Part shown: positions 1 to 64,000 of the stretch, piece by piece
Layout of the letters: each line of letters opens with the position of its first letter
Numbering within the stretch: the stretch's first letter is position 1
Source: Desulfatiglandales bacterium
Lineage (GTDB): Bacteria; Desulfobacterota; DSM-4660; Desulfatiglandales; Desulfatiglandaceae
DNA: 64,000 nucleotides
Direction of reading: 5' to 3'
NCBI GenBank assembly: GCA_963662465.1
Contig: OY759599.1
Coordinates: 7,104,001-7,168,000, forward strand
Position numbers and translations under genes: made by a program
Notes under the pieces: generated by a model
The model's input: only the letters and a program-made list of their open reading frames with translations
Database searches by the model: none
What the model was told of the DNA's origin: nothing

Positions 1-248
1 AACGCCGGATTCCTGGACAATTCGCGAATCAAAGATTCAATGGATGCATGCTGGAACACGACTCCCGCAATAAGCGCGTTCCACATTGCGCGTATCGGAA
101 AATCATCTCTCCCATTGCCGCGACGCTTTTCAAGTGCCGCTACAATATTCTCATCAGGCAGATTATCGCGCACCAGATAGAAACGGTCCAAATCCGAGCG
201 TGCTTCGACATCATTCCACGAAAAAAGAAACGGACTCACTGCTGCCAA
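1..248 (-). CDS. Transposase N-terminus (partial)
   Basis: Same sequence as the start of 32828..34309 (MAAVSPFLFSWNDVEARSDL). Confidence 0.85.
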   Translation of the reverse strand, partial: MAAVSPFLFSWNDVEARSDLDRFYLVRDNLPDENIVAALEKRRGNGRDDFPIRAMWNALIAGVVFQHASIESLIRELSRNPA

Positions 249-504
249 GTTTCGGCCTCCATCAAATATTTAAAGAAACACTCTATCCTGTTATCTGATG
301 AAGGCATTGTACAATATTTTGTATTAAAATCAAGGTATTCCGACAAGTTCTTTCGCTTGGGGTGAAAAAATGGAAAATTCCGACTCGATCTAGCTAAGTG
401 CTTGATTTCAGGATGCCCACCCATCTTTTTTTTGGGGTAATGTTTTTTTGACACTGCCAAATCCCTCCAGGATACCAGAGACTTAAGCACAGCGCAAACC
501 CCTC
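1..504 (-). mobile_element. Partial IS (IS1182/IS5-like DDE), left end plus transposase 5' part; runs off the window
   Basis: Near-identical reverse complement of the start of the element at 32571; ends in the TIR GAGGGGTTTGCGCTGT at 504. Confidence 0.9.
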
Positions 505-724
505 AGGCGTTCCTTAATGCAACTTTGAAGGACCATCAATGCCTGTTCATAAAACAATTCCTGAAAATATAAGTCAGCTGAAACCAGAGGAGAGGCATCC
601 CACCAGCACTTTTACAGGGTTCCTGATGGGAGGGGTGTGAGAAGCGCGTCCATAAGTTTATAAGAAACTCGCGCAAGATGCAAAGAAGGAAGGGCTCTGA
701 GCGTAGCTACAAATAACTGGTAAT

Positions 725-1062
725 CTATCCGCACGCAACCAGATAAAAACATAGATGCTTTGCTATTTGATTTGAATCCTTTTCACTCAGATGTCCTATC
801 TTTTTCTGCAATAGTCGGTTATCGAGCGTGAAAAACTTAAACCGGACCAGACATGGGAGGCGTAATCCAGCATCGGCATAATCGCTGATTTGGGAGTCGC
901 CTGGCCATGCAGGCTCTTTTTTCGTGATTATCATGGCAAGGATTGTGTGGTTACTTCTGTTAAATTCCATGTTACTGAGCACGACCGCAGGGCGGTTTTT
1001 CGTTTAGGTCTATCAACAAATGGGAAAGGGACGGTGACCACATCATATTGGCTACAGATCAT
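725..1062 (-). pseudogene. PemK/MazF-family toxin, frameshifted
   Basis: MICSQYDVVTVPFPFVDRPKRK is in one frame and NRPAVVLSN...TLDNRLLQKKIGHLS in another; one A is missing from the A5 run near 996-1000. Confidence 0.8.
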
Positions 1063-1279
1063 TGAAGGCCTCTTCATCCTCAAGGCTGTTCCACTCTTCA
1101 AGTGTTTCTGCCACTGCTGCGTGGTAAGCTGCGTCAAACGGCTCGACCCTTTTAAGTTTTACACTTTTTCCCTGCAGTTCATAGGCTACTATATCGCCAG
1201 GTTCTATGCCTATAGCCCTCCTTAGGTCCGCTGGTATGGTTACCTGCCCTTTTGTAGATAGTCTGCTCACACGTTGCAT
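1052..1279 (-). CDS. AbrB/MazE/SpoVT-family antitoxin
   Basis: SRLSTKGQVTIPADLRRAIGIEPGD motif; overlaps the toxin start. Confidence 0.9.
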   Translation of the reverse strand: MQRVSRLSTKGQVTIPADLRRAIGIEPGDIVAYELQGKSVKLKRVEPFDAAYHAAVAETLEEWNSLEDEEAFNDL

Positions 1280-1366
1280 TCGATTCACCTCTTTACTCCC
1301 CGGTCTTTACTCTTTACAGTAAAGATGTTCTCCGCATTTTGTTTTGTCAACAAAAAAGTGCAGGTG

Positions 1367-1735
1367 GGGACATCCATAAGTTTATAAGAAACTCGCGCAA
1401 AGACGCTAAGGCGCAAAGATAGAAGCTGAAACCCAAAGGAGAAAGATAGAGGGCTGAAGGCAGAGGACAGAAGGCGGAGGGCAGTGTTGGGTTTTGGGTT
1501 TTGGGTTTTGAGTTTTGAGTTGAAGGGAAAGGACGGAGGGCAGTGTTGGGTTTTGGGTTTTGGGTTTTGGGTTTTGAGTTGAAGGGAAAGGGCGGAGGGC
1601 AGTTTTGAGTTTTGGGTTTTGAGTTTTGGGTTGAAGGGAAAGGGCGGAGGTCGGAGGGGAGTGTTGAGTTTTGAGTTTTGGGTTTTGGGTTTTGAGTTGA
1701 AGGGAAAGGGCGGAGGGCGGAGGTCGGATGTCGGA
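1367..1735 (+). repeat. Junction motif plus mixed GGACAGA / TTTTG(G/A)G heptamer arrays
   Basis: GGGGACATCCATAAGTTTATAAGAAACTCGCGCAAAGACGC followed by tandem heptamers. Confidence 0.9.
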
Positions 1736-1815
1736 GGAGTGAAAGAGCAAGAAGAAGGAAAGCTGGACGGATTGAAGATTTTTCCAGACGAGAGCCCGCT
1801 TTAGGAGGGGGATGG

Positions 1816-2084
1816 TTATTCAAATAACTCAGCATGGGACCCCACGCGTGCAGGTCTGAGTTCGAATTCAGTGATCGAATAGATCAACAGCCAGTCCGGC
1901 TCCACATGGCATTCTCGAAAATCCCGCCACTCCCCCTTGAGTTTATGATCCCTGAATTCCGGCGGCAGCGCTTTTGGAATAGCGAGCGTTTCAAGGACAT
2001 CCCGTAATTTGGTAAGATTCCGTCCTTGGCGACCGGCTCTTTTCAAGTCCTTTTTGAACCGCGCGGTGGGTCGAAGGGCAACAT
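1816..2084 (-). pseudogene. yafQ: YafQ-family toxin, probably frameshifted just after the start
   Basis: RFKKDLKRA...RDHKLKGEWRDFRECHVEPDWLLIY...GSHAELF; the coupled ATG (TGATG) at 2084 is one base out of frame. Confidence 0.75.
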
Positions 2085-2341
2085 CAGAGCCCGCAATCCT
2101 TGAACAGCTCTGTTACGCTCTGATACCTTTTGCCTTTGCCCACGCGGGCATCATGCATGGCTTCGATCGTTTCCCGATTTGGGATGCGTGCGTCAAAAGG
2201 AAGCCCGCGGCTGGCAATGATCTGCCTATAAAACAGCTCATGAGCGGAAGAAATGGGGATCCCCAACTCCTTTAGAATGGATTTCGCCCTTTCCTTAATT
2301 TCCGGGGCAGGTCGGGCGGTTGCCCTTGATGTCTTGGCCAT
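2084..2341 (-). CDS. RelB/DinJ-family antitoxin
   Basis: EIKERAKSILKELGIPISSA...GLPFDARIPNRETIEAM. Confidence 0.9.
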   Translation of the reverse strand: MAKTSRATARPAPEIKERAKSILKELGIPISSAHELFYRQIIASRGLPFDARIPNRETIEAMHDARVGKGKRYQSVTELFKDCGL

Positions 2342-2444
2342 GTTGTATTCCTCCACTGTCAGTTTTCCACTAAAAGACATGGTACACCTTGCCGGTCGCG
2401 GGGTCAAGTTCATACCTGTATATATGGATGCCAGTACATCCGCA

Positions 2445-2660
2445 GCGGTGGACGGTGGACGGTGGACGGAGGACAGAGGACAGAGGACAGAGGACAGAAG
2501 ACAGAAGACGGAAGGGCGGAAAGGTGAGAAGTGGCAGAGGCGCAGAGAAGAGAGGACAGACGACGGAGGACAGAGGTCGGAGGTCGGATGTCGGAGGACA
2601 GGGGACGGAGGTCGGAGGTCGGAGGTCGGAGGACAGAGGACGGAAGACGGAGGACAGATG
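2445..2660 (+). repeat. GGACAGA/GGACGGA/GGTCGGA heptamer array
   Basis: Direct tandem heptamers. Confidence 0.9.
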
Positions 2661-2685
2661 GTTGAGAAGGTGTTAGCGTCAGCGA

Positions 2686-2976
2686 TCAGTGAATGAACTG
2701 ATGAAGTTCTTTGTAAAAGTTCTCGCGAGAACCTAAAAAGACAACCAAAACCTCCTTTTTCAATTCATCTGTGTCATAGACTGCCCGATATTGGACACCA
2801 CCGTGAGCCATTTTCAAGTAGCGAAGTTCGGTCTTATAACCCTTAAGAGGATGCCCCTTTTTATCAGGATCGGCAGCCAGTTCCCAAAGTTGTGAAGTGA
2901 TCTCGCTCCGAACATGCCTGTCAAGCTTGTCATATTGTTTCCTGGCTTTCGGTGCCAGAAATATCTCGTATTTCAT
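2686..2976 (-). CDS. RelE/ParE-family toxin
   Basis: LAPKARKQYDKLD...YRAVY...VFLGSRENFY. Confidence 0.85.
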   Translation of the reverse strand: MKYEIFLAPKARKQYDKLDRHVRSEITSQLWELAADPDKKGHPLKGYKTELRYLKMAHGGVQYRAVYDTDELKKEVLVVFLGSRENFYKELHQFIH

Positions 2977-3164
2977 GCCAGATTTTTGAGTTGGACACTC
3001 TCCCCCCGCTGATGGCTTTTCCAGGCGTCATTACGCATGGCATCTAAAGCCTTGGCATAATCTTTATTAAGAGAGAACAAGAGGCGTTCTCTGTCTTCCT
3101 CAGTCAGCCTTGAAGCCGCTTCGTAAATTTTTTCGTATGTAAGTTCAATGGCTATTTCCAGCAT
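2973..3164 (-). CDS. Putative antitoxin
   Basis: Small ORF coupled (ATGA) upstream of RelE. Confidence 0.7.
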   Translation of the reverse strand: MLEIAIELTYEKIYEAASRLTEEDRERLLFSLNKDYAKALDAMRNDAWKSHQRGESVQLKNLA

Positions 3165-3495
3165 TTTTCGATGATCTCCTGCTTTTATGATTTGCCCAAA
3201 AAATAGGATTAATGTTGCACTAAAAACTCACCTGGAAAGTCTTTTATTGAAATTGATATTGGCCTATTGTTTTCAGGGTGTCAAGTGTATAAACCTGAGA
3301 CATAGAATTATAAAATGGTCTCGCGCCCCGGTTAAATAAGTGCAAAAGAAATTTCACTGGGCAGGCAAAGACGCCAAGGCGCAAAGATAGAAGCCTGACG
3401 TCAGAGGACAGAGGACGGAGGACGGAGGACAGAGGGCGGAGGTTGGATGGCCTTTCCCTACTGGGCATGGAGATATGGAGGCAGTGTCTCAGGGG

Positions 3496-3861
3496 TTAGT
3501 CGATCTCGAGTGCCAGCTTAAAGGCTTCGACAACCTCTTCCATTCGGCGTGGCGGCATTGTGCCAACCAACTGGGGTTTTTTTGTCTTAGGATCGTAAAC
3601 TCTTTTAGGATCCAGGGAGCGCATCTGGAAACAGAGAAATACTGTATCTTTGGGAAGGCCCGTCTCAGCTGATGGCACACGTACATTTGTGGGGTAGTCT
3701 CTTGGCACATTCCGCGCATCTGCGCCCACTACAACTGACACAACGAGCGGTTGTTTATTTATGGCGTCGCTTGATATCACGAGGACTGGTCTGCGGCCCG
3801 CCTGCTCCCGACCTTTAATCGGGTTCAAATTTACCAGATAAATTCCGCCGCGCTTGATCAT
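3496..3861 (-). CDS. PemK/MazF-family toxin
   Basis: RGGIYLVNLNPIKGREQAGRRPVLVIS...QMRSLD. Confidence 0.92.
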   Translation of the reverse strand: MIKRGGIYLVNLNPIKGREQAGRRPVLVISSDAINKQPLVVSVVVGADARNVPRDYPTNVRVPSAETGLPKDTVFLCFQMRSLDPKRVYDPKTKKPQLVGTMPPRRMEEVVEAFKLALEID

Positions 3862-3864
3862 AAT

Positions 3865-3990
3865 TCACAAACCATCGTTTTCCGCTTCCGTAAACTCCTC
3901 GGACAAAACAGAACACACATCCCGGATTGCAGGGTCATCGGCCATTTCAGCCATAGCTGTTTCAAATTGATATTTTTTTTGACGTTTTGT
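3865..3990 (-). pseudogene. 5'-truncated antitoxin remnant
   Basis: KRQKKYQFETAMAEMADDPAIRDVCSVLSEEFTEAENDGL* directly upstream of the toxin. Confidence 0.55.
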
Positions 3991-4077
3991 GAAATAAGGG
4001 AATGGGGGACGTAGCTACCTTTGTAACCTTATTTTAGATCTCGCGCAGAGGTGAAGGGACGGTGCGACAGAGAGGAA

Positions 4078-4404
4078 TTATGCCGCAGGGCCTTGGTCTC
4101 TCTGCCGGAACCGGCTGAGACGAACATCTCCTCTGGGCAGATGAGCGATCAATTCAAGCTCGCCGCCAAGCGCTTCTATGATGCGGCTTAGAGTGCCAAT
4201 TTGCATATCCTGCTGGGATTCTATCTTTGACAGGGTTGGCTGCTTGATATTCAATGCTGCCGCCAGATCCTTTTGCGTCAATCCCATCTGTTTGCGAATC
4301 TCGGCCAGGAGCATATCCGCCATGATTTCTTTTGCCTTCATCTCGGCCCTGGCCACGCGTTCCGGGGGCATTTTCGCTTCCAGTTCTTTAAAGTTATGCG
4401 CCAT
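4078..4404 (-). CDS. HigA-like XRE HTH antitoxin
   Basis: LAEIRKQMGLTQKDLAAALNIKQPTLSKIE. Confidence 0.9.
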   Translation of the reverse strand: MAHNFKELEAKMPPERVARAEMKAKEIMADMLLAEIRKQMGLTQKDLAAALNIKQPTLSKIESQQDMQIGTLSRIIEALGGELELIAHLPRGDVRLSRFRQRDQGPAA

Positions 4405-4760
4405 TAGCTTTTACCGTCCTTTTTGATTTCTCGTAAATGCACATCCATGATCTTATCCGCCAGTGGAATCATCCGGTCATAAAACCGCTTATCATCGCTC
4501 TTGGATCCCCCGATCAGGAGGATCGCTTTTCGACGGGGGTCGAAGGCGTAGAATGTCCGCACCGGGTCGCCATGTATTTGGGTTCTAAGCTCCTTCATGT
4601 TCTTGTGTCTGGATTTCTTGACAGTGTCGGCATGGGGCCGCCCAAGAGCGGGACCCAGAACCTGTAGCAACTTTACACTGACAGTGAGGGATTCCTGTTC
4701 GTTTTCCGTCAGGGTTCCCCACCATTCACCGAACTCATCTGTAAATTCAACATCCCACAT
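4404..4760 (-). CDS. HigB/Gp49-like RelE-superfamily toxin
   Basis: GPALGRPHADT...MKELR...YAFDPRRKAILLIGG. Confidence 0.9.
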   Translation of the reverse strand: MWDVEFTDEFGEWWGTLTENEQESLTVSVKLLQVLGPALGRPHADTVKKSRHKNMKELRTQIHGDPVRTFYAFDPRRKAILLIGGSKSDDKRFYDRMIPLADKIMDVHLREIKKDGKS

Positions 4761-4769
4761 CCATTCGAT

Positions 4770-4785
4770 ATAGCCTTCAGGCTAT
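4770..4785. promoter_or_regulatory. Palindromic operator of the HigBA-like operon
   Basis: ATAGCCT-TC-AGGCTAT just upstream of the toxin start. Confidence 0.6.
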
Positions 4786-4944
4786 GCTTGTCAAGCTGTA
4801 TGTGGGTCGTGCAGCAATTGTGAGGGACTCGGGGACATCCATAAGAAAATAAGAAACTCTCGCCCAGAGACGCAGAGAAGGGACAGATGTCCGATGTCAG
4901 ATGTCCGATGTCTGATGTCAGGGGGTGCAGGTCAGAGGCCGGAC

Positions 4945-5152
4945 GAGAAAAGACTGTATGAGTTGGCGTATGAAGACTTCAAACGGAATTTGGAGCGGTT
5001 GAGAGCAATTGTGGCGGTGTCGACTGTGTGTATGCATGGGAGTCCGCTGTCAGGGATAGATAATTTGGATTTGTTGAGGAAGTATGATTACAAACGCCTG
5101 GGGCTTGTGGCAGAACCTTATCTGGATTTCGACTTTAATCAGATGTTCTACC
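4945..5152 (+). pseudogene. Internal fragment of a polysaccharide-locus conserved (deacetylase-like) protein
   Basis: AYEDFKRNLERLR...VCMHGSPLSGIDNLDL...EPYLDFDFNQMFYL; no start or end; family recognised from memory. Confidence 0.6.
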
Positions 5153-5395
5153 TTGTACCTCTGTAACCGATTACGTTTTCGTGTTGGGTATTTGGAGGCA
5201 TTTCCCTTCGTATTATTTTGTCCTGTTTGCATGTCGCCGTCGGTCGATGTCAAGGAAGTTCCTCTCGGTATTGCGAGCTGATATTCGAATTTTTATTTAC
5301 AACATGTTGTCGTTCGAGAGGCCCTAAGGGCCTAAAATCATATTTGGGAAGGCAGTTTTTGCACAACAGGCTCAAATCTTATTTAACTGGGTAAA

Positions 5396-5490
5396 CATGG
5401 TGAGGACCGGGGTTATCGCTCACCCAACTCAATGGTCTTTCTCCGGCTACAACGAAATTCAGAATCCCAAAAGGAAAAACATTCTGATAC
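5396..5490 (+). pseudogene. RAYT/Y1 (TnpA-REP-like) transposase C-terminal fragment
   Basis: NMVRTGVIAHPTQWSFSGYNEIQNPKRK resembles the NPVRAG..HP..W.WSSY motif. Confidence 0.6.
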
Positions 5491-6165
5491 ATTCAATAGG
5501 ATAGCGTGGCCCGACCCCACTATCCGCATCGGTTTGATGCGGTGCGGGTGATTTTGCCTCGGTATGGGATTTGTGTGGCTTAGGGGTTCTTGCGCCCAGT
5601 AAAACAAAAACAAAAGAGGTTTCACCCCGGTTGAACACCCTAGAAGGGAACCCGGTTCAACGGGGCAGGGAGGGCGAAGGTCGGAGCGCGGGAAGTGCAG
5701 AGGTTGAAACTGTGGAGTGGGACGTTCTAATCTTTTGGATTTGTTTATTTTGTTGAAGATGGTACAGTCAGTGGTGCGGATGAGGGAGGATAAACAGTAG
5801 GGAGTCGAAAACCCGGGGTGTTTGATGGCTGGTGAGTGATAGACCATGAACCAGGTGGCTGACGAATGGAGGAAGAAAATGGACCGTGAAAAGAGCCTCG
5901 ACGTTGAAAAAGTAAAGCGCTTTTGGTTAGAGGAGGCGGTAGAGTCCCTTCGTGTAGCTGAGCATCTTGTAGAAAAAGAAGATTTTTCATATGCGCTATT
6001 TTTTGGTCATTTGGCTCTGGAAAATGTGATGAAAGGTGTTTGTGTGAAGAGGCGCAAAGAGCACGCTCCGCCTGTGCATAACCTGGTGAGGCTTGCTGGG
6101 GTTGCAGGAATTGCGCTCGATGAGGAAACGGAGAAAGCTCTCCTTATGATAACCGGTTTTAACAT

Positions 6166-6412
6166 CAATACCCGTGAATGAATAGTATTCATGCCGATTT
6201 TCAACCATGAAGAACATGAAGGTCATGAAGAAAAAGGGTTTCAAGGACTGCCTGACCGACGGTTGTCGCCTTTTTAGCCATTGCAGTCCGGATGTTTTCT
6301 TTTTTTAAAGGCCTTCATGTTCTTCATGTTCTTCATGGTGACTATTAAGAGTGTTGCATTCTAAGATCTTATGTCTTTCAACTATGTGAACAGGATTCAT
6401 TCACGGGTATTG
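6166..6412. mobile_element. 247-bp MITE, copy 1
   Basis: TIR CAATACCCGTGAATGAAT...ATTCATTCACGGGTATTG; internal inverted CATGAAGAA 9-mers; same as 7978-8224. Confidence 0.85.
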
Positions 6413-6595
6413 GGTTTAGGTACACTGCAATGTCACGCCCTTACAGGGCTCTGCATCAGAGGCTTGCCCATTCAGTCGCGAGGTGCGAACCGTAGAATGT
6501 TGAACAAGGAATTCGGTTTCTCCTTACATTTCATCGTTATCAGTGATTTGCTGATTAATTTCATATTGTCCGGCCATTCGGTAATCCCAGTCTGC

Positions 6596-7090
6596 TTAAG
6601 TCAGTTTCAATACGGCAATGATAACCCCGGACATGGTCACGGTCAGTCCAAAAGACCAGACCATGAAACGATCTATCCTTTTGGTGAGGCTTTCAAAGCG
6701 AGCATCCATCTGCTCAAAGCGTTTATCTACTTGTTCAAAGCGCTTATCTACCTGCTGAAACCGCCTGTCCACCTGCTCGAAGCGCTTATCCATATCCTCG
6801 TGCATCTGCTCGAAGCGCTTGTCCACTTGCTCGAAGCGCTTGTCCACTTGCTCGAAGCGCTTATTCATATCCTCACGCATTTCTTCAAAGCGCTTGTCCA
6901 TCAGGTCGAAGCCCTGCTTCATCAAATCACGCTGGTTTTTTAATTCTTCTTCCACCCGAACCATGCGTTCACGAAGCTCTATCTCATAGACGTGAGGTGG
7001 TTTGGAAAAACTCTGCATCTGCAGCCAACCACTCAGGTTACTGCGCACATACTCACCGATGGCTTCATAATCTTCCTGTGCAATAGGCAT
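6596..7090 (-). CDS. Coiled-coil protein with (V/M)DKRFEQ heptad repeats and a C-terminal TM helix (DUF1640-like)
   Basis: 21-bp tandem coding repeats; hydrophobic C-terminus. Confidence 0.8.
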   Translation of the reverse strand: MPIAQEDYEAIGEYVRSNLSGWLQMQSFSKPPHVYEIELRERMVRVEEELKNQRDLMKQGFDLMDKRFEEMREDMNKRFEQVDKRFEQVDKRFEQMHEDMDKRFEQVDRRFQQVDKRFEQVDKRFEQMDARFESLTKRIDRFMVWSFGLTVTMSGVIIAVLKLT

Positions 7091-7478
7091 TTTGATTGCT
7101 CCTCATTGTTGTTGGGGCCATGTTGATGTTACGACCCTTATAATCTAAGGCGGCAAACCGCAGTTTTAAGTTTTAAGTTCTTCTAGCAATGAATTTCTGT
7201 TGTTATATTGATCATCTTGTTTTTTTCGAAGCATTTAATCTGTAAGTCACTAAAGCATGTTTTCCTGAACATTTGAAAAGCGTTAGGTTTCCTGAACTCT
7301 TTCATTACATTAACGAGCATAACCTTTCCCAAAACTGAAGTCAATCCTATGAAATTCCAGCCGCATTTTCTATCCTTTCCAAGGATCAGTTTACAAAAAA
7401 TCCCCAAAGAACCCTGAAGTCAGATTCACGCTTTTTTTGCTTTATATCAATGGCTTGGCTTGGTCCGCCCCACAATTA

Positions 7479-7634
7479 GGGAACTGGAAGAAAATACGAC
7501 GCATATCATGCAGAATTTTTGTTCGTCTTCAAGGCGTGATGGCAGGTGCATAGTGGGCTATGTGCCTGTTATCACAACGTAGAAGACGAGCAAAAAGGCA
7601 AACAGGATGCGTAGATTATTTTTTGGAAGGTCCC
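7479..7634. mobile_element. 156-bp palindromic MITE with TTA flanks
   Basis: Imperfect TIR GGGAACTGGAAGAAAATA/TATTTTTTGGAAGGTCCC, nested inverted repeats, TTA on both sides. Confidence 0.65.
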
Positions 7635-7760
7635 TTACATCAATTGTCCCAATCACCCAATCATCTGGTTTGCAAAATTTATAAAAATATCGGCATCCTT
7701 CATTTTCCAGTTTACACTTTTATCCCCATGCATTTCGTTTCCAAACATGAAACTCCCCCC

Positions 7761-7786
7761 AGAGACAAGGCATGCCTTGTCTCTAC
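7761..7786 (-). repeat. GTAG-type REP palindrome
   Basis: GTAGAGACAAGGCATGCCTTGTCTCT. Confidence 0.7.
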
Positions 7787-7890
7787 AGCAGCCGCGTGCC
7801 TTTGTACAACCTGCTTTTGTGTTCCATGAGAATGTACCCGCCAAAATCCCAGTACAAACACCCCGCCGTCAAGCAAAAACCCATTTTGCT
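7787..7890 (-). pseudogene. Internally deleted inverted relic of an Rpn cassette
   Basis: Similar to about 14599-14640 (upstream region) and 14908-14955 (YILMEHKS). Confidence 0.6.
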
Positions 7891-7977
7891 CTTCGCTGTC
7901 GTATATTCCTTTTACGATCTCTTTTTATTTCTCGCGCAAAGACGCCAAGACGCAAAGTTTGGGCTTGGTCCTAACTT

Positions 7978-8224
7978 CAATACCCGTGAATGAATAGTAT
8001 TCATGCCGATTTTCAACCATGAAGAACATGAAGGTCATGAAGAAAAAGGGTTTCAAGGACTGCCTGACCGACGGTTGTCGCCTTTTTAGCCATTGCAGTC
8101 CGGATGTTTTCTTTTTTTAAAGGCCTTCATGTTCTTCATGTTCTTCATGGTGACTATTAAGAGTGTTGCATTCTAAGATCTTATGTCTTTCAACTATGTG
8201 AACAGGATTCATTCACGGGTATTG
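7978..8224. mobile_element. 247-bp MITE, copy 2 (direct orientation)
   Basis: Same sequence as 6166-6412. Confidence 0.85.
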
Positions 8225-8330
8225 GGTTTAACATTGAATCTCGGTATCCCGATTTCAAAAGATCTTTTCGAACAAAATGCACTCAAGCATTCACAACAGA
8301 GCAGATGAGTGAAATAAAGAGGATTTTCGA

Positions 8331-8672
8331 ATGGCTGCGATCTCATCTGAAATAGAAGCGATTATCCGAAGATTCATAACCCTGCTTCAAAAGGAAAGAC
8401 GTATATCGAGAGTTTTTCTTTACGGTTCCCATGCAAAAGGAATTGCAGGAGAATGGAGCGATATCGATCTTGCGGTTGTGAGCCCTGACTTTTCAGAAGA
8501 TTTGTTCGAAGAGCGCGTTGGACTGATGAGACTGAGCCTACACATAGACGAACGTATTGAACCAAGTCCCTTCAGACCGGAAGACTTCAATGAGAATGAC
8601 CCACTGGTAAGCGAAATTAACGAATCGGGAATTGAGATTGCGTGGATTGGGGAAAAGCGGGACATCCATTAG
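8331..8672 (+). CDS. Minimal nucleotidyltransferase (MNT) antitoxin
   Basis: LYGSHAKG...SDIDLAVV; overlaps the HEPN end. Confidence 0.9.
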   Translation: MAAISSEIEAIIRRFITLLQKERRISRVFLYGSHAKGIAGEWSDIDLAVVSPDFSEDLFEERVGLMRLSLHIDERIEPSPFRPEDFNENDPLVSEINESGIEIAWIGEKRDIH

Positions 8673-8721
8673 TTTATAAGAAACTCGCGCAAAGACGCCA
8701 AGGCGAAAAGATAGAAGCCTG

Positions 8722-8855
8722 ACGTCAGAGGACGGAGGGCAGAGGGCAGAGGACAGAGGACGGAGGACTGAAGACAGAGGACGGAGGGCAGAGGACGGAG
8801 GACAGAGGACAGAGGACTGAAGACAGAGGACGGAAGACGGAGGGCAGAGGACGGA
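8722..8855 (+). repeat. GGACAGA/GGACGGA array upstream of a four-helix-bundle gene
   Basis: Tandem heptamers; complement at 9330-9443. Confidence 0.9.
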
Positions 8856-8892
8856 TATTGGAGAAGAGGCAAAACATAAAGGGAAAAGGACC

Positions 8893-9297
8893 ATGAGTGA
8901 TGCGATCCGTAGTTTTAGAGATTTGAAAGTTTACCAGAAATCATTTTCACTCCAGCAGAAGATTTTTGAATTAACCAAACGTTTTCCAAAAGAAGAACTT
9001 TACTCTCTTACCAATCAGATTCGGAGGTCTTCTCGTTCTATAGGTGCGAATTTGGCAGAAGCCTGGCATAAGAGGCGATATGTCGCCCATTTTGTCAGTA
9101 AACTATCGGATTCTGATGGAGAACAAGCTGAGACGCAGCACTGGCTTGAAACCGCCTTGGCGTGTCAATACATCGCTGAGGATCTTCACACTGAACTGAT
9201 GAATCAGTGTAAGGAAATAGGTCGAATGTTGGGGAAAATGATGGCCAATCCTGAATCCTTCTGCAAGCGCAATAGTGGCTCTACCAAAAGCTCTTGA
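8893..9297 (+). CDS. Four-helix bundle protein (23S rRNA IVP/S23-like, TIGR02436 type)
   Basis: SFRDLKVYQKS...FPKEELYSLTNQIRRSSRSIGANLAEA...AETQHWL. Confidence 0.92.
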   Translation: MSDAIRSFRDLKVYQKSFSLQQKIFELTKRFPKEELYSLTNQIRRSSRSIGANLAEAWHKRRYVAHFVSKLSDSDGEQAETQHWLETALACQYIAEDLHTELMNQCKEIGRMLGKMMANPESFCKRNSGSTKSS

Positions 9298-9329
9298 TCC
9301 TTCAGTCATCCGCCATCCTTAAGCTGTCT

Positions 9330-9443
9330 TTCGTCCTCCGTCTTCTGTCCTCTGTCCTCAGTCTTCCGTCCTCCGTCTTCTGTCTTCCGTCCTCCGTCTT
9401 CTGTCTTCCGTCCTCCGTCCTCCGTCCTCCGTCCTCCGTCCTC
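9330..9443 (-). repeat. Inverted TCCGTCC/TCTGTCT array downstream of the four-helix-bundle gene
   Basis: Reverse complement of the 8722-8855 unit. Confidence 0.9.
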
Positions 9444-9526
9444 TAGGGGCCAGAGGGGCAGAGGAAAGAAGATAAAAAGGTTTGAAGGTGTGTAATCTTG
9501 AGATTCGGTTTACCTGGAGATATTAG

Positions 9527-10366
9527 ATGAGCAAAGAAGTTGAAATAAGGCACCACCGGACTTTTGAGAGCCTGAAACAGACCCACAATCATGGGGTGGA
9601 GTTTTGGTTCGCCCGGGATTTGCAGCCGGTTTTAGACTACAGTAGCTGGGAGAAGTTTAGGCGCGTCATCCACAAGGCGATGAAGGCTTGCGGGAATTCA
9701 GGACAAGCTGAGGCCGACCATTTTTCCCATGTGGTGAAAATGGTCCGAATCGGATCCGGTGCAGAGCGGCAGATAGAGGATTATGCGCTTTCTCGCTATG
9801 CGTGTTATTTGATTGTTCAGAACGCAGATCCCTCCAAACCTGTCATTGCCAACGGGCAAACGTATTTCGCCATGCAGACAAGGCGACAGGAGCTGGCGGA
9901 TGACCAGGTATTCCAGCAGCTTAAAGAAGACGAAAAGCGTCTTTTTCTCCGCAATGAGCTGAAAGAGCATAATAAGCAACTTGTGGCTGCTGCCCGGCAG
10001 GCCGGGGTGGAGACGACGCTTGATTTCGCTATCTTCCAGAATCATGGTTACAAGGGGCTTTATGGGGGCCTGGACGCGAAAGGCATTCATCGGCAAAAGG
10101 GTTTGAAAAAGAGCCAGAAAATTTTGGATCATATGGGAAGTACCGAGCTGGCTGCAAATCTCTTCCGCGCAACGCAGACTGATGAGAAACTACGCCGGGA
10201 AAATGTTCAGGGTAAATCAAGAGCCAACCAAACCCATTACGAGGTCGGCGCCAAGGTCCGTCAAACCATCAAAGAGCTGGGGGGCGCCATGCCAGAGGAG
10301 CTTCCCAGTCCGAATAGAAGCCTCAAGCAGATCGAAAAAAAGCAAAAGAGTGTCGAAAAAGACTGA
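9527..10366 (+). CDS. dinD: DNA damage-inducible protein D (BRO-like)
   Basis: FWFARDLQPVLDY...LSRYACYLIVQNADPSK...ILDHMGSTELAANLFRATQT. Confidence 0.92.
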   Translation: MSKEVEIRHHRTFESLKQTHNHGVEFWFARDLQPVLDYSSWEKFRRVIHKAMKACGNSGQAEADHFSHVVKMVRIGSGAERQIEDYALSRYACYLIVQNADPSKPVIANGQTYFAMQTRRQELADDQVFQQLKEDEKRLFLRNELKEHNKQLVAAARQAGVETTLDFAIFQNHGYKGLYGGLDAKGIHRQKGLKKSQKILDHMGSTELAANLFRATQTDEKLRRENVQGKSRANQTHYEVGAKVRQTIKELGGAMPEELPSPNRSLKQIEKKQKSVEKD

Positions 10367-10854
10367 TGAACGGGTGTTACAACACCGGCTCCTGTTTCCA
10401 TCCCCGTTGCATTGCCGGCATTGAATTCACGGCCGGAAAAGACCAACGCCGTGACATCAAACTCATCACTTCTATTTTCGGAAATTCCGCCGATACACGA
10501 TAGATAAAAACGTCCTTCATGCGCTGGTCCAATGCGTGGATGTTTGTGGTGGCCAGCGGGACGCTTTTTAACAATTGAATAACTAGTTGAGGTTATTACA
10601 AAACAGGGGTTGGAGGACAGAGGACGGAGGACGGAGGGCAGAGGACGGAGGACAGAGGACGGAGGACTGAGGGCGGAGGAGGCCGGACAGCGGAGGACAG
10701 AGGTCCCTAAACACAAGATGCCAAAAAATATGGGGAAGGTGAGAGGGAAAAGTTGGGAAGAGAACGTGATACGGAGATAGCCTATTCGGTTAAAGGAGAA
10801 TGGTTTTGTCATAACTGCCTATTTCTTAGATGAGAAACCAAAGGGGAGCCTAAT

Positions 10855-11079
10855 GTGGAAACGGTAACAGTGAATAAGGAAATGATTGATTCTTATTTGG
10901 ATCTTTCATCAAGACTGGCGAAGCTTCATGTGAGACAAATTTGGACCGACTATGATAAGGAAGCTGATGTCCTTTATCTGAGTTTTCGAAAGCCGCAGCG
11001 GGCTAAGAAGACCGTTGAAATGGATGATAATGTGTTGATTCGTACAGATGATGACGAAGTTGTAGGGATTACAATTTGA
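10855..11079 (+). CDS. DUF2283 antitoxin-like protein (last codons frameshifted); remnant of a partner gene's 3' end lies upstream
   Basis: DYDKEADVLYLSF...VGITI; upstream ENGFVITAYFLDEKPKGSLMWKR*. Confidence 0.75.
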   Translation: METVTVNKEMIDSYLDLSSRLAKLHVRQIWTDYDKEADVLYLSFRKPQRAKKTVEMDDNVLIRTDDDEVVGITI

Positions 11080-11360
11080 ATGCAAGCAGTAGAAGTTGAG
11101 GCCAACTTTAGCGCAGAGGACGCAGGACGGAGGACGGAAGACAGAAGGGTGAGAAGGTTAGAGGATTAGAGGGCATAAGACAAAGATAGTCTCGCGCAGA
11201 GACGCAGAGACGCAGAGAAGAGAGGAAAAGACGGTGAGAAGTGGCAGAGGTTCCATACAGCTAATACCAATAATGAATAAGCAGCCCAGCGACCCCAGCA
11301 CCTGTACCATTTTTGAGTTTTCTGCAATCCTTCCTTTCGATTGCCCACCAGAGTAACAAC

Positions 11361-11638
11361 CACCTCCTCATCACACGAGATACCAAAACAAATGAACCCA
11401 TTAAATCCTGAAGAGACGAAACATGTTGGCGGAATTTCCCCCTTTCTGGGTGTTGTGGATTTCTGTTTGCTGAATCTGGCATTTTTTCTGCTGAATTACT
11501 GGAAACGGGGATCTTTTGAGTTGGCCCCAAAATATGGGAAGCTGCTGCTGGCCTTTTATGGTGTCTGGTTCCTGGTTTCCCTGGCCAATAAGAAATTTCA
11601 GTGGTGGGAATACGCGGGGTTGGGTAGAGGGCTGTGGA
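11361..11638 (+). pseudogene. Diverged 5' copy of the sugar transferase gene
   Basis: Aligns with 18077-18357. Confidence 0.9.
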
Positions 11639-11783
11639 GGCCCTGAACTGCAGTTTTGGGTTTTGAGTTTTGGGTTTTGGGTTAGGGAACTAGGGAACTG
11701 CAGTTTTGGGTTTTGAGTTTTGGGTTTTGGGTTAGGGAACTAGGGAACTGCAGTTTTGAGTTTTGAGTTTTGGGTTTTGGGTT

Positions 11784-12152
11784 ATGAGTGAAAGGAAGAT
11801 AGACGAGCGGACTTTTGAGTTTGCTTTACTGGTTGTGGATGGTTATAAATTTCTTCTGGGGAAAAAGGAGTTTGTGCTTTCGAAGCAGTTTTTAAGGGCT
11901 GGTACTTCGATCGGTGCGAATGTGACGGAGGCCCAAGCTGCCCAAAGCAGGAAAGATTTCATTTCTAAAATGGCCATCGCTTCCAAGGAAGCCAGAGAAA
12001 CGCTATATTGGATCAGACTGTTAAAAAGGTCCGGTTTTTTCAAGGGATATGCAAAAGTAAATATCCTGGAAAGCGAGATTTCCTCAATCATAAATATTCT
12101 CACGAAAATCGTGAAAACCACAAAGGAACAGGAACCGAAAGAGAAACCTTAA
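11784..12152 (+). CDS. Four-helix bundle protein, flanked by TTTTGGG / CCCAAAA arrays
   Basis: LSKQFLRAGTSIGANVTEAQAAQSRKDFISKMAIASKEARETLYWIRLL. Confidence 0.92.
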   Translation: MSERKIDERTFEFALLVVDGYKFLLGKKEFVLSKQFLRAGTSIGANVTEAQAAQSRKDFISKMAIASKEARETLYWIRLLKRSGFFKGYAKVNILESEISSIINILTKIVKTTKEQEPKEKP

Positions 12153-12249
12153 AACTGTAGTTTCTTCCACAACCCAAAACCGTTTTTGGGAACGATACGA
12201 ACGGACGCTGAGCGTCCACAGTGCATTCCCACGCTGGAGCGTGGGAACG

Positions 12250-14152
12250 GTGCGCCTGTGAAGGCGCTTTATCAGTGCGGTGAAAGTCCGTACCGGAGTA
12301 TGCCATAGCTCCGTAGCCGAAGGTAACTGCGTCGCCGCGAGGCGGGGTGGAGAGCAACCGGAGGCGAAAAGTCAGTCCGTAGGATGACGAACCCGATTCG
12401 GTGTCATGTGGTGGCGAGCCTACCGTTCCATGGTGAAGCCTGAAACTCACAGACCACGCTGTAATGGCGGTTAAAGCGATGGTTTGACGGCATGGTATGT
12501 TTGGGGTCGGAATGACTGGAAGGTAAAGCGAGATAAGCAGGGAGACCTGTCTCTTGGGGTGACAGGAGGCAGGAGTCAGAGTCCTCATAGTACCGTAGCG
12601 ACAGAACGGTCCTGCTAACAAGGCTTACGGCGTGAGACCAGTACCCGCCGCCTGCGTCGGATACCGGGTTGTGAAAAGCGCGGATAGCAAAACCGTGCCG
12701 AGGGAAGGAGGATAGGAAGATAGATACGGAAAGGTCATATAGATGCAGCTAAATCAAGCAGTCTCGGCAGTGTTGGAAACAACTAAACGCGAGGCAGAAA
12801 CCCGATGGGATTGGGTGGAAGCATCGGTGTGGACGGAACGTATGTTGGCAGCCCTGGGTAACGGGGTGAAAGGTGGTAAATGGTACAGTTTGATGGATAA
12901 GGTGTTCGCCTTGTCGACGCTGGAAGCGGCTTGGGGACGTGTCAAAGCCAATAAAGGAGCGGCAGGGATAGACCGTATCAGCATAAAGCGCTTTAAGGAG
13001 CAGGCGGAGAAATACCTTGCCGAACTGCATGAAACCTTGAAAGCGGGAACGTACCGACTGGAAGCGGTAAAACGGGTATACATTCCGAAAAGCGACGGCA
13101 AACAACGCCCGCTGGGGATACCCACGGTCAAAGACCGGGTAGTGCAGGCAGCGGTTAAAATGGTTATGGAGCCCATATTCGAGCATGAATTTCTGCCGAT
13201 GAGTTACGGCTTCAGGCCGCAAAGAGGTTGCAAGGACGCGTTGCGAGAAGTAGACGCGCTTATTAAGGAAGGCTACACCTTCATACTGGACGCCGACCTG
13301 AAAAGTTACTTTGATACGATTCCGCACGATAAGCTGATGCAACAAGTCGAAATGCGCATCAGCGACGGCAAATTGCTCAATCTGATTCAAATGTTCCTGA
13401 AACAGGACGTGATGGACGGCTTGGAAAGATGGACACCGACGGGTGGTTCGCCACAAGGGGCGGTAGTCAGCCCCTTGCTTGCGAATATTTACCTGCATCC
13501 TCTTGACAGCCTGATCGCGGAATCAGGTATGCGGATGGTGCGTTACGCGGACGACTTTGTTATCCTCAGCCGCAGTCAAACGGAAGCGGAGAATGCTTTG
13601 CAAAAGGTACGGGAGTGGGTACAGGCTAATGACCTGAGCTTACACCCGGACAAGACGCATCTTGGCGACTGTCGACAAAAGGGTCAGGGATTTGAATTCC
13701 TGGGATACCGGTTTGAGGCAGGAAAGCGCTGGATACGCAGTAAAAGCCGTAAAGCCCTTCGTGATAAAATCCGGGAAGAGACCCGGCGCAAACGTAGCGG
13801 AAGTATGGAAAGCATCATTGATGATCTGAACCCCATGCTTGAAGGCTGGTTTGGTTACTTCAAACACGCCTACCGCACTGAGTTTGCGGCGGTGGATAAG
13901 TTTGTCCGCCGACGCTTACGCGCCGTATTATTGCGTCGTAACAAACGCAAGGGCTGGGGCAAAAGCCTTGAAGCCCACCGCCGCTGGCCGAATGCCTACT
14001 TCGCGAAAATCGGGCTTTTCACTATGCATGAGGCCCGGTTAGCAGCGTGCCGATCCCGATGAGGAAACTATCGACCGGAGAGCCGTGTGCGGGAGAACCG
14101 CATGCACGGTTCGGAGGGAGGGGAGAGCCAAGAGGCTCTTTCCTACCCCTAT
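12250..14152 (+). mobile_element. Group II intron
   Basis: 5' GTGCG; domain V GAGCCGTGTGCGGGAGAACCGCATGCACGGTTC; domain VI ending CCCCTAT; encodes an RT. Confidence 0.92.
12743..14062 (+). CDS. ltrA: Group II intron reverse transcriptase/maturase, no endonuclease domain
   Basis: RPLGIPTVKDR, PQGAVVSPLLANIYL, RYADD, X domain GWFGYF. Confidence 0.95.
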   Translation: MQLNQAVSAVLETTKREAETRWDWVEASVWTERMLAALGNGVKGGKWYSLMDKVFALSTLEAAWGRVKANKGAAGIDRISIKRFKEQAEKYLAELHETLKAGTYRLEAVKRVYIPKSDGKQRPLGIPTVKDRVVQAAVKMVMEPIFEHEFLPMSYGFRPQRGCKDALREVDALIKEGYTFILDADLKSYFDTIPHDKLMQQVEMRISDGKLLNLIQMFLKQDVMDGLERWTPTGGSPQGAVVSPLLANIYLHPLDSLIAESGMRMVRYADDFVILSRSQTEAENALQKVREWVQANDLSLHPDKTHLGDCRQKGQGFEFLGYRFEAGKRWIRSKSRKALRDKIREETRRKRSGSMESIIDDLNPMLEGWFGYFKHAYRTEFAAVDKFVRRRLRAVLLRRNKRKGWGKSLEAHRRWPNAYFAKIGLFTMHEARLAACRSR

Positions 14153-14159
14153 AGAGGAA

Positions 14160-14395
14160 CTCAAAACTGTTTTTTTCCACAACCCAAAACCCAAAACCTA
14201 AAACCCAAAACTGTTTTCTTCCACAACCCAAAACCCAAAACCTAAAACCCAAAACTGTTTTCTTCCACAACCCAAAACCCAAAACCTAAAACCCAAAACT
14301 GTTTTTTTCCACAACCCAAAACTCAAAACCCAAAACTCAAAACCGTTTTTTTCCACAACCCAAAACCGCCTTTTTAATACCCAAAACTCAAAACT
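14160..14395 (-). repeat. CCCAAAA/CTCAAAA array (inverted partner of 11650-11783)
   Basis: Tandem heptamers with higher-order units. Confidence 0.9.
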
Positions 14396-14675
14396 GCTCT
14401 AATTACGTTCGAATATCTGCTGAATTTTGGGGAAGCGTTGATGAAACAGGGGATTACTCGGGTGGTAAATAACCTGGAGGAATGATCTCGCGCAGAGGCG
14501 CAGAGGCGCAGAGAAAAGAAGGGCGAAATAATGTTGGCAACCTTGTAAACTTACTCAGGGCGGTGGTCCACATACCGGAAGAATCCCTACACCGAAACGC
14601 AAAAGGGTTTTTTGCTTGACGGCGGGGTGTTGGTACCTGGTTGCCATTTGATAAGATTTGGGTTACTATCGAATC

Positions 14676-15677
14676 ATGAGTAATGAAATCGGATCAGCGC
14701 ACAATAATCTGTTCCAGAACATCCTTGGCCGTGAAGATATGGCCAGGGATTTTGTCCGGTATTATATGCTGGCGGAAATCGTCGGCGATCTGGACCTGGA
14801 TACTTTGGAAGTGGCTTCTGAATCGTATATCAGTGATGATCTCAAAGAGAGCCTTTCCGATATCGTACTTAGCCTCCAGCTCAAGGATGGGGATCTGGCT
14901 GAAATATACATTCTTATGGAACACAAAAGCGGGTTGCACAGCGGCACGCGGCTGCAACTTTTGAAATATATGAACGCCAAATGGCATGAGCTGGACAAGG
15001 CCGGAGAGTTTCGGGGATCACTGGCTGTTATCATTCCCGTGGTTTTCTACCATGGCAAGAAAAAATGGAGATACAGCCTGGAATTCTCGGACCAGTTCAA
15101 TCTGCCTGGAGAACATTACAGGAGATATGTGCCCAAATTCGAGCATATTTTGCATGAAGTTCCGGAGATCAACAAGCGCAAGATCAAATCCACCATCGCT
15201 CTTGAAGTATTTCATGTGGTGCTGGAGTGTATTTTTTACCCGGAGAAACGGGAGCGAATTTATGAATCCCTTGAGTTGTTGTTTCAGGGGTTAAACACGG
15301 ATAAGGCCGGCGAGCTGTTTTATGTGTTTGTCAAATACCTGCTTTCCGCCACCGATGTAAACCCCAGAGAGGTGGAAAAGAGGGTAAAACATCTTCCAAA
15401 AGGAGAAGAGACCGTGCGTACCACAGCAGAAGTTTTGAGGAAAGAAGGGTATGACAGGGGAGTGGTTTTCGGCGAACAACATGGCAAGCTTGAGGCCACT
15501 CAGGAAACACTCATAGACGTTGCCGGTGAACGATATGGCCTTTTACCTTCAGTATTGGAAGCGAAAATCAAATCCATTAAGTCCATCACGACTTTGAAAA
15601 ATTTGGCAAGACAAGTCGTTAAACTGGACAGGATGGAGGGTTTTGAAAGGCTGGTCAACAAGGCTGTGGATCATTGA
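14676..15677 (+). CDS. Rpn/YhgA-family PD-(D/E)XK nuclease (Transposase_31)
   Basis: HNNLFQ...SDIV...YILMEHKS...IIPVVFYHG; C-terminal TTAEVLRKEG. Confidence 0.9.
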   Translation: MSNEIGSAHNNLFQNILGREDMARDFVRYYMLAEIVGDLDLDTLEVASESYISDDLKESLSDIVLSLQLKDGDLAEIYILMEHKSGLHSGTRLQLLKYMNAKWHELDKAGEFRGSLAVIIPVVFYHGKKKWRYSLEFSDQFNLPGEHYRRYVPKFEHILHEVPEINKRKIKSTIALEVFHVVLECIFYPEKRERIYESLELLFQGLNTDKAGELFYVFVKYLLSATDVNPREVEKRVKHLPKGEETVRTTAEVLRKEGYDRGVVFGEQHGKLEATQETLIDVAGERYGLLPSVLEAKIKSIKSITTLKNLARQVVKLDRMEGFERLVNKAVDH

Positions 15678-15969
15678 TGCCAACTGAAATTCCAAACCCC
15701 ACCCAAAACATAGTACCCCTTCCTTTCCCTTTACCTATTTTAGCCCAAAGCTATTTTGGGTAATCTGTTCCAATTATCTACTCACCTTGGCCTTGAGCTT
15801 ACTCGTAATGGAATGGGACGTTGTTCCGTAATTCCGTTTTTTGACCACGAATCACACAGAGGACGGGGGACAGAGGACGGAGGACGGAGGGCAGAAGTCA
15901 GAGGGCAGAGGACGGATCGCAGGTCTCAGGAATTGGGCATAAAAACAGCCATTTCAGAATCTTCGGTTC

Positions 15970-16135
15970 CATTCCACATTCGATATTATTGAGGCGGCGA
16001 AAAAGGGGTTGTTGCCGGATAAGATGATGATTAATACTCATTCGCAGAGGTGGACGGATAATCCGATTGAGTGCACGAAGGAGTTGGTTTGGCAGAATGT
16101 GAAGAATGTTGTGAAACGTATTGTTGTTCGCAGAT
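15970..16135 (+). pseudogene. 3' fragment, probably the same protein family as 4945-5152
   Basis: STFDIIEAAKKGLLPDKMMINTHSQRWTDNPIECTKELVWQNVKNVVKR. Confidence 0.55.
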
Positions 16136-16236
16136 TACTATCCGCAGATTACGCAGATTGACGCAGATTAGGGTTCTCACGCAAAGACGCCACGACGCAA
16201 AGAAGGGAGTCGGAATAATCTGAAACCCCCGGACAA

Positions 16237-16516
16237 CACCTCCTCATCACACGAGATACCCAAACAAATGAACCCATTAAATCCTGAAGAGCCGAAAAAT
16301 GTCAGCGGAGTCCGCCCGTTGTTCTGGGTGTTGTGGATTTCTGTTTGCTGAACCTGGCGTTTTTTCTGCTCAATTACTGGAAACGGGGATCTTTTGAGCT
16401 GAACCCCATCTATGGGAAGCTGCTGCTGGCCTTTTATGGGGTCTGGCTGGTGATTTCCCTGGCCAATAAGAAATTTCAGTGGCGGGAATACGCAGGGTTG
16501 GGTAAAGGGCTGTGGA
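16237..16516 (+). pseudogene. Second diverged 5' copy of the sugar transferase gene
   Basis: Aligns with 18077-18357; same 3' breakpoint as 11361-11638. Confidence 0.9.
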
Positions 16517-16666
16517 GGCCCTGAACTGCAGTTGTGGGTTTTGGGTTAGGGAACTGCAGTTTTGAGTTTTGAGTTTTGAGTTTTGGGTTTTGAGTTAAAG
16601 GAAACGTCCTGATTATGGGTGATGGGAAGATCTTTAAAGACAGTTTTGGGTTATGGGTTTTGGGTT

Positions 16667-16855
16667 ATGAGTGAAAGGAAGATAGACGAGCGGACTTTTG
16701 AGTTTGCTTTACTGGTTGTGGATGGTTATAAATTTCTTCTGGGGAAAAAGGAGTTTGTGCTTTCGAAGCAGTTTTTAAGGGCTGGTACTTCGATCGGTGC
16801 GAATGTGACGAGGCCCAAGCTGCCCAAAGCAGGAAAGATTTCATTAAAACTGTAG
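16667..16855 (+). pseudogene. Internally deleted copy of the 11784 four-helix-bundle gene
   Basis: Near-identical 5' half joined to TAAAACTGTAG. Confidence 0.88.
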
Positions 16856-16988
16856 TTTCTTCCAAAACCCAAAACCCAAAACCGCCTTTTCACAACCCAA
16901 AACTCAAAACCCAAAACTCAAAACCCAAAACTCAAAACCGTTTTTTTCAATGCCCAAAACTCAAAACTCAAAACCGCTCTAACTATTG

Positions 16989-17330
16989 CTACAATGTGGG
17001 TCTGGCAAGTTTCTGGGAAACAACGGCATTTAACGAGATCCCGGCTTTGGCAGCCTCGATAGCAAGGGCTCGGTGTACCCGACGATCAATTCGTACATTG
17101 AATTGTCCGCTGTATTGCTTTCTTGCCGGTGCAACGGGAACCGCTTCCCCGTGTTTTTGGTAGCTTTCCTTCACACCTTCCCAAGCGGTCTGTAGTTCGT
17201 GCAGAGCGTCTTCCGGCGACTCCCCAAATGCGGATACGTTCGGCAGTTCAACAAAATGCGCGAGATATTCGCCATCGTCGTCCAAAAACACATTGATGGT
17301 GTATCCATCGAATGGATCAAACCTTTTCAT
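16989..17330 (-). CDS. hicB: HicB-family antitoxin
   Basis: AFGESPEDAL...YSGQFNVRIDRRVHRALAIEAAKAGISLN. Confidence 0.92.
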   Translation of the reverse strand: MKRFDPFDGYTINVFLDDDGEYLAHFVELPNVSAFGESPEDALHELQTAWEGVKESYQKHGEAVPVAPARKQYSGQFNVRIDRRVHRALAIEAAKAGISLNAVVSQKLARPTL

Positions 17331-17562
17331 TTTTAGTCTCCTCATATTGCACCACCTGCTCTACCTGGTAGCCCTTTGCCTTTCCACTCCTGCCTTCCTG
17401 GATGGGAAGCCGGCGCCGTTTTGGGGAATACCAAATTTGGTGATTGCCCTTCTGATGATCGAATATCCACCCAGCTTGACGTAAAAGTGTCTGAAATTCA
17501 CCGAAGGAGAGGTCCTTCGGGTTGTTAATGGCACGGGCTAAAAGTTTTTCACGTTTAGTCAT
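17317..17562 (-). CDS. hicA: HicA-family toxin
   Basis: LSFGEFQTLLRQAGW...KGNHQI...GKAKGYQVEQV. Confidence 0.88.
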   Translation of the reverse strand: MTKREKLLARAINNPKDLSFGEFQTLLRQAGWIFDHQKGNHQIWYSPKRRRLPIQEGRSGKAKGYQVEQVVQYEETKNEKV

Positions 17563-17803
17563 GGTGTAACTATATGCAGTTACCAACCAAAAGTCAAGAG
17601 AAGGGATGGGGGTCGGGTCATGAGCCGATCGGAGTTGCTGGGCCGGCTTTGTTTCTGCGGGTTTGAGATTGTGTAACTCGCGCAGAGACGCCAAGGCGCA
17701 GAGAAAAGAAGGGTTTTTTGGTTTTTCTTTGCGTCTCTGCGTCTCTGCGCGAGAATAAAATAAGTTGATAAGGGACATAAAAAGACTGGGGAGGGGGGTA
17801 GTT

Positions 17804-18076
17804 ATGAGGATTGAAGGTAAAGATGTGGTGAACAAATTAAGGGATTATTTTAATCATAGTGTCTCTCTCCCTGAGTTGGTTGATTGGGCTGAGCAAGCGA
17901 TGATGGACGCAGATTTTATTGGAAAAGACTGGAAAACAGTACGGGATATTGTGGCTCGCATCGGGGTGGCTGACGTTCGTGCGTTTGGGCTGACCTGGGA
18001 GGACTGTGAGCAATCGTTAATGGCGCTCGGATATCGAACAGAAGTCCGGATTTCCCAAGCTTCTGCCCTAAACTGA
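17804..18076 (+). CDS. Small hypothetical protein
   Basis: RBS-preceded ORF MRIEGKDVVNKL...AFGLTWEDCEQ. Confidence 0.65.
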   Translation: MRIEGKDVVNKLRDYFNHSVSLPELVDWAEQAMMDADFIGKDWKTVRDIVARIGVADVRAFGLTWEDCEQSLMALGYRTEVRISQASALN

Positions 18077-18107
18077 CACCTCCTCATCACACGAGATACC
18101 AAAACAA

Positions 18108-20105
18108 ATGAACCCATTAAATCCTGAAGAGACGAAATATGTCGGCGGAATTTCGCCCGCTGTTCTGGGTGTTGTGGATTTCTGTTTACTGAACCTGGCG
18201 TTTTTTCTGCTCAATTACTGTAAAAGGGGATCTTTTGAGTTGGCCCCAAAATATGGGAAGCTGCTGCTGGCCTTTTATGGGGTCTGGCTGGTGATTTCCC
18301 TGGCCAATAAGAAATTTCAGTGGCGGGAATACGCAGGGTTGGAAAAGGGGCTGTGGACCCTGGTCCGATGCGGGCTGTATCTGGCCTACTGTGTGGCCGT
18401 CATGGTGGTGATCATGGGCCTTTATGCCTATTCCAGGGGGCAGGTGTTTGGGACCTGCCTGGTGTTTGTGGGACTGGAAGGGGTCGTGTTCGGGGGGGCG
18501 TATTTCCTGCTTCGGCGGTCCAATGGGGGGGACGTAAGGCGGGAACCATTGATGGTGGCGCGCCCTGCCCGAATTTCCTGGCGGCTGGCGGTGGTGGATT
18601 TTGTGCTGGTGGGGGTTTCCTTTTTAGTGGTCAATTATCTGAAACGGGACAGCTTTCATATCCTTCCGGATTATGAGAAACTGCTGCTGTTGATCTATGG
18701 GTTGTGGTTTGTCTGTTCGCTGGTCACCCGGAAGTTTGAACATCTGAATTACATGAATTACTACCATGGCCTCTGGCCGTGGATCAAGGCGATGATTCTG
18801 TTGGCCTTTTCCCTGGGGGTGATGGTTTTTCTGTTTCGGTTTCAGTATTTTTCAAGAACCCAGGTGTTTGGGCCCATGGTCTTGCTGATGGTGTTGGAGA
18901 CGGTTTTCTACCGGTTTTATTTTGAGCGCAAAAAACGGGTCGGCGCCGAGGGAGATATTGAATCTGCTGATACAGTGTCCCGCATCCTGAAGCAGGAACC
19001 GTTGACGGTGGAAACGGATCTGGAGGCCCTGAAGCAGGCGTTTTTGTCGCCCATTCGGGAGCGGTTGCGGGATCGGTACCTGAAAAATCATTCGGGGCTG
19101 TTTTCGCTCATGGACCGGTCCATGGATCTGGAGGGCATTTTAAGGGCGGAAACGGCCATTCGAAACAGCAGTGAAATGCTCTATTCCGATACCGCGGGCG
19201 AGCGATACATGCGGTTGTTCGTTAATCTGCGGAAGATCAATGATATTCGGTATATCAACCAGTATTTTCTGGCGGTGCATAATTTGTTGATTCCCGGGGG
19301 GTACCTGGTGGGGCGCGCCCATACCCTTGCCACCCATCGGGAATGGATGATCCGGAAGTTTCCGCGGCAGTTGGCCAATGCCCTGTACGCAGTGGATTTT
19401 CTGTTTAACCGGGTGATGCCCAAACTTCCATGGGTCAAGCAGGTCTATTTTTCCGTGACCAGGGGGAAGAATCGGGTCATGAGCCGATCGGAGTTGCTGG
19501 GCAGGCTTTGTTTCTGCGGGTTTGAGATTGTGGGGGAAGAAGATATTGACGAACGGTTCTGCTTTGTGGCGCGAAAGGCCAAAACCATCTCCAGGGTGGA
19601 AAACCCGTCTTATGGTCCCCTGGTGGGGTTTAACCGGATCGGGGCCGGCAATAAACCCATTCGAACCTATAAATTCCGGACCATGCACCCCTATTCCGAA
19701 TTTCTGCAGGATTATGTGTATGAGAAAAGCGGCCTTCAAAAGGGGGGAAAGCTGGAGAATGATTTTCGCATTACGGCCTGGGGAAAGGTGATGCGGAAAC
19801 TCTGGCTGGATGAGCTGCCCATGCTGTACAACTGGGTGCGGGGGGAGCTGCAGCTCTTTGGGGTGCGGCCGTTGAGTGCGCACTATTTCAGTTTGTATCC
19901 ACAGGATTTGCAGGAACTGAGGGGGCGGGTGAAGCCGGGGCTGGTGCCGCCGTTTTATGCGGATATGCCGGTGACGTTTGAGGAGATCTGTGAGTCGGAG
20001 CGGCGGTATATTTTGGCTTATTTGGAACGGCCGGTTTGGACTCAGGTGGTTTACTTTTGGAAGGCTTTTTGTAATATTGTGTTTCGGGGTGCGAGGAGCG
20101 GGTGA
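18108..20105 (+). CDS. Bacterial sugar transferase (priming glycosyltransferase) with a duplicated membrane module
   Basis: YKFRTM, DFRITAWGKVMRKLWLDELP, GVRP, KPGL motifs. Confidence 0.9.
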   Translation: MNPLNPEETKYVGGISPAVLGVVDFCLLNLAFFLLNYCKRGSFELAPKYGKLLLAFYGVWLVISLANKKFQWREYAGLEKGLWTLVRCGLYLAYCVAVMVVIMGLYAYSRGQVFGTCLVFVGLEGVVFGGAYFLLRRSNGGDVRREPLMVARPARISWRLAVVDFVLVGVSFLVVNYLKRDSFHILPDYEKLLLLIYGLWFVCSLVTRKFEHLNYMNYYHGLWPWIKAMILLAFSLGVMVFLFRFQYFSRTQVFGPMVLLMVLETVFYRFYFERKKRVGAEGDIESADTVSRILKQEPLTVETDLEALKQAFLSPIRERLRDRYLKNHSGLFSLMDRSMDLEGILRAETAIRNSSEMLYSDTAGERYMRLFVNLRKINDIRYINQYFLAVHNLLIPGGYLVGRAHTLATHREWMIRKFPRQLANALYAVDFLFNRVMPKLPWVKQVYFSVTRGKNRVMSRSELLGRLCFCGFEIVGEEDIDERFCFVARKAKTISRVENPSYGPLVGFNRIGAGNKPIRTYKFRTMHPYSEFLQDYVYEKSGLQKGGKLENDFRITAWGKVMRKLWLDELPMLYNWVRGELQLFGVRPLSAHYFSLYPQDLQELRGRVKPGLVPPFYADMPVTFEEICESERRYILAYLERPVWTQVVYFWKAFCNIVFRGARSG

Positions 20106-20304
20106 TGTTTAACTTGCGCAGAGACGGAAAAGCAGTTTTGGGTTTTGAGTTTTGGGTTTTGGGTTTTGGGTTAGGGAACTGCAGTTTTGGGTTTTGGGTT
20201 TTGAGTTTTGGGTTAGGGAACTAGGGAAAAGCAGTTTTGGGTTTTGGGTTTTGAGTTTTGGGTTAGGGAACTAGGGAACAGCAGTTTTGGGTTTTGGGTT
20301 TTGG

Positions 20305-20490
20305 GTGAAAGGAAGATAGATGCGCGGACTTTTGAGTTTGCTTTACTGGTTGTGGATGGTTATAAATTTCTTCTGGGGAAAAAGGAGTTTGTGCTTTCGA
20401 AGCAGTTTTTAAGGTCTGGTACTTCGATCGGTGCGAATGTGACGGAGGCCCAAGCTGCCCAAAGCAGGAAAGATTTCATTAAAACTGTAG
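20305..20490 (+). pseudogene. Third, deleted copy of the four-helix-bundle gene between TTTTGGG/CCCAAAA arrays
   Basis: Same deletion junction as the 16667 copy. Confidence 0.85.
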
Positions 20491-20742
20491 TTTCTTCCAA
20501 AACCCAAAACCCAAAACCCAAAACTCAAAACCGCCTTTTCAATGCCCAAAACCCAAAACCAAAAACCGCCTTTTCAACCGTTGTGGCCGAGGGTTCTCTC
20601 GCCCCGGTTAAATAAGGGCCAAAGAGATTTAACTGGGTAAACAAAAAGGCGCAAAAGACGCAAAGACGAATTGAAGATGAAATCTGAGAGTGTAAAAGCT
20701 GGGAGGCAATTGGATCCAGGGTCTGAAGGAGGTGATTGATCG

Positions 20743-21057
20743 ATGCCCCAAATAACGGTTGAAGTACCCAAGAATATAAATGATCTCGTGGGTGAAGTTG
20801 GTAAGGCAATTTACATTGAGACACTGAAAGAGGTTGCGTTTAAGCGGAAGGCCTACAGCAAAAGGGAATTAGAGGATTTAAAAAAGAAGATATGCTTTTT
20901 TGAGCGAAAGTACAATGCCTCATGCGAAGAATTTCTCTCGGATGTGCCGGATACTGTTCAGGGACATGATGATTGGATTGAATGGACCTATTTGATCAAC
21001 GCAGCAGAGGATTTATCAAATAAAATTAAAACATTATCCTTTTTGATTGGTAAATGA
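20743..21057 (+). CDS. Putative antitoxin-like small protein
   Basis: FERKYNASCEEF...HDDWIEW; coupled to a downstream ORF. Confidence 0.6.
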   Translation: MPQITVEVPKNINDLVGEVGKAIYIETLKEVAFKRKAYSKRELEDLKKKICFFERKYNASCEEFLSDVPDTVQGHDDWIEWTYLINAAEDLSNKIKTLSFLIGK

Positions 21058-21151
21058 TGCAGGATAGCCTGAGAAACACGATAGATGCATATGCGGATAT
21101 TATCGAAGGTGTGGAAGACCTGAAGATCGCTCAGAAAAATGTGGTCTCCAG
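21054..21151 (+). pseudogene. 5' stub of the partner gene, cut by the IS
   Basis: MMQDSLRNTIDAYADII..., interrupted at the TIR; I found no continuation in the window. Confidence 0.5.
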
Positions 21152-23157
21152 CGCATAAGTCTAAATGTTGTGGGGTTTACTCTAACATATTGAAATTATT
21201 TCATCTGTTAAACGGTTCAGAATCAATATCCTAATCAAAGCGCATTTCGTGAGGCCAAACATTTTTTCCTGAATTCGCCTTAGCGGAAAAAAGTTAGGGA
21301 CTTTTTTTGATAAGTGTGCATAATCATAGTGCAACAGTCTATGTTAAATTAGAGAGGTTGCACATGATTAATAATATTAAGAGAGCTTTGACAATGTTGG
21401 ACAAAGCTCAAAACAGACTTGCAAGACAATGTTATTACGATCCAAAACAGTATCCTGAGATTTTCTTTGAAATTGAGAAATGCATTAATGCCATCAGATC
21501 ATGGATCAATGAAAGGGAGATGTTTCAATCATTGCAATATTTTTATGTAACATTGTCTGCTCTTATTGATGAACTTGGTAGGTTAATAAGTCAATTATGG
21601 GATATTTGTAAGCCAATAAAAGGGAAAAAAAGCATTCCAAAAACACAACGGGATCGACAGAAAATTAGAATCTTTTATTCAATTCGTTCAATGATAAGTA
21701 ATATTACTAAAAAATTGAATAATGTAAAAAGTCGTGATAGTACAATCAGTATTGCATTTGAGATAGGGATGTTAAAATCTTTTGATAAATCCATAATCGA
21801 AAATGTAAAAAAGAAAATGGAAGACCTTGTTTCTAAACGAGGAAATCAAACATATATCTTTCCTTATAATAACACCGAAAGCTATCATGCTCTCGTAAAA
21901 GACAGTAAGAAGTTTCGCATTGAAGTATTAGATAAACTCGATAAATATGATCACCACACAGGCCATAATTCAACATGTTCTGGACCTAAAGAATATATTT
22001 TATCTGGTTTCCGCGGGAATCCTCGAAAAACAATAATGAATGGAGGAGAACAACAGACATTCCCAATCCGCATGATACAATGCCGGAAGTGCAAACAAAA
22101 GTTCTCTCTTGTTCCCAGCTTTCTCCCAAGGGAAAAGAATTTTGGTATAGAGATTATTGGGCACGTATTTCGGAATATGTACCGTTTTAATGCGAGCATT
22201 CAAGGAGCCATCGAAAGCCTTAAAATTATTGGCAAAAAAAGTGTCAAAAGCAAACAAACCATCTTGAACTGGAATCGATGGGCAGGAACACTTCATCCTG
22301 CAACAATACTAACAAGAGCAGGAGTGAAAGGCTCAGGATATCTACAGGAAGATGAGGGCTTTGAAAAAGAACCAAATTTAAGAACTTATTCTGTAGTTAT
22401 GGTCGATCCTGAAAATTTATTAGTATGGCACTCCGATTATGTTGATCATGTTGATGAAGAAAACCTGTGCGGTTCATTTGAGGATTTTTTGCAAAAAATC
22501 GACTTCAAAATCCTTGGTGTAACAAAAGATAAGTGGAAAGCCTCAACCAATGCTATCAAGACCGTATTCCATAACATTTGGGTCGGATATTGCCATCGTC
22601 ATTGTTTGAAAAACTTCTACGATGCACTATCAAAATATCAAAAAGAATCAAAATGTACCGACCAAGAAGTGGACAAGTTTTATAAAAAATTTAAGAAAGT
22701 TTTGAAAACATCCACATCTAAAGTTAACTTGGAAGTAAAGATTAAGGCATTAGATGACGATGCATTTTCTCATCCATTACTAAAAAAGAGGGTAGTAGAA
22801 TTAAAAGAAAATGCCACTCATTATACCTCTCATAAAAATAGAAATGGGATAAAACAAACAACCTCCATTGTTGACAATTATTTAAAAGGAATCAAACGTA
22901 AACTAAAACAAATTGAGAGTTTTCGAGATAAGAAATGGGCAAGTCTTTTCTTTCGAGCACATGCGACTATCAGGAATTTTGTCCCATTTTTACCTGGCGC
23001 AAAAAATGCTCATAAAAGTCCCTTTGAATTAGCCAACGGCCAAACATTTGACTTACCTTGGATTCAAGTTATGAATGTTCATAATGCATTCTTGTTTACC
23101 GAAAACGCCTTTTAATTTTGATGGGTTATACAACCCCACAACATTTAGACTTATGCG
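21152..23157 (+). mobile_element. 2006-bp IS, copy 1 (Mutator/IS256/ISH6-like)
   Basis: 26-bp TIR CGCATAAGTCTAAATGTTGTGGGGTT; AT-rich; three copies. Confidence 0.92.
21307..23115 (+). CDS. Transposase (likely start ATG 21364)
   Basis: CxxC finger, QEDEG, TKDKW, CHRH (CxxH), TTSIVDNY..IKRKLKQIESF. Confidence 0.8.
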   Translation: MISVHNHSATVYVKLERLHMINNIKRALTMLDKAQNRLARQCYYDPKQYPEIFFEIEKCINAIRSWINEREMFQSLQYFYVTLSALIDELGRLISQLWDICKPIKGKKSIPKTQRDRQKIRIFYSIRSMISNITKKLNNVKSRDSTISIAFEIGMLKSFDKSIIENVKKKMEDLVSKRGNQTYIFPYNNTESYHALVKDSKKFRIEVLDKLDKYDHHTGHNSTCSGPKEYILSGFRGNPRKTIMNGGEQQTFPIRMIQCRKCKQKFSLVPSFLPREKNFGIEIIGHVFRNMYRFNASIQGAIESLKIIGKKSVKSKQTILNWNRWAGTLHPATILTRAGVKGSGYLQEDEGFEKEPNLRTYSVVMVDPENLLVWHSDYVDHVDEENLCGSFEDFLQKIDFKILGVTKDKWKASTNAIKTVFHNIWVGYCHRHCLKNFYDALSKYQKESKCTDQEVDKFYKKFKKVLKTSTSKVNLEVKIKALDDDAFSHPLLKKRVVELKENATHYTSHKNRNGIKQTTSIVDNYLKGIKRKLKQIESFRDKKWASLFFRAHATIRNFVPFLPGAKNAHKSPFELANGQTFDLPWIQVMNVHNAFLFTENAF

Positions 23158-24440
23158 CACCCATACTTCTTCTTCTCCGCATCTATTGCTTCTTTAATCC
23201 GTGTCACTTTTGTTATTTGATAACGTATTTTTTCTTCAATCTTTTTCTCTCTTTTGACACTCCCTCTACCTTTACCAATATATTTCGTTTTACTTTCTAC
23301 TTCCCGCACATATTCATATTTGAGGAAATCTTTCACCCTATGTTTTTTCAAAATCGATTTTGCTGATTCTATTAATTTTTCTCTTTCTTTGATCTGCCTT
23401 TTCCCCGGGCCTCTTGGTGGTGTCAGAGCATATAATTTTTCCTCGGCGCTTTTAAGCCGTCGTTCCAATCCCAGTTCTTTTTGCTTTTCATACGCTGGTG
23501 ATTTTACAATCAATACGCGTTCCTTCCATTTCAGCACTTTTCCATTTATTTCACCAGATTGGTTACGCTCTATCTCATACCCTTTTGCTTTCAGTTCCTC
23601 TTGACCTTTATCGTCTTGGACGATGTACTTTATCAACTCGTTCTTTTTGTCTTTCAAATTTCCTTCATCTATCCATTTCTCCATATATTCTGGGGTTTTC
23701 CCAGTATTAGGCAATGGACATAAATAATGTCCTTCCGCTTTTTCCTTAATGTGTAAACGATTTTCAAGAGAACTCAGTTTGCAATCGCCCACATAAAGGA
23801 CACCTTGTTTCTGGAGCATAGAGTGAATGCGACTTATGATAGGTGCATACAATTTGTCATCGGCCATTTGCCCTGGAACAACATCCGTGGCTAACGGCAT
23901 CCCAAGAGGATCCAGCGAACCCGTCATGATTTTTATTTGCGGTCTATTGGGGTCGTCTTTACTAACACCAAATTGGAATATCCCACCTTCAACTGTTTTG
24001 TGGTAGCCGGATACAGTCGTAGCATCAACCCTGACAGTTTCTTCCGGCAACTCATATGCTTCAATCGTATTGCCACTTATTCTCTCTTCAACTTTTCTCC
24101 AAATATCATTATCGCTTAAATACCTGGCAAGATTAGCTAAACGATCGTCTGTAAAATCATTTTCGGAGATTATCAATCCTGTTAATTCGATTAAGGTATG
24201 CCGCATTCCAGATACATATTCCCGAACAACTACTTTGCGATGGTCTCCCTCCGATAACATATATGCCAACCATATAACAGCCGTCCATCCCCAGCTCAAA
24301 TCTCTTTGGTTCTTTTGAATTGGGATTTGTTGGTCTATAGCTTCTTGTATACCCATTTTCACCATGGCCTTTATCAATAGGGGTATATCGTCAACTCTTT
24401 CTGCTGTAACGTTAATCTTTTTGACCTTTTTCCTTTTGTT
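23158..24440 (-). pseudogene. IS1634-family transposase, N-terminal part (inverted)
   Basis: ERVDDIPLL, RVDATT, FGVSKD, YVGDCK; ends KKKYG at the IS end. Confidence 0.85.
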
Positions 24441-24750
24441 TGCAATGTGAGAGGCGCCATTATCCGATGATAGATTTACCTCACGCTTTTTCTTAGCAGT
24501 TTTCGTTTTATTTGATTTTTGCTTTTTTTTCGCTTCCTTACAGGTGCTGATTTTTTACCTTCTTCCAACCTGTTTCGTTGAAGCTTTGGGATTTTCTGCC
24601 GATCATTCTTCTGACCGAAAGGTCTGGGTTGATTTTCAGATTGACCGGTTTGTTGATTTGATGATGCACCGGCATTTATATTATTTCCAGTACCTGCTGA
24701 AATAGGTGATGCCTGCACCTTTGAAAAACTGCAAAACCAAACCAAAAAAC

Positions 24751-24843
24751 CGCATAAGTCTAAATGTTGTGGGGTTTACTCTAACATATTGAAATTATTT
24801 CATCTGTTAAACGGTTCCGAATCAATATCCTAATCAAAGCGCA
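24751..24843 (+). repeat. 93-bp duplicated left end of the 2006-bp IS
   Basis: Same as 24844-24936. Confidence 0.9.
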
Positions 24844-26849
24844 CGCATAAGTCTAAATGTTGTGGGGTTTACTCTAACATATTGAAATTATTTCATCTGT
24901 TAAACGGTTCCGAATCAATATCCTAATCAAAGCGCATTTCGTGAGGCCAAACATTTTTTCCTGAATTCGCCTTAGCGGAAAAAAGTTAGGGACTTTTTTT
25001 GATAAGTGTGCATAATCATAGTGCAACAGTCTATGTTAAATTAGAGAGGTTGCACATGATTAATAATATTAAGAGAGCTTTGACAATGTTGGACAAAGCT
25101 CAAAACAGACTTGCAAGACAATGTTATTACGATCCAAAACAGTATCCTGAGATTTTCTTTGAAATTGAGAAATGCATTAATGCCATCAGATCATGGATCA
25201 ATGAAAGGGAGATGTTTCAATCATTGCAATATTTTTATGTAACATTGTCTGCTCTTATTGATGAACTTGGTAGGTTAATAAGTCAATTATGGGATATTTG
25301 TAAGCCAATAAAAGGGAAAAAAAGCATTCCAAAAACACAACGGGATCGACAGAAAATTAGAATCTTTTATTCAATTCGTTCAATGATAAGTAATATTACT
25401 AAAAAATTGAATAATGTAAAAAGTCGTGATAGTACAATCAGTATTGCATTTGAGATAGGGATGTTAAAATCTTTTGATAAATCCATAATCGAAAATGTAA
25501 AAAAGAAAATGGAAGACCTTGTTTCTAAACGAGGAAATCAAACATATATCTTTCCTTATAATAACACCGAAAGCTATCATGCTCTCGTAAAAGATAGTAA
25601 GAAGTTTCGCATTGAAGTATTAGATAAACTCGATAAATATGATCACCACACAGGCCATAATTCAACATGTTCTGGACCTAAAGAATATATTTTATCTGGT
25701 TTCCGCGGGAATCCTCGAAAAACAATAATGAATGGAGGAGAACAACAGACATTCCCAATCCGCATGATACAATGCCGGAAGTGCAAACAAAAGTTCTCTC
25801 TTGTTCCCAGCTTTCTCCCAAGGGAAAAGAATTTTGGTATAGAGATTATTGGGCACGTATTTCGGAATATGTACCGTTTTAATGCGAGCATTCAAGGAGC
25901 CACCGAAAGCCTTAAAATTATTGGCAAAAAAAGTGTCAAAAGCAAACAAACCATCTTGAACTGGAATCGATGGGCAGGAACACTTCATCCTGCAACAATA
26001 CTAACAAGAGCAGGAGTGAAAGGCTCAGGATATCTACAGGAAGATGAGGGCTTTGAAAAAGAACCAAATTTAAGAACTTATTCTGTAGTTATGGTCGATC
26101 CTGAAAATTTATTAGTATGGCACTCCGATTATGTTGATCATGTTGATGAAGAAAACCTGTGCGGTTCATTTGAGGATTTTTTGCAAAAAATCGACTTCAA
26201 AATCCTTGGTGTAACAAAAGATAAGTGGAAAGCCTCAACCAATGCTATCAAGACCGTATTCCATAACATTTGGGTCGGATATTGCCATCGTCATTGTTTG
26301 AAAAACTTCTACGATGCACTATCAAAATATCAAAAAGAATCAAAATGTACCGACCAAGAAGTGGACAAGTTTTATAAAAAATTTAAGAAAGTTTTGAAAA
26401 CATCCACATCTAAAGTTAACTTGGAAGTAAAGATTAAGGCATTAGATGACGATGCATTTTCTCATCCATTACTAAAAAAGAGGGTAGTAGAATTAAAAGA
26501 AAATGCCACTCATTATACCTCTCATAAAAATAGAAATGGGATAAAACAAACAACCTCCATTGTTGACAATTATTTAAAAGGAATCAAACGTAAACTAAAA
26601 CAAATTGAGAGTTTTCGAGATAAGAAATGGGCAAGTCTTTTCTTTCGAGCACATGCGACTATCAGGAATTTTGTCCCATTTTTACCTGGCGCAAAAAATG
26701 CTCATAAAAGTCCCTTTGAATTAGCCAACGGCCAAACATTTGACTTACCTTGGATTCAAGTTATGAATGTTCATAATGCATTCTTGTTTACCGAAAACGC
26801 CTTTTAATTTTGATGGGTTATACAACCCCACAACATTTAGACTTATGCG
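24844..26849 (+). mobile_element. 2006-bp IS, copy 2 (CDS 24999..26807)
   Basis: TIRs; I>T substitution relative to the other copies. Confidence 0.92.
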
Positions 26850-26856
26850 CAAAAAA

Positions 26857-28862
26857 CGCATAAGTCTAAATGTTGTGGGGTTTACTCTAACATATTGAAA
26901 TTATTTCATCTGTTAAACGGTTCCGAATCAATATCCTAATCAAAGCGCATTTCGTGAGGCCAAACATTTTTTCCTGAATTCGCCTTAGCGGAAAAAAGTT
27001 AGGGACTTTTTTTGATAAGTGTGCATAATCATAGTGCAACAGTCTATGTTAAATTAGAGAGGTTGCACATGATTAATAATATTAAGAGAGCTTTGACAAT
27101 GTTGGACAAAGCTCAAAACAGACTTGCAAGACAATGTTATTACGATCCAAAACAGTATCCTGAGATTTTCTTTGAAATTGAGAAATGCATTAATGCCATC
27201 AGATCATGGATCAATGAAAGGGAGATGTTTCAATCATTGCAATATTTTTATGTAACATTGTCTGCTCTTATTGATGAACTTGGTAGGTTAATAAGTCAAT
27301 TATGGGATATTTGTAAGCCAATAAAAGGGAAAAAAAGCATTCCAAAAACACAACGGGATCGACAGAAAATTAGAATCTTTTATTCAATTCGTTCAATGAT
27401 AAGTAATATTACTAAAAAATTGAATAATGTAAAAAGTCGTGATAGTACAATCAGTATTGCATTTGAGATAGGGATGTTAAAATCTTTTGATAAATCCATA
27501 ATCGAAAATGTAAAAAAGAAAATGGAAGACCTTGTTTCTAAACGAGGAAATCAAACATATATCTTTCCTTATAATAACACCGAAAGCTATCATGCTCTCG
27601 TAAAAGATAGTAAGAAGTTTCGCATTGAAGTATTAGATAAACTCGATAAATATGATCACCACACAGGCCATAATTCAACATGTTCTGGACCTAAAGAATA
27701 TATTTTATCTGGTTTCCGCGGGAATCCTCGAAAAACAATAATGAATGGAGGAGAACAACAGACATTCCCAATCCGCATGATACAATGCCGGAAGTGCAAA
27801 CAAAAGTTCTCTCTTGTTCCCAGCTTTCTCCCAAGGGAAAAGAATTTTGGTATAGAGATTATTGGGCACGTATTTCGGAATATGTACCGTTTTAATGCGA
27901 GCATTCAAGGAGCCATCGAAAGCCTTAAAATTATTGGCAAAAAAAGTGTCAAAAGCAAACAAACCATCTTGAACTGGAATCGATGGGCAGGAACACTTCA
28001 TCCTGCAACAATACTAACAAGAGCAGGAGTGAAAGGCTCAGGATATCTACAGGAAGATGAGGGCTTTGAAAAAGAACCAAATTTAAGAACTTATTCTGTA
28101 GTTATGGTCGATCCTGAAAATTTATTAGTATGGCACTCCGATTATGTTGATCATGTTGATGAAGAAAACCTGTGCGGTTCATTTGAGGATTTTTTGCAAA
28201 AAATCGACTTCAAAATCCTTGGTGTAACAAAAGATAAGTGGAAAGCCTCAACCAATGCTATCAAGACCGTATTCCATAACATTTGGGTCGGATATTGCCA
28301 TCGTCATTGTTTGAAAAACTTCTACGATGCACTATCAAAATATCAAAAAGAATCAAAATGTACCGACCAAGAAGTGGACAAGCTTTATAAAAAATTTAAG
28401 AAAGTTTTGAAAACATCCACATCTAAAGTTAACTTGGAAGTAAAGATTAAGGCATTAGATGACGATGCATTTTCTCATCCATTACTAAAAAAGAGGGTAG
28501 TAGAATTAAAAGAAAATGCCACTCATTATACCTCTCATAAAAATAGAAATGGGATAAAACAAACAACCTCCATTGTTGACAATTATTTAAAAGGAATCAA
28601 ACGTAAACTAAAACAAATTGAGAGTTTTCGAGATAAGAAATGGGCAAGTCTTTTCTTTCGAGCACATGCGACTATCAGGAATTTTGTCCCATTTTTACCT
28701 GGCGCAAAAAATGCTCATAAAAGTCCCTTTGAATTAGCCAACGGCCAAACATTTGACTTACCTTGGATTCAAGTTATGAATGTTCATAATGCATTCTTGT
28801 TTACCGAAAACGCCTTTTAATTTTGATGGGTTATACAACCCCACAACATTTAGACTTATGCG
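26857..28862 (+). mobile_element. 2006-bp IS, copy 3 (CDS 27012..28820)
   Basis: TIRs; F>L substitution; 7 bp from copy 2. Confidence 0.92.
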
Positions 28863-29338
28863 TATGGGTGGAAGGCCTATGTTACAGATGTATCAAGGGA
28901 GCGACTTGATTTTATCGATGTAGTTAGGTCTTATCGAAAACAATACCGGGTTGAACGAATATTTAACCGGCTGAAAAGTAGGCTAAACATCGCCCCGTTT
29001 TACGTCAAAAGGGAAGATCAAGTTAAAGGAATAACGCATCTTCTGATGATAGGAGTCAGGGTAATTACTCTGGTTGAATTTGTTGTTCGCCGCTCATTAG
29101 CAAGAAGCGACGAAAAGCTTGTTGGATTGCACCTGGGAAATCCCAAGAAAGCTACGAGCAATCCAACGTGTGAGAAACTATTAAATGCTTTCAGCAAAAT
29201 TACATTAACGATAATTGGTGTCCTTTCTGCAAGCCTGCATAGGGCAAATTTTTTCATTTTTTTTTGGGTGGCCGGAAGACGCTAGGTGGCGAGCTCCGTT
29301 ATCCGGCGTCTTCTGTCGATCTGATTATCTGTGAGTTA

Positions 29339-30937
29339 CTAAGGCTGGGAATTTAGATTTTGCCTGTAATTCCAGGGAAGCCAGTTTTCGGGGTTTACTT
29401 TTACCAGCTCGGGATTTTTGTGAATGGCCAGGAGATATTCGTACGGATTTTCTCCGTTCATGGCACAGGTCTGAATAAGGCTCATAAAGATGTCTCCAAT
29501 GAGGGCGCCATGCTCTGTTTTGTAAAACAGGGAGTTTTTTCTGTGAAGAATGGCCTTTTTCAAAGCCCTTTCGCAGATGTTGTTGTCAAGGGGCGCTCCA
29601 GGAACTTCCAGGAACCGGGTTAACGCCTTCCAGTGATTCAGCATATACTGAATTGCCTTTCCCAAACCGGAATTCGGTTCCACGAGTTTTTCGTCCAATT
29701 GCTTGTTGAGCCAGCAATACAATTTATCCATCAAGGGTTTGCTTTCAGCCTGATGGAAGGCCAGACGCTCTTCGGGTGACATGTTTTCGTCCCTGGCAAT
29801 CTGATCATTGTGATACACTTTGGCAAGGGTATCGATCACAAACCGGCACTCTTCTGGAAAGCTCGGGGCGACATCCACGAAGTATCGGCGGGCATGGGTC
29901 AGGCAGTTTGCCATAATGACATCCAGATCCTCCGATGAATTTCGAGACAAGGCATCGCACATAAGCTGAGGTGGACTGAGACCGGTCAGGCGATTTTCAA
30001 GAAGCGCCTTCAGATTTTCACCCGCGTGATTTCTGCCGGTAAAATAAAGAACCGCCTGGCGGTCATCCATTTTGGATATAACGCCGGTGGTAAAAATCCC
30101 TTTTCGACCGTTTTTGGTTTCACCTTCCTTCATGAGGCTCAGAACTTTTCCCGTCGTATCGTCAATGTGGAACAACTCCCCCTGTGCGGATTGTTTCAGT
30201 AGTTCGATATACGGCCCTTTGGCCTCCAAACCCAATGGCTCAACGATACCCCACTGGGTTGATGCGGGAACCGGAACACCCATCATGGCTTGAAACTGCT
30301 GCAACCGATAGAAAGGAACGCCGTTGGCGTATTTTAGAAGGGCAATGGAAACCGCAACCGTTTCATCATGTTTCTGAGTTCCCATATCTTCAGGAGGCGT
30401 TGCGGTAAAAATTTGGCCGCACAGGTTGCAGCGAAGCTTTTCCAGTTCATAAATCGTTCCCGTTAAAGGCGGCGAACCCTTAATCCGGATTAACTTTTCG
30501 GGAACTTTTAACCGATATACTTTTCCCCTGGGACATTCCGGACAGGGGTCACCATGTTTGAGACTCTCGTGGCTTATGAACTTTCTTTCGGCGCCGGTAA
30601 AAGCCGAAGCACCGTTTCGACCATGGCCTTTCGGTGGGGGGTTGCCGCCTTTTGGACCGGGATCATCTTCCGGATTATCGCCGTCTTCGGAATCGGCGTC
30701 ATCTTCCGGATCATTAAACACTTTATCTTTCTTTTCGGATTTTTGCCCGAACAAGAGGTTTAGCAGCCGCTTGATGGATGCGGCCTTCTGGTCCAGTACC
30801 TGACTCAGGGCTTCAATGGTATCCGCCATGACCTTGATAATCTCGTAGTCGGATTCGGAAACCGCCGGTTTTATCCTTTCAAGAAGGGACTTGACGTCTT
30901 CGGGGGTTAATTCGAGTTTTTGGGGTTTATCCGGCAT
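29339..30937 (-). CDS. tnpC: IS66 transposase TnpC
   Basis: LFGQKSEK, HIDDT, MCDA, CLTHARR, DNNICERALK. Confidence 0.93.
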   Translation of the reverse strand: MPDKPQKLELTPEDVKSLLERIKPAVSESDYEIIKVMADTIEALSQVLDQKAASIKRLLNLLFGQKSEKKDKVFNDPEDDADSEDGDNPEDDPGPKGGNPPPKGHGRNGASAFTGAERKFISHESLKHGDPCPECPRGKVYRLKVPEKLIRIKGSPPLTGTIYELEKLRCNLCGQIFTATPPEDMGTQKHDETVAVSIALLKYANGVPFYRLQQFQAMMGVPVPASTQWGIVEPLGLEAKGPYIELLKQSAQGELFHIDDTTGKVLSLMKEGETKNGRKGIFTTGVISKMDDRQAVLYFTGRNHAGENLKALLENRLTGLSPPQLMCDALSRNSSEDLDVIMANCLTHARRYFVDVAPSFPEECRFVIDTLAKVYHNDQIARDENMSPEERLAFHQAESKPLMDKLYCWLNKQLDEKLVEPNSGLGKAIQYMLNHWKALTRFLEVPGAPLDNNICERALKKAILHRKNSLFYKTEHGALIGDIFMSLIQTCAMNGENPYEYLLAIHKNPELVKVNPENWLPWNYRQNLNSQP

Positions 30938-31805
30938 GACATAAATACTCCCGAAAGTCTTTACCCATGGGATACCCCCAGACGGCCTTTATGGAACGAT
31001 TGGGTTTACCGGTTTGATCGTTTTTGCCTCTTCCGGTGGTATCTCCCAGATAGACCCAGTTGGCGGCTTTATAACAGGTGCCGGAAAACAAGGTTTTATC
31101 AACGAATGTCTCAAGATAACAAATAGGATGGCGGTATTGCTTTTGCCAATCCTTTGAAATACGCCGGGCCATTTGGCTCAATATATGAGACGCCAGATAT
31201 TTGACCCGAATCCAGGGCAATATGAGAAGCCGGGTATTATAGGCCATCAGCGACAGGTTCTTCATGCGAACATCAGGAGACCATCCGATAAACTGATCCC
31301 GGCTTTTGATATGGCGTGGCGGTGAACTCCAGGCCATGCATGCAATGGGATTTTCCCCTGCGAAAACAATGTATTTCAGATGTTCTCCGACAGGTCTGCA
31401 ATAACCCAGGTAATGGTACTGGTCCACCAAGCTGTTGAACAGTTTCTCCAAAGGGGTGCGGCGTACCTGAATAAACCGCAGTGGGCGAATCGAAATCACC
31501 GATGTTGTCAGAGGCTTTTCGGGAACGGGGATCACTTCAGGTTTTTTCTGTTTTCCCGATGGATTGACCGGAGGCCGTTTCCTTTTGGGCAGCTGAATAT
31601 GCCCCGACCGGTGAAGCTGCAACATCAACCCCCGGCATACCATATCCCTTGTAACACCATTGGGCTGCACCCAGTTCCATGCCTTACACAGTTTCACCGA
31701 TAATGCATACCGGCTGTCTTGCGGGTTAGACGCGATCAACTCCTTTATAAAGGAGATGTCTTCTCGGTTGTAGTTCTTGCCTCTGTATTTGATGATCGTT
31801 TCCAT
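30927..31805 (-). CDS. DUF4338 (Druantia DruA-like) protein
   Basis: YHYLGY...GEHLKY...RDQFIGW...LETFVD..FSGTCYKAANW..G.TTGRGK. Confidence 0.85.
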   Translation of the reverse strand: METIIKYRGKNYNREDISFIKELIASNPQDSRYALSVKLCKAWNWVQPNGVTRDMVCRGLMLQLHRSGHIQLPKRKRPPVNPSGKQKKPEVIPVPEKPLTTSVISIRPLRFIQVRRTPLEKLFNSLVDQYHYLGYCRPVGEHLKYIVFAGENPIACMAWSSPPRHIKSRDQFIGWSPDVRMKNLSLMAYNTRLLILPWIRVKYLASHILSQMARRISKDWQKQYRHPICYLETFVDKTLFSGTCYKAANWVYLGDTTGRGKNDQTGKPNRSIKAVWGYPMGKDFREYLCHAG

Positions 31806-31858
31806 GGCAAAAACATAAGCATGTATGTTTTGAACGTAAGGGGGGGGACCTGGTTTTT

Positions 31859-32221
31859 TCAGGGTAAGCTAATTTTTTTCCATAAAGGCGCGGCTCCTTT
31901 GGGGTTGGTGTTCCATAAAATCATCTGCAGTTCATGGGCGGCCAGCTGCTCCAAACGGCCATTTTCCGGCCACCAGTGAAAACGACCACTCGACAGCCGT
32001 TTTTGGCAAAGCCAGAATCCCTGGCCATCATACCCGAGAATTTTGATGGTGGTCCCTCGTCTATTACGAAAAACAAAAATATACCCGGAGAAGGGATCTG
32101 ATTTTAAAACACTGCGGCAAATGCCGGCCAGGCCATCAATGCCTTTTCGAAAATCCACCGGCTTCACCGCCACAAGTATCCGCATTTGGGGGCTGATCTG
32201 CATCATGACTGTTGCCTCCAA
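31859..32221 (-). CDS. tnpB: IS66 accessory protein TnpB
   Basis: PVDFRKGIDGLA...FVFRNR...DGQGFWLCQKRL. Confidence 0.93.
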   Translation of the reverse strand: MEATVMMQISPQMRILVAVKPVDFRKGIDGLAGICRSVLKSDPFSGYIFVFRNRRGTTIKILGYDGQGFWLCQKRLSSGRFHWWPENGRLEQLAAHELQMILWNTNPKGAAPLWKKISLP

Positions 32222-32570
32222 AATGTTTGGATCAGGGATGCAACATCAATAGGCCCCTTCACATGGACTTTCATTCTGGCGCCTGCTTGTTCAAGCTCCA
32301 GATTCACTTCAACCGAATCAGCTGGTGGGTTGAGTGGTGGCAATTCTATGAATGTGGGTGGAAGAAGTTCTTCGGTCGGGCTGTTCGGAATACTTTCAAT
32401 GCGATCCTTCAGGTCACTGTAATTCAGGTGCAATGCTTTGGAAAGTTTATTAATGCTGAAATTATCCACCAGGGAAACAGCAGCATCCCATAAGGACTCA
32501 GGAATACGGTCCCGTTTCTTGCGGTTTTTGCGCCAGTCGGAAAACTGGGCTTGTACTGCTTCGAGACGTT

Positions 32571-34514
32571 GAGGGGTTTGCGCTGTGCTTAAGTCTCTGG
32601 TATCCTGGAGGGATTTGGCAGTGTCAAAAAAAACATTACCCCAAAAAAAAGATGGGTGGGCATCCTGAAATCAAGCACTTAGCTAGATCGAGTCGGAATT
32701 TTCCATTTTTTCACCCCAAGCGAAAGAACTTGTCGGAATACCTTGATTTTAATACAAAATATTGTACAATGCCTTCATCAGATAACAGGATAGAGTGTTT
32801 CTTTAAATATTTGATGGAGGCCGAAACTTGGCAGCAGTGAGTCCGTTTCTTTTTTCGTGGAATGATGTCGAAGCACGCTCGGATTTGGACCGTTTCTATC
32901 TGGTGCGCGATAATCTGCCTGATGAGAATATTGTAGCGGCACTTGAAAAGCGTCGCGGCAATGGGAGAGATGATTTTCCGATACGCGCAATGTGGAACGC
33001 GCTTATTGCGGGAGTCGTGTTCCAGCATGCATCCATTGAATCTTTGATTCGCGAATTGTCCAGGAATCCGGCGTTATTAGAGGCATGCGGATTTGATATT
33101 CTGCCGAGGCAAAAAAAACCGGTAGCTGAACTGAGACGCAATGAGGAAACGGGCCGAATGGAAATCATACGGTCTGAGAGCGGAAATGCATATTTTTTGG
33201 TTCCAGGTAGTTGGAATTTCTCAAGATTTTTAAGGAGCGTCATAGAACTGGAAGAATATGGTAATATGGTCAGCGGCATGGTGCGTGGGCTTCGAGAATC
33301 CTTAATGACAGAACTCCCTGATTTTGGTTGTCATTTAGGGTATGACGGCAAGGCTATCAACAGTTATAGTACGGGACAAGAAAGCCGGAAAACCGGTGAA
33401 ACCTCCGATACGGATGCAGATTGGGGCAAGCATGAAACGAAAGGGACAGACAGTAAAACCGGAAAGCAGTGGACAAAAGTAAAAAGCTGGTTTGGATATG
33501 GCCTTCATTTGATCGCTGATACCCTATATGAAATTCCGGTGGCAGTTCATGTAACACCTGCCTCGCATTCGGAACACAAGGAACTGCGAAGCATGATCAA
33601 AGAAATTTTTGAGGAAACACCGCAGCTTGGCGAGCGCTGTGATGATTTTGTGGCGGACCGTGGTTTGGATTCCGGCAAAACTAAGGCTCAGCTGTTGGAT
33701 GAATATGGGATTCGGCCCGGCATTGATACCCGTGAACTGTGGAGAGATGAAAAGAATGAGCCGGGATACGATCCTGCAAAACCGATCACACGACCTCTTT
33801 ATCCTGACCGGGCAGATACCATTGTGTATACTGAGAAAGGGACAGTCCATTGTATTTGTCCGGCTACTGGAGAACAGCGGGACATGGCTTTTTGTGGCTT
33901 TGAAAAAAATCGCAATACCCTGAAATATCGTTGTCCCGCAGCTGCAAACGGCTTTTCCTGTGAAGGATGTGGAGAGTGTTCATCTGCGGGGCAAGTTAAT
34001 CCCGGAGATTATGGGCGAATTGTCAGAATAAATATCACTGAGGAAGATCGGCGAATCTTCACACCCATTCCCTATGGTACGCAGGGTTGGGACCGAGCGT
34101 ATAATCGGCGTTCTTCTTTGGAGAGAATCAACAGTCGGATCGATAATGATTTTGGTTTTGAGAAACATTACATACGCGGCCAAGCCAAAATGCAAACAAG
34201 AGTTTGCTTGGCCACCGCCGTAATGATGGCAATGGCCCTTGGTCATGTAAGGGCTGGCCGTATTGAGCAAATGCGCTCCCTTGTACGGCCAATAGCCAGA
34301 GCCGCCTAATCCAATTTATTTAAAATAGTTATAAATAAATGATTTAATTTAAATTTAAAGGGATTAGCATGTCCAATTATCGGGTTTTTGGGGTATGTCT
34401 TTGGAAACCATAATATTCTGCTGCCATGTCGCCCTCTCAGACCTCGCGCCCGCGTTTTTTTGGGGCCCAGAACACCCCCGGTACGGCACAAAAACGGTAC
34501 AGCGCAAACCTCTC
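32571..34514 (+). mobile_element. IS1182/IS5-like element
   Basis: TIR GAG(G/A)GGTTTGCGCTGT; 5-bp DR ACGTT. Confidence 0.9.
32828..34309 (+). CDS. DDE transposase
   Basis: YDGK, DADWG, WFGYGLHLIAD, ADRGLD, YNRRSSLERINSR. Confidence 0.9.
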   Translation: MAAVSPFLFSWNDVEARSDLDRFYLVRDNLPDENIVAALEKRRGNGRDDFPIRAMWNALIAGVVFQHASIESLIRELSRNPALLEACGFDILPRQKKPVAELRRNEETGRMEIIRSESGNAYFLVPGSWNFSRFLRSVIELEEYGNMVSGMVRGLRESLMTELPDFGCHLGYDGKAINSYSTGQESRKTGETSDTDADWGKHETKGTDSKTGKQWTKVKSWFGYGLHLIADTLYEIPVAVHVTPASHSEHKELRSMIKEIFEETPQLGERCDDFVADRGLDSGKTKAQLLDEYGIRPGIDTRELWRDEKNEPGYDPAKPITRPLYPDRADTIVYTEKGTVHCICPATGEQRDMAFCGFEKNRNTLKYRCPAAANGFSCEGCGECSSAGQVNPGDYGRIVRINITEEDRRIFTPIPYGTQGWDRAYNRRSSLERINSRIDNDFGFEKHYIRGQAKMQTRVCLATAVMMAMALGHVRAGRIEQMRSLVRPIARAA

Positions 34515-36368
34515 ACGTTGCTTCTCCTTTGATTTTTTCTTCGCCATGGGCTATCCTCCTGAAAGGTTTTAGCCCAAGTTAAGTCCCCCGCCAGCATTTC
34601 ATGCGGGCTTGCCGAAAGGACACGATAATTGAAACAGGAGATAGTGTGATAAGACATCTAACCCCGCTTTCTCAATTGCAACGTGAAATTCTAAAACACT
34701 TTGGACTTAGCGCTTCTATATACGATAATTTAGAAGTTATGCAATAGTAGAATGTTATCGTCATAGCCCTTATAGGTTGTCACAATTGAAATACAGATTT
34801 TACGACAATTCATATCATTGTTGGAGATATGGAACGATGGTGTTTTACGCACAATCCATTCCATTTTCTGCCCTATTGTGTTGTTCCAATATTCGACGTG
34901 TGTTATTTTTCAGGCTTTACTAACCCATGGATGCATGTTGCTCAAAAAGACTCCTGGTAGGCTTTCCGGAAATAGCTTTTCCCCCTGCCAAGAGAGGTAC
35001 CCGCTACCAGATTTCGAAATTAATCGAAGTGCAAATTTAAAACGCGAACGATAAGTAAAGTGTTTAATGATCCGGAAGATGACGCCGATTCCGAAGACGG
35101 CGATAATCCGGAAGATGATCCCGGTCCAAAAGGCGGCAACCCCCCACCGAAAGGCCATGGTCGAAACGGTGCTTCGGCTTTTACCGGCGCCGAAAGAAAG
35201 TTCATAAGCCACGAGAGTCTCAAACATGGTGACCCCTGTCCGGAATGTCCCAGGGGAAAAGTGTATCGGTTAAAAGTTCCCGAAAAGTTAATCCGGATTA
35301 AGGGTTCGCCGCCTTTAACGGGAACGATTTATGAACTGGAAAAGCTTCGCTGCAACCTGTGCGGCCAAATTTTTACCGCAACGCCTCCTGAAGATATGGG
35401 AACTCAGAAACATGATGAAACGGTTGCGGTTTCCATTGCCCTTCTAAAATACGCCAACGGCGTTCCTTTCTATCGGTTGCAGCAGTTTCAAGCCATGATG
35501 GGTGTTCCGGTTCCCGCATCAACCCAGTGGGGTATCGTTGAGCCATTGGGTTTGGAGGCCAAAGGGCCGTATATCGAACTACTGAAACAATCCGCACAGG
35601 GGGAGTTGTTCCACATTGACGATACGACGGGAAAAGTTCTGAGCCTCATGAAGGAAGGTGAAACCAAAAACGGTCGAAAAGGGATTTTTACCACCGGCGT
35701 TATATCCAAAATGGATGACCGCCAGGCGGTTCTTTATTTTACCGGCAGAAATCACGCGGGTGAAAATCTGAAGGCGCTTCTTGAAAATCGCCTGACCGGT
35801 CTCAGTCCACCTCAGCTTATGTGCGATGCCTTGTCTCGAAATTCATCGGAGGATCTGGATGTCATTATGGCAAACTGCCTGACCCATGCCCGCCGATACT
35901 TCGTGGATGTCGCCCCGAGCTTTCCAGAAGAGTGCCGGTTTGTGATCGATACCCTTGCCAAAGTGTATCACAATGATCAGATTGCCAGGGACGAAAACAT
36001 GTCACCCGAAGAGCGTCTGGCCTTCCATCAGGCTGAAAGCAAACCCTTGATGGATAAATTGTATTGCTGGCTCAACAAGCAATTGGACGAAAAACTCGTG
36101 GAACCGAATTCCGGTTTGGGAAAGGCAATTCAGTATATGCTGAATCACTGGAAGGCGTTAACCCGGTTCCTGGAAGTTCCTGGAGCGCCCCTTGACAACA
36201 ACATCTGTTATGCCGCGAGCGGCATAACCATTATAATGCCGACTCCCGGATTATGCCGCATTACAAGAATTTTGTGGGATTATTCGTGCCTTGAAGTAGT
36301 TGCTGACGCGGCATAATTTTTGTGGGATCTTCGGTTTGGCAATCCCGCCAAACGAAAGGAGAGACCAC

Positions 36369-37613
36369 ATGAAAACATTCAGTAATTTCGTATCGAAAAA
36401 CAACCCGCATTCGAACCTATGTCAAACCCATGTCAACTCCTTCCTATCACACCTTCGCACTCTGGGGTATGCAGAACGGACGCTACGGAAAAAGCGTCCA
36501 GTTGCTGCCTCTTTTGCCCGATGGACAGTGGGGAAGCGGCTTACTGTAAACGATCTAAACGAATCCCATCTGACCGAATTCGTGGAGCGTTTGCACAAAA
36601 GGCAAAAAGCCCGGATAAAATTCGAAATGGCTGCCCTGCGGCTTTTTCTCAGCTATCTGCGCCAAGAAGGTGTGGTTCCAAATCCTCCAATACTTGATGC
36701 TTCACCCGTGGATGATTTTAAGCGGACCTACATAGAATACCTGCGAAAGGAGCGAGGACTCGCCGAAAACTCAATTCTTGTTTATTCGCCTTTCATCAGT
36801 GATTTTCTCAATGATCGGTTAGCCCAAACCGGTTGCATCTCTTTCCATGCATTGGATGCCCTGACAATCCAAAATTTCCTCCTCGATCGCATTCAAAACC
36901 GGTCGAGAGAATACTCGAGGCTTCTGGCCGCCGCCCTCCGATCATTCTTGCGGTTTCTTTACCTTCGCAAAGAAATAACAATTGATTTTTCCCTATCGAT
37001 TCCCAGAGTCCGTAAATGGCATCAGTCCGAGGTAATTGGCTTTCTAACCCCCGACCAGGTAGAAAGGATCCTTTCGTCAACCGATCTGTCGACGCCACGT
37101 GGAAGACGCGATTATGCCATTTTGCTTCTTCTTGCACGACTCGGTCTGCGTGCGGGAGAGATAATCACGATAGAACTCGGTGACATCCTCTGGCGGATCG
37201 GGGAGATCGTTATTCGCGGCAAGGGCCAAGTACAGGACCGACTACCATTGGTCTCAGATGTCGGAGATGCTTTAGCGGTTTATCTACGTCAAGACAGAGG
37301 AGATAGCGTATCGCGACGGGTTTTTCTGCGAATGATTGCTCCACGCGTTGGCTTGGCCGGCCCAGGGGCGATTGGCCATATTGTACGCCTTGCATTTGCC
37401 CGAGCCGGCATATGTGCTCCGAGCCGTGGCGCAGCCCATCTCTTCCGCCACGGTCTGGCCACCAGAATGATCCGCCAGGGTGCCTCCATCGCTGAGATCT
37501 CTGAGGTTCTCCGTCATCAATCCCAGAGTTCCACAGCCATTTACGCGAAGGTCGATTTCGAGACACTCCGTGAGATTGCTCCGCCTTGGCCGGGTCAAGG
37601 AGGTGTGCGATGA
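36369..37613 (+). CDS. RIT tyrosine recombinase A
   Basis: LGLRAGE, HLFRH, LRHQ, TAIY. Confidence 0.92.
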   Translation: MKTFSNFVSKNNPHSNLCQTHVNSFLSHLRTLGYAERTLRKKRPVAASFARWTVGKRLTVNDLNESHLTEFVERLHKRQKARIKFEMAALRLFLSYLRQEGVVPNPPILDASPVDDFKRTYIEYLRKERGLAENSILVYSPFISDFLNDRLAQTGCISFHALDALTIQNFLLDRIQNRSREYSRLLAAALRSFLRFLYLRKEITIDFSLSIPRVRKWHQSEVIGFLTPDQVERILSSTDLSTPRGRRDYAILLLLARLGLRAGEIITIELGDILWRIGEIVIRGKGQVQDRLPLVSDVGDALAVYLRQDRGDSVSRRVFLRMIAPRVGLAGPGAIGHIVRLAFARAGICAPSRGAAHLFRHGLATRMIRQGASIAEISEVLRHQSQSSTAIYAKVDFETLREIAPPWPGQGGVR

Positions 37614-38551
37614 CTGCAATCCGTGACGCACTTGCACGGTATTTAACAGTCCGCCGTGCCCTCGGTACTCGTCTACAAGAGCCAGCCACGACACTTGGCT
37701 ATTTTGTAGATTTCCTTGACCTTCAGGGAGCAAAATTCATCACCACTGATCTCGCCCTTCGTTGGGCGTGCCAGCCAAAGCATGTGCAAAGAGCGACATG
37801 GGCACGCCGGCTTACTATGGTCAGGCAGTTTGGTGCTTGGCTGAGTGCATTCGACCCGCGAACGGAAGTACCGCCAAAACGGCTCCTCAATGCCCGTCAT
37901 CGGCGCAGTAAGCCCTACATCTATACCGAACAGGAAATAGAACATCTCATGATCGAGGCCGCTTTGCTCCCGTCACCGATGGGATTGCGCGCATTAACCT
38001 ATGTGACGCTCATAGGTCTTCTTGCCGTTACGGGTATTCGGCCAGGTGAAGTGGTAGCTTTGAATCTGTCTGATGTGGATCTAAAGAACGGTATTCTTGT
38101 AATTCGGCAGACGAAATTTGGAAAGTCCCGTTTTGTTCCGATTGACGATTCGACATGTTCCGCCCTTTTGGATTATGCAAATCGACGCAATAACTTTTAC
38201 ACACGTTTTCAGACCAACAGTTTTTTTGTCTCCGAACGAGGCACAAGACTAAGTCTTGGATCCGCCCGACGTACATTCGCCAAAGTATCATGTGCTGTCG
38301 GTCTTCGAACTGCAAAAGATGGCTGCCGAATCGGTCGCGGACCAAGGCTTCAGGATTTTAGGCATACGTTTGCAACAAGAAGAATTATCAAATGGTATCA
38401 GGCCGGATTGGACGTGAACAGAGAGTTGCCAAAGCTCACTTCCTATCTCGGCCACTCAAACGTCAGTCATACTTATTGGTATATTGAGGCGGTCCCGGAG
38501 CTCCTCCAGCTCGCTTCCGAGCACATGGGCCGGCAAGGAGGTGCACAATGA
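37610..38551 (+). CDS. RIT tyrosine recombinase B
   Basis: TGIRPGE, TKFGKSR, QDFRH, LGHS, TYWY. Confidence 0.92.
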   Translation: MTAIRDALARYLTVRRALGTRLQEPATTLGYFVDFLDLQGAKFITTDLALRWACQPKHVQRATWARRLTMVRQFGAWLSAFDPRTEVPPKRLLNARHRRSKPYIYTEQEIEHLMIEAALLPSPMGLRALTYVTLIGLLAVTGIRPGEVVALNLSDVDLKNGILVIRQTKFGKSRFVPIDDSTCSALLDYANRRNNFYTRFQTNSFFVSERGTRLSLGSARRTFAKVSCAVGLRTAKDGCRIGRGPRLQDFRHTFATRRIIKWYQAGLDVNRELPKLTSYLGHSNVSHTYWYIEAVPELLQLASEHMGRQGGAQ

Positions 38552-39543
38552 AAGCCTCCAGCTTTTCATCACTTCTCCAGCGTTTCTTTACGGACAGATT
38601 GCTCGCACAGCTTGGCGCCAGTCCGCACACTGTTGCCGCATACCGGGATACCTTCCGTCTGTTGCTTCGCTTCGCCGCGAAACACTTCGGGCGTTCGCCT
38701 TCTGAACTGCGCATAGAAGAGCTCGATGTTTCTTTCCTGTGCAAGTTTATTCAACACCTTGAACTTGATCGCTGTAATTGCATCCGGACACGGAATAACC
38801 GCCTTTCCGCCCTGCAAGGTTTCTTTCGGTATGTGTCCTTCAGTGAACCCGCACTGTCATTGCACTGTCAGAGGGTTCTGGCGATCCCTGCCAAACGGTA
38901 CGAGCGCCGTCCGGTTGAGTTCCTGTCGGATGAAGAAACTGCCGCTCTTGTTGCAGTTCCCGATTCAAAAAAATGGATCGGCAGGCGTGACCGAGCGCTC
39001 CTGTTGCTCGCCTTACAGACAGGATTGCGAAATAGCGAAATCACATCGCTTCAGTGCAAGGATGTGGAACTCGGCACCGGTGCTCACGTCCGTTGCCTCG
39101 GAAAGGGTCGAAAGATGCGATGTACCCCTTTGCGCCCTGATGTCGTCGCAGTGCTGAAGAAATGGTTAAAGGAGCAAGATGGCCATCCACAAGATCCTCT
39201 CTTCCCAAGCTCACGCGGTTTACGTCTCAGTGCAGATGCTCTCCAGCGACTCGTTGCCAAACATGCAGCCATGGCGAGTCATACATGTCCATCCCTAAAA
39301 GGGAAAACAGTTACACCCCACACCTTGCGGCATTCGGCGGCCATGAGCCTGCTCCGACGTGGTGTTGATCTGACCGTGATTGCTCTCTGGCTCGGGCACG
39401 AATCAAATGAGACAACACAAATCTACTTGCATGCTGATATGGGAATTAAGGAGCAAGCCCTTGCCCATACCACTGCAAGTGGTTCCATACCTGATCGGTA
39501 TCTTCCTGAAGACCCTTTGCTAACATTCCTTGAGAGCCTTTGA
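38548..39543 (+). CDS. RIT tyrosine recombinase C
   Basis: TGLRNSE, GKGRK, HTLRH, LGHE, TTQIY. Confidence 0.92.
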   Translation: MKASSFSSLLQRFFTDRLLAQLGASPHTVAAYRDTFRLLLRFAAKHFGRSPSELRIEELDVSFLCKFIQHLELDRCNCIRTRNNRLSALQGFFRYVSFSEPALSLHCQRVLAIPAKRYERRPVEFLSDEETAALVAVPDSKKWIGRRDRALLLLALQTGLRNSEITSLQCKDVELGTGAHVRCLGKGRKMRCTPLRPDVVAVLKKWLKEQDGHPQDPLFPSSRGLRLSADALQRLVAKHAAMASHTCPSLKGKTVTPHTLRHSAAMSLLRRGVDLTVIALWLGHESNETTQIYLHADMGIKEQALAHTTASGSIPDRYLPEDPLLTFLESL

Positions 39544-40554
39544 TTATGCCGATTGAAAGAGCCATGAGAATAAGGGGTCCAACGCAGTTTCGACCAGTTA
39601 AAACGGATAAAATTGGCAATACGGCATAATCCGGGAGTCGGCATTACATCTGCGAAAGGGCTTTGAAAAAGGCCATTCTTCACAGAAAAAACTCCCTGTT
39701 TTACAAAACAGAGCATGGCGCCCTCATTGGAGACATCTTTATGAGCCTTATTCAGACCTGTGCCATGAACGGAGAAAATCCGTACGAATATCTCCTGGCC
39801 ATTCACAAAAATCCCGAGCTGGTAAAGGTAAACCCCGAAAACTGGCTTCCCTGGAATTACAGGCAAAATCTAAATTCCCAGCCTTAGTAACTCACAGATA
39901 ATCAGATCGACAGAAGACGCCGGATAACGGAGCTCGCCACCTAGCGTCTTCCGGCCACCCAAAAAAAAATGAAAAAATTTGCCCTATGCAGGCTTGCAGA
40001 AAGGACACGTTTTAAGTGCAAATCCCAAAACATGTTTTTGGTACACTTCGTTCAGGTGTTCTTAGCATACTGGTATTCGAATTTCACTTTCAGTCCAAGA
40101 CCTCCCCGCTAGGGAACCCTGTTGGCGACCGTTGAAGGGAACTCGGCCATACAGATCATTTGTTTCTGGGTGAAGATCGTAGTCGGAATTGCAAATACCT
40201 AAACCGAATAAATCAAGCATTTTTGTATGCCCCTATACCAAACACGCAGAATTCGCCTCAATTTCATATAAACATTTGCAATAATAAAGTATTTTACTGA
40301 TAGCTATGATCAGACAAGACCGGAGTTCAGATCAATCGCTGATAGGATTTCCACCACAGGGATAAAATCTCCTTATTTATAAAGGGATTGGAGTACAATC
40401 CCCCGTTTCGCGACCATTCGGTTTGGGGGTTTACTTTTTGTTTGGGATAGCTATTTACATCACAGCGAATTGTTCTACTTTTTCAGCTATTTGCCTAGGC
40501 AACCCATCCTAGGACACGACGAAAACTGTATCGAGAAAGGGTCCGGAATGGTCT

Positions 40555-40691
40555 GTAATATAGATTGGAATCGGGAGGTGATTTTCCTGGATAAAGAGTT
40601 TCAGCAAATTGCGCGCAATGCTGAAATCGGTAGAAGAACTGCGGATAAGCTGGTTCAGGTTTATACCCTGGATGGTAAAGAAACCTGGGTT

Positions 40692-40695
<4 letters not shown>
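40555..40695 (+). pseudogene. Fragment of an Rpn-like/PD-(D/E)XK putative transposase
   Basis: [17 protein letters not shown]...[19 protein letters not shown]. Confidence 0.6.
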
Positions 40696-42034
<1,339 letters not shown>

Positions 42035-42035
<1 letters not shown>

Positions 42036-45000
42036 TACTGTTCTTTCCTTGTTGCCGGTTCTTTATTTAGACGGCTAACGGTGGCGTCAAATTTCTCGGC
42101 GATGAGAAGTTCATACTCCGTTCCAAAAAACTTGCGGTTTCCCTGCAAACTCCATTTGATGCTTTCCCAGTAGTTTTTCAACTCCTGGGCGTCGAGGATG
42201 TTTTCAAGGATAGCTTCGATCTCTGAAAGTTTTTCCCGTTTCAGGGCATTTTTTCGCATTTCATAAAGGTCGTTTAAGCGGTGTTCCTGTTCACGGGAAA
42301 AACCGATGTCCCTGGATCTTTCAAGCAGGTCGTTCAACAGATTGTAAAGGTCTTCAAAATCTTTGACCAGGTCCATTTGGCTTTGGGTTCGGTCGAGCAT
42401 CATATCGGTGATTTCCGTCATTCTTCTTTCAAAGGCCTTTTCAAGCAGAATCTCGTAATCCTCGGTAAAAAAGGGGTATTTTCTCAGGGACCCCAGGCTG
42501 TAGTGAAAGTATATTTTGAGCTGTTCCAAGTCGTTGATGGATGACATGTGGTCAATTTTCCGAGTGATGGAAACGCGGTTTTGGAAAATGACGGACAGAA
42601 CATTGGGATAGTGTTCTTTTTTGAGAAGAATGCCGGTTTGAGCGCCGAAAAGATGGCTTAGTTGTGAATCGTCTTCCCAGAGTTCCAGCGATGGAATGCC
42701 ATCAAGGCAATCGTTGATGGCTTCGTAGCGTTGTTCGACGGTTTCACTCATGGGCATGAAGTTGAGCGAGATGGGGGCATCGTTTTTTCTGATTTTTCGA
42801 GTGCCTGATAGACCCACCAGCAGTAGTTTGATTTGGTTCTTGTAACTCAAATAGCTGCTGACTTTCTCGTACCCGTAGATACGGACTTTGTCCCCGATCA
42901 ACTCCTCCAGCATGAAATGTCGGATGTCTTCCCGCATGGATTGCAGTGTTTTGTAAATGCGAAAGGCCTCATAAACCTCTTTTTCAAAGGTGGCAAGCCC
43001 CACATTATGAAATTTTCTCTTTTTGTGAATGTATTTCAAGGGGATTTTTATGATGAGTCCGGCCAGATCCCGAAACTCGGCATGTCGGATGCCCCGCATC
43101 CTGAAAATTCTTTCCATGGCCAGTATCATCCTGCCGGCCTGAAGCCGTTTGGACCTGTCAATGTTTCTCCATTCCTTTGAAGCCAGGTATTCGGAGGGTG
43201 TAACGCCTTTGGGCAGGCCGTTCTCCAGGTATTGCTGAATGGCGTAAAAGAGCCGTCCCCGCTTTAAGACAACCCGGTCCATTTGTTCCTGAAGGGTTGT
43301 TTTGCCATTGATGATGCCATGACATACGGCTCTTGTTTTGAAAATCCACAGGGCCAGGTCTTCCAGCATGAGGTCTTCCCTGATGGCGCTTAGCATGATA
43401 AACGTCGTGATGAGGAATGCATCGAAGAGGTCCTTGTCCCGCCTGGCCAGAATGGACGACATGGCGGAAAAGGAGATTTCTCCTTTAATGGTATGGTGAA
43501 GGGCGTCATGGTTTTTGACCAGAAAAATGAGATAGTCCGTGCTTTTTTTATTGAGTCCGTATCGGGGACCGATGTTTTCTTTTGAGAGAAAATGCGCTCC
43601 CGCGTCGGCAAGCTCGGCCGGATTGATTTCCCCTTGATATTTTTTTCGTAAGCGCGGTATTCTTCCTAGATCCTGGAATACGAATGATCGGGTTAAAGCC
43701 TCAAAGAGATCCCTGTTGATTTTGAGTCGGTCTACAATGTTTTCGAGATCTTCCAGCTGGCGCTGGCTGACGCCCATGATGCCGGTTGCCATGGGGCCGA
43801 ATTCTTTTTGGGCAAGTCGGTGTAAAAACCGCTGGTTTTGAAAATTTGCCTTGTCATGGGATACCAGGGCTTGGAATTTTCTGGTGGTAGCCATGATGTA
43901 ATCTGTTACCGGGGATGTCAAATAAAGGTTTCCGGAAAGATCAAGGTTCCGAAGGGCCGTGAATTCAGGGAGTAGGAAGTCCAATAGCGCGGGTGCGTGG
44001 TGGTAAAGAAGATGGATATCGGTGTGAAGATATTCAGGCCTGAACATCACCTTGCTGAAGTTATTTCGAAGGATTTTTCTCATTTTCCGGGTTGACTCAA
44101 ACCAGCGTCTTTGTCTTGCGGGGATTTTCAGTTTATTGCTGGGATACTTCAATACCCTGAGCTGGCTCTGGAAAAAGGTTTCCAGGTCGGCGAATATGGC
44201 CTCCAGATTTCGAAGGTCCTCCAGTGGGATTTTGGAAACAGGTTGGCCCGCAATTCTTTCGGATAGGGCATTGGCCTCTTTGATATTTTTTGAGATGTCT
44301 TTATAGGCGATTTCCAGCGCTTTCGTCTTTTCGGATATCTTGAGTTGAAAGCCGGTTCCCATGATAAATGCGGATCTGTTCTGGTTCAGCTGGTTGCTGA
44401 ATCGGTTGAGGCGTTCCAGATTTAGTTGCTGTACGTTGACGGCTACGGCTTCATGTTCTACCTTCCGGACCCTGTTTTCTATTTCATCGGGCTTTAGGTC
44501 GGCCAGAATAGGATTGAAATTGATTGATTCCCCCTTGGCTAGATTGACCGTGATCCATAGCAGTACGAATACATTCAGGCTGTCCATCCTTTCAAACAGG
44601 TGGCCGGTGCCATGAAACTCCATGCCCAGGAATTTCCGGTAGAAGGCAGGGAGGTGAAGGGGGTCCACTTTGAGATAAATCTCTTCGAATGTTTCTATGG
44701 TCTTAACGAGTTTTATGACCCTTTCGATTCGAGCCAGCTTTCCCTTGTTATAGTCTGCCAGGGCTTCTTTTTCCCTTGAGCCCTTTTTTTTGAGTTCAGG
44801 CCAGTTTTCCAGGAATTCAAAATACCCCATCATCATGAGTATTTTTCTGACAATCCTGTTCCGTATGCCCCCCATGGCGGTTGTTTTTTCTTCCAGAAGC
44901 TGGTCCCAACCCAGCTCCTGGTTTATGACAACGCGAACGGCAGATTCATAAAGTTCAAAGAGCAGGGCAAGCTGTTCACGGGGGGGTTCGGAACCCCTGG

Positions 45001-46549
45001 CGGCCTTTGTTTCCGCCATGGTCATCAAACGGCAGTAGCGGAGCATGTTGAGTGCCTGCCGCGGTTCATAGGCGCCGGCCATATCAGAGACGGGTTCAAG
45101 TGCCTTTTCGGACATTTTTCCGGAGATGATGCGTCCCAGTGGTGTATGCCCCAGTGTAATGAGAACCATTTCTTTCAGTTCATTGTGTGTAAATCCGAAA
45201 CAGGAAAGGGCTTCCAGGTTGGATAACAATCGGGTGTGGGTTCCCTCAATTTTGTCCGGATTCAGGTAGTTCCTTATTTTTTCAAGGCGTTTGATCTTGC
45301 CGGTGAGCTTGATGCAATGGTTGAGTGCGTTGAACCGTCTGTTTTTATTTTCCAGCGGTTGCCGGAGTCGATCGATGAAGACTCGGGGAAGGGAATCATA
45401 ATTCCCCTGTTTGAGAGCGTGAAGGACCCCAAGGGTCCGAATCAGAAATTCCAGGGAATCCCTGTAATCCGCCACAAGTTCCATGGCGCAGCCGGCCAGG
45501 TTGGAATCGGCTACATCCCGTTTAACGTCTTTTACAGTGGTTTCCACCTTTTTCTGCCCCAGGTAGATCAACATGTTGCTAGGTTCGTAGCCTTTGCAGA
45601 AAAACTTTTTTTCCCAGTCTTTTTTGACGCGGTCGGGGACCAGCGGTCTGAGGAATATTTTGTCGAAAAAAATGGAAAGAAGTTCGGACCAGGTTTTTTC
45701 CTGGTCCACAAGGAAAGGGGAAGCCGTTCTCTTTTTTTCCTGTTCCGTCTTGAATGTCAGTTCGGCGGTATGGTTGCTTTCGCCGGTGAAATGGTTGGCG
45801 ATAATAAAGATTTCACCTTCCTTTTTGAGCAGGTTGCAGATTTTCCACAGCATGTAAACGCTGTATTGTTCCAGTCGTTTCTTTGAAATCGTCCGTTGGC
45901 CCAAATGGCTGAATTGCTCCATGATGACGGTTTCAAAGAGATCATTGGTTAATATTACGATATCCAGGTCCGGATCTGTACTCAGGAGCTTTTCGGGAGA
46001 ATCAATGACAAAAAGATGATGGTCCTGGAAGAGGAAAGAGAGTTCGTGAAGGATCAGGTCGTCCTGGCGCGCCAGGACGCCGATTCTGTAATATTCTTTC
46101 AAATACTTTTTTCTGTGATAATCAACAATCCTTCCAATTTCGGAAACTTTGGCCTGAATATGGGCCATGGAAATGGAAATGAGGTGAACCGGGATGAGGT
46201 AGTAAGGATGTCCCAGACTGGAAAACCGGATCAGTAAGCCCATCTTCCGGTGTATTTCATTTAAATCCTTGTAATGAATACGAATGTCTTCAGGGTTGTC
46301 GAGGGTAATGCGGTTGAGCTTTTTGATTTCATCAGGATTTAGCCGATCGTAATCCTCAAAAAAACCGAAACCGTAAGCGTTTCCACCAAACCTGCTCCTC
46401 AATTGCGAGGGATGCTTGAAAGAAATATAGGTTCCCAGGGGCACCGATGCGGGATCGATCCCCAGCGTCTCAAATTGATCCGGGTCGATGAATTGAAAAG
46501 CGTCTTTTTGCCAAAGAACGCTTTTAGGAAAAGGATTGGGGGAATCCAT
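42035..46549 (-). CDS. Large hypothetical protein (1504 aa)
   Basis: Long ORF; possible degenerate HD-like helical modules. Confidence 0.8.
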
Positions 46550-47237
46550 GATGTTGCTTCTGTTCTACGATTTTACCATTTTCCATGATATATCCGTGAT
46601 GGGCGATTTGAAGCGCTATGTTGGCGTTTTGTTCGGCTAACAACATGGCGGTTTTTTTTTCAACATTGATATCTTTAATAATTTTAAAAATTTCTTTGAT
46701 TAAAAGCGGTGCAAGTCCCAGGGAAGGTTCATCCAGAAGCAACAGCTTCGGGTGGGCCATGAGGGCTCGCCCAATGGCAAGCATTTGAAGTTCGCCGCTG
46801 CTGCAATGTTCCGCGGGGGATTTTTTTTTGGAAAACAAGGTAGGAAAATAGCGGCAAATCATCTTCAGATCTTTTTTATAGGATTTGCCCGGGCGGGTGG
46901 TTGCCCCGACCCTGAGGTTTTCCTCAACGGTCAGGGATTTAAATTCCTGTCTTCCTTCAAGGACTTGAATGATTCCTTCACGGGTAAGTGCTTCAGGGGG
47001 CGCCTCCCGTATGGATTTCCCATAATAGGAAATGCTTCCTTCCGTGACACGGGCCTTTTCGGGTTCAAGTAATCCGGAAACGGCTTTGAGCAGCGTGGTT
47101 TTTCCGGCGCCGTTGTTGCCCAGAAGCGCCGCGATTTCCCCCTTTGGGATGGTCAGTGATACGCCCTTAAGCACCCGTATGCCGCCGGAATAGACCACGC
47201 TGATATTGTCAACCTGCAAACATTCGTTATTTTCCAT
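46524..47237 (-). CDS. LivF-like ABC ATP-binding protein (C-terminus atypical)
   Basis: GNNGAGKTT, LLLLDEPSLGLAP. Confidence 0.88.
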   Translation of the reverse strand: MENNECLQVDNISVVYSGGIRVLKGVSLTIPKGEIAALLGNNGAGKTTLLKAVSGLLEPEKARVTEGSISYYGKSIREAPPEALTREGIIQVLEGRQEFKSLTVEENLRVGATTRPGKSYKKDLKMICRYFPTLFSKKKSPAEHCSSGELQMLAIGRALMAHPKLLLLDEPSLGLAPLLIKEIFKIIKDINVEKKTAMLLAEQNANIALQIAHHGYIMENGKIVEQKQHHGFPQSFS

Positions 47238-47290
47238 GGCCTTGAACCATCCTCGGTTGGGTTTTTAGCTAACAGCTAACGGCTAACAGC

Positions 47291-48424
47291 TTAAGAAAAG
47301 GGCCATTTCCTGAAGCCCGATTTGATTGCGCACCATGTGTTTATCAGACCTTTCGGTTTAAAGATGATTACCAGAACAATGGCAAGACCCAATACAAATT
47401 CATGCAGCGGCGTGGTAGCGATGCCGGTAACGGCGTGAGCGCCGGCATTCATGAAATATTCGGTGATGAAGGTCAAAATTTCGTTCAGGGAAACAATGGC
47501 CAGAGCCCCCAGGATTGAACCGGATATGCTGCCGATGCCGCCGATAAGGATGACGGCCAGCAGTTCGATGGACAACTTCAGATTGAACATTGCCGGGGTA
47601 ATGACCGTTGCATTGTAGGCAAAAAGAGCGCCGGCAACGCCCGCGAAAAAAGAGCTGATGGCAAAGGCCAGGAGTTTATGGGGGAAAACGGCAATTCCCA
47701 TGGCCTCTGCTGCCCGATTATTTTGCCGAATGGCAAGAAAAGCACGGCCGGTTTTACTTCGAATGAGGTTGGCTGCCAGCCAGGTCATGAACGTGAGGCA
47801 AATGTAGATGATGTAAAAAACGGTGAGATTCGTCCCCGGATTTAAGCCTGCAAGGGTGGGCGCCGGCACAACAAAACCTTTTGTGCCGCCAGTCAAAGAC
47901 GCCCATTGCACCAGACCATATTCGATAATAAACTGCCCGGCCAGGGTGGCTGCGGCCATATAAATAAATTTGAGGCGAATTGCGGGGAGCGCGAAAATTG
48001 TTCCCACCATGGATGCGACAATTCCCGCAATTGGTATGACAAGGAAAAAAGGAAAACCCGCCTTTGCGGCCAGAAAGGCGCTCGCATAGGCGCCAATCCC
48101 AAAAAAAGCGCCATGGCCCAATGAGAGCTGGCCGGTATATCCGGTAAGAATATTGAGGCCCACCCCGGCAATGGCATAAATTCCGATCATGCTAAGGATG
48201 TGAAGAACATAATTGCTGTTGAAAAATGGCGCCAGGGCGAAGAGACACAAAATGCCGAAAATCATAAATCGCCGGCTAAAATCTGTTTGAAAGAGTTTCA
48301 GGTCTTTCTGGTAGCTGACCTTGAAATTCCCGCATGAATGAAACGGAGGTGGGAATGGTTTCGATCCTTCTGTTCGTTTGATGTGTCGCATGCGATCATA
48401 CCCTTTCGATTTTTGCCTGACCAA
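47291..48424 (-). CDS. LivM-like ABC permease
   Basis: GLNILTGYTGQLSLGHGAFFGIGAY. Confidence 0.9.
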   Translation of the reverse strand: MVRQKSKGYDRMRHIKRTEGSKPFPPPFHSCGNFKVSYQKDLKLFQTDFSRRFMIFGILCLFALAPFFNSNYVLHILSMIGIYAIAGVGLNILTGYTGQLSLGHGAFFGIGAYASAFLAAKAGFPFFLVIPIAGIVASMVGTIFALPAIRLKFIYMAAATLAGQFIIEYGLVQWASLTGGTKGFVVPAPTLAGLNPGTNLTVFYIIYICLTFMTWLAANLIRSKTGRAFLAIRQNNRAAEAMGIAVFPHKLLAFAISSFFAGVAGALFAYNATVITPAMFNLKLSIELLAVILIGGIGSISGSILGALAIVSLNEILTFITEYFMNAGAHAVTGIATTPLHEFVLGLAIVLVIIFKPKGLINTWCAIKSGFRKWPFS

Positions 48425-49298
48425 AGAGTCCCGAGGGTTTTAGCATAAGGATGAGGAGAAGTGCAATATAAGGTATGATATCCTGTAAAGATTGGGACAA
48501 TCCACCCGAAAAGGTTTCAAGGAGACCGATAATAATGCCGCCCAGGATGGCGCCCCCAATGCTGTTGAGCCCCCCCAGAATGACAACGGGAAAAACCTTG
48601 AGTCCCAGGGTGCTGAGCGTGTGGATATGGACGCCGTTCATCATGCTCAGCATGATGCCGCTTACGGCGCATAAAAGGGCGGCAATGGCCCATGAGAGCG
48701 CAAAGACGCGTTTTACGCGAACCCCCAGTGACTGGGCAGCTATCCGGTTTTCCGCTACGGATCTCATGGAGAGGCCCTGTGATGAGAAGGTAAAGAAAAG
48801 CCGGCAAAGAATCCAGAAGAGGAATCCCACAATGAAAACTGAAATGTGAATGGGTGTGAGGTGAAGATTGCCCCATGTAAGGGAAAGGGTTTCGGGGAGA
48901 AAAACAGGATAATGATAGGTTTCGGTCCCAAAAAGGAAGGACAGCAAACCCTTTAGCATCAGTGCCAGGCCCAGGGTTATCAGGAGGGTCTGAATCAAAT
49001 TGTGTCTTTTGAGAAGAGGCCGCACGAAGCATCGCTCAAGGATCAGTCCCAGGACGAAGCTCCCGGCCAGGGTAATCGCAAAAGACAGGATAATGGGCCA
49101 ACCCGCCCAGGTGGAAAGCATAAGGAATGCCGCCGCGCTGAAGGCAATCATCCCGCCATGTGCAAAGTTCAGCAAACAGCTGGATCTGTAGATCAAAACA
49201 AACCCGATAGCCGATATCCCGTAGAGAAATCCCAGGGAAAGGCCATTCAGCAGAAGTTGAAGAAAAAATGGCATGTTTGAAAAAGCTCCCTCGCCCAT
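48396..49298 (-). CDS. LivH-like ABC permease
   Basis: GFVLIYRSS..LNFAHG; VVILGGLNSIGGA. Confidence 0.9.
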   Translation of the reverse strand: MGEGAFSNMPFFLQLLLNGLSLGFLYGISAIGFVLIYRSSCLLNFAHGGMIAFSAAAFLMLSTWAGWPIILSFAITLAGSFVLGLILERCFVRPLLKRHNLIQTLLITLGLALMLKGLLSFLFGTETYHYPVFLPETLSLTWGNLHLTPIHISVFIVGFLFWILCRLFFTFSSQGLSMRSVAENRIAAQSLGVRVKRVFALSWAIAALLCAVSGIMLSMMNGVHIHTLSTLGLKVFPVVILGGLNSIGGAILGGIIIGLLETFSGGLSQSLQDIIPYIALLLILMLKPSGLFGQAKIERV

Positions 49299-49309
49299 AC
49301 GATAATGTC

Positions 49310-50761
49310 CTATTTTCGACCGATTATCGTCAGTTGTCCATCTTTATCAATGTGACCCAGGTCTCCGGTGTGGAGCCAGCCGTCAATCAAAACCCGGCTG
49401 GTGGCGTCGGGGTCCTGGTAATAGCCCACGAAGTTGGATTGGCTTCGAATCAGGATTTCCCGGTTTTCGTTGATTTTGATTTCAGTTCCGGGCAGCGGCT
49501 TGCCGACGGTCCCGGGTTCGACCTCTCCGTCCCGATGGAGATGAATCATGCCGCATGTCTCCGTTAGACCGTAGTAGTGTTTGAGGTTTAGCCCAAGGTT
49601 CCTGAAAAACTGAATAATATCCGAGCGGATGGGTTGTCCGCCCATGTAGGCGGCGCGAAGCCTGTGGCAGCCGATCCGATGAAGAAGGGGTCGGGATATG
49701 ATTCTTTCGAGCAGTTGGGTTTTGAGCTTCAGGCCGATGGAGACGGGTTTTTTTTTAGATTTAAGGGTGGCGATATGATTTCCCGTTTCCAAGGTCGCAT
49801 CAAAAAGGAAGCGATTGAAACGCCCTGAATCCGACATGTTGGTGATGATTTGTGATGCAAGACTTTCCCAGAATCCGGCGGATGCCGTGATGATGGTTGG
49901 ACCGATATCCACAAAATCCTCCAGCAGGGTTTCAGGTCTTTCGGGAAAGTTCGTGGTTAAACCGCCGCAAAGGGCGATACCCACTGCCCAAATATGTTCA
50001 ACCATCCAGGCCATTGGGGATATGGACACCCAGTCAGCCTGGATGCCGATGGGTTCGGTTTCGACCCACTTGGAAGCCGTGTTCGTCACATTGGCATGGC
50101 TCAGCATGACCAGTTTCGGCGGTCCCGCGGCGCCCGAGGTCCTCAGCATGATGGCGATATCTTCCGGCCTGCCGTCCCAGAGTTCTTTGATAAACAGGTC
50201 TGGTTGTTCGTTGTCCAGCTCTTCTCCCAATTCCAGGAGCTGCCTGAAACTGATTAACCAGGGGTTGTCTCGATAAAACTTCATACCGGTGGGATCTACA
50301 TATATAATTTGCTTCACATGGGAGAGATTTTCGCGATGTGTCAGAAGCTTTTCCACCTGCATTTGATTTTGGGCAAAAACGTAGGTCGCTTGTACATGGT
50401 CCAGTTCAAGCGTCAGCACCTCGGCTTTGGCTGAAGCAAAAAGCGGAAGCGCTACGGCGCCGGCCGCGTGTATGCCCAGTTCTCCAAAAAGCCATTCCGG
50501 TCCGTTATCAAGGATGAGACCGACCGTTTCTCCCCGCTCTATCCCCAATGCCATCAACCCCAGCGCCGCATGTTTGGTATGATGAAAGTATGCCGTCCAG
50601 TGTACCGTTTGCCATATGCCATAGGCTTTTTCCCGGATGGCGGTTTTCTGAGACCCGAACCGTTCAGCCTGTTTATACAGGATCTGGGGAAGGGTATATT
50701 GTCCCATGGAGGATAGAATTTCCGGGTCCATGCGCTCAATTTTAGAACTGAAATCATTCAT
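49310..50761 (-). CDS. AMP-binding long-chain acyl-CoA ligase-like protein lacking the C-terminal domain
   Basis: TSGAAGPPK, YGLTET, GWLHTGDLG; ends at IIGRK. Confidence 0.8.
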   Translation of the reverse strand: MNDFSSKIERMDPEILSSMGQYTLPQILYKQAERFGSQKTAIREKAYGIWQTVHWTAYFHHTKHAALGLMALGIERGETVGLILDNGPEWLFGELGIHAAGAVALPLFASAKAEVLTLELDHVQATYVFAQNQMQVEKLLTHRENLSHVKQIIYVDPTGMKFYRDNPWLISFRQLLELGEELDNEQPDLFIKELWDGRPEDIAIMLRTSGAAGPPKLVMLSHANVTNTASKWVETEPIGIQADWVSISPMAWMVEHIWAVGIALCGGLTTNFPERPETLLEDFVDIGPTIITASAGFWESLASQIITNMSDSGRFNRFLFDATLETGNHIATLKSKKKPVSIGLKLKTQLLERIISRPLLHRIGCHRLRAAYMGGQPIRSDIIQFFRNLGLNLKHYYGLTETCGMIHLHRDGEVEPGTVGKPLPGTEIKINENREILIRSQSNFVGYYQDPDATSRVLIDGWLHTGDLGHIDKDGQLTIIGRK

Positions 50762-50805
50762 GTCAGGCTCAATGAAAAAGGGTGTGAATCGACGGGTTGT
50801 CGGTT

Positions 50806-51624
50806 CTATGTATCCCCGAGATAGGCTTTGACGACCTGCGGATGTTTTTGAACAAAATCGGGAGAGCCTTCCGCGATTTTGATCCCAAAATCAAAAACGA
50901 TCACTCTTTTCGAGATACTCATCACAACGGACATGTCATGTTCCACCAGTATGATCGTTTGATGCCATGTTTCATTCAGTTCCAGGAGGAACCGGAGCAT
51001 GTCGTCTTTTTCTTCAAGCGTCATTCCCATAAAGGGTTCATCCAAAATGAGGAGCTTCGGGTTTACGGCAAGGGCTCGGCCCAGATCAACCCGTTTTCGC
51101 ATGCCGATGGGGAGGTTCCCCACATGCTCTTTCCGGATGGCTTGCATGCTCAGGAAATCAATGAGTTCCTCTACGATCTCTCTCTGTCGAACTTCTTCCG
51201 CTTGCATATTTTTGGAGAATAGGCAGGCCGTCCCCACATGGTATTTAAAGTGAACATGGCGTGCCAGCATCATGTTGGTCAGTACCGTCATTTCCGGAAA
51301 AAGTTCAAGGGTTTGATATGTTCTGCCAATCCCTATTTTCGTCCGCCGATGCGGCGATAGATGCGTTATTTCCTCTCCATTCAAGGCAATACTTCCTTTC
51401 TGGGGCTTGTAGTTGCCTGAAATGCAGTTTAACAGGCTCGTTTTGCCGGCGCCGTTAGGACCGATAAGGGAAACCAGTTCTCCGTTTTGAACTGAAATAT
51501 CTATTCTGCTGAGCGCCGTAATGCCGCCGAATTTGAGGGTGAGGTCATTTATTTCCAGGTCCGCCCGTCGTGTTTCGGGGTCGGTGGAGGCGAAGAGGCT
51601 TGGGGCGCCGCGAAAGGCTTTCAT
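50806..51624 (-). CDS. LivG-like ABC ATP-binding protein
   Basis: GPNGAGKT, LILDEP, LVEHDM, VVKAYLG. Confidence 0.9.
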   Translation of the reverse strand: MKAFRGAPSLFASTDPETRRADLEINDLTLKFGGITALSRIDISVQNGELVSLIGPNGAGKTSLLNCISGNYKPQKGSIALNGEEITHLSPHRRTKIGIGRTYQTLELFPEMTVLTNMMLARHVHFKYHVGTACLFSKNMQAEEVRQREIVEELIDFLSMQAIRKEHVGNLPIGMRKRVDLGRALAVNPKLLILDEPFMGMTLEEKDDMLRFLLELNETWHQTIILVEHDMSVVMSISKRVIVFDFGIKIAEGSPDFVQKHPQVVKAYLGDT

Positions 51625-51787
51625 TGTATGATGGCTACCTTCTCTGTTAACAGATAACCGCTAACGGTCAATTCGGCGCTAGCGACGATGTGTTGAAATC
51701 TAATGCAACAGGCAAATTTTTGTCAAGAACATTTGAATCGGCAATATCGCCATTCTGTGTAATGCCTGGAAACCCGGATAAAAATGC

Positions 51788-51839
51788 TTGACACGAAAAC
51801 CAAGCGATGGTATCAGTTTATGAATGAATAGTCATTCAT
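51788..51839 (+). promoter_or_regulatory. Sigma70-type promoter followed by a FadR-type operator
   Basis: TTGACA-N17-TATCAG, then palindrome ATGAATGAATAGTCATTCAT (51820-51839). Confidence 0.75.
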
Positions 51840-52444
51840 TAAAGGTGGAGAATGTGAGCAAAAGAAAAGACAATGAGAAGTACCATAGAATTATTGAGGC
51901 GGCCACAAGAGTTTTTGCAAAAAATGGCTTTTACCAGTCAAAAATTTCCGAAATTGCAAAAGAAGCCAAAGTGGCGGATGGGACAATTTACATCTATTTT
52001 GAAAACAAGGATGATATTCTGATCTCTCTTTTTGAAGAACAGATGAAGGCTGTTTTGGACAACATGATGCTTCAGGTTTCGGAAATGGAAGATCCGGCCG
52101 CAAAACTTGAAAAGTTTGCATCAACCCATCTGGGTCTCATCGAAATGAACCAGGATATGGCGGAAATTATTCAGGTGGAGCTCCGGCAGAGCGGCAAATT
52201 CATGAAGGAATATAAGAATGAAAGATTTATAGAATATCTTGATATTATAGAAGATATTGTTAGAGATGGGCAGAAGCGGGGGCTTTTCAGAAAAGACGTG
52301 ATCCCGGGTGTTGCCAAAAGAGCATTTTTTGGCGCTTTGGACGAAGTGTCCCGGTTTTGGGTATTGTCAAGTCGTAAACAGTATGATATTAGAACCGTTG
52401 CTAAGCAGATCAGTGGTTTTTTTTTAAATGGCATAAGGGAATAA
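51824..52444 (+). CDS. TetR-family regulator, FadR(YsiA)-like; likely start GTG 51854
   Basis: IAKEAKVADGTIYIYFENKDDILISLFEE...QVELRQS. Confidence 0.9.
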   Translation: MNSHSLKVENVSKRKDNEKYHRIIEAATRVFAKNGFYQSKISEIAKEAKVADGTIYIYFENKDDILISLFEEQMKAVLDNMMLQVSEMEDPAAKLEKFASTHLGLIEMNQDMAEIIQVELRQSGKFMKEYKNERFIEYLDIIEDIVRDGQKRGLFRKDVIPGVAKRAFFGALDEVSRFWVLSSRKQYDIRTVAKQISGFFLNGIRE

Positions 52445-52495
52445 TAAGTTCATGCATGGCGTTAACTTGAAACAGTTGTAAGGAAGGAGGACAAA

Positions 52496-53290
52496 GTGAA
52501 CATTATAGTCTGTCTGAAACAGGTACCGGATACCGAAAGCCAGATCAAGATTGGACCGGACGGGGCGTCAATTATGACGGATGACGTCAAATGGGTGATG
52601 AATCCCTATGATGAGTACGGCGTTGAAGAGGCTTTGCGTCTGAAAGAAAAACACGGCGGCGAGGTGACCGTGGTGGGTCTTGGGCCCAAAAGAGTAACGG
52701 AATCTATCCGCACGGCGTTGGCCATGGGTGCGGACAAGGGAATCCTGGTCAGTGACGAGGCCCTGGACGGCAGTGATGCGCTTGGGACGGCCAAGGCCAT
52801 TGCCGCCGCCATCAAAGATCTTGAGGCTGATATTATTTTTACAGGTCAGCGGGGCGTGGATGATGATCAGGGATTGGTCGGCGCGGCCATCGCGGAGCTG
52901 CTGAACATTCCGCAGCTTTCCCTGATTGTCAAGGTTGAAGTGGCCGAGGATGGAAAGACTGTGAAGGTGGACCGACCCATTGAAGGGGAGACCCTTGTCA
53001 TTGAGTCTTCGTTGCCCGCTCTTATTACGGCTCAAAAAGGGTTGAATGAGCCCCGATATGCGTCTCTTCCCGGAATCATGAAGGCCAAGAAAAAGCCCCT
53101 TGCGGAAAAAAGCCTTGGGGACCTGGGCCTGGATGCCGCGGAATTCGGTGTGGGCGCAAGGAAATTGAAAATTTTGGAACTGATTCCGCCTCCCTCGCGA
53201 AAGGCCGGCATCATCGTTCCGGGCGATACGCCTCAGGACAAGGCCGCCGCGCTGGCAAAGCTGCTTCACGACGAGGCCAAGGTTTTATAA
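52496..53290 (+). CDS. etfB: Electron transfer flavoprotein beta subunit
   Basis: VCLKQVPDT, NPYDEY, ALAMGAD, NEPRYASLPGIMKAKKK. Confidence 0.97.
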   Translation: MNIIVCLKQVPDTESQIKIGPDGASIMTDDVKWVMNPYDEYGVEEALRLKEKHGGEVTVVGLGPKRVTESIRTALAMGADKGILVSDEALDGSDALGTAKAIAAAIKDLEADIIFTGQRGVDDDQGLVGAAIAELLNIPQLSLIVKVEVAEDGKTVKVDRPIEGETLVIESSLPALITAQKGLNEPRYASLPGIMKAKKKPLAEKSLGDLGLDAAEFGVGARKLKILELIPPPSRKAGIIVPGDTPQDKAAALAKLLHDEAKVL

Positions 53291-53370
53291 TCCCTTCCCT
53301 TTTCTGATCTTTTCAAATGGGATGGGTGTGCGAATATTAATGTTTTGGATGATTGTGTAAGGAGAAAAAA

Positions 53371-54354
53371 ATGGCACAGGGAGTTTGGACGATTGCCGAG
53401 CAGAGGGATGGCGCAATTCGGAAAATCACTTACGAAATTGTGAGTGAAGGAAGACGTCTGGCGGATGCCCTTGGTCAGGAACTGACCGTGATACTGCTGG
53501 GTTCTAATATCAAGGACAAGGCCGCTGAACTGGGCCAATATGGCGCGGACAAGGTTTTGGTTTGTGATGACCCGAAACTGGAACCCTATACCACCGATGC
53601 TTATGTGTCTGTCATTTCGGGTCTGGTTAAGGCCGGAGATCCGGCTATACTGCTCGTGGGCGCCTCTGTGGAAGGAAAGGATCTCTCTTCGAGACTGGCG
53701 GCGCGTCTTGATGTGGGAATGGCTCAGGACTGCACCGCTTTTGCCGTTGAAGATGGAAACCTTGTGGCAACCCGGCCCATATATGCCGGTAAGGCCTATG
53801 CAAGGGTAAGCTTTGAAAACAGCTTCCCACAGATGGCCGCGGCCAGGCCGAAGGTCATGGAAATGAATGAACCTGATGCATCCAAATCCGCCGAGGTGAT
53901 AGACGCTGATTTCAGCTTGGATGACGGGGATTTGAAAACCAAGGTTTTGGAAGTGCTTAAGGATGAAAGCGGCAAGGTAGACCTGACGGAAGCGGACAAA
54001 ATCGTTTCAGGCGGGCGGGGCATGAAAGGCCCTGAAAATTATAAGATTCTGGAAGATCTGGCGGACTTGATCGGCGCCAGCATCGGCGCCTCCCGTTCGG
54101 CTGTTGACGCGGGATGGCGGCCTCATACGGATCAAGTGGGACAAACGGGAAAAGTGGTTTCCCCCAACCTGTATGTGGCTTGTGGTATATCCGGCGCCAT
54201 TCAGCATTTGGCGGGCATGAGTACTTCGAAAGTGATTGTCGCCATCAATAAGGACGAGGATGCTCCCATTTTCCAGAAGGCCGATTATGGTGTTGTGGGA
54301 GACCTTTTTGATGTGGTTCCGGCATTGACCGAAGAGGTGAAGAAATACCTGTAA
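53371..54354 (+). CDS. etfA: Electron transfer flavoprotein alpha subunit
   Basis: VSGGRG, QVGQTGK, GISGAIQHLAGM. Confidence 0.97.
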   Translation: MAQGVWTIAEQRDGAIRKITYEIVSEGRRLADALGQELTVILLGSNIKDKAAELGQYGADKVLVCDDPKLEPYTTDAYVSVISGLVKAGDPAILLVGASVEGKDLSSRLAARLDVGMAQDCTAFAVEDGNLVATRPIYAGKAYARVSFENSFPQMAAARPKVMEMNEPDASKSAEVIDADFSLDDGDLKTKVLEVLKDESGKVDLTEADKIVSGGRGMKGPENYKILEDLADLIGASIGASRSAVDAGWRPHTDQVGQTGKVVSPNLYVACGISGAIQHLAGMSTSKVIVAINKDEDAPIFQKADYGVVGDLFDVVPALTEEVKKYL

Positions 54355-54376
54355 GAGAATCAGAACGTCATTTAAT

Positions 54377-54414
54377 GGGCGTCCCGGGCGTGTTTTACTC
54401 GGGGCGCTCTTTTA
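54377..54414 (+). terminator. Intrinsic terminator after etfA
   Basis: GGGCGTCCCGGG...CTCGGGGCGCTC followed by TTTT. Confidence 0.6.
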
Positions 54415-54461
54415 GCTTTTAGCCATTAGCTCAAGAGCTAACAGCTAACGGCTAATAGCTT

Positions 54462-55175
54462 TTAAAGTAACTCCAGGAAGTCCTCCAGGTCCAGATTCTT
54501 GAGTTCCTCCAAGGCAATCTCTTCGCTGACAGGCTGTTGATCCACTTCCATGGCGCCGGGTTGAACCAGCAATTCCAAGGCTTTTTCGTTCGGCTCCCTA
54601 AGCCATTGTTTTATCCGTTCCGCGGGTTGACGAATTTCTTCCAGTTCTTCCCACATGTTGCTGGTGATGTCGCGGGCTTCGCCGGAAGCCAGATGAGGGG
54701 CCCCGAAAAAGCGATCGAGAATGACGGCGATGGGAATGTACACCTCTTTTTCCAGTAAATAACTTAGCTTTTGCATATAAGCAGACGCATAGATGTGTTC
54801 ATTCACGGGAACTGATCCCACTTCTTTTTGAATGACCACGCCGTATTTGAGTCGCATGCGTCTGTCCCCTTTAAGTGGTTCAGGAATCCAGTAAATGCCT
54901 TCCAAAGGGTTTGAAGTCTCTTCCTGAATTTGCCTTGCTGAGGTAAATTCAGTGCTTTGTGGCTGTATTCGTTCCGGTTCCGTTTCATCCATTATGACAA
55001 CCCGGGTTCCGGGTTTGAGAGGGTGAAAAATGCCATTTTCAGAGATTAGACCTATTTCGTGGTGCCCACAAGTAGGGCAGTTTCTGGCAGTGACGGTGCC
55101 TGAAAATGGACCCCCTTTACTATTTGCCATTTTTGTCTCCTTGATAATTTTGTCGGGCTTGCGTGCCGACGCCAT
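54462..55175 (-). CDS. Hypothetical protein with an N-terminal CPTC motif
   Basis: Unique ORF; likely start MANSK at 55130. Confidence 0.7.
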   Translation of the reverse strand: MASARKPDKIIKETKMANSKGGPFSGTVTARNCPTCGHHEIGLISENGIFHPLKPGTRVVIMDETEPERIQPQSTEFTSARQIQEETSNPLEGIYWIPEPLKGDRRMRLKYGVVIQKEVGSVPVNEHIYASAYMQKLSYLLEKEVYIPIAVILDRFFGAPHLASGEARDITSNMWEELEEIRQPAERIKQWLREPNEKALELLVQPGAMEVDQQPVSEEIALEELKNLDLEDFLELL

Positions 55176-55415
55176 GGATTTACAAATTTATCCTAACAAA
55201 ATATCGTATCCGATTATTAAGGGGCAAGTAAAGAAGGTGGTCTGAAAATTAACAGGGAGATGGTAAATATCAATTTTTGCCGGAACATTTAGTCAGGCGC
55301 CGTTGCAATATTATTTCCTTATATTTCAATAACTTTGGAAATGTTTTTTTCATTGGAGTATTATTTGGTTGACAAAAAGATAAAATTGCATACATTTAGG
55401 CCCCAGATCGCTAAC

Positions 55416-55492
55416 GGCGGTGTAGCTCAGTTGGTCAGAGCATGCGGCTCATATCCGCAGGGTCACTGGTTCAAATCCAGTCACCGCCACCA
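55416..55492 (+). tRNA. tRNA with CAT anticodon (likely elongator Met)
   Basis: Cloverleaf GGCGGTG...CACCGCC-ACCA; anticodon arm TGCGG-CTCATAT-CCGCA; GGTTCAAATCC. Confidence 0.93.
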
Positions 55493-55578
55493 GCAAAAAC
55501 CCAGCCCGGCGTTGACATTTTCCTGTCCGACCTTATTTTTTTCGTATTGTTACGCCAATACGGACCTTTGATGTCACT

Positions 55579-56100
55579 ATGGCCTCTTTCAAAGAAAATG
55601 ATCTTACGATTGTCAGCGACGCTCTGGAAATTGCGGAAGACGCCACGGGCGATTTTTATAAGTTTTCGCTGAGGCAATGGAAAAGGCATCGTTATGATGT
55701 CAAGACCCGGTTTTCTCTAAAATCCGAAGGTTTGAACGCTTCCGCATTGGCGGTCCTGTTCAAAGGCATCCGGATGATGGACGATTTTGAACCGAAAACA
55801 AAATGCAGAGATTTTTACCTCATCTGTTTGCAGGACCACTTTATCCTGGAGGTTTTAAAAAGGGATCGTTATCTTACGCTTTTGCCGCTTCTCATTTATG
55901 TTTTTACCCATGAATTGGTTCATATCGTGAGGTTTTGTAACTTTTTTCAACGGTTCGATGTGTCCGAAAAAAACAGAGACAAAGAAGAAGAAATTGTTCA
56001 CAAGACTACTTTTGAAATTCTAAAGAAGTTTTCTTTGCCGAATTTGAATTACGTCCTTGATTCTTATCAGGGGCACAGGATGTGCGAGATTGTTTTTTGA
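55579..56100 (+). CDS. Hypothetical protein with an HExxH motif
   Basis: THELVH. Confidence 0.75.
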   Translation: MASFKENDLTIVSDALEIAEDATGDFYKFSLRQWKRHRYDVKTRFSLKSEGLNASALAVLFKGIRMMDDFEPKTKCRDFYLICLQDHFILEVLKRDRYLTLLPLLIYVFTHELVHIVRFCNFFQRFDVSEKNRDKEEEIVHKTTFEILKKFSLPNLNYVLDSYQGHRMCEIVF

Positions 56101-56124
56101 ATGTGAAGAAGGAGGTATTTAGGA

Positions 56125-56445
56125 ATGCCGATTTATGAATATGAATGCGATAAATGCGGGCACCATGTGGAGGCCTTGCAGAAAATCACGGACCCCCCGC
56201 TTATGGAGTGTGAACAGTGCCATTCAAAGATGAAAAAGCTCATAAGTCAGAGTACTTTTCACCTGAAAGGGACAGGGTGGTATGTGACCGACTACGCCTC
56301 TAAGGATAAAAACAGCCAGGTGGAGACCAAGGAAAAGGCGTCTTCCGGCACTGGTGATGCGCCGGCAACAAAAGTCGAAGCAAAAACCGCGACGGAAACG
56401 GCGACCCAAAAGGAAGTATCAACTACTTCCAAAGCTAAAGATTAA
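56125..56445 (+). CDS. FmdB-family zinc ribbon protein
   Basis: MPIYEYECDKCGH...CEQC...FHLKGTGWYVTDY. Confidence 0.92.
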   Translation: MPIYEYECDKCGHHVEALQKITDPPLMECEQCHSKMKKLISQSTFHLKGTGWYVTDYASKDKNSQVETKEKASSGTGDAPATKVEAKTATETATQKEVSTTSKAKD

Positions 56446-56472
56446 CCTCAATGTGAATGGTGAAGGTTTCCT

Positions 56473-57030
56473 ATGCATACCAGGGATAGCGGCAGGGTTC
56501 ACGAAAAATTGGTCAACCGGCTGGAGCGCCAGGAAAAGAAGCGTGCTTTTCAGCAGGGAAGGTTCTTCAAGTTTAAACTGGATGAAATCCACGGCAAACT
56601 GATGCAGACACTGCTGCAAGAAAAGATCATCGAAACAGACAATTCAGCGGCTGTTTCCGGTGCTCTCATGAAGGGCATGAAAAAAGCGGCAAACAGTACG
56701 GAATTTGATTTCACATATTTTATTTCACCGATCCGTACGCTGGTTTCCCGTCCAAACCCTTATTCTCTCTACATGACGCAGTATCTCATGGAAGTCCTCA
56801 TTAATGATCCTGGTGTTATTGAAATCTATGGTACGGACGAGGAAATATACCATGTGATCAACAGGGTTATCAGCCGGAGCAGCATAAAATTCGATGAGAT
56901 GGAGCGGGAGATCGAGGCACAGCTGGCACGCAACCAAAATCTGGCGCCGGGATCGCCGGCTTATCAGGTGGCAAAGGATCAGTTGTTTCAGCAAAAAGTG
57001 GGTGGTCCCAAAGACGGCCCCCGTTCCTAG
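56473..57030 (+). CDS. Hypothetical protein
   Basis: ORF in operon context. Confidence 0.75.
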   Translation: MHTRDSGRVHEKLVNRLERQEKKRAFQQGRFFKFKLDEIHGKLMQTLLQEKIIETDNSAAVSGALMKGMKKAANSTEFDFTYFISPIRTLVSRPNPYSLYMTQYLMEVLINDPGVIEIYGTDEEIYHVINRVISRSSIKFDEMEREIEAQLARNQNLAPGSPAYQVAKDQLFQQKVGGPKDGPRS

Positions 57031-57150
57031 AGACATGCCGATGGAATAAACACTTTTCCTATAGTGTTCTATTCGGTTGCCACTGATGTCGGTTTTTTTC
57101 CGCCAATTGTTTTTGGATGATGTTGTTTGTTGTTTTGACGGGAGTTTTTC

Positions 57151-58092
57151 ATGGGAGAGACGGTAGCGTTTTTATTTCCGGGACAAGGCTCGCAGGTTGT
57201 GGGTATGGGGCGGGGCCTGCTGGATCGGTTCCCAGGCCTTGAACACATCTTTAAGGAAGCGGACCTGATTTGCGGAAAGCCCATCTCCAAACTCTGCTTT
57301 GAGGGGCCTATGTCTGAGTTGACCCTCACGGAAAATTGTCAGCCGGCTATTACCGCCGTCAGTTTGGCTTGTCTTTCCGTCCTGAATGAATCGGGCATCA
57401 GTGCAGCGGTTTCAGCCGGCCACAGTGTGGGTGAATACGCGGCTATGGTTTCAGCGGGTATCGTCAGCGAAAGCGACGCCCTCCGCTTGGTTCAAAAAAG
57501 GGGTGCGTTGATGCATCGGGAGGCCTTGGCGAACCCCGGCCTCATGGCAGCGGTGGTTGGCTTGGATATGGATGTGGTGCTTGCGATTGTGGCGGAAGCA
57601 AAAAAAGGCGATATCCTCGATGTTGCCAACCACAATGCAGCCCGGCAGATCGTCATTACCGGACAAAAGGACCCTTTGGACCGGGCTGTTCAACTGGCTA
57701 AAAAGAAAAAGGCCAAGGCCATCCCCCTGAAGGTCAGCGGCGCCTGGCATTCCAGGCTGATGCGGGGCGGTGTGGATGAGTTCAGGGCGTTCATGGAAGA
57801 TATCCCTTTTTCATCCCCCCAATCGGAAATGCTCTTTAATGCGACAGCCCGGTGTGAAACCGATCCAGAGCGCATCAAGGATATTATGGCCAACCAGCTG
57901 GTGAGCCCGGTGAGGTGGTACGATATCATGCGGAAAATGCTGGATGATGGGGTGGACACCTTTGTGGAGGTGGGACCCAAGAATGTATTGGCCGGCTTGC
58001 TTAAAAAAATTGTCTCCCCCGATGATGTCATCAGCGTGTTCAGCGTCCAGGACCCCAAGGGTCTGGAAAGCGTTCTGGAAAAGATTTCCTGA
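57151..58092 (+). CDS. fabD: Malonyl-CoA:ACP transacylase
   Basis: FLFPGQGSQ, GHSVGEY, VSGAWHS, FVEVGP. Confidence 0.95.
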   Translation: MGETVAFLFPGQGSQVVGMGRGLLDRFPGLEHIFKEADLICGKPISKLCFEGPMSELTLTENCQPAITAVSLACLSVLNESGISAAVSAGHSVGEYAAMVSAGIVSESDALRLVQKRGALMHREALANPGLMAAVVGLDMDVVLAIVAEAKKGDILDVANHNAARQIVITGQKDPLDRAVQLAKKKKAKAIPLKVSGAWHSRLMRGGVDEFRAFMEDIPFSSPQSEMLFNATARCETDPERIKDIMANQLVSPVRWYDIMRKMLDDGVDTFVEVGPKNVLAGLLKKIVSPDDVISVFSVQDPKGLESVLEKIS

Positions 58093-58137
58093 AGCCCCTC
58101 TTTAGTCTGTTCCGCTTCTCGCCTGATAACGGCGCCA

Positions 58138-58512
58138 TTATCCCCTTATCCCGGGACATTCCGCGATGGCTTGCGCCTTGTGCTTCCTGAAATAATCCCA
58201 GAAGGGGAATTGTCGGCATTGAAGGGGTCTAACCTCGTAGATTGAACATCTGTTTCGCGACCCTTCCAGGAAGATACATTCAAAATCGTGTCCGTTAAAT
58301 CGTTCTTTGATGGATAGCCTGTTGTTGATCCGGTTGAGATACATTTGGATGAAGTCGATGGCATTCATCTTCAAAAAGCCGCGGATTTGATGAATTTCCC
58401 GTTGGTTTAACCAAACACGGCCCGATTTCCCACGGCAACAGTGGCTTGGACAGGTGGTACATGCGTCGGGGTCGAAGCCGAAATCAAATCCATCCTTTCG
58501 TATGATGCTCAC
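58138..58512 (-). CDS. YkgJ-family cysteine cluster protein
   Basis: CTTCPSHCC...CIFL...CSIYEVRPLQCRQFPFW. Confidence 0.9.
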   Translation of the reverse strand: MSIIRKDGFDFGFDPDACTTCPSHCCRGKSGRVWLNQREIHQIRGFLKMNAIDFIQMYLNRINNRLSIKERFNGHDFECIFLEGSRNRCSIYEVRPLQCRQFPFWDYFRKHKAQAIAECPGIRG

Positions 58513-59003
58513 TGCCCTGTCTCTTTCCGTATTTTAGCTTCATGTGCCAGCAGATATTGTTTTACGTCCAGTCCGCTGCTGAATCCCCCGAGTCCCCCGG
58601 CGGCAAGAATCCGGTGTCACGGAAAAATGAGGGGCAGGGGATTTCGGCCCATGGCTTGTCCCACGGCCCTGGCCCCCTTGGGTTTCCCGACCATGGTTGC
58701 TACCTCTTTGTAGGTCCTGGTTTCTCCGAAAGGGATTTTCGCGATCGTTTCCATGACTGACCATTGAAAGGGGGTGCAGGCAATATCCAGGGCCGGCTTT
58801 TCGGGAGGCGTCCTATTGGAAAAGGCCGCTTCAACCGCCTGCTGAAGGGGTCGGTCGGCATCATGGTTTTCCAGTAATTCCGAATTTGAGTAAAAGACCT
58901 TGAAAAAAGTTTTTGCATCGAGTTTTGCATCCCAGCCAAGACCAATGCGAAGCGCCCCCTTTTCCGTGGAAGCCAAATAGACATAAAGGCGATCCATCTT
59001 CAT
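58509..59003 (-). CDS. ogt: Methylated-DNA-protein-cysteine methyltransferase with an in-frame TGA (probable selenocysteine) at the active site
   Basis: IPFGETRTY...ARAVGQAMGRNPLPLIFP-TGA-HRILAAGGLGGFSSGLDVKQYLLAHE. Confidence 0.85.
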
Positions 59004-59929
59004 GCGCCGGCAGTAGATGGGTCGTATAGACGTCCCTGCCATGTTTGTTTCCTTTCCAGCGTATCCTGAATGGTTTTCAGGTTTTCCATTTTGTGAATTG
59101 CCCAGTCCGGCGCAACCAGGTCGGATTTTCCGGGATCCCCGGTCAGCCGTTGAATGACCACTTCAGGGGGCAGAAGTTCCAGAAAATCCACCACCCGGTT
59201 CGCATATTCATCCCTTTCCAAACAACGAAAATCCCCTTTTGCATAAAGTTGCGCCAGGGGGGTTCCGCGAATCACGTAAAGGAGATGGATCTTGACCCCT
59301 TGAACGGGCAGCTCGGCGAGGAATCGGGCCGTTTCCAGCATCATCCGGCGGTTTTCACCGGGAAGCCCCAGAATCACGTGGGCACATACGTTCAGGCTGA
59401 AGTCATGGGCCAGGCGAACCCCCTGTTCGAAACAGGCCACGGAGTGTCCCCGGTTGATGGTTTGAAGGGTTTTGTCGTGGGCCGACTGAAGACCGTATTC
59501 CATCCAGACCAGATGATCCTTTCGGTAGGCGCTGATCATTTCAAGGATTTCTTCATTGACGCAATCGGGCCGGGTGGCCACCGAGAGACCCACCATTTCC
59601 GAATGGCTTAATGCCTCATCGTAGAGCTTTTGTAAATGGGAAACCGGCGCGTAGGTGTTGGTGAAAGATTGAAAATAGGCGATGAACTTGTGCGCCTTAT
59701 ACCGTTTTCGGATGAATCCTTTGGCCCTTTCGATTTGTCGGGAGATGGATTCTCGGTCTTCCGTAAAAGCCCCCGTGCCGGACCCCCGGCCATCACAGAA
59801 GATGCATCCGCCCTCGGAAACGGTTCCATCGCGATTGGGGCACCCGAGTCCGGCGTCCAATGAGATGCGTTGTACTCGTTCCCCGAATTGTTCCCTGAGG
59901 TAGGTGTTGAAATCCCGGTATCGTTTCAT
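59000..59929 (-). CDS. YhcC-like radical SAM protein (TIGR01212 type)
   Basis: CPNRDGT...GCIFC, YFQSFTNTY, TRPDC. Confidence 0.92.
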   Translation of the reverse strand: MKRYRDFNTYLREQFGERVQRISLDAGLGCPNRDGTVSEGGCIFCDGRGSGTGAFTEDRESISRQIERAKGFIRKRYKAHKFIAYFQSFTNTYAPVSHLQKLYDEALSHSEMVGLSVATRPDCVNEEILEMISAYRKDHLVWMEYGLQSAHDKTLQTINRGHSVACFEQGVRLAHDFSLNVCAHVILGLPGENRRMMLETARFLAELPVQGVKIHLLYVIRGTPLAQLYAKGDFRCLERDEYANRVVDFLELLPPEVVIQRLTGDPGKSDLVAPDWAIHKMENLKTIQDTLERKQTWQGRLYDPSTAGA

Positions 59930-60227
59930 GAAGAATCCGCTCAATTGGATTGACTTAAAATGATTGGGGGTTATGATACGAGATGAATGTGTTTTTGAGC
60001 AAGCGCTTTTCTGTTTTGCCATGATTTTTGTTGGTTTACTTCAGAATTTATGTCGCCGCTTATTGGGTGAGAGTTTTAAATCTGTTTATGAGCTGTTAAT
60101 GGCTAGAGGCTAAGCGTTAATCACAATTAACATTTCTGTGATTTTACTTGAATTTTGGAGAATAGTCATATATAGGTCCTGTTTAGATTCCTTTCATGAT
60201 ACATCTTCTGGAGGATTACTTGTTTAG

Positions 60228-62309
60228 ATGAAGCAGCGCATCCGTACGGCCTTGAAATCTCTTGCTGATCCGAAAAAGTGGACCGGTTTTCCCGGAAAAA
60301 CCCATCGCACCAGTCCTGAAAAAACAGAAGCGGCCTTACCGGCAACCCCTCTGTTTACCGTGGAACGTCTAAATGAATCAATCCGAAGAGCCCGAGATCG
60401 TTTTTTGAATATTCAGAGCGACAAAGGATATTGGGTGTTTGATCTGGAGGCGGACACGACCATTCCGTCGGAGTATATCCTGCTCCAGAGATTTCTGGGG
60501 CGTGAGATTTCCATGGAACTCAAAGCCCGGTTCGCCAATTATTTGCGCAACCGGCAGCTTGATAGCGGCGGCTGGCCGTTGTATTATGAGGGTGAAGGCA
60601 ATGTCAGCGCTTCGGTTAAAGCTTATTTTGCCTTAAAACACCTGGGAGACTCTCCCGATGCATCCCATATGGCCAGAGCCAGGGCTTTTGTTCTGAGTCG
60701 GGGGGGGGCTTCGGAAGCCAACGTTTTTACTCGATTCATGTTGGCGCTTTTTGGTCAGATTCCCTGGGAAACCACCCCGGCCATGCCCATTGAGATTATG
60801 CTTTTGCCGAGATGGTTTTTTTTCCATCTTCATAAGATATCTTACTGGTCTCGCACCGTTATTGTTCCCCTTTTGCTCCTCAGTGCAAAGCGACCCGTTT
60901 GTCGTCTGAAGCCGGAGGAAGGGGTTTTCGAGCTTTTTGTGTCGCCGCCACACGCGCTTCGACATCTGGATCATTTTGTTCCGGGCAGTTTTTTTAAAAA
61001 CTGTTTTTTGATTCTGGATCGTATTTTGAAAAAAGTTGACCCCATGATGCCTCGTGTCCTGAGAAAAAAAGGGCTTAAACTGGCTGAGGCATGGACCCTT
61101 GAACGGATGAAGGGCGAGGGCGGTATCGGGGCCATTTTTCCGGCCATGGCCAATGCGGTGATGGCCCTGAGGGTTCTGGGATATCCGGACGATCATCCGG
61201 AATTTGTTCGAGGGATTCAGGCCATAGAAGATTTGTTGGTGACCCACGGCGAGGAATCTTACTGCCAACCCTGTTTGAGTCCCATCTGGGATACCTGCTT
61301 AAGTCTTTCCGCCGTGCTTGAGGGGGGGCTGCCCTCAAACCATGAAGCCGTTCAGGCGGCTATCGACTGGCTTTTTAAACAACTGATCCTTGTTCCCGGG
61401 GACTGGGCTTATCGTGCGCCGGATCTGACGCCTGCCGGCTGGGCCTTCCAGTTTGAAAACACGCTTTACCCGGATGTAGATGATACACCGATGGTTCTCA
61501 TGGCGCTCCTGCGGGGCGGCGCCTTGAATGAAGACAAATACAGGGATAGAATTGCCAAAGCTGTGAACTGGGTGATCGGTCTGCAGAGTTCTGATGGGGG
61601 ATGGGGCGCTTTTGATATCGACAACAATTACCTCTATCTCAATGAGATCCCCTTTGCCGATCACGGGGCGCTCCTGGATCCCGGCACATCCGATTTAACG
61701 GGCAGGTGTATTGAGTTATTGGCCATGTTAGGATATGGGGTTGATTTTCCACCCATTTCCAGAGGTCTTGATTTTCTGAAAAGAGAACAGGAAGATTGCG
61801 GGGCCTGGTTTGGACGCTGGGGCGTCAATTATATTTACGGCACATGGTCTGTTTTGAAAGGCCTGGGTTGCTTGGGTGAAGATCCGTCGCAGCCCTATAT
61901 CCGGCGGGCGGTTCAGTGGTTGAAAACATGTCAGAACTCGGATAATGGCTGGGGTGAAACATGTTACTCTTATACGGATCCCCGTCTTGCGGGGAAGGGG
62001 AAAAGCACCGCTTCCCAAACCGCATGGGCGCTCCTTGGGCTCATGGCCGCCGGTGAAGTGGGGAGTTCCGCGGTACAGCGGGGGGTTCACTACCTTCTCA
62101 AGCAACAGACTAAACAGGGAAAATGGGACGAAATGCTCTATACCGGAACGGGCTTTCCCAGTGTGTTTTACCTGCGTTATCATGGGTATGCTCAGTTTTT
62201 TCCCTTATGGGCACTGGGTGAATACCGTCGATTACGTTCGGACAAAATGACCCTTCAAGATAAAGTTAGCCTGAAATGCTCTGTGGATTTATCCCTGCCG
62301 GCTTTATAA
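60228..62309 (+). CDS. shc: Squalene-hopene cyclase
   Basis: SPIWDT, YPDVDDT, QW repeats, WFGRWGVNYIYGT, GTGFP..FYLRYH. Confidence 0.97.
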   Translation: MKQRIRTALKSLADPKKWTGFPGKTHRTSPEKTEAALPATPLFTVERLNESIRRARDRFLNIQSDKGYWVFDLEADTTIPSEYILLQRFLGREISMELKARFANYLRNRQLDSGGWPLYYEGEGNVSASVKAYFALKHLGDSPDASHMARARAFVLSRGGASEANVFTRFMLALFGQIPWETTPAMPIEIMLLPRWFFFHLHKISYWSRTVIVPLLLLSAKRPVCRLKPEEGVFELFVSPPHALRHLDHFVPGSFFKNCFLILDRILKKVDPMMPRVLRKKGLKLAEAWTLERMKGEGGIGAIFPAMANAVMALRVLGYPDDHPEFVRGIQAIEDLLVTHGEESYCQPCLSPIWDTCLSLSAVLEGGLPSNHEAVQAAIDWLFKQLILVPGDWAYRAPDLTPAGWAFQFENTLYPDVDDTPMVLMALLRGGALNEDKYRDRIAKAVNWVIGLQSSDGGWGAFDIDNNYLYLNEIPFADHGALLDPGTSDLTGRCIELLAMLGYGVDFPPISRGLDFLKREQEDCGAWFGRWGVNYIYGTWSVLKGLGCLGEDPSQPYIRRAVQWLKTCQNSDNGWGETCYSYTDPRLAGKGKSTASQTAWALLGLMAAGEVGSSAVQRGVHYLLKQQTKQGKWDEMLYTGTGFPSVFYLRYHGYAQFFPLWALGEYRRLRSDKMTLQDKVSLKCSVDLSLPAL

Positions 62310-62505
62310 ACCGGATAAGCGGTGCTTCCGCCCTCATTCTGAAATCCTTATTTGCCTGATATTAATCTCGGTTCCTACCTATCTGCCGGTAAGATTTTAA
62401 ACTTCTCTTTTTGGTGGGATTTAAATTTTTTCCCCAGTCTGTTCCAGAGCGTCAATGAGTTTCACCTTTTTTCTATAAACATCATTCATAATGATAGCTT
62501 AAATA

Positions 62506-63309
62506 ATGGTGCGGTCTAAAAACGATTTATCCGGTTTTATAAACCGGAACATGAATTCAACCATAGGCGTTGTGGCGGCGCTTCCTGGTGAGGCAAAGGC
62601 GTTGGTTGGGCGACGGGACTGGCAAGAAGCGGAAGGACTTTTGTATTGCCGATCGTTTTTAAAAGACGGAACCGAGTTGCTGGTGGTCCAGTCCGGTATG
62701 GGAATGGATAATGCCTTTTCCGCCGCCATGTGGCTGGTCGGTAAAAACCTGAGAGCGTTGGGGGGGGTCGGTGTTTCAGGTGGGTTGGATCCGGGGTTGG
62801 GGCCAGGCGACATGGTGTTTGCCGATGCGGTTTTCATGGAGCGGGAAGATGGGGTTTATCGGGTCTGGAAAAGGGATGAGAGTGGTTCTAAAGGGGCATT
62901 GGATGGTTTAGCCGCGAAAGGCGTAACTGCCCGTTGGGGACCGATCGTTACGGTTCGCCGGGCGGTTTTGAATGCCGCGAGTAAAAAGGCGCTTTTTGAC
63001 CGAACAGGAGCGATGGCTGTTGATATGGAGACCGCGGGTGTGGCGCAGGTTGCGAACCAATCAGACCTTCCCTTTTTTGCCGTCCGGGCCGTCTGTGATT
63101 CAGCGGATGTTTCCATCCCTGAAGTCCTCTATCAATGTGTTGATCAGAAAGGCTCTCCCCGGATTTTTTATCTTTTTCGGCTGCTTCTTCGAAGGCCTTT
63201 ACTGCTATCTCATTTATTGCGCATGAAAAGAGATTTTGCCGCGGCCCTTGGTGGTGTGGCGTACGTGCGGCGTTATTTATCAAGTTATGGGGGTGAGGTC
63301 AATGAATGA
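62506..63309 (+). CDS. Nucleoside phosphorylase family protein (HpnG-like)
   Basis: GVSGGLDPGLGPGD, AVDMETAG, AVRAVCD; follows shc. Confidence 0.8.
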   Translation: MVRSKNDLSGFINRNMNSTIGVVAALPGEAKALVGRRDWQEAEGLLYCRSFLKDGTELLVVQSGMGMDNAFSAAMWLVGKNLRALGGVGVSGGLDPGLGPGDMVFADAVFMEREDGVYRVWKRDESGSKGALDGLAAKGVTARWGPIVTVRRAVLNAASKKALFDRTGAMAVDMETAGVAQVANQSDLPFFAVRAVCDSADVSIPEVLYQCVDQKGSPRIFYLFRLLLRRPLLLSHLLRMKRDFAAALGGVAYVRRYLSSYGGEVNE

Positions 63310-63580
63310 TGAAAAATACGAGAGGGCAAGAAAAAGAGTTGAGGAACTGAAAAAATTTTATGGGAACCTGATTTCCTATGCTGTTATCAATGTCATGCTG
63401 ATTGTTATCAATCTCCTGACAAGTCCTGATCATTTGTGGTTTTATTGGGTGACCATTTTTTGGGGTCTATCCATTCTGCTTCATGCTTCACGGGTTTTTC
63501 TGGTCAAAGGAAAGCCGCTCGGTAAAGGGTGGGAAGAAAAGAAAATAAAAGAGATCCTGGAAAAGGAAGAAAACCTTTGA
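63302..63580 (+). CDS. 2TM domain protein
   Basis: YERARKRVEELKKFY...WFYW...WG...WEEKKIKE. Confidence 0.85.
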   Translation: MNDEKYERARKRVEELKKFYGNLISYAVINVMLIVINLLTSPDHLWFYWVTIFWGLSILLHASRVFLVKGKPLGKGWEEKKIKEILEKEENL

Positions 63581-63664
63581 AAATGACGGTGTCCTTCATT
63601 CCCTGCTTCTCATCCACCAGCGTCGGAATTTTTGTTTCCCTGAACAGCAAAAAGGAGGATAGCA

Positions 63665-64000
63665 ATGAACAAGTATGTGCCAATAATTTTTTCGGTTATT
63701 CTTTTTCTCATGGTTGTTTTTCCCTGGCAGGCATTGGCGGTCAACATTACGCAAACAAAAGCCGCAATAGGCGAAAGTTGTCAAGCGACGGGGGATAATT
63801 CGACCGCCATGGGCTTGTCTACCAAAGCGATCGGGTTAGTTTCCACAGCCATGGGTAATGGAAGTTTCGCGCAAGGGAACTACTCCACCTCAATGGGCTT
63901 TGGCACTTTTGCAAGCGGGGTAGCTTCTACCGCCATGGGCAATTATGCTATAGCAAGTGGGGGGAGCTCCACAGCTACGGGTTATGACACAGAAGCTGGT
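63665..64000 (+). CDS. Exported protein with YadA-head/Hep_Hag-like 14-aa repeats (partial)
   Basis: Signal peptide MNKYVPIIFSVILFLMVVFPWQALA, then (A.G..STAMG..T)n. Confidence 0.75.
   Translation, partial: MNKYVPIIFSVILFLMVVFPWQALAVNITQTKAAIGESCQATGDNSTAMGLSTKAIGLVSTAMGNGSFAQGNYSTSMGFGTFASGVASTAMGNYAIASGGSSTATGYDTEAG

Follow-up and report, generated by a model that had tools for sequence, protein, structure and literature searches.

The window, as we call the whole 64-kb stretch of DNA analysed here, carries a stack of toxin-antitoxin (TA) modules, repeat arms and gene fragments, which is closed by a multi-copy insertion sequence (Table 1). Pfam supported the MazE/PemK, RelB/YafQ, ParE-like, PemK, Gp49/HTH, HEPN, MNT, DUF2283, HicB and Bro-N genes, that is, most of the roughly ten TA modules plus DinD listed by a first-pass annotation, but the Rpn gene was a Transposase_31 and not a TA gene, and the ORF at 20743 had no Pfam match. 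Four four-helix-bundle genes or remnants and a group II intron (12203-14154) were absent from that list, as were a GxxExxY remnant and three sugar-transferase gene fragments. The insert in the HEPN gene bore 259-bp direct repeats at both ends (6160-6418 and 7972-8230), each with a family C hairpin, and the junction at 15857-16202 recurred at genome 85501-85835.

Table 1. Features of the stack, in window coordinates
Position	Strand	Feature	Basis
668..686	+	Motif A arm, degenerate, partial leader	
725..1288	-	MazE/PemK TA pair	Pfam
1366..1391	+	Leader: family F arm, similar to what forms the inverted ends at Y1/RAYT-type genes	By eye
1392..1418	+	Motif A solo arm; then heptamer arms D and E up to ~1735	
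1816..2341	-	RelB(DinJ)/YafQ TA pair	Pfam
2450..2660	+	Family D solo heptamer arm	
2686..3164	-	ParE/RelE-like toxin and small upstream partner	Toxin by Pfam; partner without Pfam match
3320..3385	+	Motif A arm interrupted by small hairpin insertion; D arm after	
3496..3954	-	PemK toxin plus short partner; 97% copy at genome 101371 and at 8161037	Toxin by Pfam
4040..4054	+	Motif A arm, truncated, 2 mismatches	
4078..4760	-	Gp49/HTH (HigBA-like) pair	Pfam
4831..4940	+	Leader F, motif A arm (4859), heptamer tract	
5846..8672	+	HEPN gene split by 1.8-kb insert, then MNT gene 8331-8672	Pfam
7931..7960	+	Solo arm of motif A; full hairpin follows the same upstream DNA at genome 297174-297256	
8684..8710	+	Motif A solo arm	
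8712..9445	+	Intact four-helix-bundle (PF05635) gene 8893-9297 flanked by inverted heptamer arms	RNA fold z -15.6
9527..10366	+	Bro-N/DinD-like gene	Pfam
10603..11079	+	Solo D arm and DUF2283 gene	Gene by Pfam
11191..11218	+	Motif A solo arm	
11361..11645	+	Sugar-transferase gene 5' fragment, cut off at E arm	
11652..14396	+	Four-helix-bundle gene 11784-12152 flanked by E arms; group II intron splits right arm	
12203..14154	+	Multi-copy group II intron, RT/maturase 12743-14062	
14414..14524	+	A-clade GxxExxY gene 3' remnant, then motif A arm 14487 broken in loop	
14535..15892	+	Rpn/YhgA-like gene module; 95% copies at both tmRNA-island loci	
15857..16202	+	D arm, last core gene 3' end, family B arm, motif A arm 16176	
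16236..16985	+	Second 5' fragment of sugar transferase and four-helix-bundle element with internal deletion	
16989..17581	-	HicB and putative HicA	HicB by Pfam
17677..17753		Complete motif A hairpin (unstranded)	
18108..20105	+	Intact bacterial sugar transferase, conserved 3' gene of polysaccharide locus	
20113..20570	+	Truncated motif A arm fused to E-armed four-helix-bundle remnant	
20597..20670	+	Motif A arm interrupted by small hairpin insertion	
21152..23157	+	Multi-copy insertion sequence closing the stack	

With up to two mismatches, motif A matched the window 11 times against 0.22 expected, ten times on the + strand and once on the - strand (17739-17753). Six + copies were exact (1392, 7931, 8684, 11191, 14487 and 17677) and four had one or two mismatches (4040, 4859, 16176 and 20113); the arm at 668 was degenerate, and those at 3320 and 20597 were interrupted by a small hairpin insertion. 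An arm was present at all 13 positions given by the first-pass annotation (at 4859 instead of 4857), the inverted partner that it had seen solely at 17677 belonged to the single complete motif A hairpin of the window (17677-17753, z -7.8), and the 42-64 kb zone that it had found free of copies was indeed so, there being no match past 20127 in a scan of the whole window at the same stringency. The motif was therefore real, but the iterations reported as 9 bp long have a period of 8 bp (self-match 0.82 at lag 8 and 0.21 at lag 9), and the period had to be corrected along with the gene list. As judged by eye, the leader of motif A copies is a family F arm similar to the inverted ends that border Y1/RAYT-type transposase genes in other parts of the genome; motif A itself was absent from the inspected flanks of 17 Y1 (HUH) genes. 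At least six repeat families, motif A among them, behaved alike in the stack. Motif A was strongly co-oriented in the window, whereas elsewhere in the genome its dispersed solo copies faced either way (16 + and 12 - when matched at relaxed stringency, some of them probably chance matches), and it was spread over many phyla, about half of its occurrences being hairpins.

One clade of GxxExxY (Cas4-like PD-(D/E)XK) genes has a hairpin element that occurs across phyla, and motif A is the left arm of that element. The arm flanked genes of TIGR04256/PF13366, with an intact example at genome 108563-109122, where 108653-109036 encodes an A-clade protein, and lay within 150 bp of the gene in 71 of 73 close GxxExxY relatives, compared with 9 of 219 control windows. 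Inverted repeats flanked 71 of the 98 GxxExxY genes taken from a phylum sample and the own genome, against 7 of 100 control ORFs, and the repeat family tracked the protein tree, with 30 changes over 75 labelled rows where shuffling gave a mean of 50.8 and a minimum of 43. The invariant residues of the protein alignment were E, D, E-x-K and Q-xxx-Y (D67, E77, K79), and its invariant columns held no conserved cysteines of the kind forming the Cas4 iron-sulfur cluster. The structure model (pLDDT 95) aligned best with 3ijm (Z 8.6, rmsd 3.1, 101 aligned) and also with the Cas4 structure 4ic1 (Z 7.8, rmsd 4.5, 103 aligned); Foldseek placed Cas4 proteins on top at E values of 1e-3 to 3e-3, with none at E <= 0.001, and a PDB sequence search gave no matches. 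The modelled fold and the D...E-x-K site together make the protein a predicted member of the PD-(D/E)XK nuclease superfamily. Comparing G096 with G056 showed orthologous sites with and without GxxExxY elements, and comparing G010, a congener, with G000 did the same for motif A inserts. Both G096 and G056 had many intact elements within a glycosylation island without stacks. We found no description of this hairpin element in the literature outside subscription journals; the text available to us mentioned GxxExxY as a gene beside an RT, and the parts of PMC4679880 that we saw made no mention of the four-helix genes.

Across three polysaccharide regions of the genome, the solo arms pointed outward in 56 of 60 cases on the 5' side and in 77 of 78 on the 3' side, the zone borders having been set after the data were seen. 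The inward/outward counts were 2/31 (5') and 1/27 (3') for the locus of the window, 1/18 and 0/19 for the second locus, and 1/7 and 0/31 for the third, with no solo arm inside the two intact cores of the latter loci. At least four repeat families switched orientation across the core, families D, E, F and H being present on both sides in opposite orientation while the polysaccharide genes were all on the + strand. In G010, 16 of 16 arms at 1083-1105 kb and 11 of 12 at 1153-1182 kb were outward and the 48-kb core had no solo arm; only dispersed arms were found in G013 C2 and at 720-765 kb of G010. These counts are not independent, because many arms copy a few junctions and G010 is just a congener. 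An exception common to all four loci is a motif A arm in the 5' oxidoreductase gene, which pointed inward. Counterselection of sense-strand C-rich arms (Rho-type polarity) was ruled out because the 5' stacks carry such arms, and the replication strand was ruled out as the cause of co-orientation because both orientations share one replichore within a locus. The outward polarity across the whole locus is the new point of this analysis, seen in one genome and a congener, both of one genus.

The locus copies at the start and at the end of the genome had 12 kb at 99.99% and 10 kb at 99.5% in common, and their cores showed no match at 85% over 300 bp. Both tmRNA-island copies started at the tmRNA 3' end with an integrase, and both of their cores were intact polysaccharide gene sets; the locus of the window was without an intact core and had IS elements throughout. 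Fragments of a beta-CASP metallo-hydrolase flanked the polysaccharide locus. The repeated terminal-gene fragments were alleles 82-97% identical, and stack pieces were 96-99.7% identical between G000 and G010, whose syntenic core-genome blocks were mostly 88-93% identical. Ends of paralogous segments in the stack lay near an arm in 26 of 45 cases, compared with 20% of random positions, an enrichment that is partly circular because the arms themselves are homologous; the proposal that arms mark junctions of a surface-polysaccharide locus with changing content was borne out, but only 8 of the 45 ends lay near motif A itself. The 5' and 3' segment ends were equally enriched, and the breakpoint test therefore does not show which side was broken. 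Three copies in the window and one just upstream were hairpins broken in or beside the loop, as compared with full copies elsewhere. At housekeeping sites solo arms had also gone in as complete units, so that a swap is not needed to explain every solo arm.

Integron and CALIN arrays likewise concentrate numerous TA modules, each with a promoter of its own, in a single hypervariable region, and the first-pass annotation had read the stack as an integron-like array without attC or intI. The absences stood: the attC-like scan gave no candidates in 1-21.2 kb, with limited sensitivity (in the control, 14 beside one IntI and 0-2 beside other IntI genes), and no IntI match exceeded the cut-off at 6.99-7.13 Mb, the nearest of five in the genome being at 6.79 Mb, about 310 kb away. 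On these grounds the integron reading was rejected. A related idea, that motif A is an att-like site at which a recombinase acting in trans moves TA modules as cassettes, gains from the strict co-orientation in the window, from one TA module found at two further places, bordered at the end by a family F arm, and from the TA-like pairs seen by eye beside about one quarter of the scattered motif copies. We nevertheless consider it very unlikely, as motif A belongs to GxxExxY genes and lies near so few segment ends, the breaks fall inside the arm or at varying distance after it with no base-precise crossover, and the opposite stack has other families in the opposite orientation. The stack further differs from integrons in having genes on both strands and gene fragments instead of whole cassettes. 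The unit that was swapped is the polysaccharide core and not the single TA cassette, and what survives of the earlier interpretation is the junctions and the variable surface-polysaccharide locus.

We lean, by a modest margin of belief, towards reading the window as the 3' stack of a surface-polysaccharide locus that was replaced many times by ends broken in hairpins, with TA operons carried along. The elements consist of 7-9-bp units iterated into inverted arms, which enclose a GxxExxY nuclease, four-helix-bundle or Y1 transposase gene, or no gene, and our comparisons show that they insert in and between the conserved genes at the start and end of polysaccharide loci, that cores differ between copies with near-identical flanks, and that flank pieces travel between species. 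In this model the hairpins on either side of an incoming core would break, through the fragility of cruciforms or through cutting by the nuclease of the element, and the broken ends would join the newcomer to the resident locus; only the inner arm of each hairpin would be retained, which is why a solo arm faces outward. Each round would push older terminal-gene fragments outward, and self-promoted TA operons caught in the dispensable stacks would be carried along and persist by addiction. Several observations count against this reading: the many intact elements of G096 and G056 in an island lacking stacks, the constantly inward arm in the oxidoreductase gene, the loss of an intact core from the locus of the window, and the insertion of solo arms as complete units.

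A purely internal origin is a possible competitor, though a clearly less probable one: hairpins would seed local duplications and deletions, of which those towards the core are purged and those directed outward tolerated, leaving outward arms without foreign ends. The elements are indeed highly polymorphic and nested in one another, and a 105-bp arm unit is tandemly amplified in about 25 copies at genome 86-89 kb, but the polarity persists in junk as far as 90 kb from the centre, where both directions should be neutral, and the fragments are divergent alleles, some nearly identical to pieces of another species. The arms might instead act in RNA, as protein-binding or RNase III sites resembling the intervening sequences (IVSs) of 23S rRNA and co-oriented with a long operon; RNase III excision of IVSs is established (PMC4990558, as far as its text was available), paired arms make very stable stems around four-helix-bundle genes, and intact elements lie in sense between operon genes. 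This we hold to be very unlikely, since a solo arm cannot form a stem and the solo arms turn round from one side of the locus to the other, although the polysaccharide genes keep to a single strand. Slightly less credit still goes to the notion that the assembly mixed related strains in part of the mosaic. The contig end lies in a segment common to the contig start, CheckM contamination is 3.75%, and the assembler could have linked two haplotypes that now appear as the two tmRNA copies, but G010 has the same layout with stack pieces in common, and 94-95% of the window's words occur in two runs of the likely source sample, which is not independent support.

O-antigen and capsule loci swap between conserved flanks, for example at Vibrio gmhD-rjg. 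The variable core, the conserved terminal genes and the neighbouring beta-CASP fragments agree with this, but here the anchors are multiplied into fragments cut at repeat arms and not cleanly recombined. The arrays of the Neisserial intergenic mosaic element (NIME/dRS3) are, in the portions of PMC1797815 available to us, likewise dynamic and made of short inverted repeats that neighbour genes for surface structures; they are proposed to promote recombination with foreign DNA, and allele replacements end within them. The repeats described here differ in being arms of gene-carrying elements that survive as outward halves, in bracketing whole polysaccharide cores, and in alternating with TA operons and gene fragments. 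REP/REPIN-RAYT systems, as set out in the accessible text of PMC3116915 and PMC3337134, share a small nuclease gene within cognate repeats, gene-less hairpins between genes and a repeat family that follows the protein clade, but the present enzyme is PD-(D/E)XK and Cas4-like, not an HUH Y1 transposase, the arms are iterated 8-9-mers and not single palindromes, and the gene is multi-copy and polymorphic. The ORF-bearing 23S rRNA IVSs (S23p) hold a PF05635 protein within terminal inverted repeats forming a long stem (PMC4990558, same portion), an arrangement also present at 8712-9445, whereas our elements lie in mRNA operons and have heptamer arms; Rfam found only the group II intron in 1-21.5 kb. 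The Geobacter multicopy nucleotide sequences, likewise from Desulfobacterota, consist of heptamer and octamer tracts paired between the two strands, in non-random intergenic clusters interpreted as regulator binding sites, and the main text of PMC2700814 and PMC2996986, so far as seen, draws no link to GxxExxY or to locus polarity; their supplements may list some of the repeat families.

More speculatively, and in our estimate rather improbably, the GxxExxY proteins would be Cas4-like endonucleases that open cognate hairpins and so set the ends of transferable polysaccharide cores, and together with the tmRNA-targeted islands they would form an undescribed polar system of surface-antigen exchange and gene capture, in whose stacks the succession of past swaps could be read outward from the centre. 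If this were true, integron-like TA arrays without attC or IntI would be explained, the very common 'hypothetical' family GxxExxY would gain a cis-element and a testable activity, and past exchanges of surface antigens in environmental bacteria could be read from the TA-rich, fragmented flanks of their O-antigen/EPS loci.

Motif A, the 15-mer singled out by the first-pass annotation, had 11 matches in the window (up to 2 mismatches) against 0.22 expected, and corresponds to the left arm of a hairpin element of one clade of GxxExxY (Cas4-like PD-(D/E)XK) genes; an arm consists of iterated 7-9-bp units and is half of an inverted pair. As had been proposed, the matches were co-oriented (10 of 11 on the + strand) and spared the core zone at 42-64 kb, none being found beyond position 20127 at this threshold. 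The inverted partner reported at 17677 was confirmed, and the period was 8 bp rather than the suggested 9. Arms were present at the additional positions listed, but that at 668 was degenerate and those at 3320 and 20597 were interrupted by a small hairpin. The genome has 42 exact copies of the motif, which had been tied to a surface-polysaccharide locus: 29 lie on + and 13 on -, with concentrations in three polysaccharide regions and further copies scattered elsewhere.

The arms and the gene form one GxxExxY hairpin element. An intact GxxExxY gene at genome position 108653 had a motif A hairpin on each side, and a motif A arm lay within 130-150 bp of 71 of the 73 relatives with full flanks (from 80 metagenomic relatives, 70-90% identity), compared with 9 of 219 background windows. 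Flanking inverted repeats accompanied 71/98 GxxExxY genes and 7/100 control ORFs in a phylum sample plus the genome itself. The repeat family tracked the protein tree (30 changes against a shuffled mean of 50.8), in a comparison that excluded 23 unlabelled and 16 metagenome rows, assigned labels by hand-made patterns, and included kin that were not independent. The protein conserves E27, D67, E77-x-K79 and Q91-xxx-Y95, and its model suggested a minimal PD-(D/E)XK fold, nearest, with moderate scores, to Cas4 and restriction-like nucleases. Motif A was carried by 6 of 40 relatives. In the converse direction, a collection scan gave at least 124 loci, the 80 titled ones among the matches listed being from cyanobacteria, Acidobacteria, Verrucomicrobia, Planctomycetes, Bacteroidetes and others. 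Of the 124 listed loci, about half had an inverted partner and only 3 had a GxxExxY match nearby, so most copies are gene-less.

These elements are mobile, because orthologous sites were filled in one genome and empty in another. Between two congeners (G096 and G056), GxxExxY inserts of 458 bp and 598 bp distinguished filled from empty sites, and one site was occupied by GxxExxY in one of them and by a four-helix-bundle gene in the second; G010, a congener of the source genome, had motif A inserts absent from the orthologous sites of the source genome. Solo (unpaired) arms also inserted as units at housekeeping sites. Hairpin inserts some 70-600 bp long distinguished many intergenic spaces of G096 C1 from those of G056 C40, and target duplications of 7-9 bp accompanied some of them.

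Most of the toxin-antitoxin (TA) calls of the first-pass annotation were backed by Pfam, which added four genes or gene remnants of the four-helix-bundle family (PF05635); further additions were a group II intron, an Rpn-like gene and a sugar transferase. The region is not the integron-like cassette array that had been claimed: a scan of 1-21.2 kb, of limited sensitivity, found no attC-like site, and all five IntI matches that passed the cut-off lay elsewhere in the genome.

A 128-kb region at genome 6.997-7.125 Mb consists of polysaccharide-gene fragments, TA operons, ISs and repeat arms; the window is its 3' end. Two related loci, at the genome start and end, each open with the 3' end of a tmRNA and then an integrase; their flanks were 99.5-99.99% identical and their cores (about 28 kb and 23 kb) intact and unrelated. 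Cores have been exchanged. Pieces of the stacks (pile-ups of arms, TA genes and gene fragments beside the core) common to G010 showed 96-99.7% identity, compared with about 90% across the genome backbone, pointing to recent transfer.

Solo arms faced away from the cores. With ten patterns and close repeats collapsed, 56 of 60 pointed left in the 5' stacks and 77 of 78 right in the 3' stacks, in zones drawn once the pattern had been seen and with copies that were not independent; neither intact core held any. Families D, E, F (the leader) and H reversed orientation across the centre, and the polysaccharide genes were all on +. The G010 locus, at another chromosomal site, had outward arms in 16/16 cases on its 3' side (1083-1105 kb, with the inverted piece of 5'-type stack at 1060-1073 kb left out) and 11/12 on its 5' side, so that the polarity holds in two species of one genus. 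G096 and G056 had elements without stacks; for a further genome, G112, the view was partial and of the 5' side only. TA-type genes also showed a bias toward the centre: in the 5' stack, every one of the 29 TA-type Pfam matches was on + and none of the 98 minus-strand ORFs had any Pfam match, and the 3' stack had nine TA modules on the minus and four on the plus strand.

Coordinates of features in the window and elsewhere
Position	Feature	Remarks
Window 3327-3365, 20603-20645	40-bp-class hairpin at an identical point within motif A arms	Also at other loci; a similar hairpin within family H arms: a repeat targeting other repeats
Window 6160-8230	Coiled-coil repeat gene bracketed by 259-bp hairpin-containing direct repeats	Like a tiny composite transposon; interrupts a HEPN gene; 97% copy at genome 6068756-6070780 (6.07 Mb)
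Window 12203-14154	Group II intron in heptamer right arm of a four-helix-bundle element	Multi-copy: 11 or more, nearly identical
Window 17677-17753	Motif A hairpin	
Window 21152-41000	2-kb IS in three copies, two tandem	Also IS66 and DDE elements, DUF6079 fragment
Window 36300-39543	Three-integrase (RIT-like) cluster	
Window 42035-46549	1504-aa ORF	No Pfam match
Genome 1-29146, 8081765-8094116	Lambda-like prophage genes	Between two tmRNA-targeted islands; an AEP-TOTE primase lies in the island
Genome 135.8-138.8 kb	SIR2-HerA pair	
Genome 86282-88975, 8147984-8149128	105-bp heptamer-arm unit in tandem, about 25x and 11x	Four-helix-bundle gene downstream
Genome 2549412, 5522622	Leader and motif A arm directly after a near-identical MqsRA-like pair	Family by eye; sites distant
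Genome 7091680-7092130	GxxExxY element with family B arms	Joins metallo-hydrolase N-terminal and beta-CASP parts; gene middle absent
Genome 49386, 7066654, 8106295; G010 C1 1156114	Motif A arm within fused oxidoreductase/acetyltransferase gene	In frame in two copies; recurring exception to outward polarity

Broken hairpins lie at the junctions. Arms at window 7931, 14487 and 20113 and at genome 7101824 belong to hairpins that are full elsewhere and are here broken in the arm or loop, their ends joined to unrelated DNA; a breakpoint test of segment ends against arms was partly circular and symmetric. An incoming locus may have been joined via ends broken inside the core-flanking hairpins, a break within a hairpin leaving the inner arm only. 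Cutting by GxxExxY itself could produce such breaks; given that the arms belonging to three unrelated gene families all behave in the same way, fragility of hairpins in general is no less likely a cause. Retention of the TA genes by addiction would be expected from what is established about type II TA systems.

Our literature search found no published description of the GxxExxY hairpin element or of outward arm polarity, and the GxxExxY, four-helix-bundle and Y1 elements that supply the half-hairpins are undescribed. The region is a real and strongly polar pile-up of half-hairpins around exchangeable polysaccharide cores, and the known system that it works most like is the NIME arrays of Neisseria.

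Follow-up and report, generated by a model that had tools for sequence, protein, structure and literature searches.

Small four-helix-bundle genes between inverted heptamer arrays: a candidate transposase-less cassette in a Desulfatiglandales genome

Genes of family TIGR02436/PF05635, which encode small four-helix-bundle proteins, are in general carried between two inverted arrays of short tandem repeats, and this layout is spread across phyla. Two intact examples with different heptamers were found in the window analysed here, a stretch of 64,000 nucleotides (G000:C1:7104001-7168000) from a one-contig genome of 8.16 Mb. Sequence comparisons suggest that such a gene and its arms probably form a selfish cassette without transposase, whose protein would recognise its own repeat. 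The protein family, the rRNA intervening sequences (IVSs), the DGR protein Avd and the heptamer excess are each already known, separately. No account of a repeat-armed cassette was found in a literature search, which reached few subscription papers.

The earlier note had proposed that inverted arrays of differing heptamers bracket each paralog of the window, and this was confirmed for both intact genes (Table 1). Cassette 1 is neighboured by a nucleotidyltransferase gene and dinD, with no 23S rRNA gene around it. The PF05635 gene is the one ORF between its arms, and no known transposase or recombinase is encoded there. Its complementary ends close a predicted stem around the sense ORF: in the RNA fold of 8700-9470 both arms pair with each other (z = -11.3), and none of 20 shuffles was as stable.

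Table 1. Arms, genes and related features of the two cassettes and of the gene-less arrays, in positions of the window
Feature	Position	Strand	Remarks
Gene-less array	1448..1737	+	units of both heptamer families mixed
Gene-less array, cassette-1 family	2446..2660	+	between relB-like and parE-like genes
Gene-less array, cassette-1 family	3400..3442	+	
Left arm, cassette 1	8726-8852 (to 8856)	+	18 phased heptamers, period 7, consensus GACRGAG, 49-bp higher-order repeat
Four-helix-bundle gene 1	8893..9297	+	134 aa, TIGR02436 / PF05635, intact
Right arm, cassette 1	9332-9443 (from 9329)	-	16 heptamers, complementary unit, same consensus as left arm
Gene-less array, cassette-1 family	10612..10694	+	
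Left arm, cassette 2	11645..11783	+	TTTTGRG units, 50-bp higher-order repeat
Four-helix-bundle gene 2	11784..12152	+	122 aa, TIGR02436 / PF05635, intact
Right-arm stub, cassette 2, then inserted REP-like hairpin	12153..12249	.	hairpin is the intron target
Group II intron	12250..14152	+	RT 12743-14062; splits right arm of cassette 2
Displaced main right arm, cassette 2	14158-14367 (to 14395)	-	(CCCAAAA)n, 44-bp higher-order repeat, TTTTGRG family
Gene-less array, cassette-1 family	15855..15913	+	
Decayed copy of cassette 2	16545..16974	+	left arm, ORF remnant 16667-16846, right arm 16862-16974
Decayed copy of cassette 2	20126..20577	+	left arm, ORF remnant from 20302, right arm 20497-20577

Gene 2 displayed about 27% identity to gene 1 across the aligned part. 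The array described upstream of it is present as (TTTTGRG)n, but only a stub directly follows the gene: the main (CCCAAAA)n array has been pushed downstream by the hairpin and a group II intron. The additional copies at 16667 and 20302 likewise kept both arms, but their genes are internally deleted rather than intact. Both remnants lack 11962-12148 of gene 2 (187 bp), with an additional loss of one base in the remnant at 16667, and this common deletion identifies them as decayed copies of cassette 2.

The RT near the cassettes is the maturase of the group II intron (405.7 vs 300 bits), and no other RT was found nearby. We considered it as a dedicated partner of the cassettes and rejected it, since 11 of the 13 5' ends of this intron found genome-wide lie directly behind the same REP-like hairpin; one of the others directly follows another intron copy and one occupies an unrelated site. 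The intron beside cassette 2 is a bystander at its ordinary hairpin target.

The region as a whole is a scrambled cluster of toxin-antitoxin genes, sugar-transferase gene fragments and IS-like repeats, so that some local copies arose with larger duplications. Duplicates of the initial ~290 bases of the sugar-transferase gene region (from 18077) are found at 11330-11646 and 16236-16525, and their fusion to the left arm of cassette 2 recurs at G000:C1:103231. Toxin-antitoxin genes are separated by a recurring linker of some 70-80 bases (640-700, 1365-1440, 3355-3440, 4830-4880 and 8655-8725) that often leads into a left heptamer arm and of which a piece is present in a genome of the same genus (G010). 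An element of about 250 bases with inverted 9-mer arrays (CATGAAGAA / CTTCATGTT) occurs in two copies (5996-6430 and 7980-8230), the first of which truncates the HEPN gene at 5846-6181. Three near-identical 602-aa ORFs (21307-23115, 24999-26807 and 27012-28820) resemble an insertion-sequence transposase. Further heptamer arrays, with AGCTAAC and CTTTTAG units, were recorded at 47267-47291 and 54409-54460, the latter looking like an inward-facing gene-less pair.

It had also been proposed that heptamers elsewhere lie on the + strand only, with a flip across the genes alone. In a strand scan of the window, the GACAGAG family occupied the - strand only at 9336-9440, and the TTTTGAG family only at 14315-14342, 16889-16973 and 20503-20530. 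Minus-strand arrays thus occur only behind the four genes, and the description holds within the window, but not genome-wide, where arrays lie on both strands (26 of the 68 TTTTAAG arrays are on the + strand). Arrays of period 7 number 284 in the genome, whereas any other period between 4 and 12 is represented by 2-24 arrays; the heptamer arrays are mostly intergenic. Among 293 genome arrays, 28 had an inverted partner on their inner side and none on their outer side. The commonest families, TTTTAAG and CTGTTAG, flank none of the genome's 12 TIGR02436 matches, about half of which span just part of the profile. Left and right arms could not be told apart by where gene-less arrays lie with respect to crude gene calls.

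A parallel gene-plus-arms system was observed around GxxExxY genes (TIGR04256; 12 matches in the genome): short arrays with units of 8 or 9 bases, in inverted or in direct orientation, flank these genes. Sites outside the window include G000:C1:5563242, 112471, 108671, 8119351, 7021931 and 7091747, and 8/9-mer units of a similar kind also occur at various places in the window.

The generality of the layout was established on loci from relatives' genomes, from 80 named genome contigs (relatives of protein 1) and from 80 metagenome contigs (relatives of protein 2). A total of 317 distinct matches left 285 with at least 80% profile coverage and 255 with 200 bases on both sides; only the latter were counted, a set in which the two query clades and one phylum are over-represented and kin are not independent. 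A complementary (inverted) flank score of at least 12 was displayed by 203 of the 255 homologs, against 2 of 300 similar-sized control ORFs from the same genome and 26 of 255 with shuffled partners; 52 homologs fell below this score. The direct-repeat flank score was reached by 56 of 255. Period 7 (16 of 21 positions) was found on both flanks of 115 homologs and of 2 of the 300 control ORFs. None of eight DGR avd genes reached the inverted-score or period-7 mark on both flanks. The best period was 7 in 192 homologs, 8 in 16 and 9 in 7, with none in 40, and genes with 8- and 9-mers largely grouped together on the protein tree. The longest run per arm was most often five units on the left (52/142 genes) and four on the right (54/142); with 16-18 units, cassette 1 lies far above this five-unit mode. 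Absence of inverted arrays from homologs in general, which would have spoken against the proposal, was thus not what the flanks displayed.

A clear relationship was observed between repeat and protein. In the 142 of 255 genes whose two flanks carry a single unit family, the units were the more distant the further apart the proteins were (Mantel r 0.56; best of 999 permutations 0.047), and both unit and period followed the protein clade, not the host genome. This supports the co-phylogeny of protein and heptamer that the earlier note had raised. Its proposal of a different repeat for each paralog was likewise upheld: paralog pairs from the same genome with less than 55% identity shared their unit in one case out of 48. 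Among pairs from different named phyla, the unit was shared by 132 of 301 at 55% identity or above and by 4 of 169 below it. Such a match would also be expected if arms and gene were simply inherited together, and it is therefore no proof of binding. At the genome level co-occurrence was weak: the gene-2 repeat pattern was present in three of four genomes with a gene of at least 70% identity, and also in 16 of 145 other genomes. Arrays persist in genomes without a close cognate gene.

Both window genes belong to the family, with scores above the curated cut-offs (108.9 and 95.1 bits for TIGR02436, cut-off 24; 118.1 and 76.6 bits for PF05635, cut-off 33.8). The structure model of protein 1 consists of four helices (pLDDT 93) and matched 2GSC best (Z 19.6, rmsd 1.5, 113 aligned), followed by 2RLD (Z 16.8) and Avd (PDB 4DWL and 8UB7, Z 14.5-15.0), with unrelated bundles at 13.3 or below. 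These matches comprise only uncharacterised proteins and the non-catalytic Avd. The fold is that of Avd, but sequence identity is 15%, no DGR RT with template and variable repeats is adjacent, and the score stays below the cut-off of the NCBIfam Avd profile NF033474 (44.2 vs 80); a PF22296 match, in gene 1 only, is borderline (40.2, cut-off 40). Entries 2GSC and 2RLD contain five chains each, and S23p and Avd are described as pentamers (PMC4990558; bioRxiv 10.1101/2023.10.23.563531); by analogy, the cassette proteins are predicted to form an Avd-like pentamer. Residue E80 was invariant and Q42, S49, N53 and E56 near-invariant in 100 aligned sequences, whereas neighbouring positions were fixed per clade. 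Judging from a median dN/dS of 0.08 (84 close pairs), the gene is under strong purifying selection. Of 121 genomes sampled in the phylum, 69 contained the family, whose presence is patchy and multi-clade. No relative of protein 2 emerged from a scan of viral contigs, which reaches close relatives only.

As to mobility, the flanks of 265 cassettes of relatives were mapped on the window's genome, where both neighbours lay close together in 36 cases; 23 of these junctions, with gaps of up to 300 bases, were read. No heptamer array was present in 14 rows, an array of another family in eight rows (six junctions), and the same arms in one. The cassette L014 (G010, same genus) survives in the window's genome as arms, RBS and ATG with about 316 ORF bases gone, so that this gene-less pair was derived from a cassette by deletion. 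Another cassette of the genus (L013) fills, in genome G001, an operon junction that is empty in the window's genome; we take this operon to be that of ATP synthase. Its copy in the window's genome lies at an unrelated site (6454 kb) and is 96.5% identical over 428 bp, the identity ending at the arms. Among 209 genomes of the order, 12 contained elements of this family, at 29 places in total, and many of these elements were internally deleted, often in differing ways. The mobile unit that the earlier note had suspected is thus supported for related cassettes, but not for the one at 8893 itself. Finally, the cassette L256 stands in place of a helix within a 23S rRNA gene, and a true IVS therefore has the same build as a cassette. 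Where both neighbours point in the same direction, cassettes were in sense orientation 143 times and antisense three times (252 loci, the rest having mixed or uncalled neighbours). Inverted ends and internally deleted derivatives, as present in the cassettes, are traits of insertion sequences and MITEs.

One operon (L240, G017:C43:1400-13400) holds five four-helix-bundle genes. Several of its junctions (G000:C1:3783000-3791200) are occupied in further genomes by different cassettes or by arms that lack a gene, and are recurrent insertion hot spots.

The closest known relatives in build are the ORF-bearing 23S rRNA IVSs of Coxiella and Leptospira, which share family (S23p/PF05635), complementary ends and a sense ORF with the cassettes (PMC4990558). 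The Coxiella IVS is described there as RNase III-excised and as carrying, before the S23p ORF, tandem GACAGAT heptamers, which fit the gene-1 consensus; in that account the heptamers count as incidental, and the protein is viewed as one in decay. Together with L256, this bears out the suggested link to rRNA intervening sequences. The cassettes differ in lying between protein genes, in arms of up to 18 units, in the coexistence of several clades per genome, each with its own repeats, and in their gene-less derivatives.

The likeness raises the question of whether the cassettes are an mRNA version of the rRNA IVS, the arms forming a stem cut by RNase III that processes the operon transcript, and the gene being a passenger spread by recombination. 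The strong predicted stem of 8700-9470, the excision of the Coxiella IVS with its GACAGAT repeats (PMC4990558), the rRNA insertion L256 and the sense orientation would all suit it. So would some in-register complementarity of the arms: over 132 genes, 755 mismatches were counted, against 857 +/- 14 with permuted units. Yet the kind of mismatch does not fit a conserved stem, G·U-type mismatches (168) not being in excess over A·C-type ones (156, p 0.54), with 266 purine-purine mismatches besides. In the gene-1 clade, C3, G5 and A6 were 92-99% fixed in both arms across phyla while positions 4 and 7 varied within single arrays, and a stem needs neither such fixed positions nor a fixed period. Left- and right-arm variant use was uncorrelated in this clade (31 genes), whereas it was correlated in the gene-2 clade (rho 0.52-0.91 in four of five tests, 25 genes); the latter, like the in-register pairing excess, is compatible with pairing, conversion or subclade structure. 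Strong purifying selection on the ORF likewise speaks against this version. The long stem enclosing the ORF that had been inferred earlier is therefore weakened as a selected feature, and arms that keep their consensus without a G·U bias favour protein recognition over selection for an RNA stem. Taken together, we regard the mRNA version of the IVS as rather unlikely, though the best placed of the alternatives.

Adenine mutagenesis of the Avd type was another candidate, as the source of unit variation, and is unsupported, since variable sites are not confined to A. It is equally unsupported by a 105-bp unit, made of the gene-2 left arm and a start-codon-like spacer, that is amplified about 25 times at G000:C1:86288-88930 and about 11 times at 8147975-8149130: its variable sites are almost all two-state and reshuffled between copies.

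The reading that we prefer, a selfish cassette whose protein recognises its repeat, could operate as follows. The promoter of the host operon would transcribe the cassette, and the predicted pentamer would wrap about five tandem units on single-stranded nucleic acid, one per subunit. TRAP, which wraps tandem repeats, offers an analogy for a ring on an array, and the match between five units per arm and five subunits is suggestive. Binding of one unit per subunit is modelled on Avd, whose pentamer serves a reverse transcriptase and binds RNA through equivalent crevices, all five protomers contacting the RNA and flipped bases lying in the inter-protomer crevices (bioRxiv 10.1101/2023.10.23.563531). 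The bound pentamer might then mark the cassette ends for copying to new sites. With inverted arms, each strand would present the same motif at the same end, so that RNA and cDNA, or both DNA strands, could be handled alike; this would explain why the arms share a consensus and yet show no G·U bias. A transcription-linked step is indicated by the marked preference for sense orientation and by the insertion in rRNA, and homology to Avd points to a borrowed reverse transcriptase. Such an enzyme, most likely of the host group II intron type, would make and insert the copy. This particular route, drawn from the Avd analogy, is possible but on balance doubtful: no RT linked to the cassettes was found, and the nearby intron occupies the kind of hairpin that it normally targets. 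The dispersed heptamer arrays would afterwards be left behind by slippage, unequal exchange and deletion.

Alternatively, the four-helix bundle may itself be the catalyst, a new nuclease or strand-transferase, the cassette moving as ssDNA without any borrowed enzyme. The invariance of E80 and near-invariance of Q42, S49, N53 and E56 across clades would be understandable in that case, as would the absence of a second gene between the arms at the window locus. The missing G·U bias suits ends that act at the DNA level, and Ssn ssDNA nucleases share the logic of a gene between its own repeats (PMC11893778). However, the fold matches only uncharacterised proteins and Avd, which is non-catalytic and sits some 40 A away from the active site of the RT, and random DNA transposition alone would not give a sense-to-antisense ratio of 143:3. 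This makes a catalytic bundle unlikely, slightly more so than the IVS version.

More improbable still is a host RNA-binding regulator of the TRAP type, which would bind heptamers near starts and stops and autoregulate, the dispersed arrays being its regulon instead of dead ends. The mostly intergenic arrays, the five units per arm and the purifying selection would agree with it, and TAACTGA repeats before start codons have been proposed as translational signals (PMC4679880). A regulon is nevertheless hard to reconcile with related genomes that hold different repeat families or none at the same junction, with the partial coverage of about half of the 12 TIGR02436 matches, with gene-less pairs that come from cassettes by deletion, and with the patchy, multi-clade presence of the gene.

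A last alternative concerns a shell that surrounds many copies of the genus, with CTAA-N-GCGG..CCGC at the left end and ..CTAA at the right end. The genome contains 52 left shell ends, preceding more than one heptamer family. As to target-site duplications, empty and filled junctions were too diverged to reveal one, and CTAA at both outer ends occurred in shell-bearing copies only. Short shell elements often end in a TTTTGTGACAG motif plus CTAA (e.g. G000:C1:2796674 and 7628378; loci L330-L358). That the cassettes are passengers of these CTAA and GCGG-hairpin elements, moved by a HUH/RAYT transposase encoded elsewhere, would account for the many genus copies with such ends and for the variety of families behind the 52 left shells, but is very improbable, since no shell accompanies the copy in G001, the cassette from G010, the insertion in rRNA or the junctions shown for the other relatives, and both cassettes of the window lack it too. 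The shell is possibly a REP-like carrier, perhaps separate from the cassettes.

Returning to the cassette as a selfish unit with its own repeat, the window locus falls outside the families of rRNA IVSs, DGRs, ISs and Ssn/RAYT elements; it has an IVS-like build and behaves as a gene-plus-cognate-repeat element. In REP/RAYT systems, a gene is flanked by its repeat, with variant repeats and gene-less copies, the repeats being short hairpins and the enzymes of the HUH type. A gene flanked by its cognate repeat, together with dispersed gene-less copies, is likewise present in the cassettes. Ssn nucleases with their NTS/SRM repeats are similar in that a small gene is flanked on both sides by a repeat thought or shown to be recognised, variant proteins have variant repeats, and genomes contain many gene-less copies (PMC11893778). 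They differ by short hairpin repeats and GIY-YIG enzymes (PMC11893778). The cassettes, in contrast to both systems, display tandem 7-9-mers in inverted arms and an all-helical PF05635 bundle without known catalytic motif, which matched no GIY-YIG nuclease or HUH transposase family.

Heptamers had previously been reported without explanation, namely GGGAATC of Xanthomonas and Nostoc (PMC4692102) and TAACTGA of Beggiatoaceae (PMC4679880). Like the cassette arms, they are described as intergenic, with about four units, near stops or starts and in inverted pairs. A word search of the two main texts turned up neither S23 nor helix-bundle genes next to the repeats. One of the cassette families detected here carries TAACTGA in its right arm.

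The cassette is possibly a new class. In its boldest form, this would be a transposase-free element whose Avd-like pentamer reads five 7-9-base repeats by a clade code and copies the element into transcribed junctions, IVSs being one landing site, the DGR Avd a domesticated form and much of the bacterial heptamer excess its footprints; we propose this only tentatively, at somewhat less than even chances. The cassettes are a likely source of many of the heptamer repeats of bacterial genomes that earlier reports left unexplained (PMC4692102; PMC4679880), and ORF-bearing rRNA IVSs are recast as one case of a genome-wide cassette. Orphan family PF05635 gains a specific candidate ligand, and the two intact paralogs of the window, with different repeats and 2.5 kb apart, offer a ready reciprocal test of specificity. 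A ring protein with a clade-specific readout of 7-9 bases would, if true, be a new kind of sequence-specific nucleic-acid binder.
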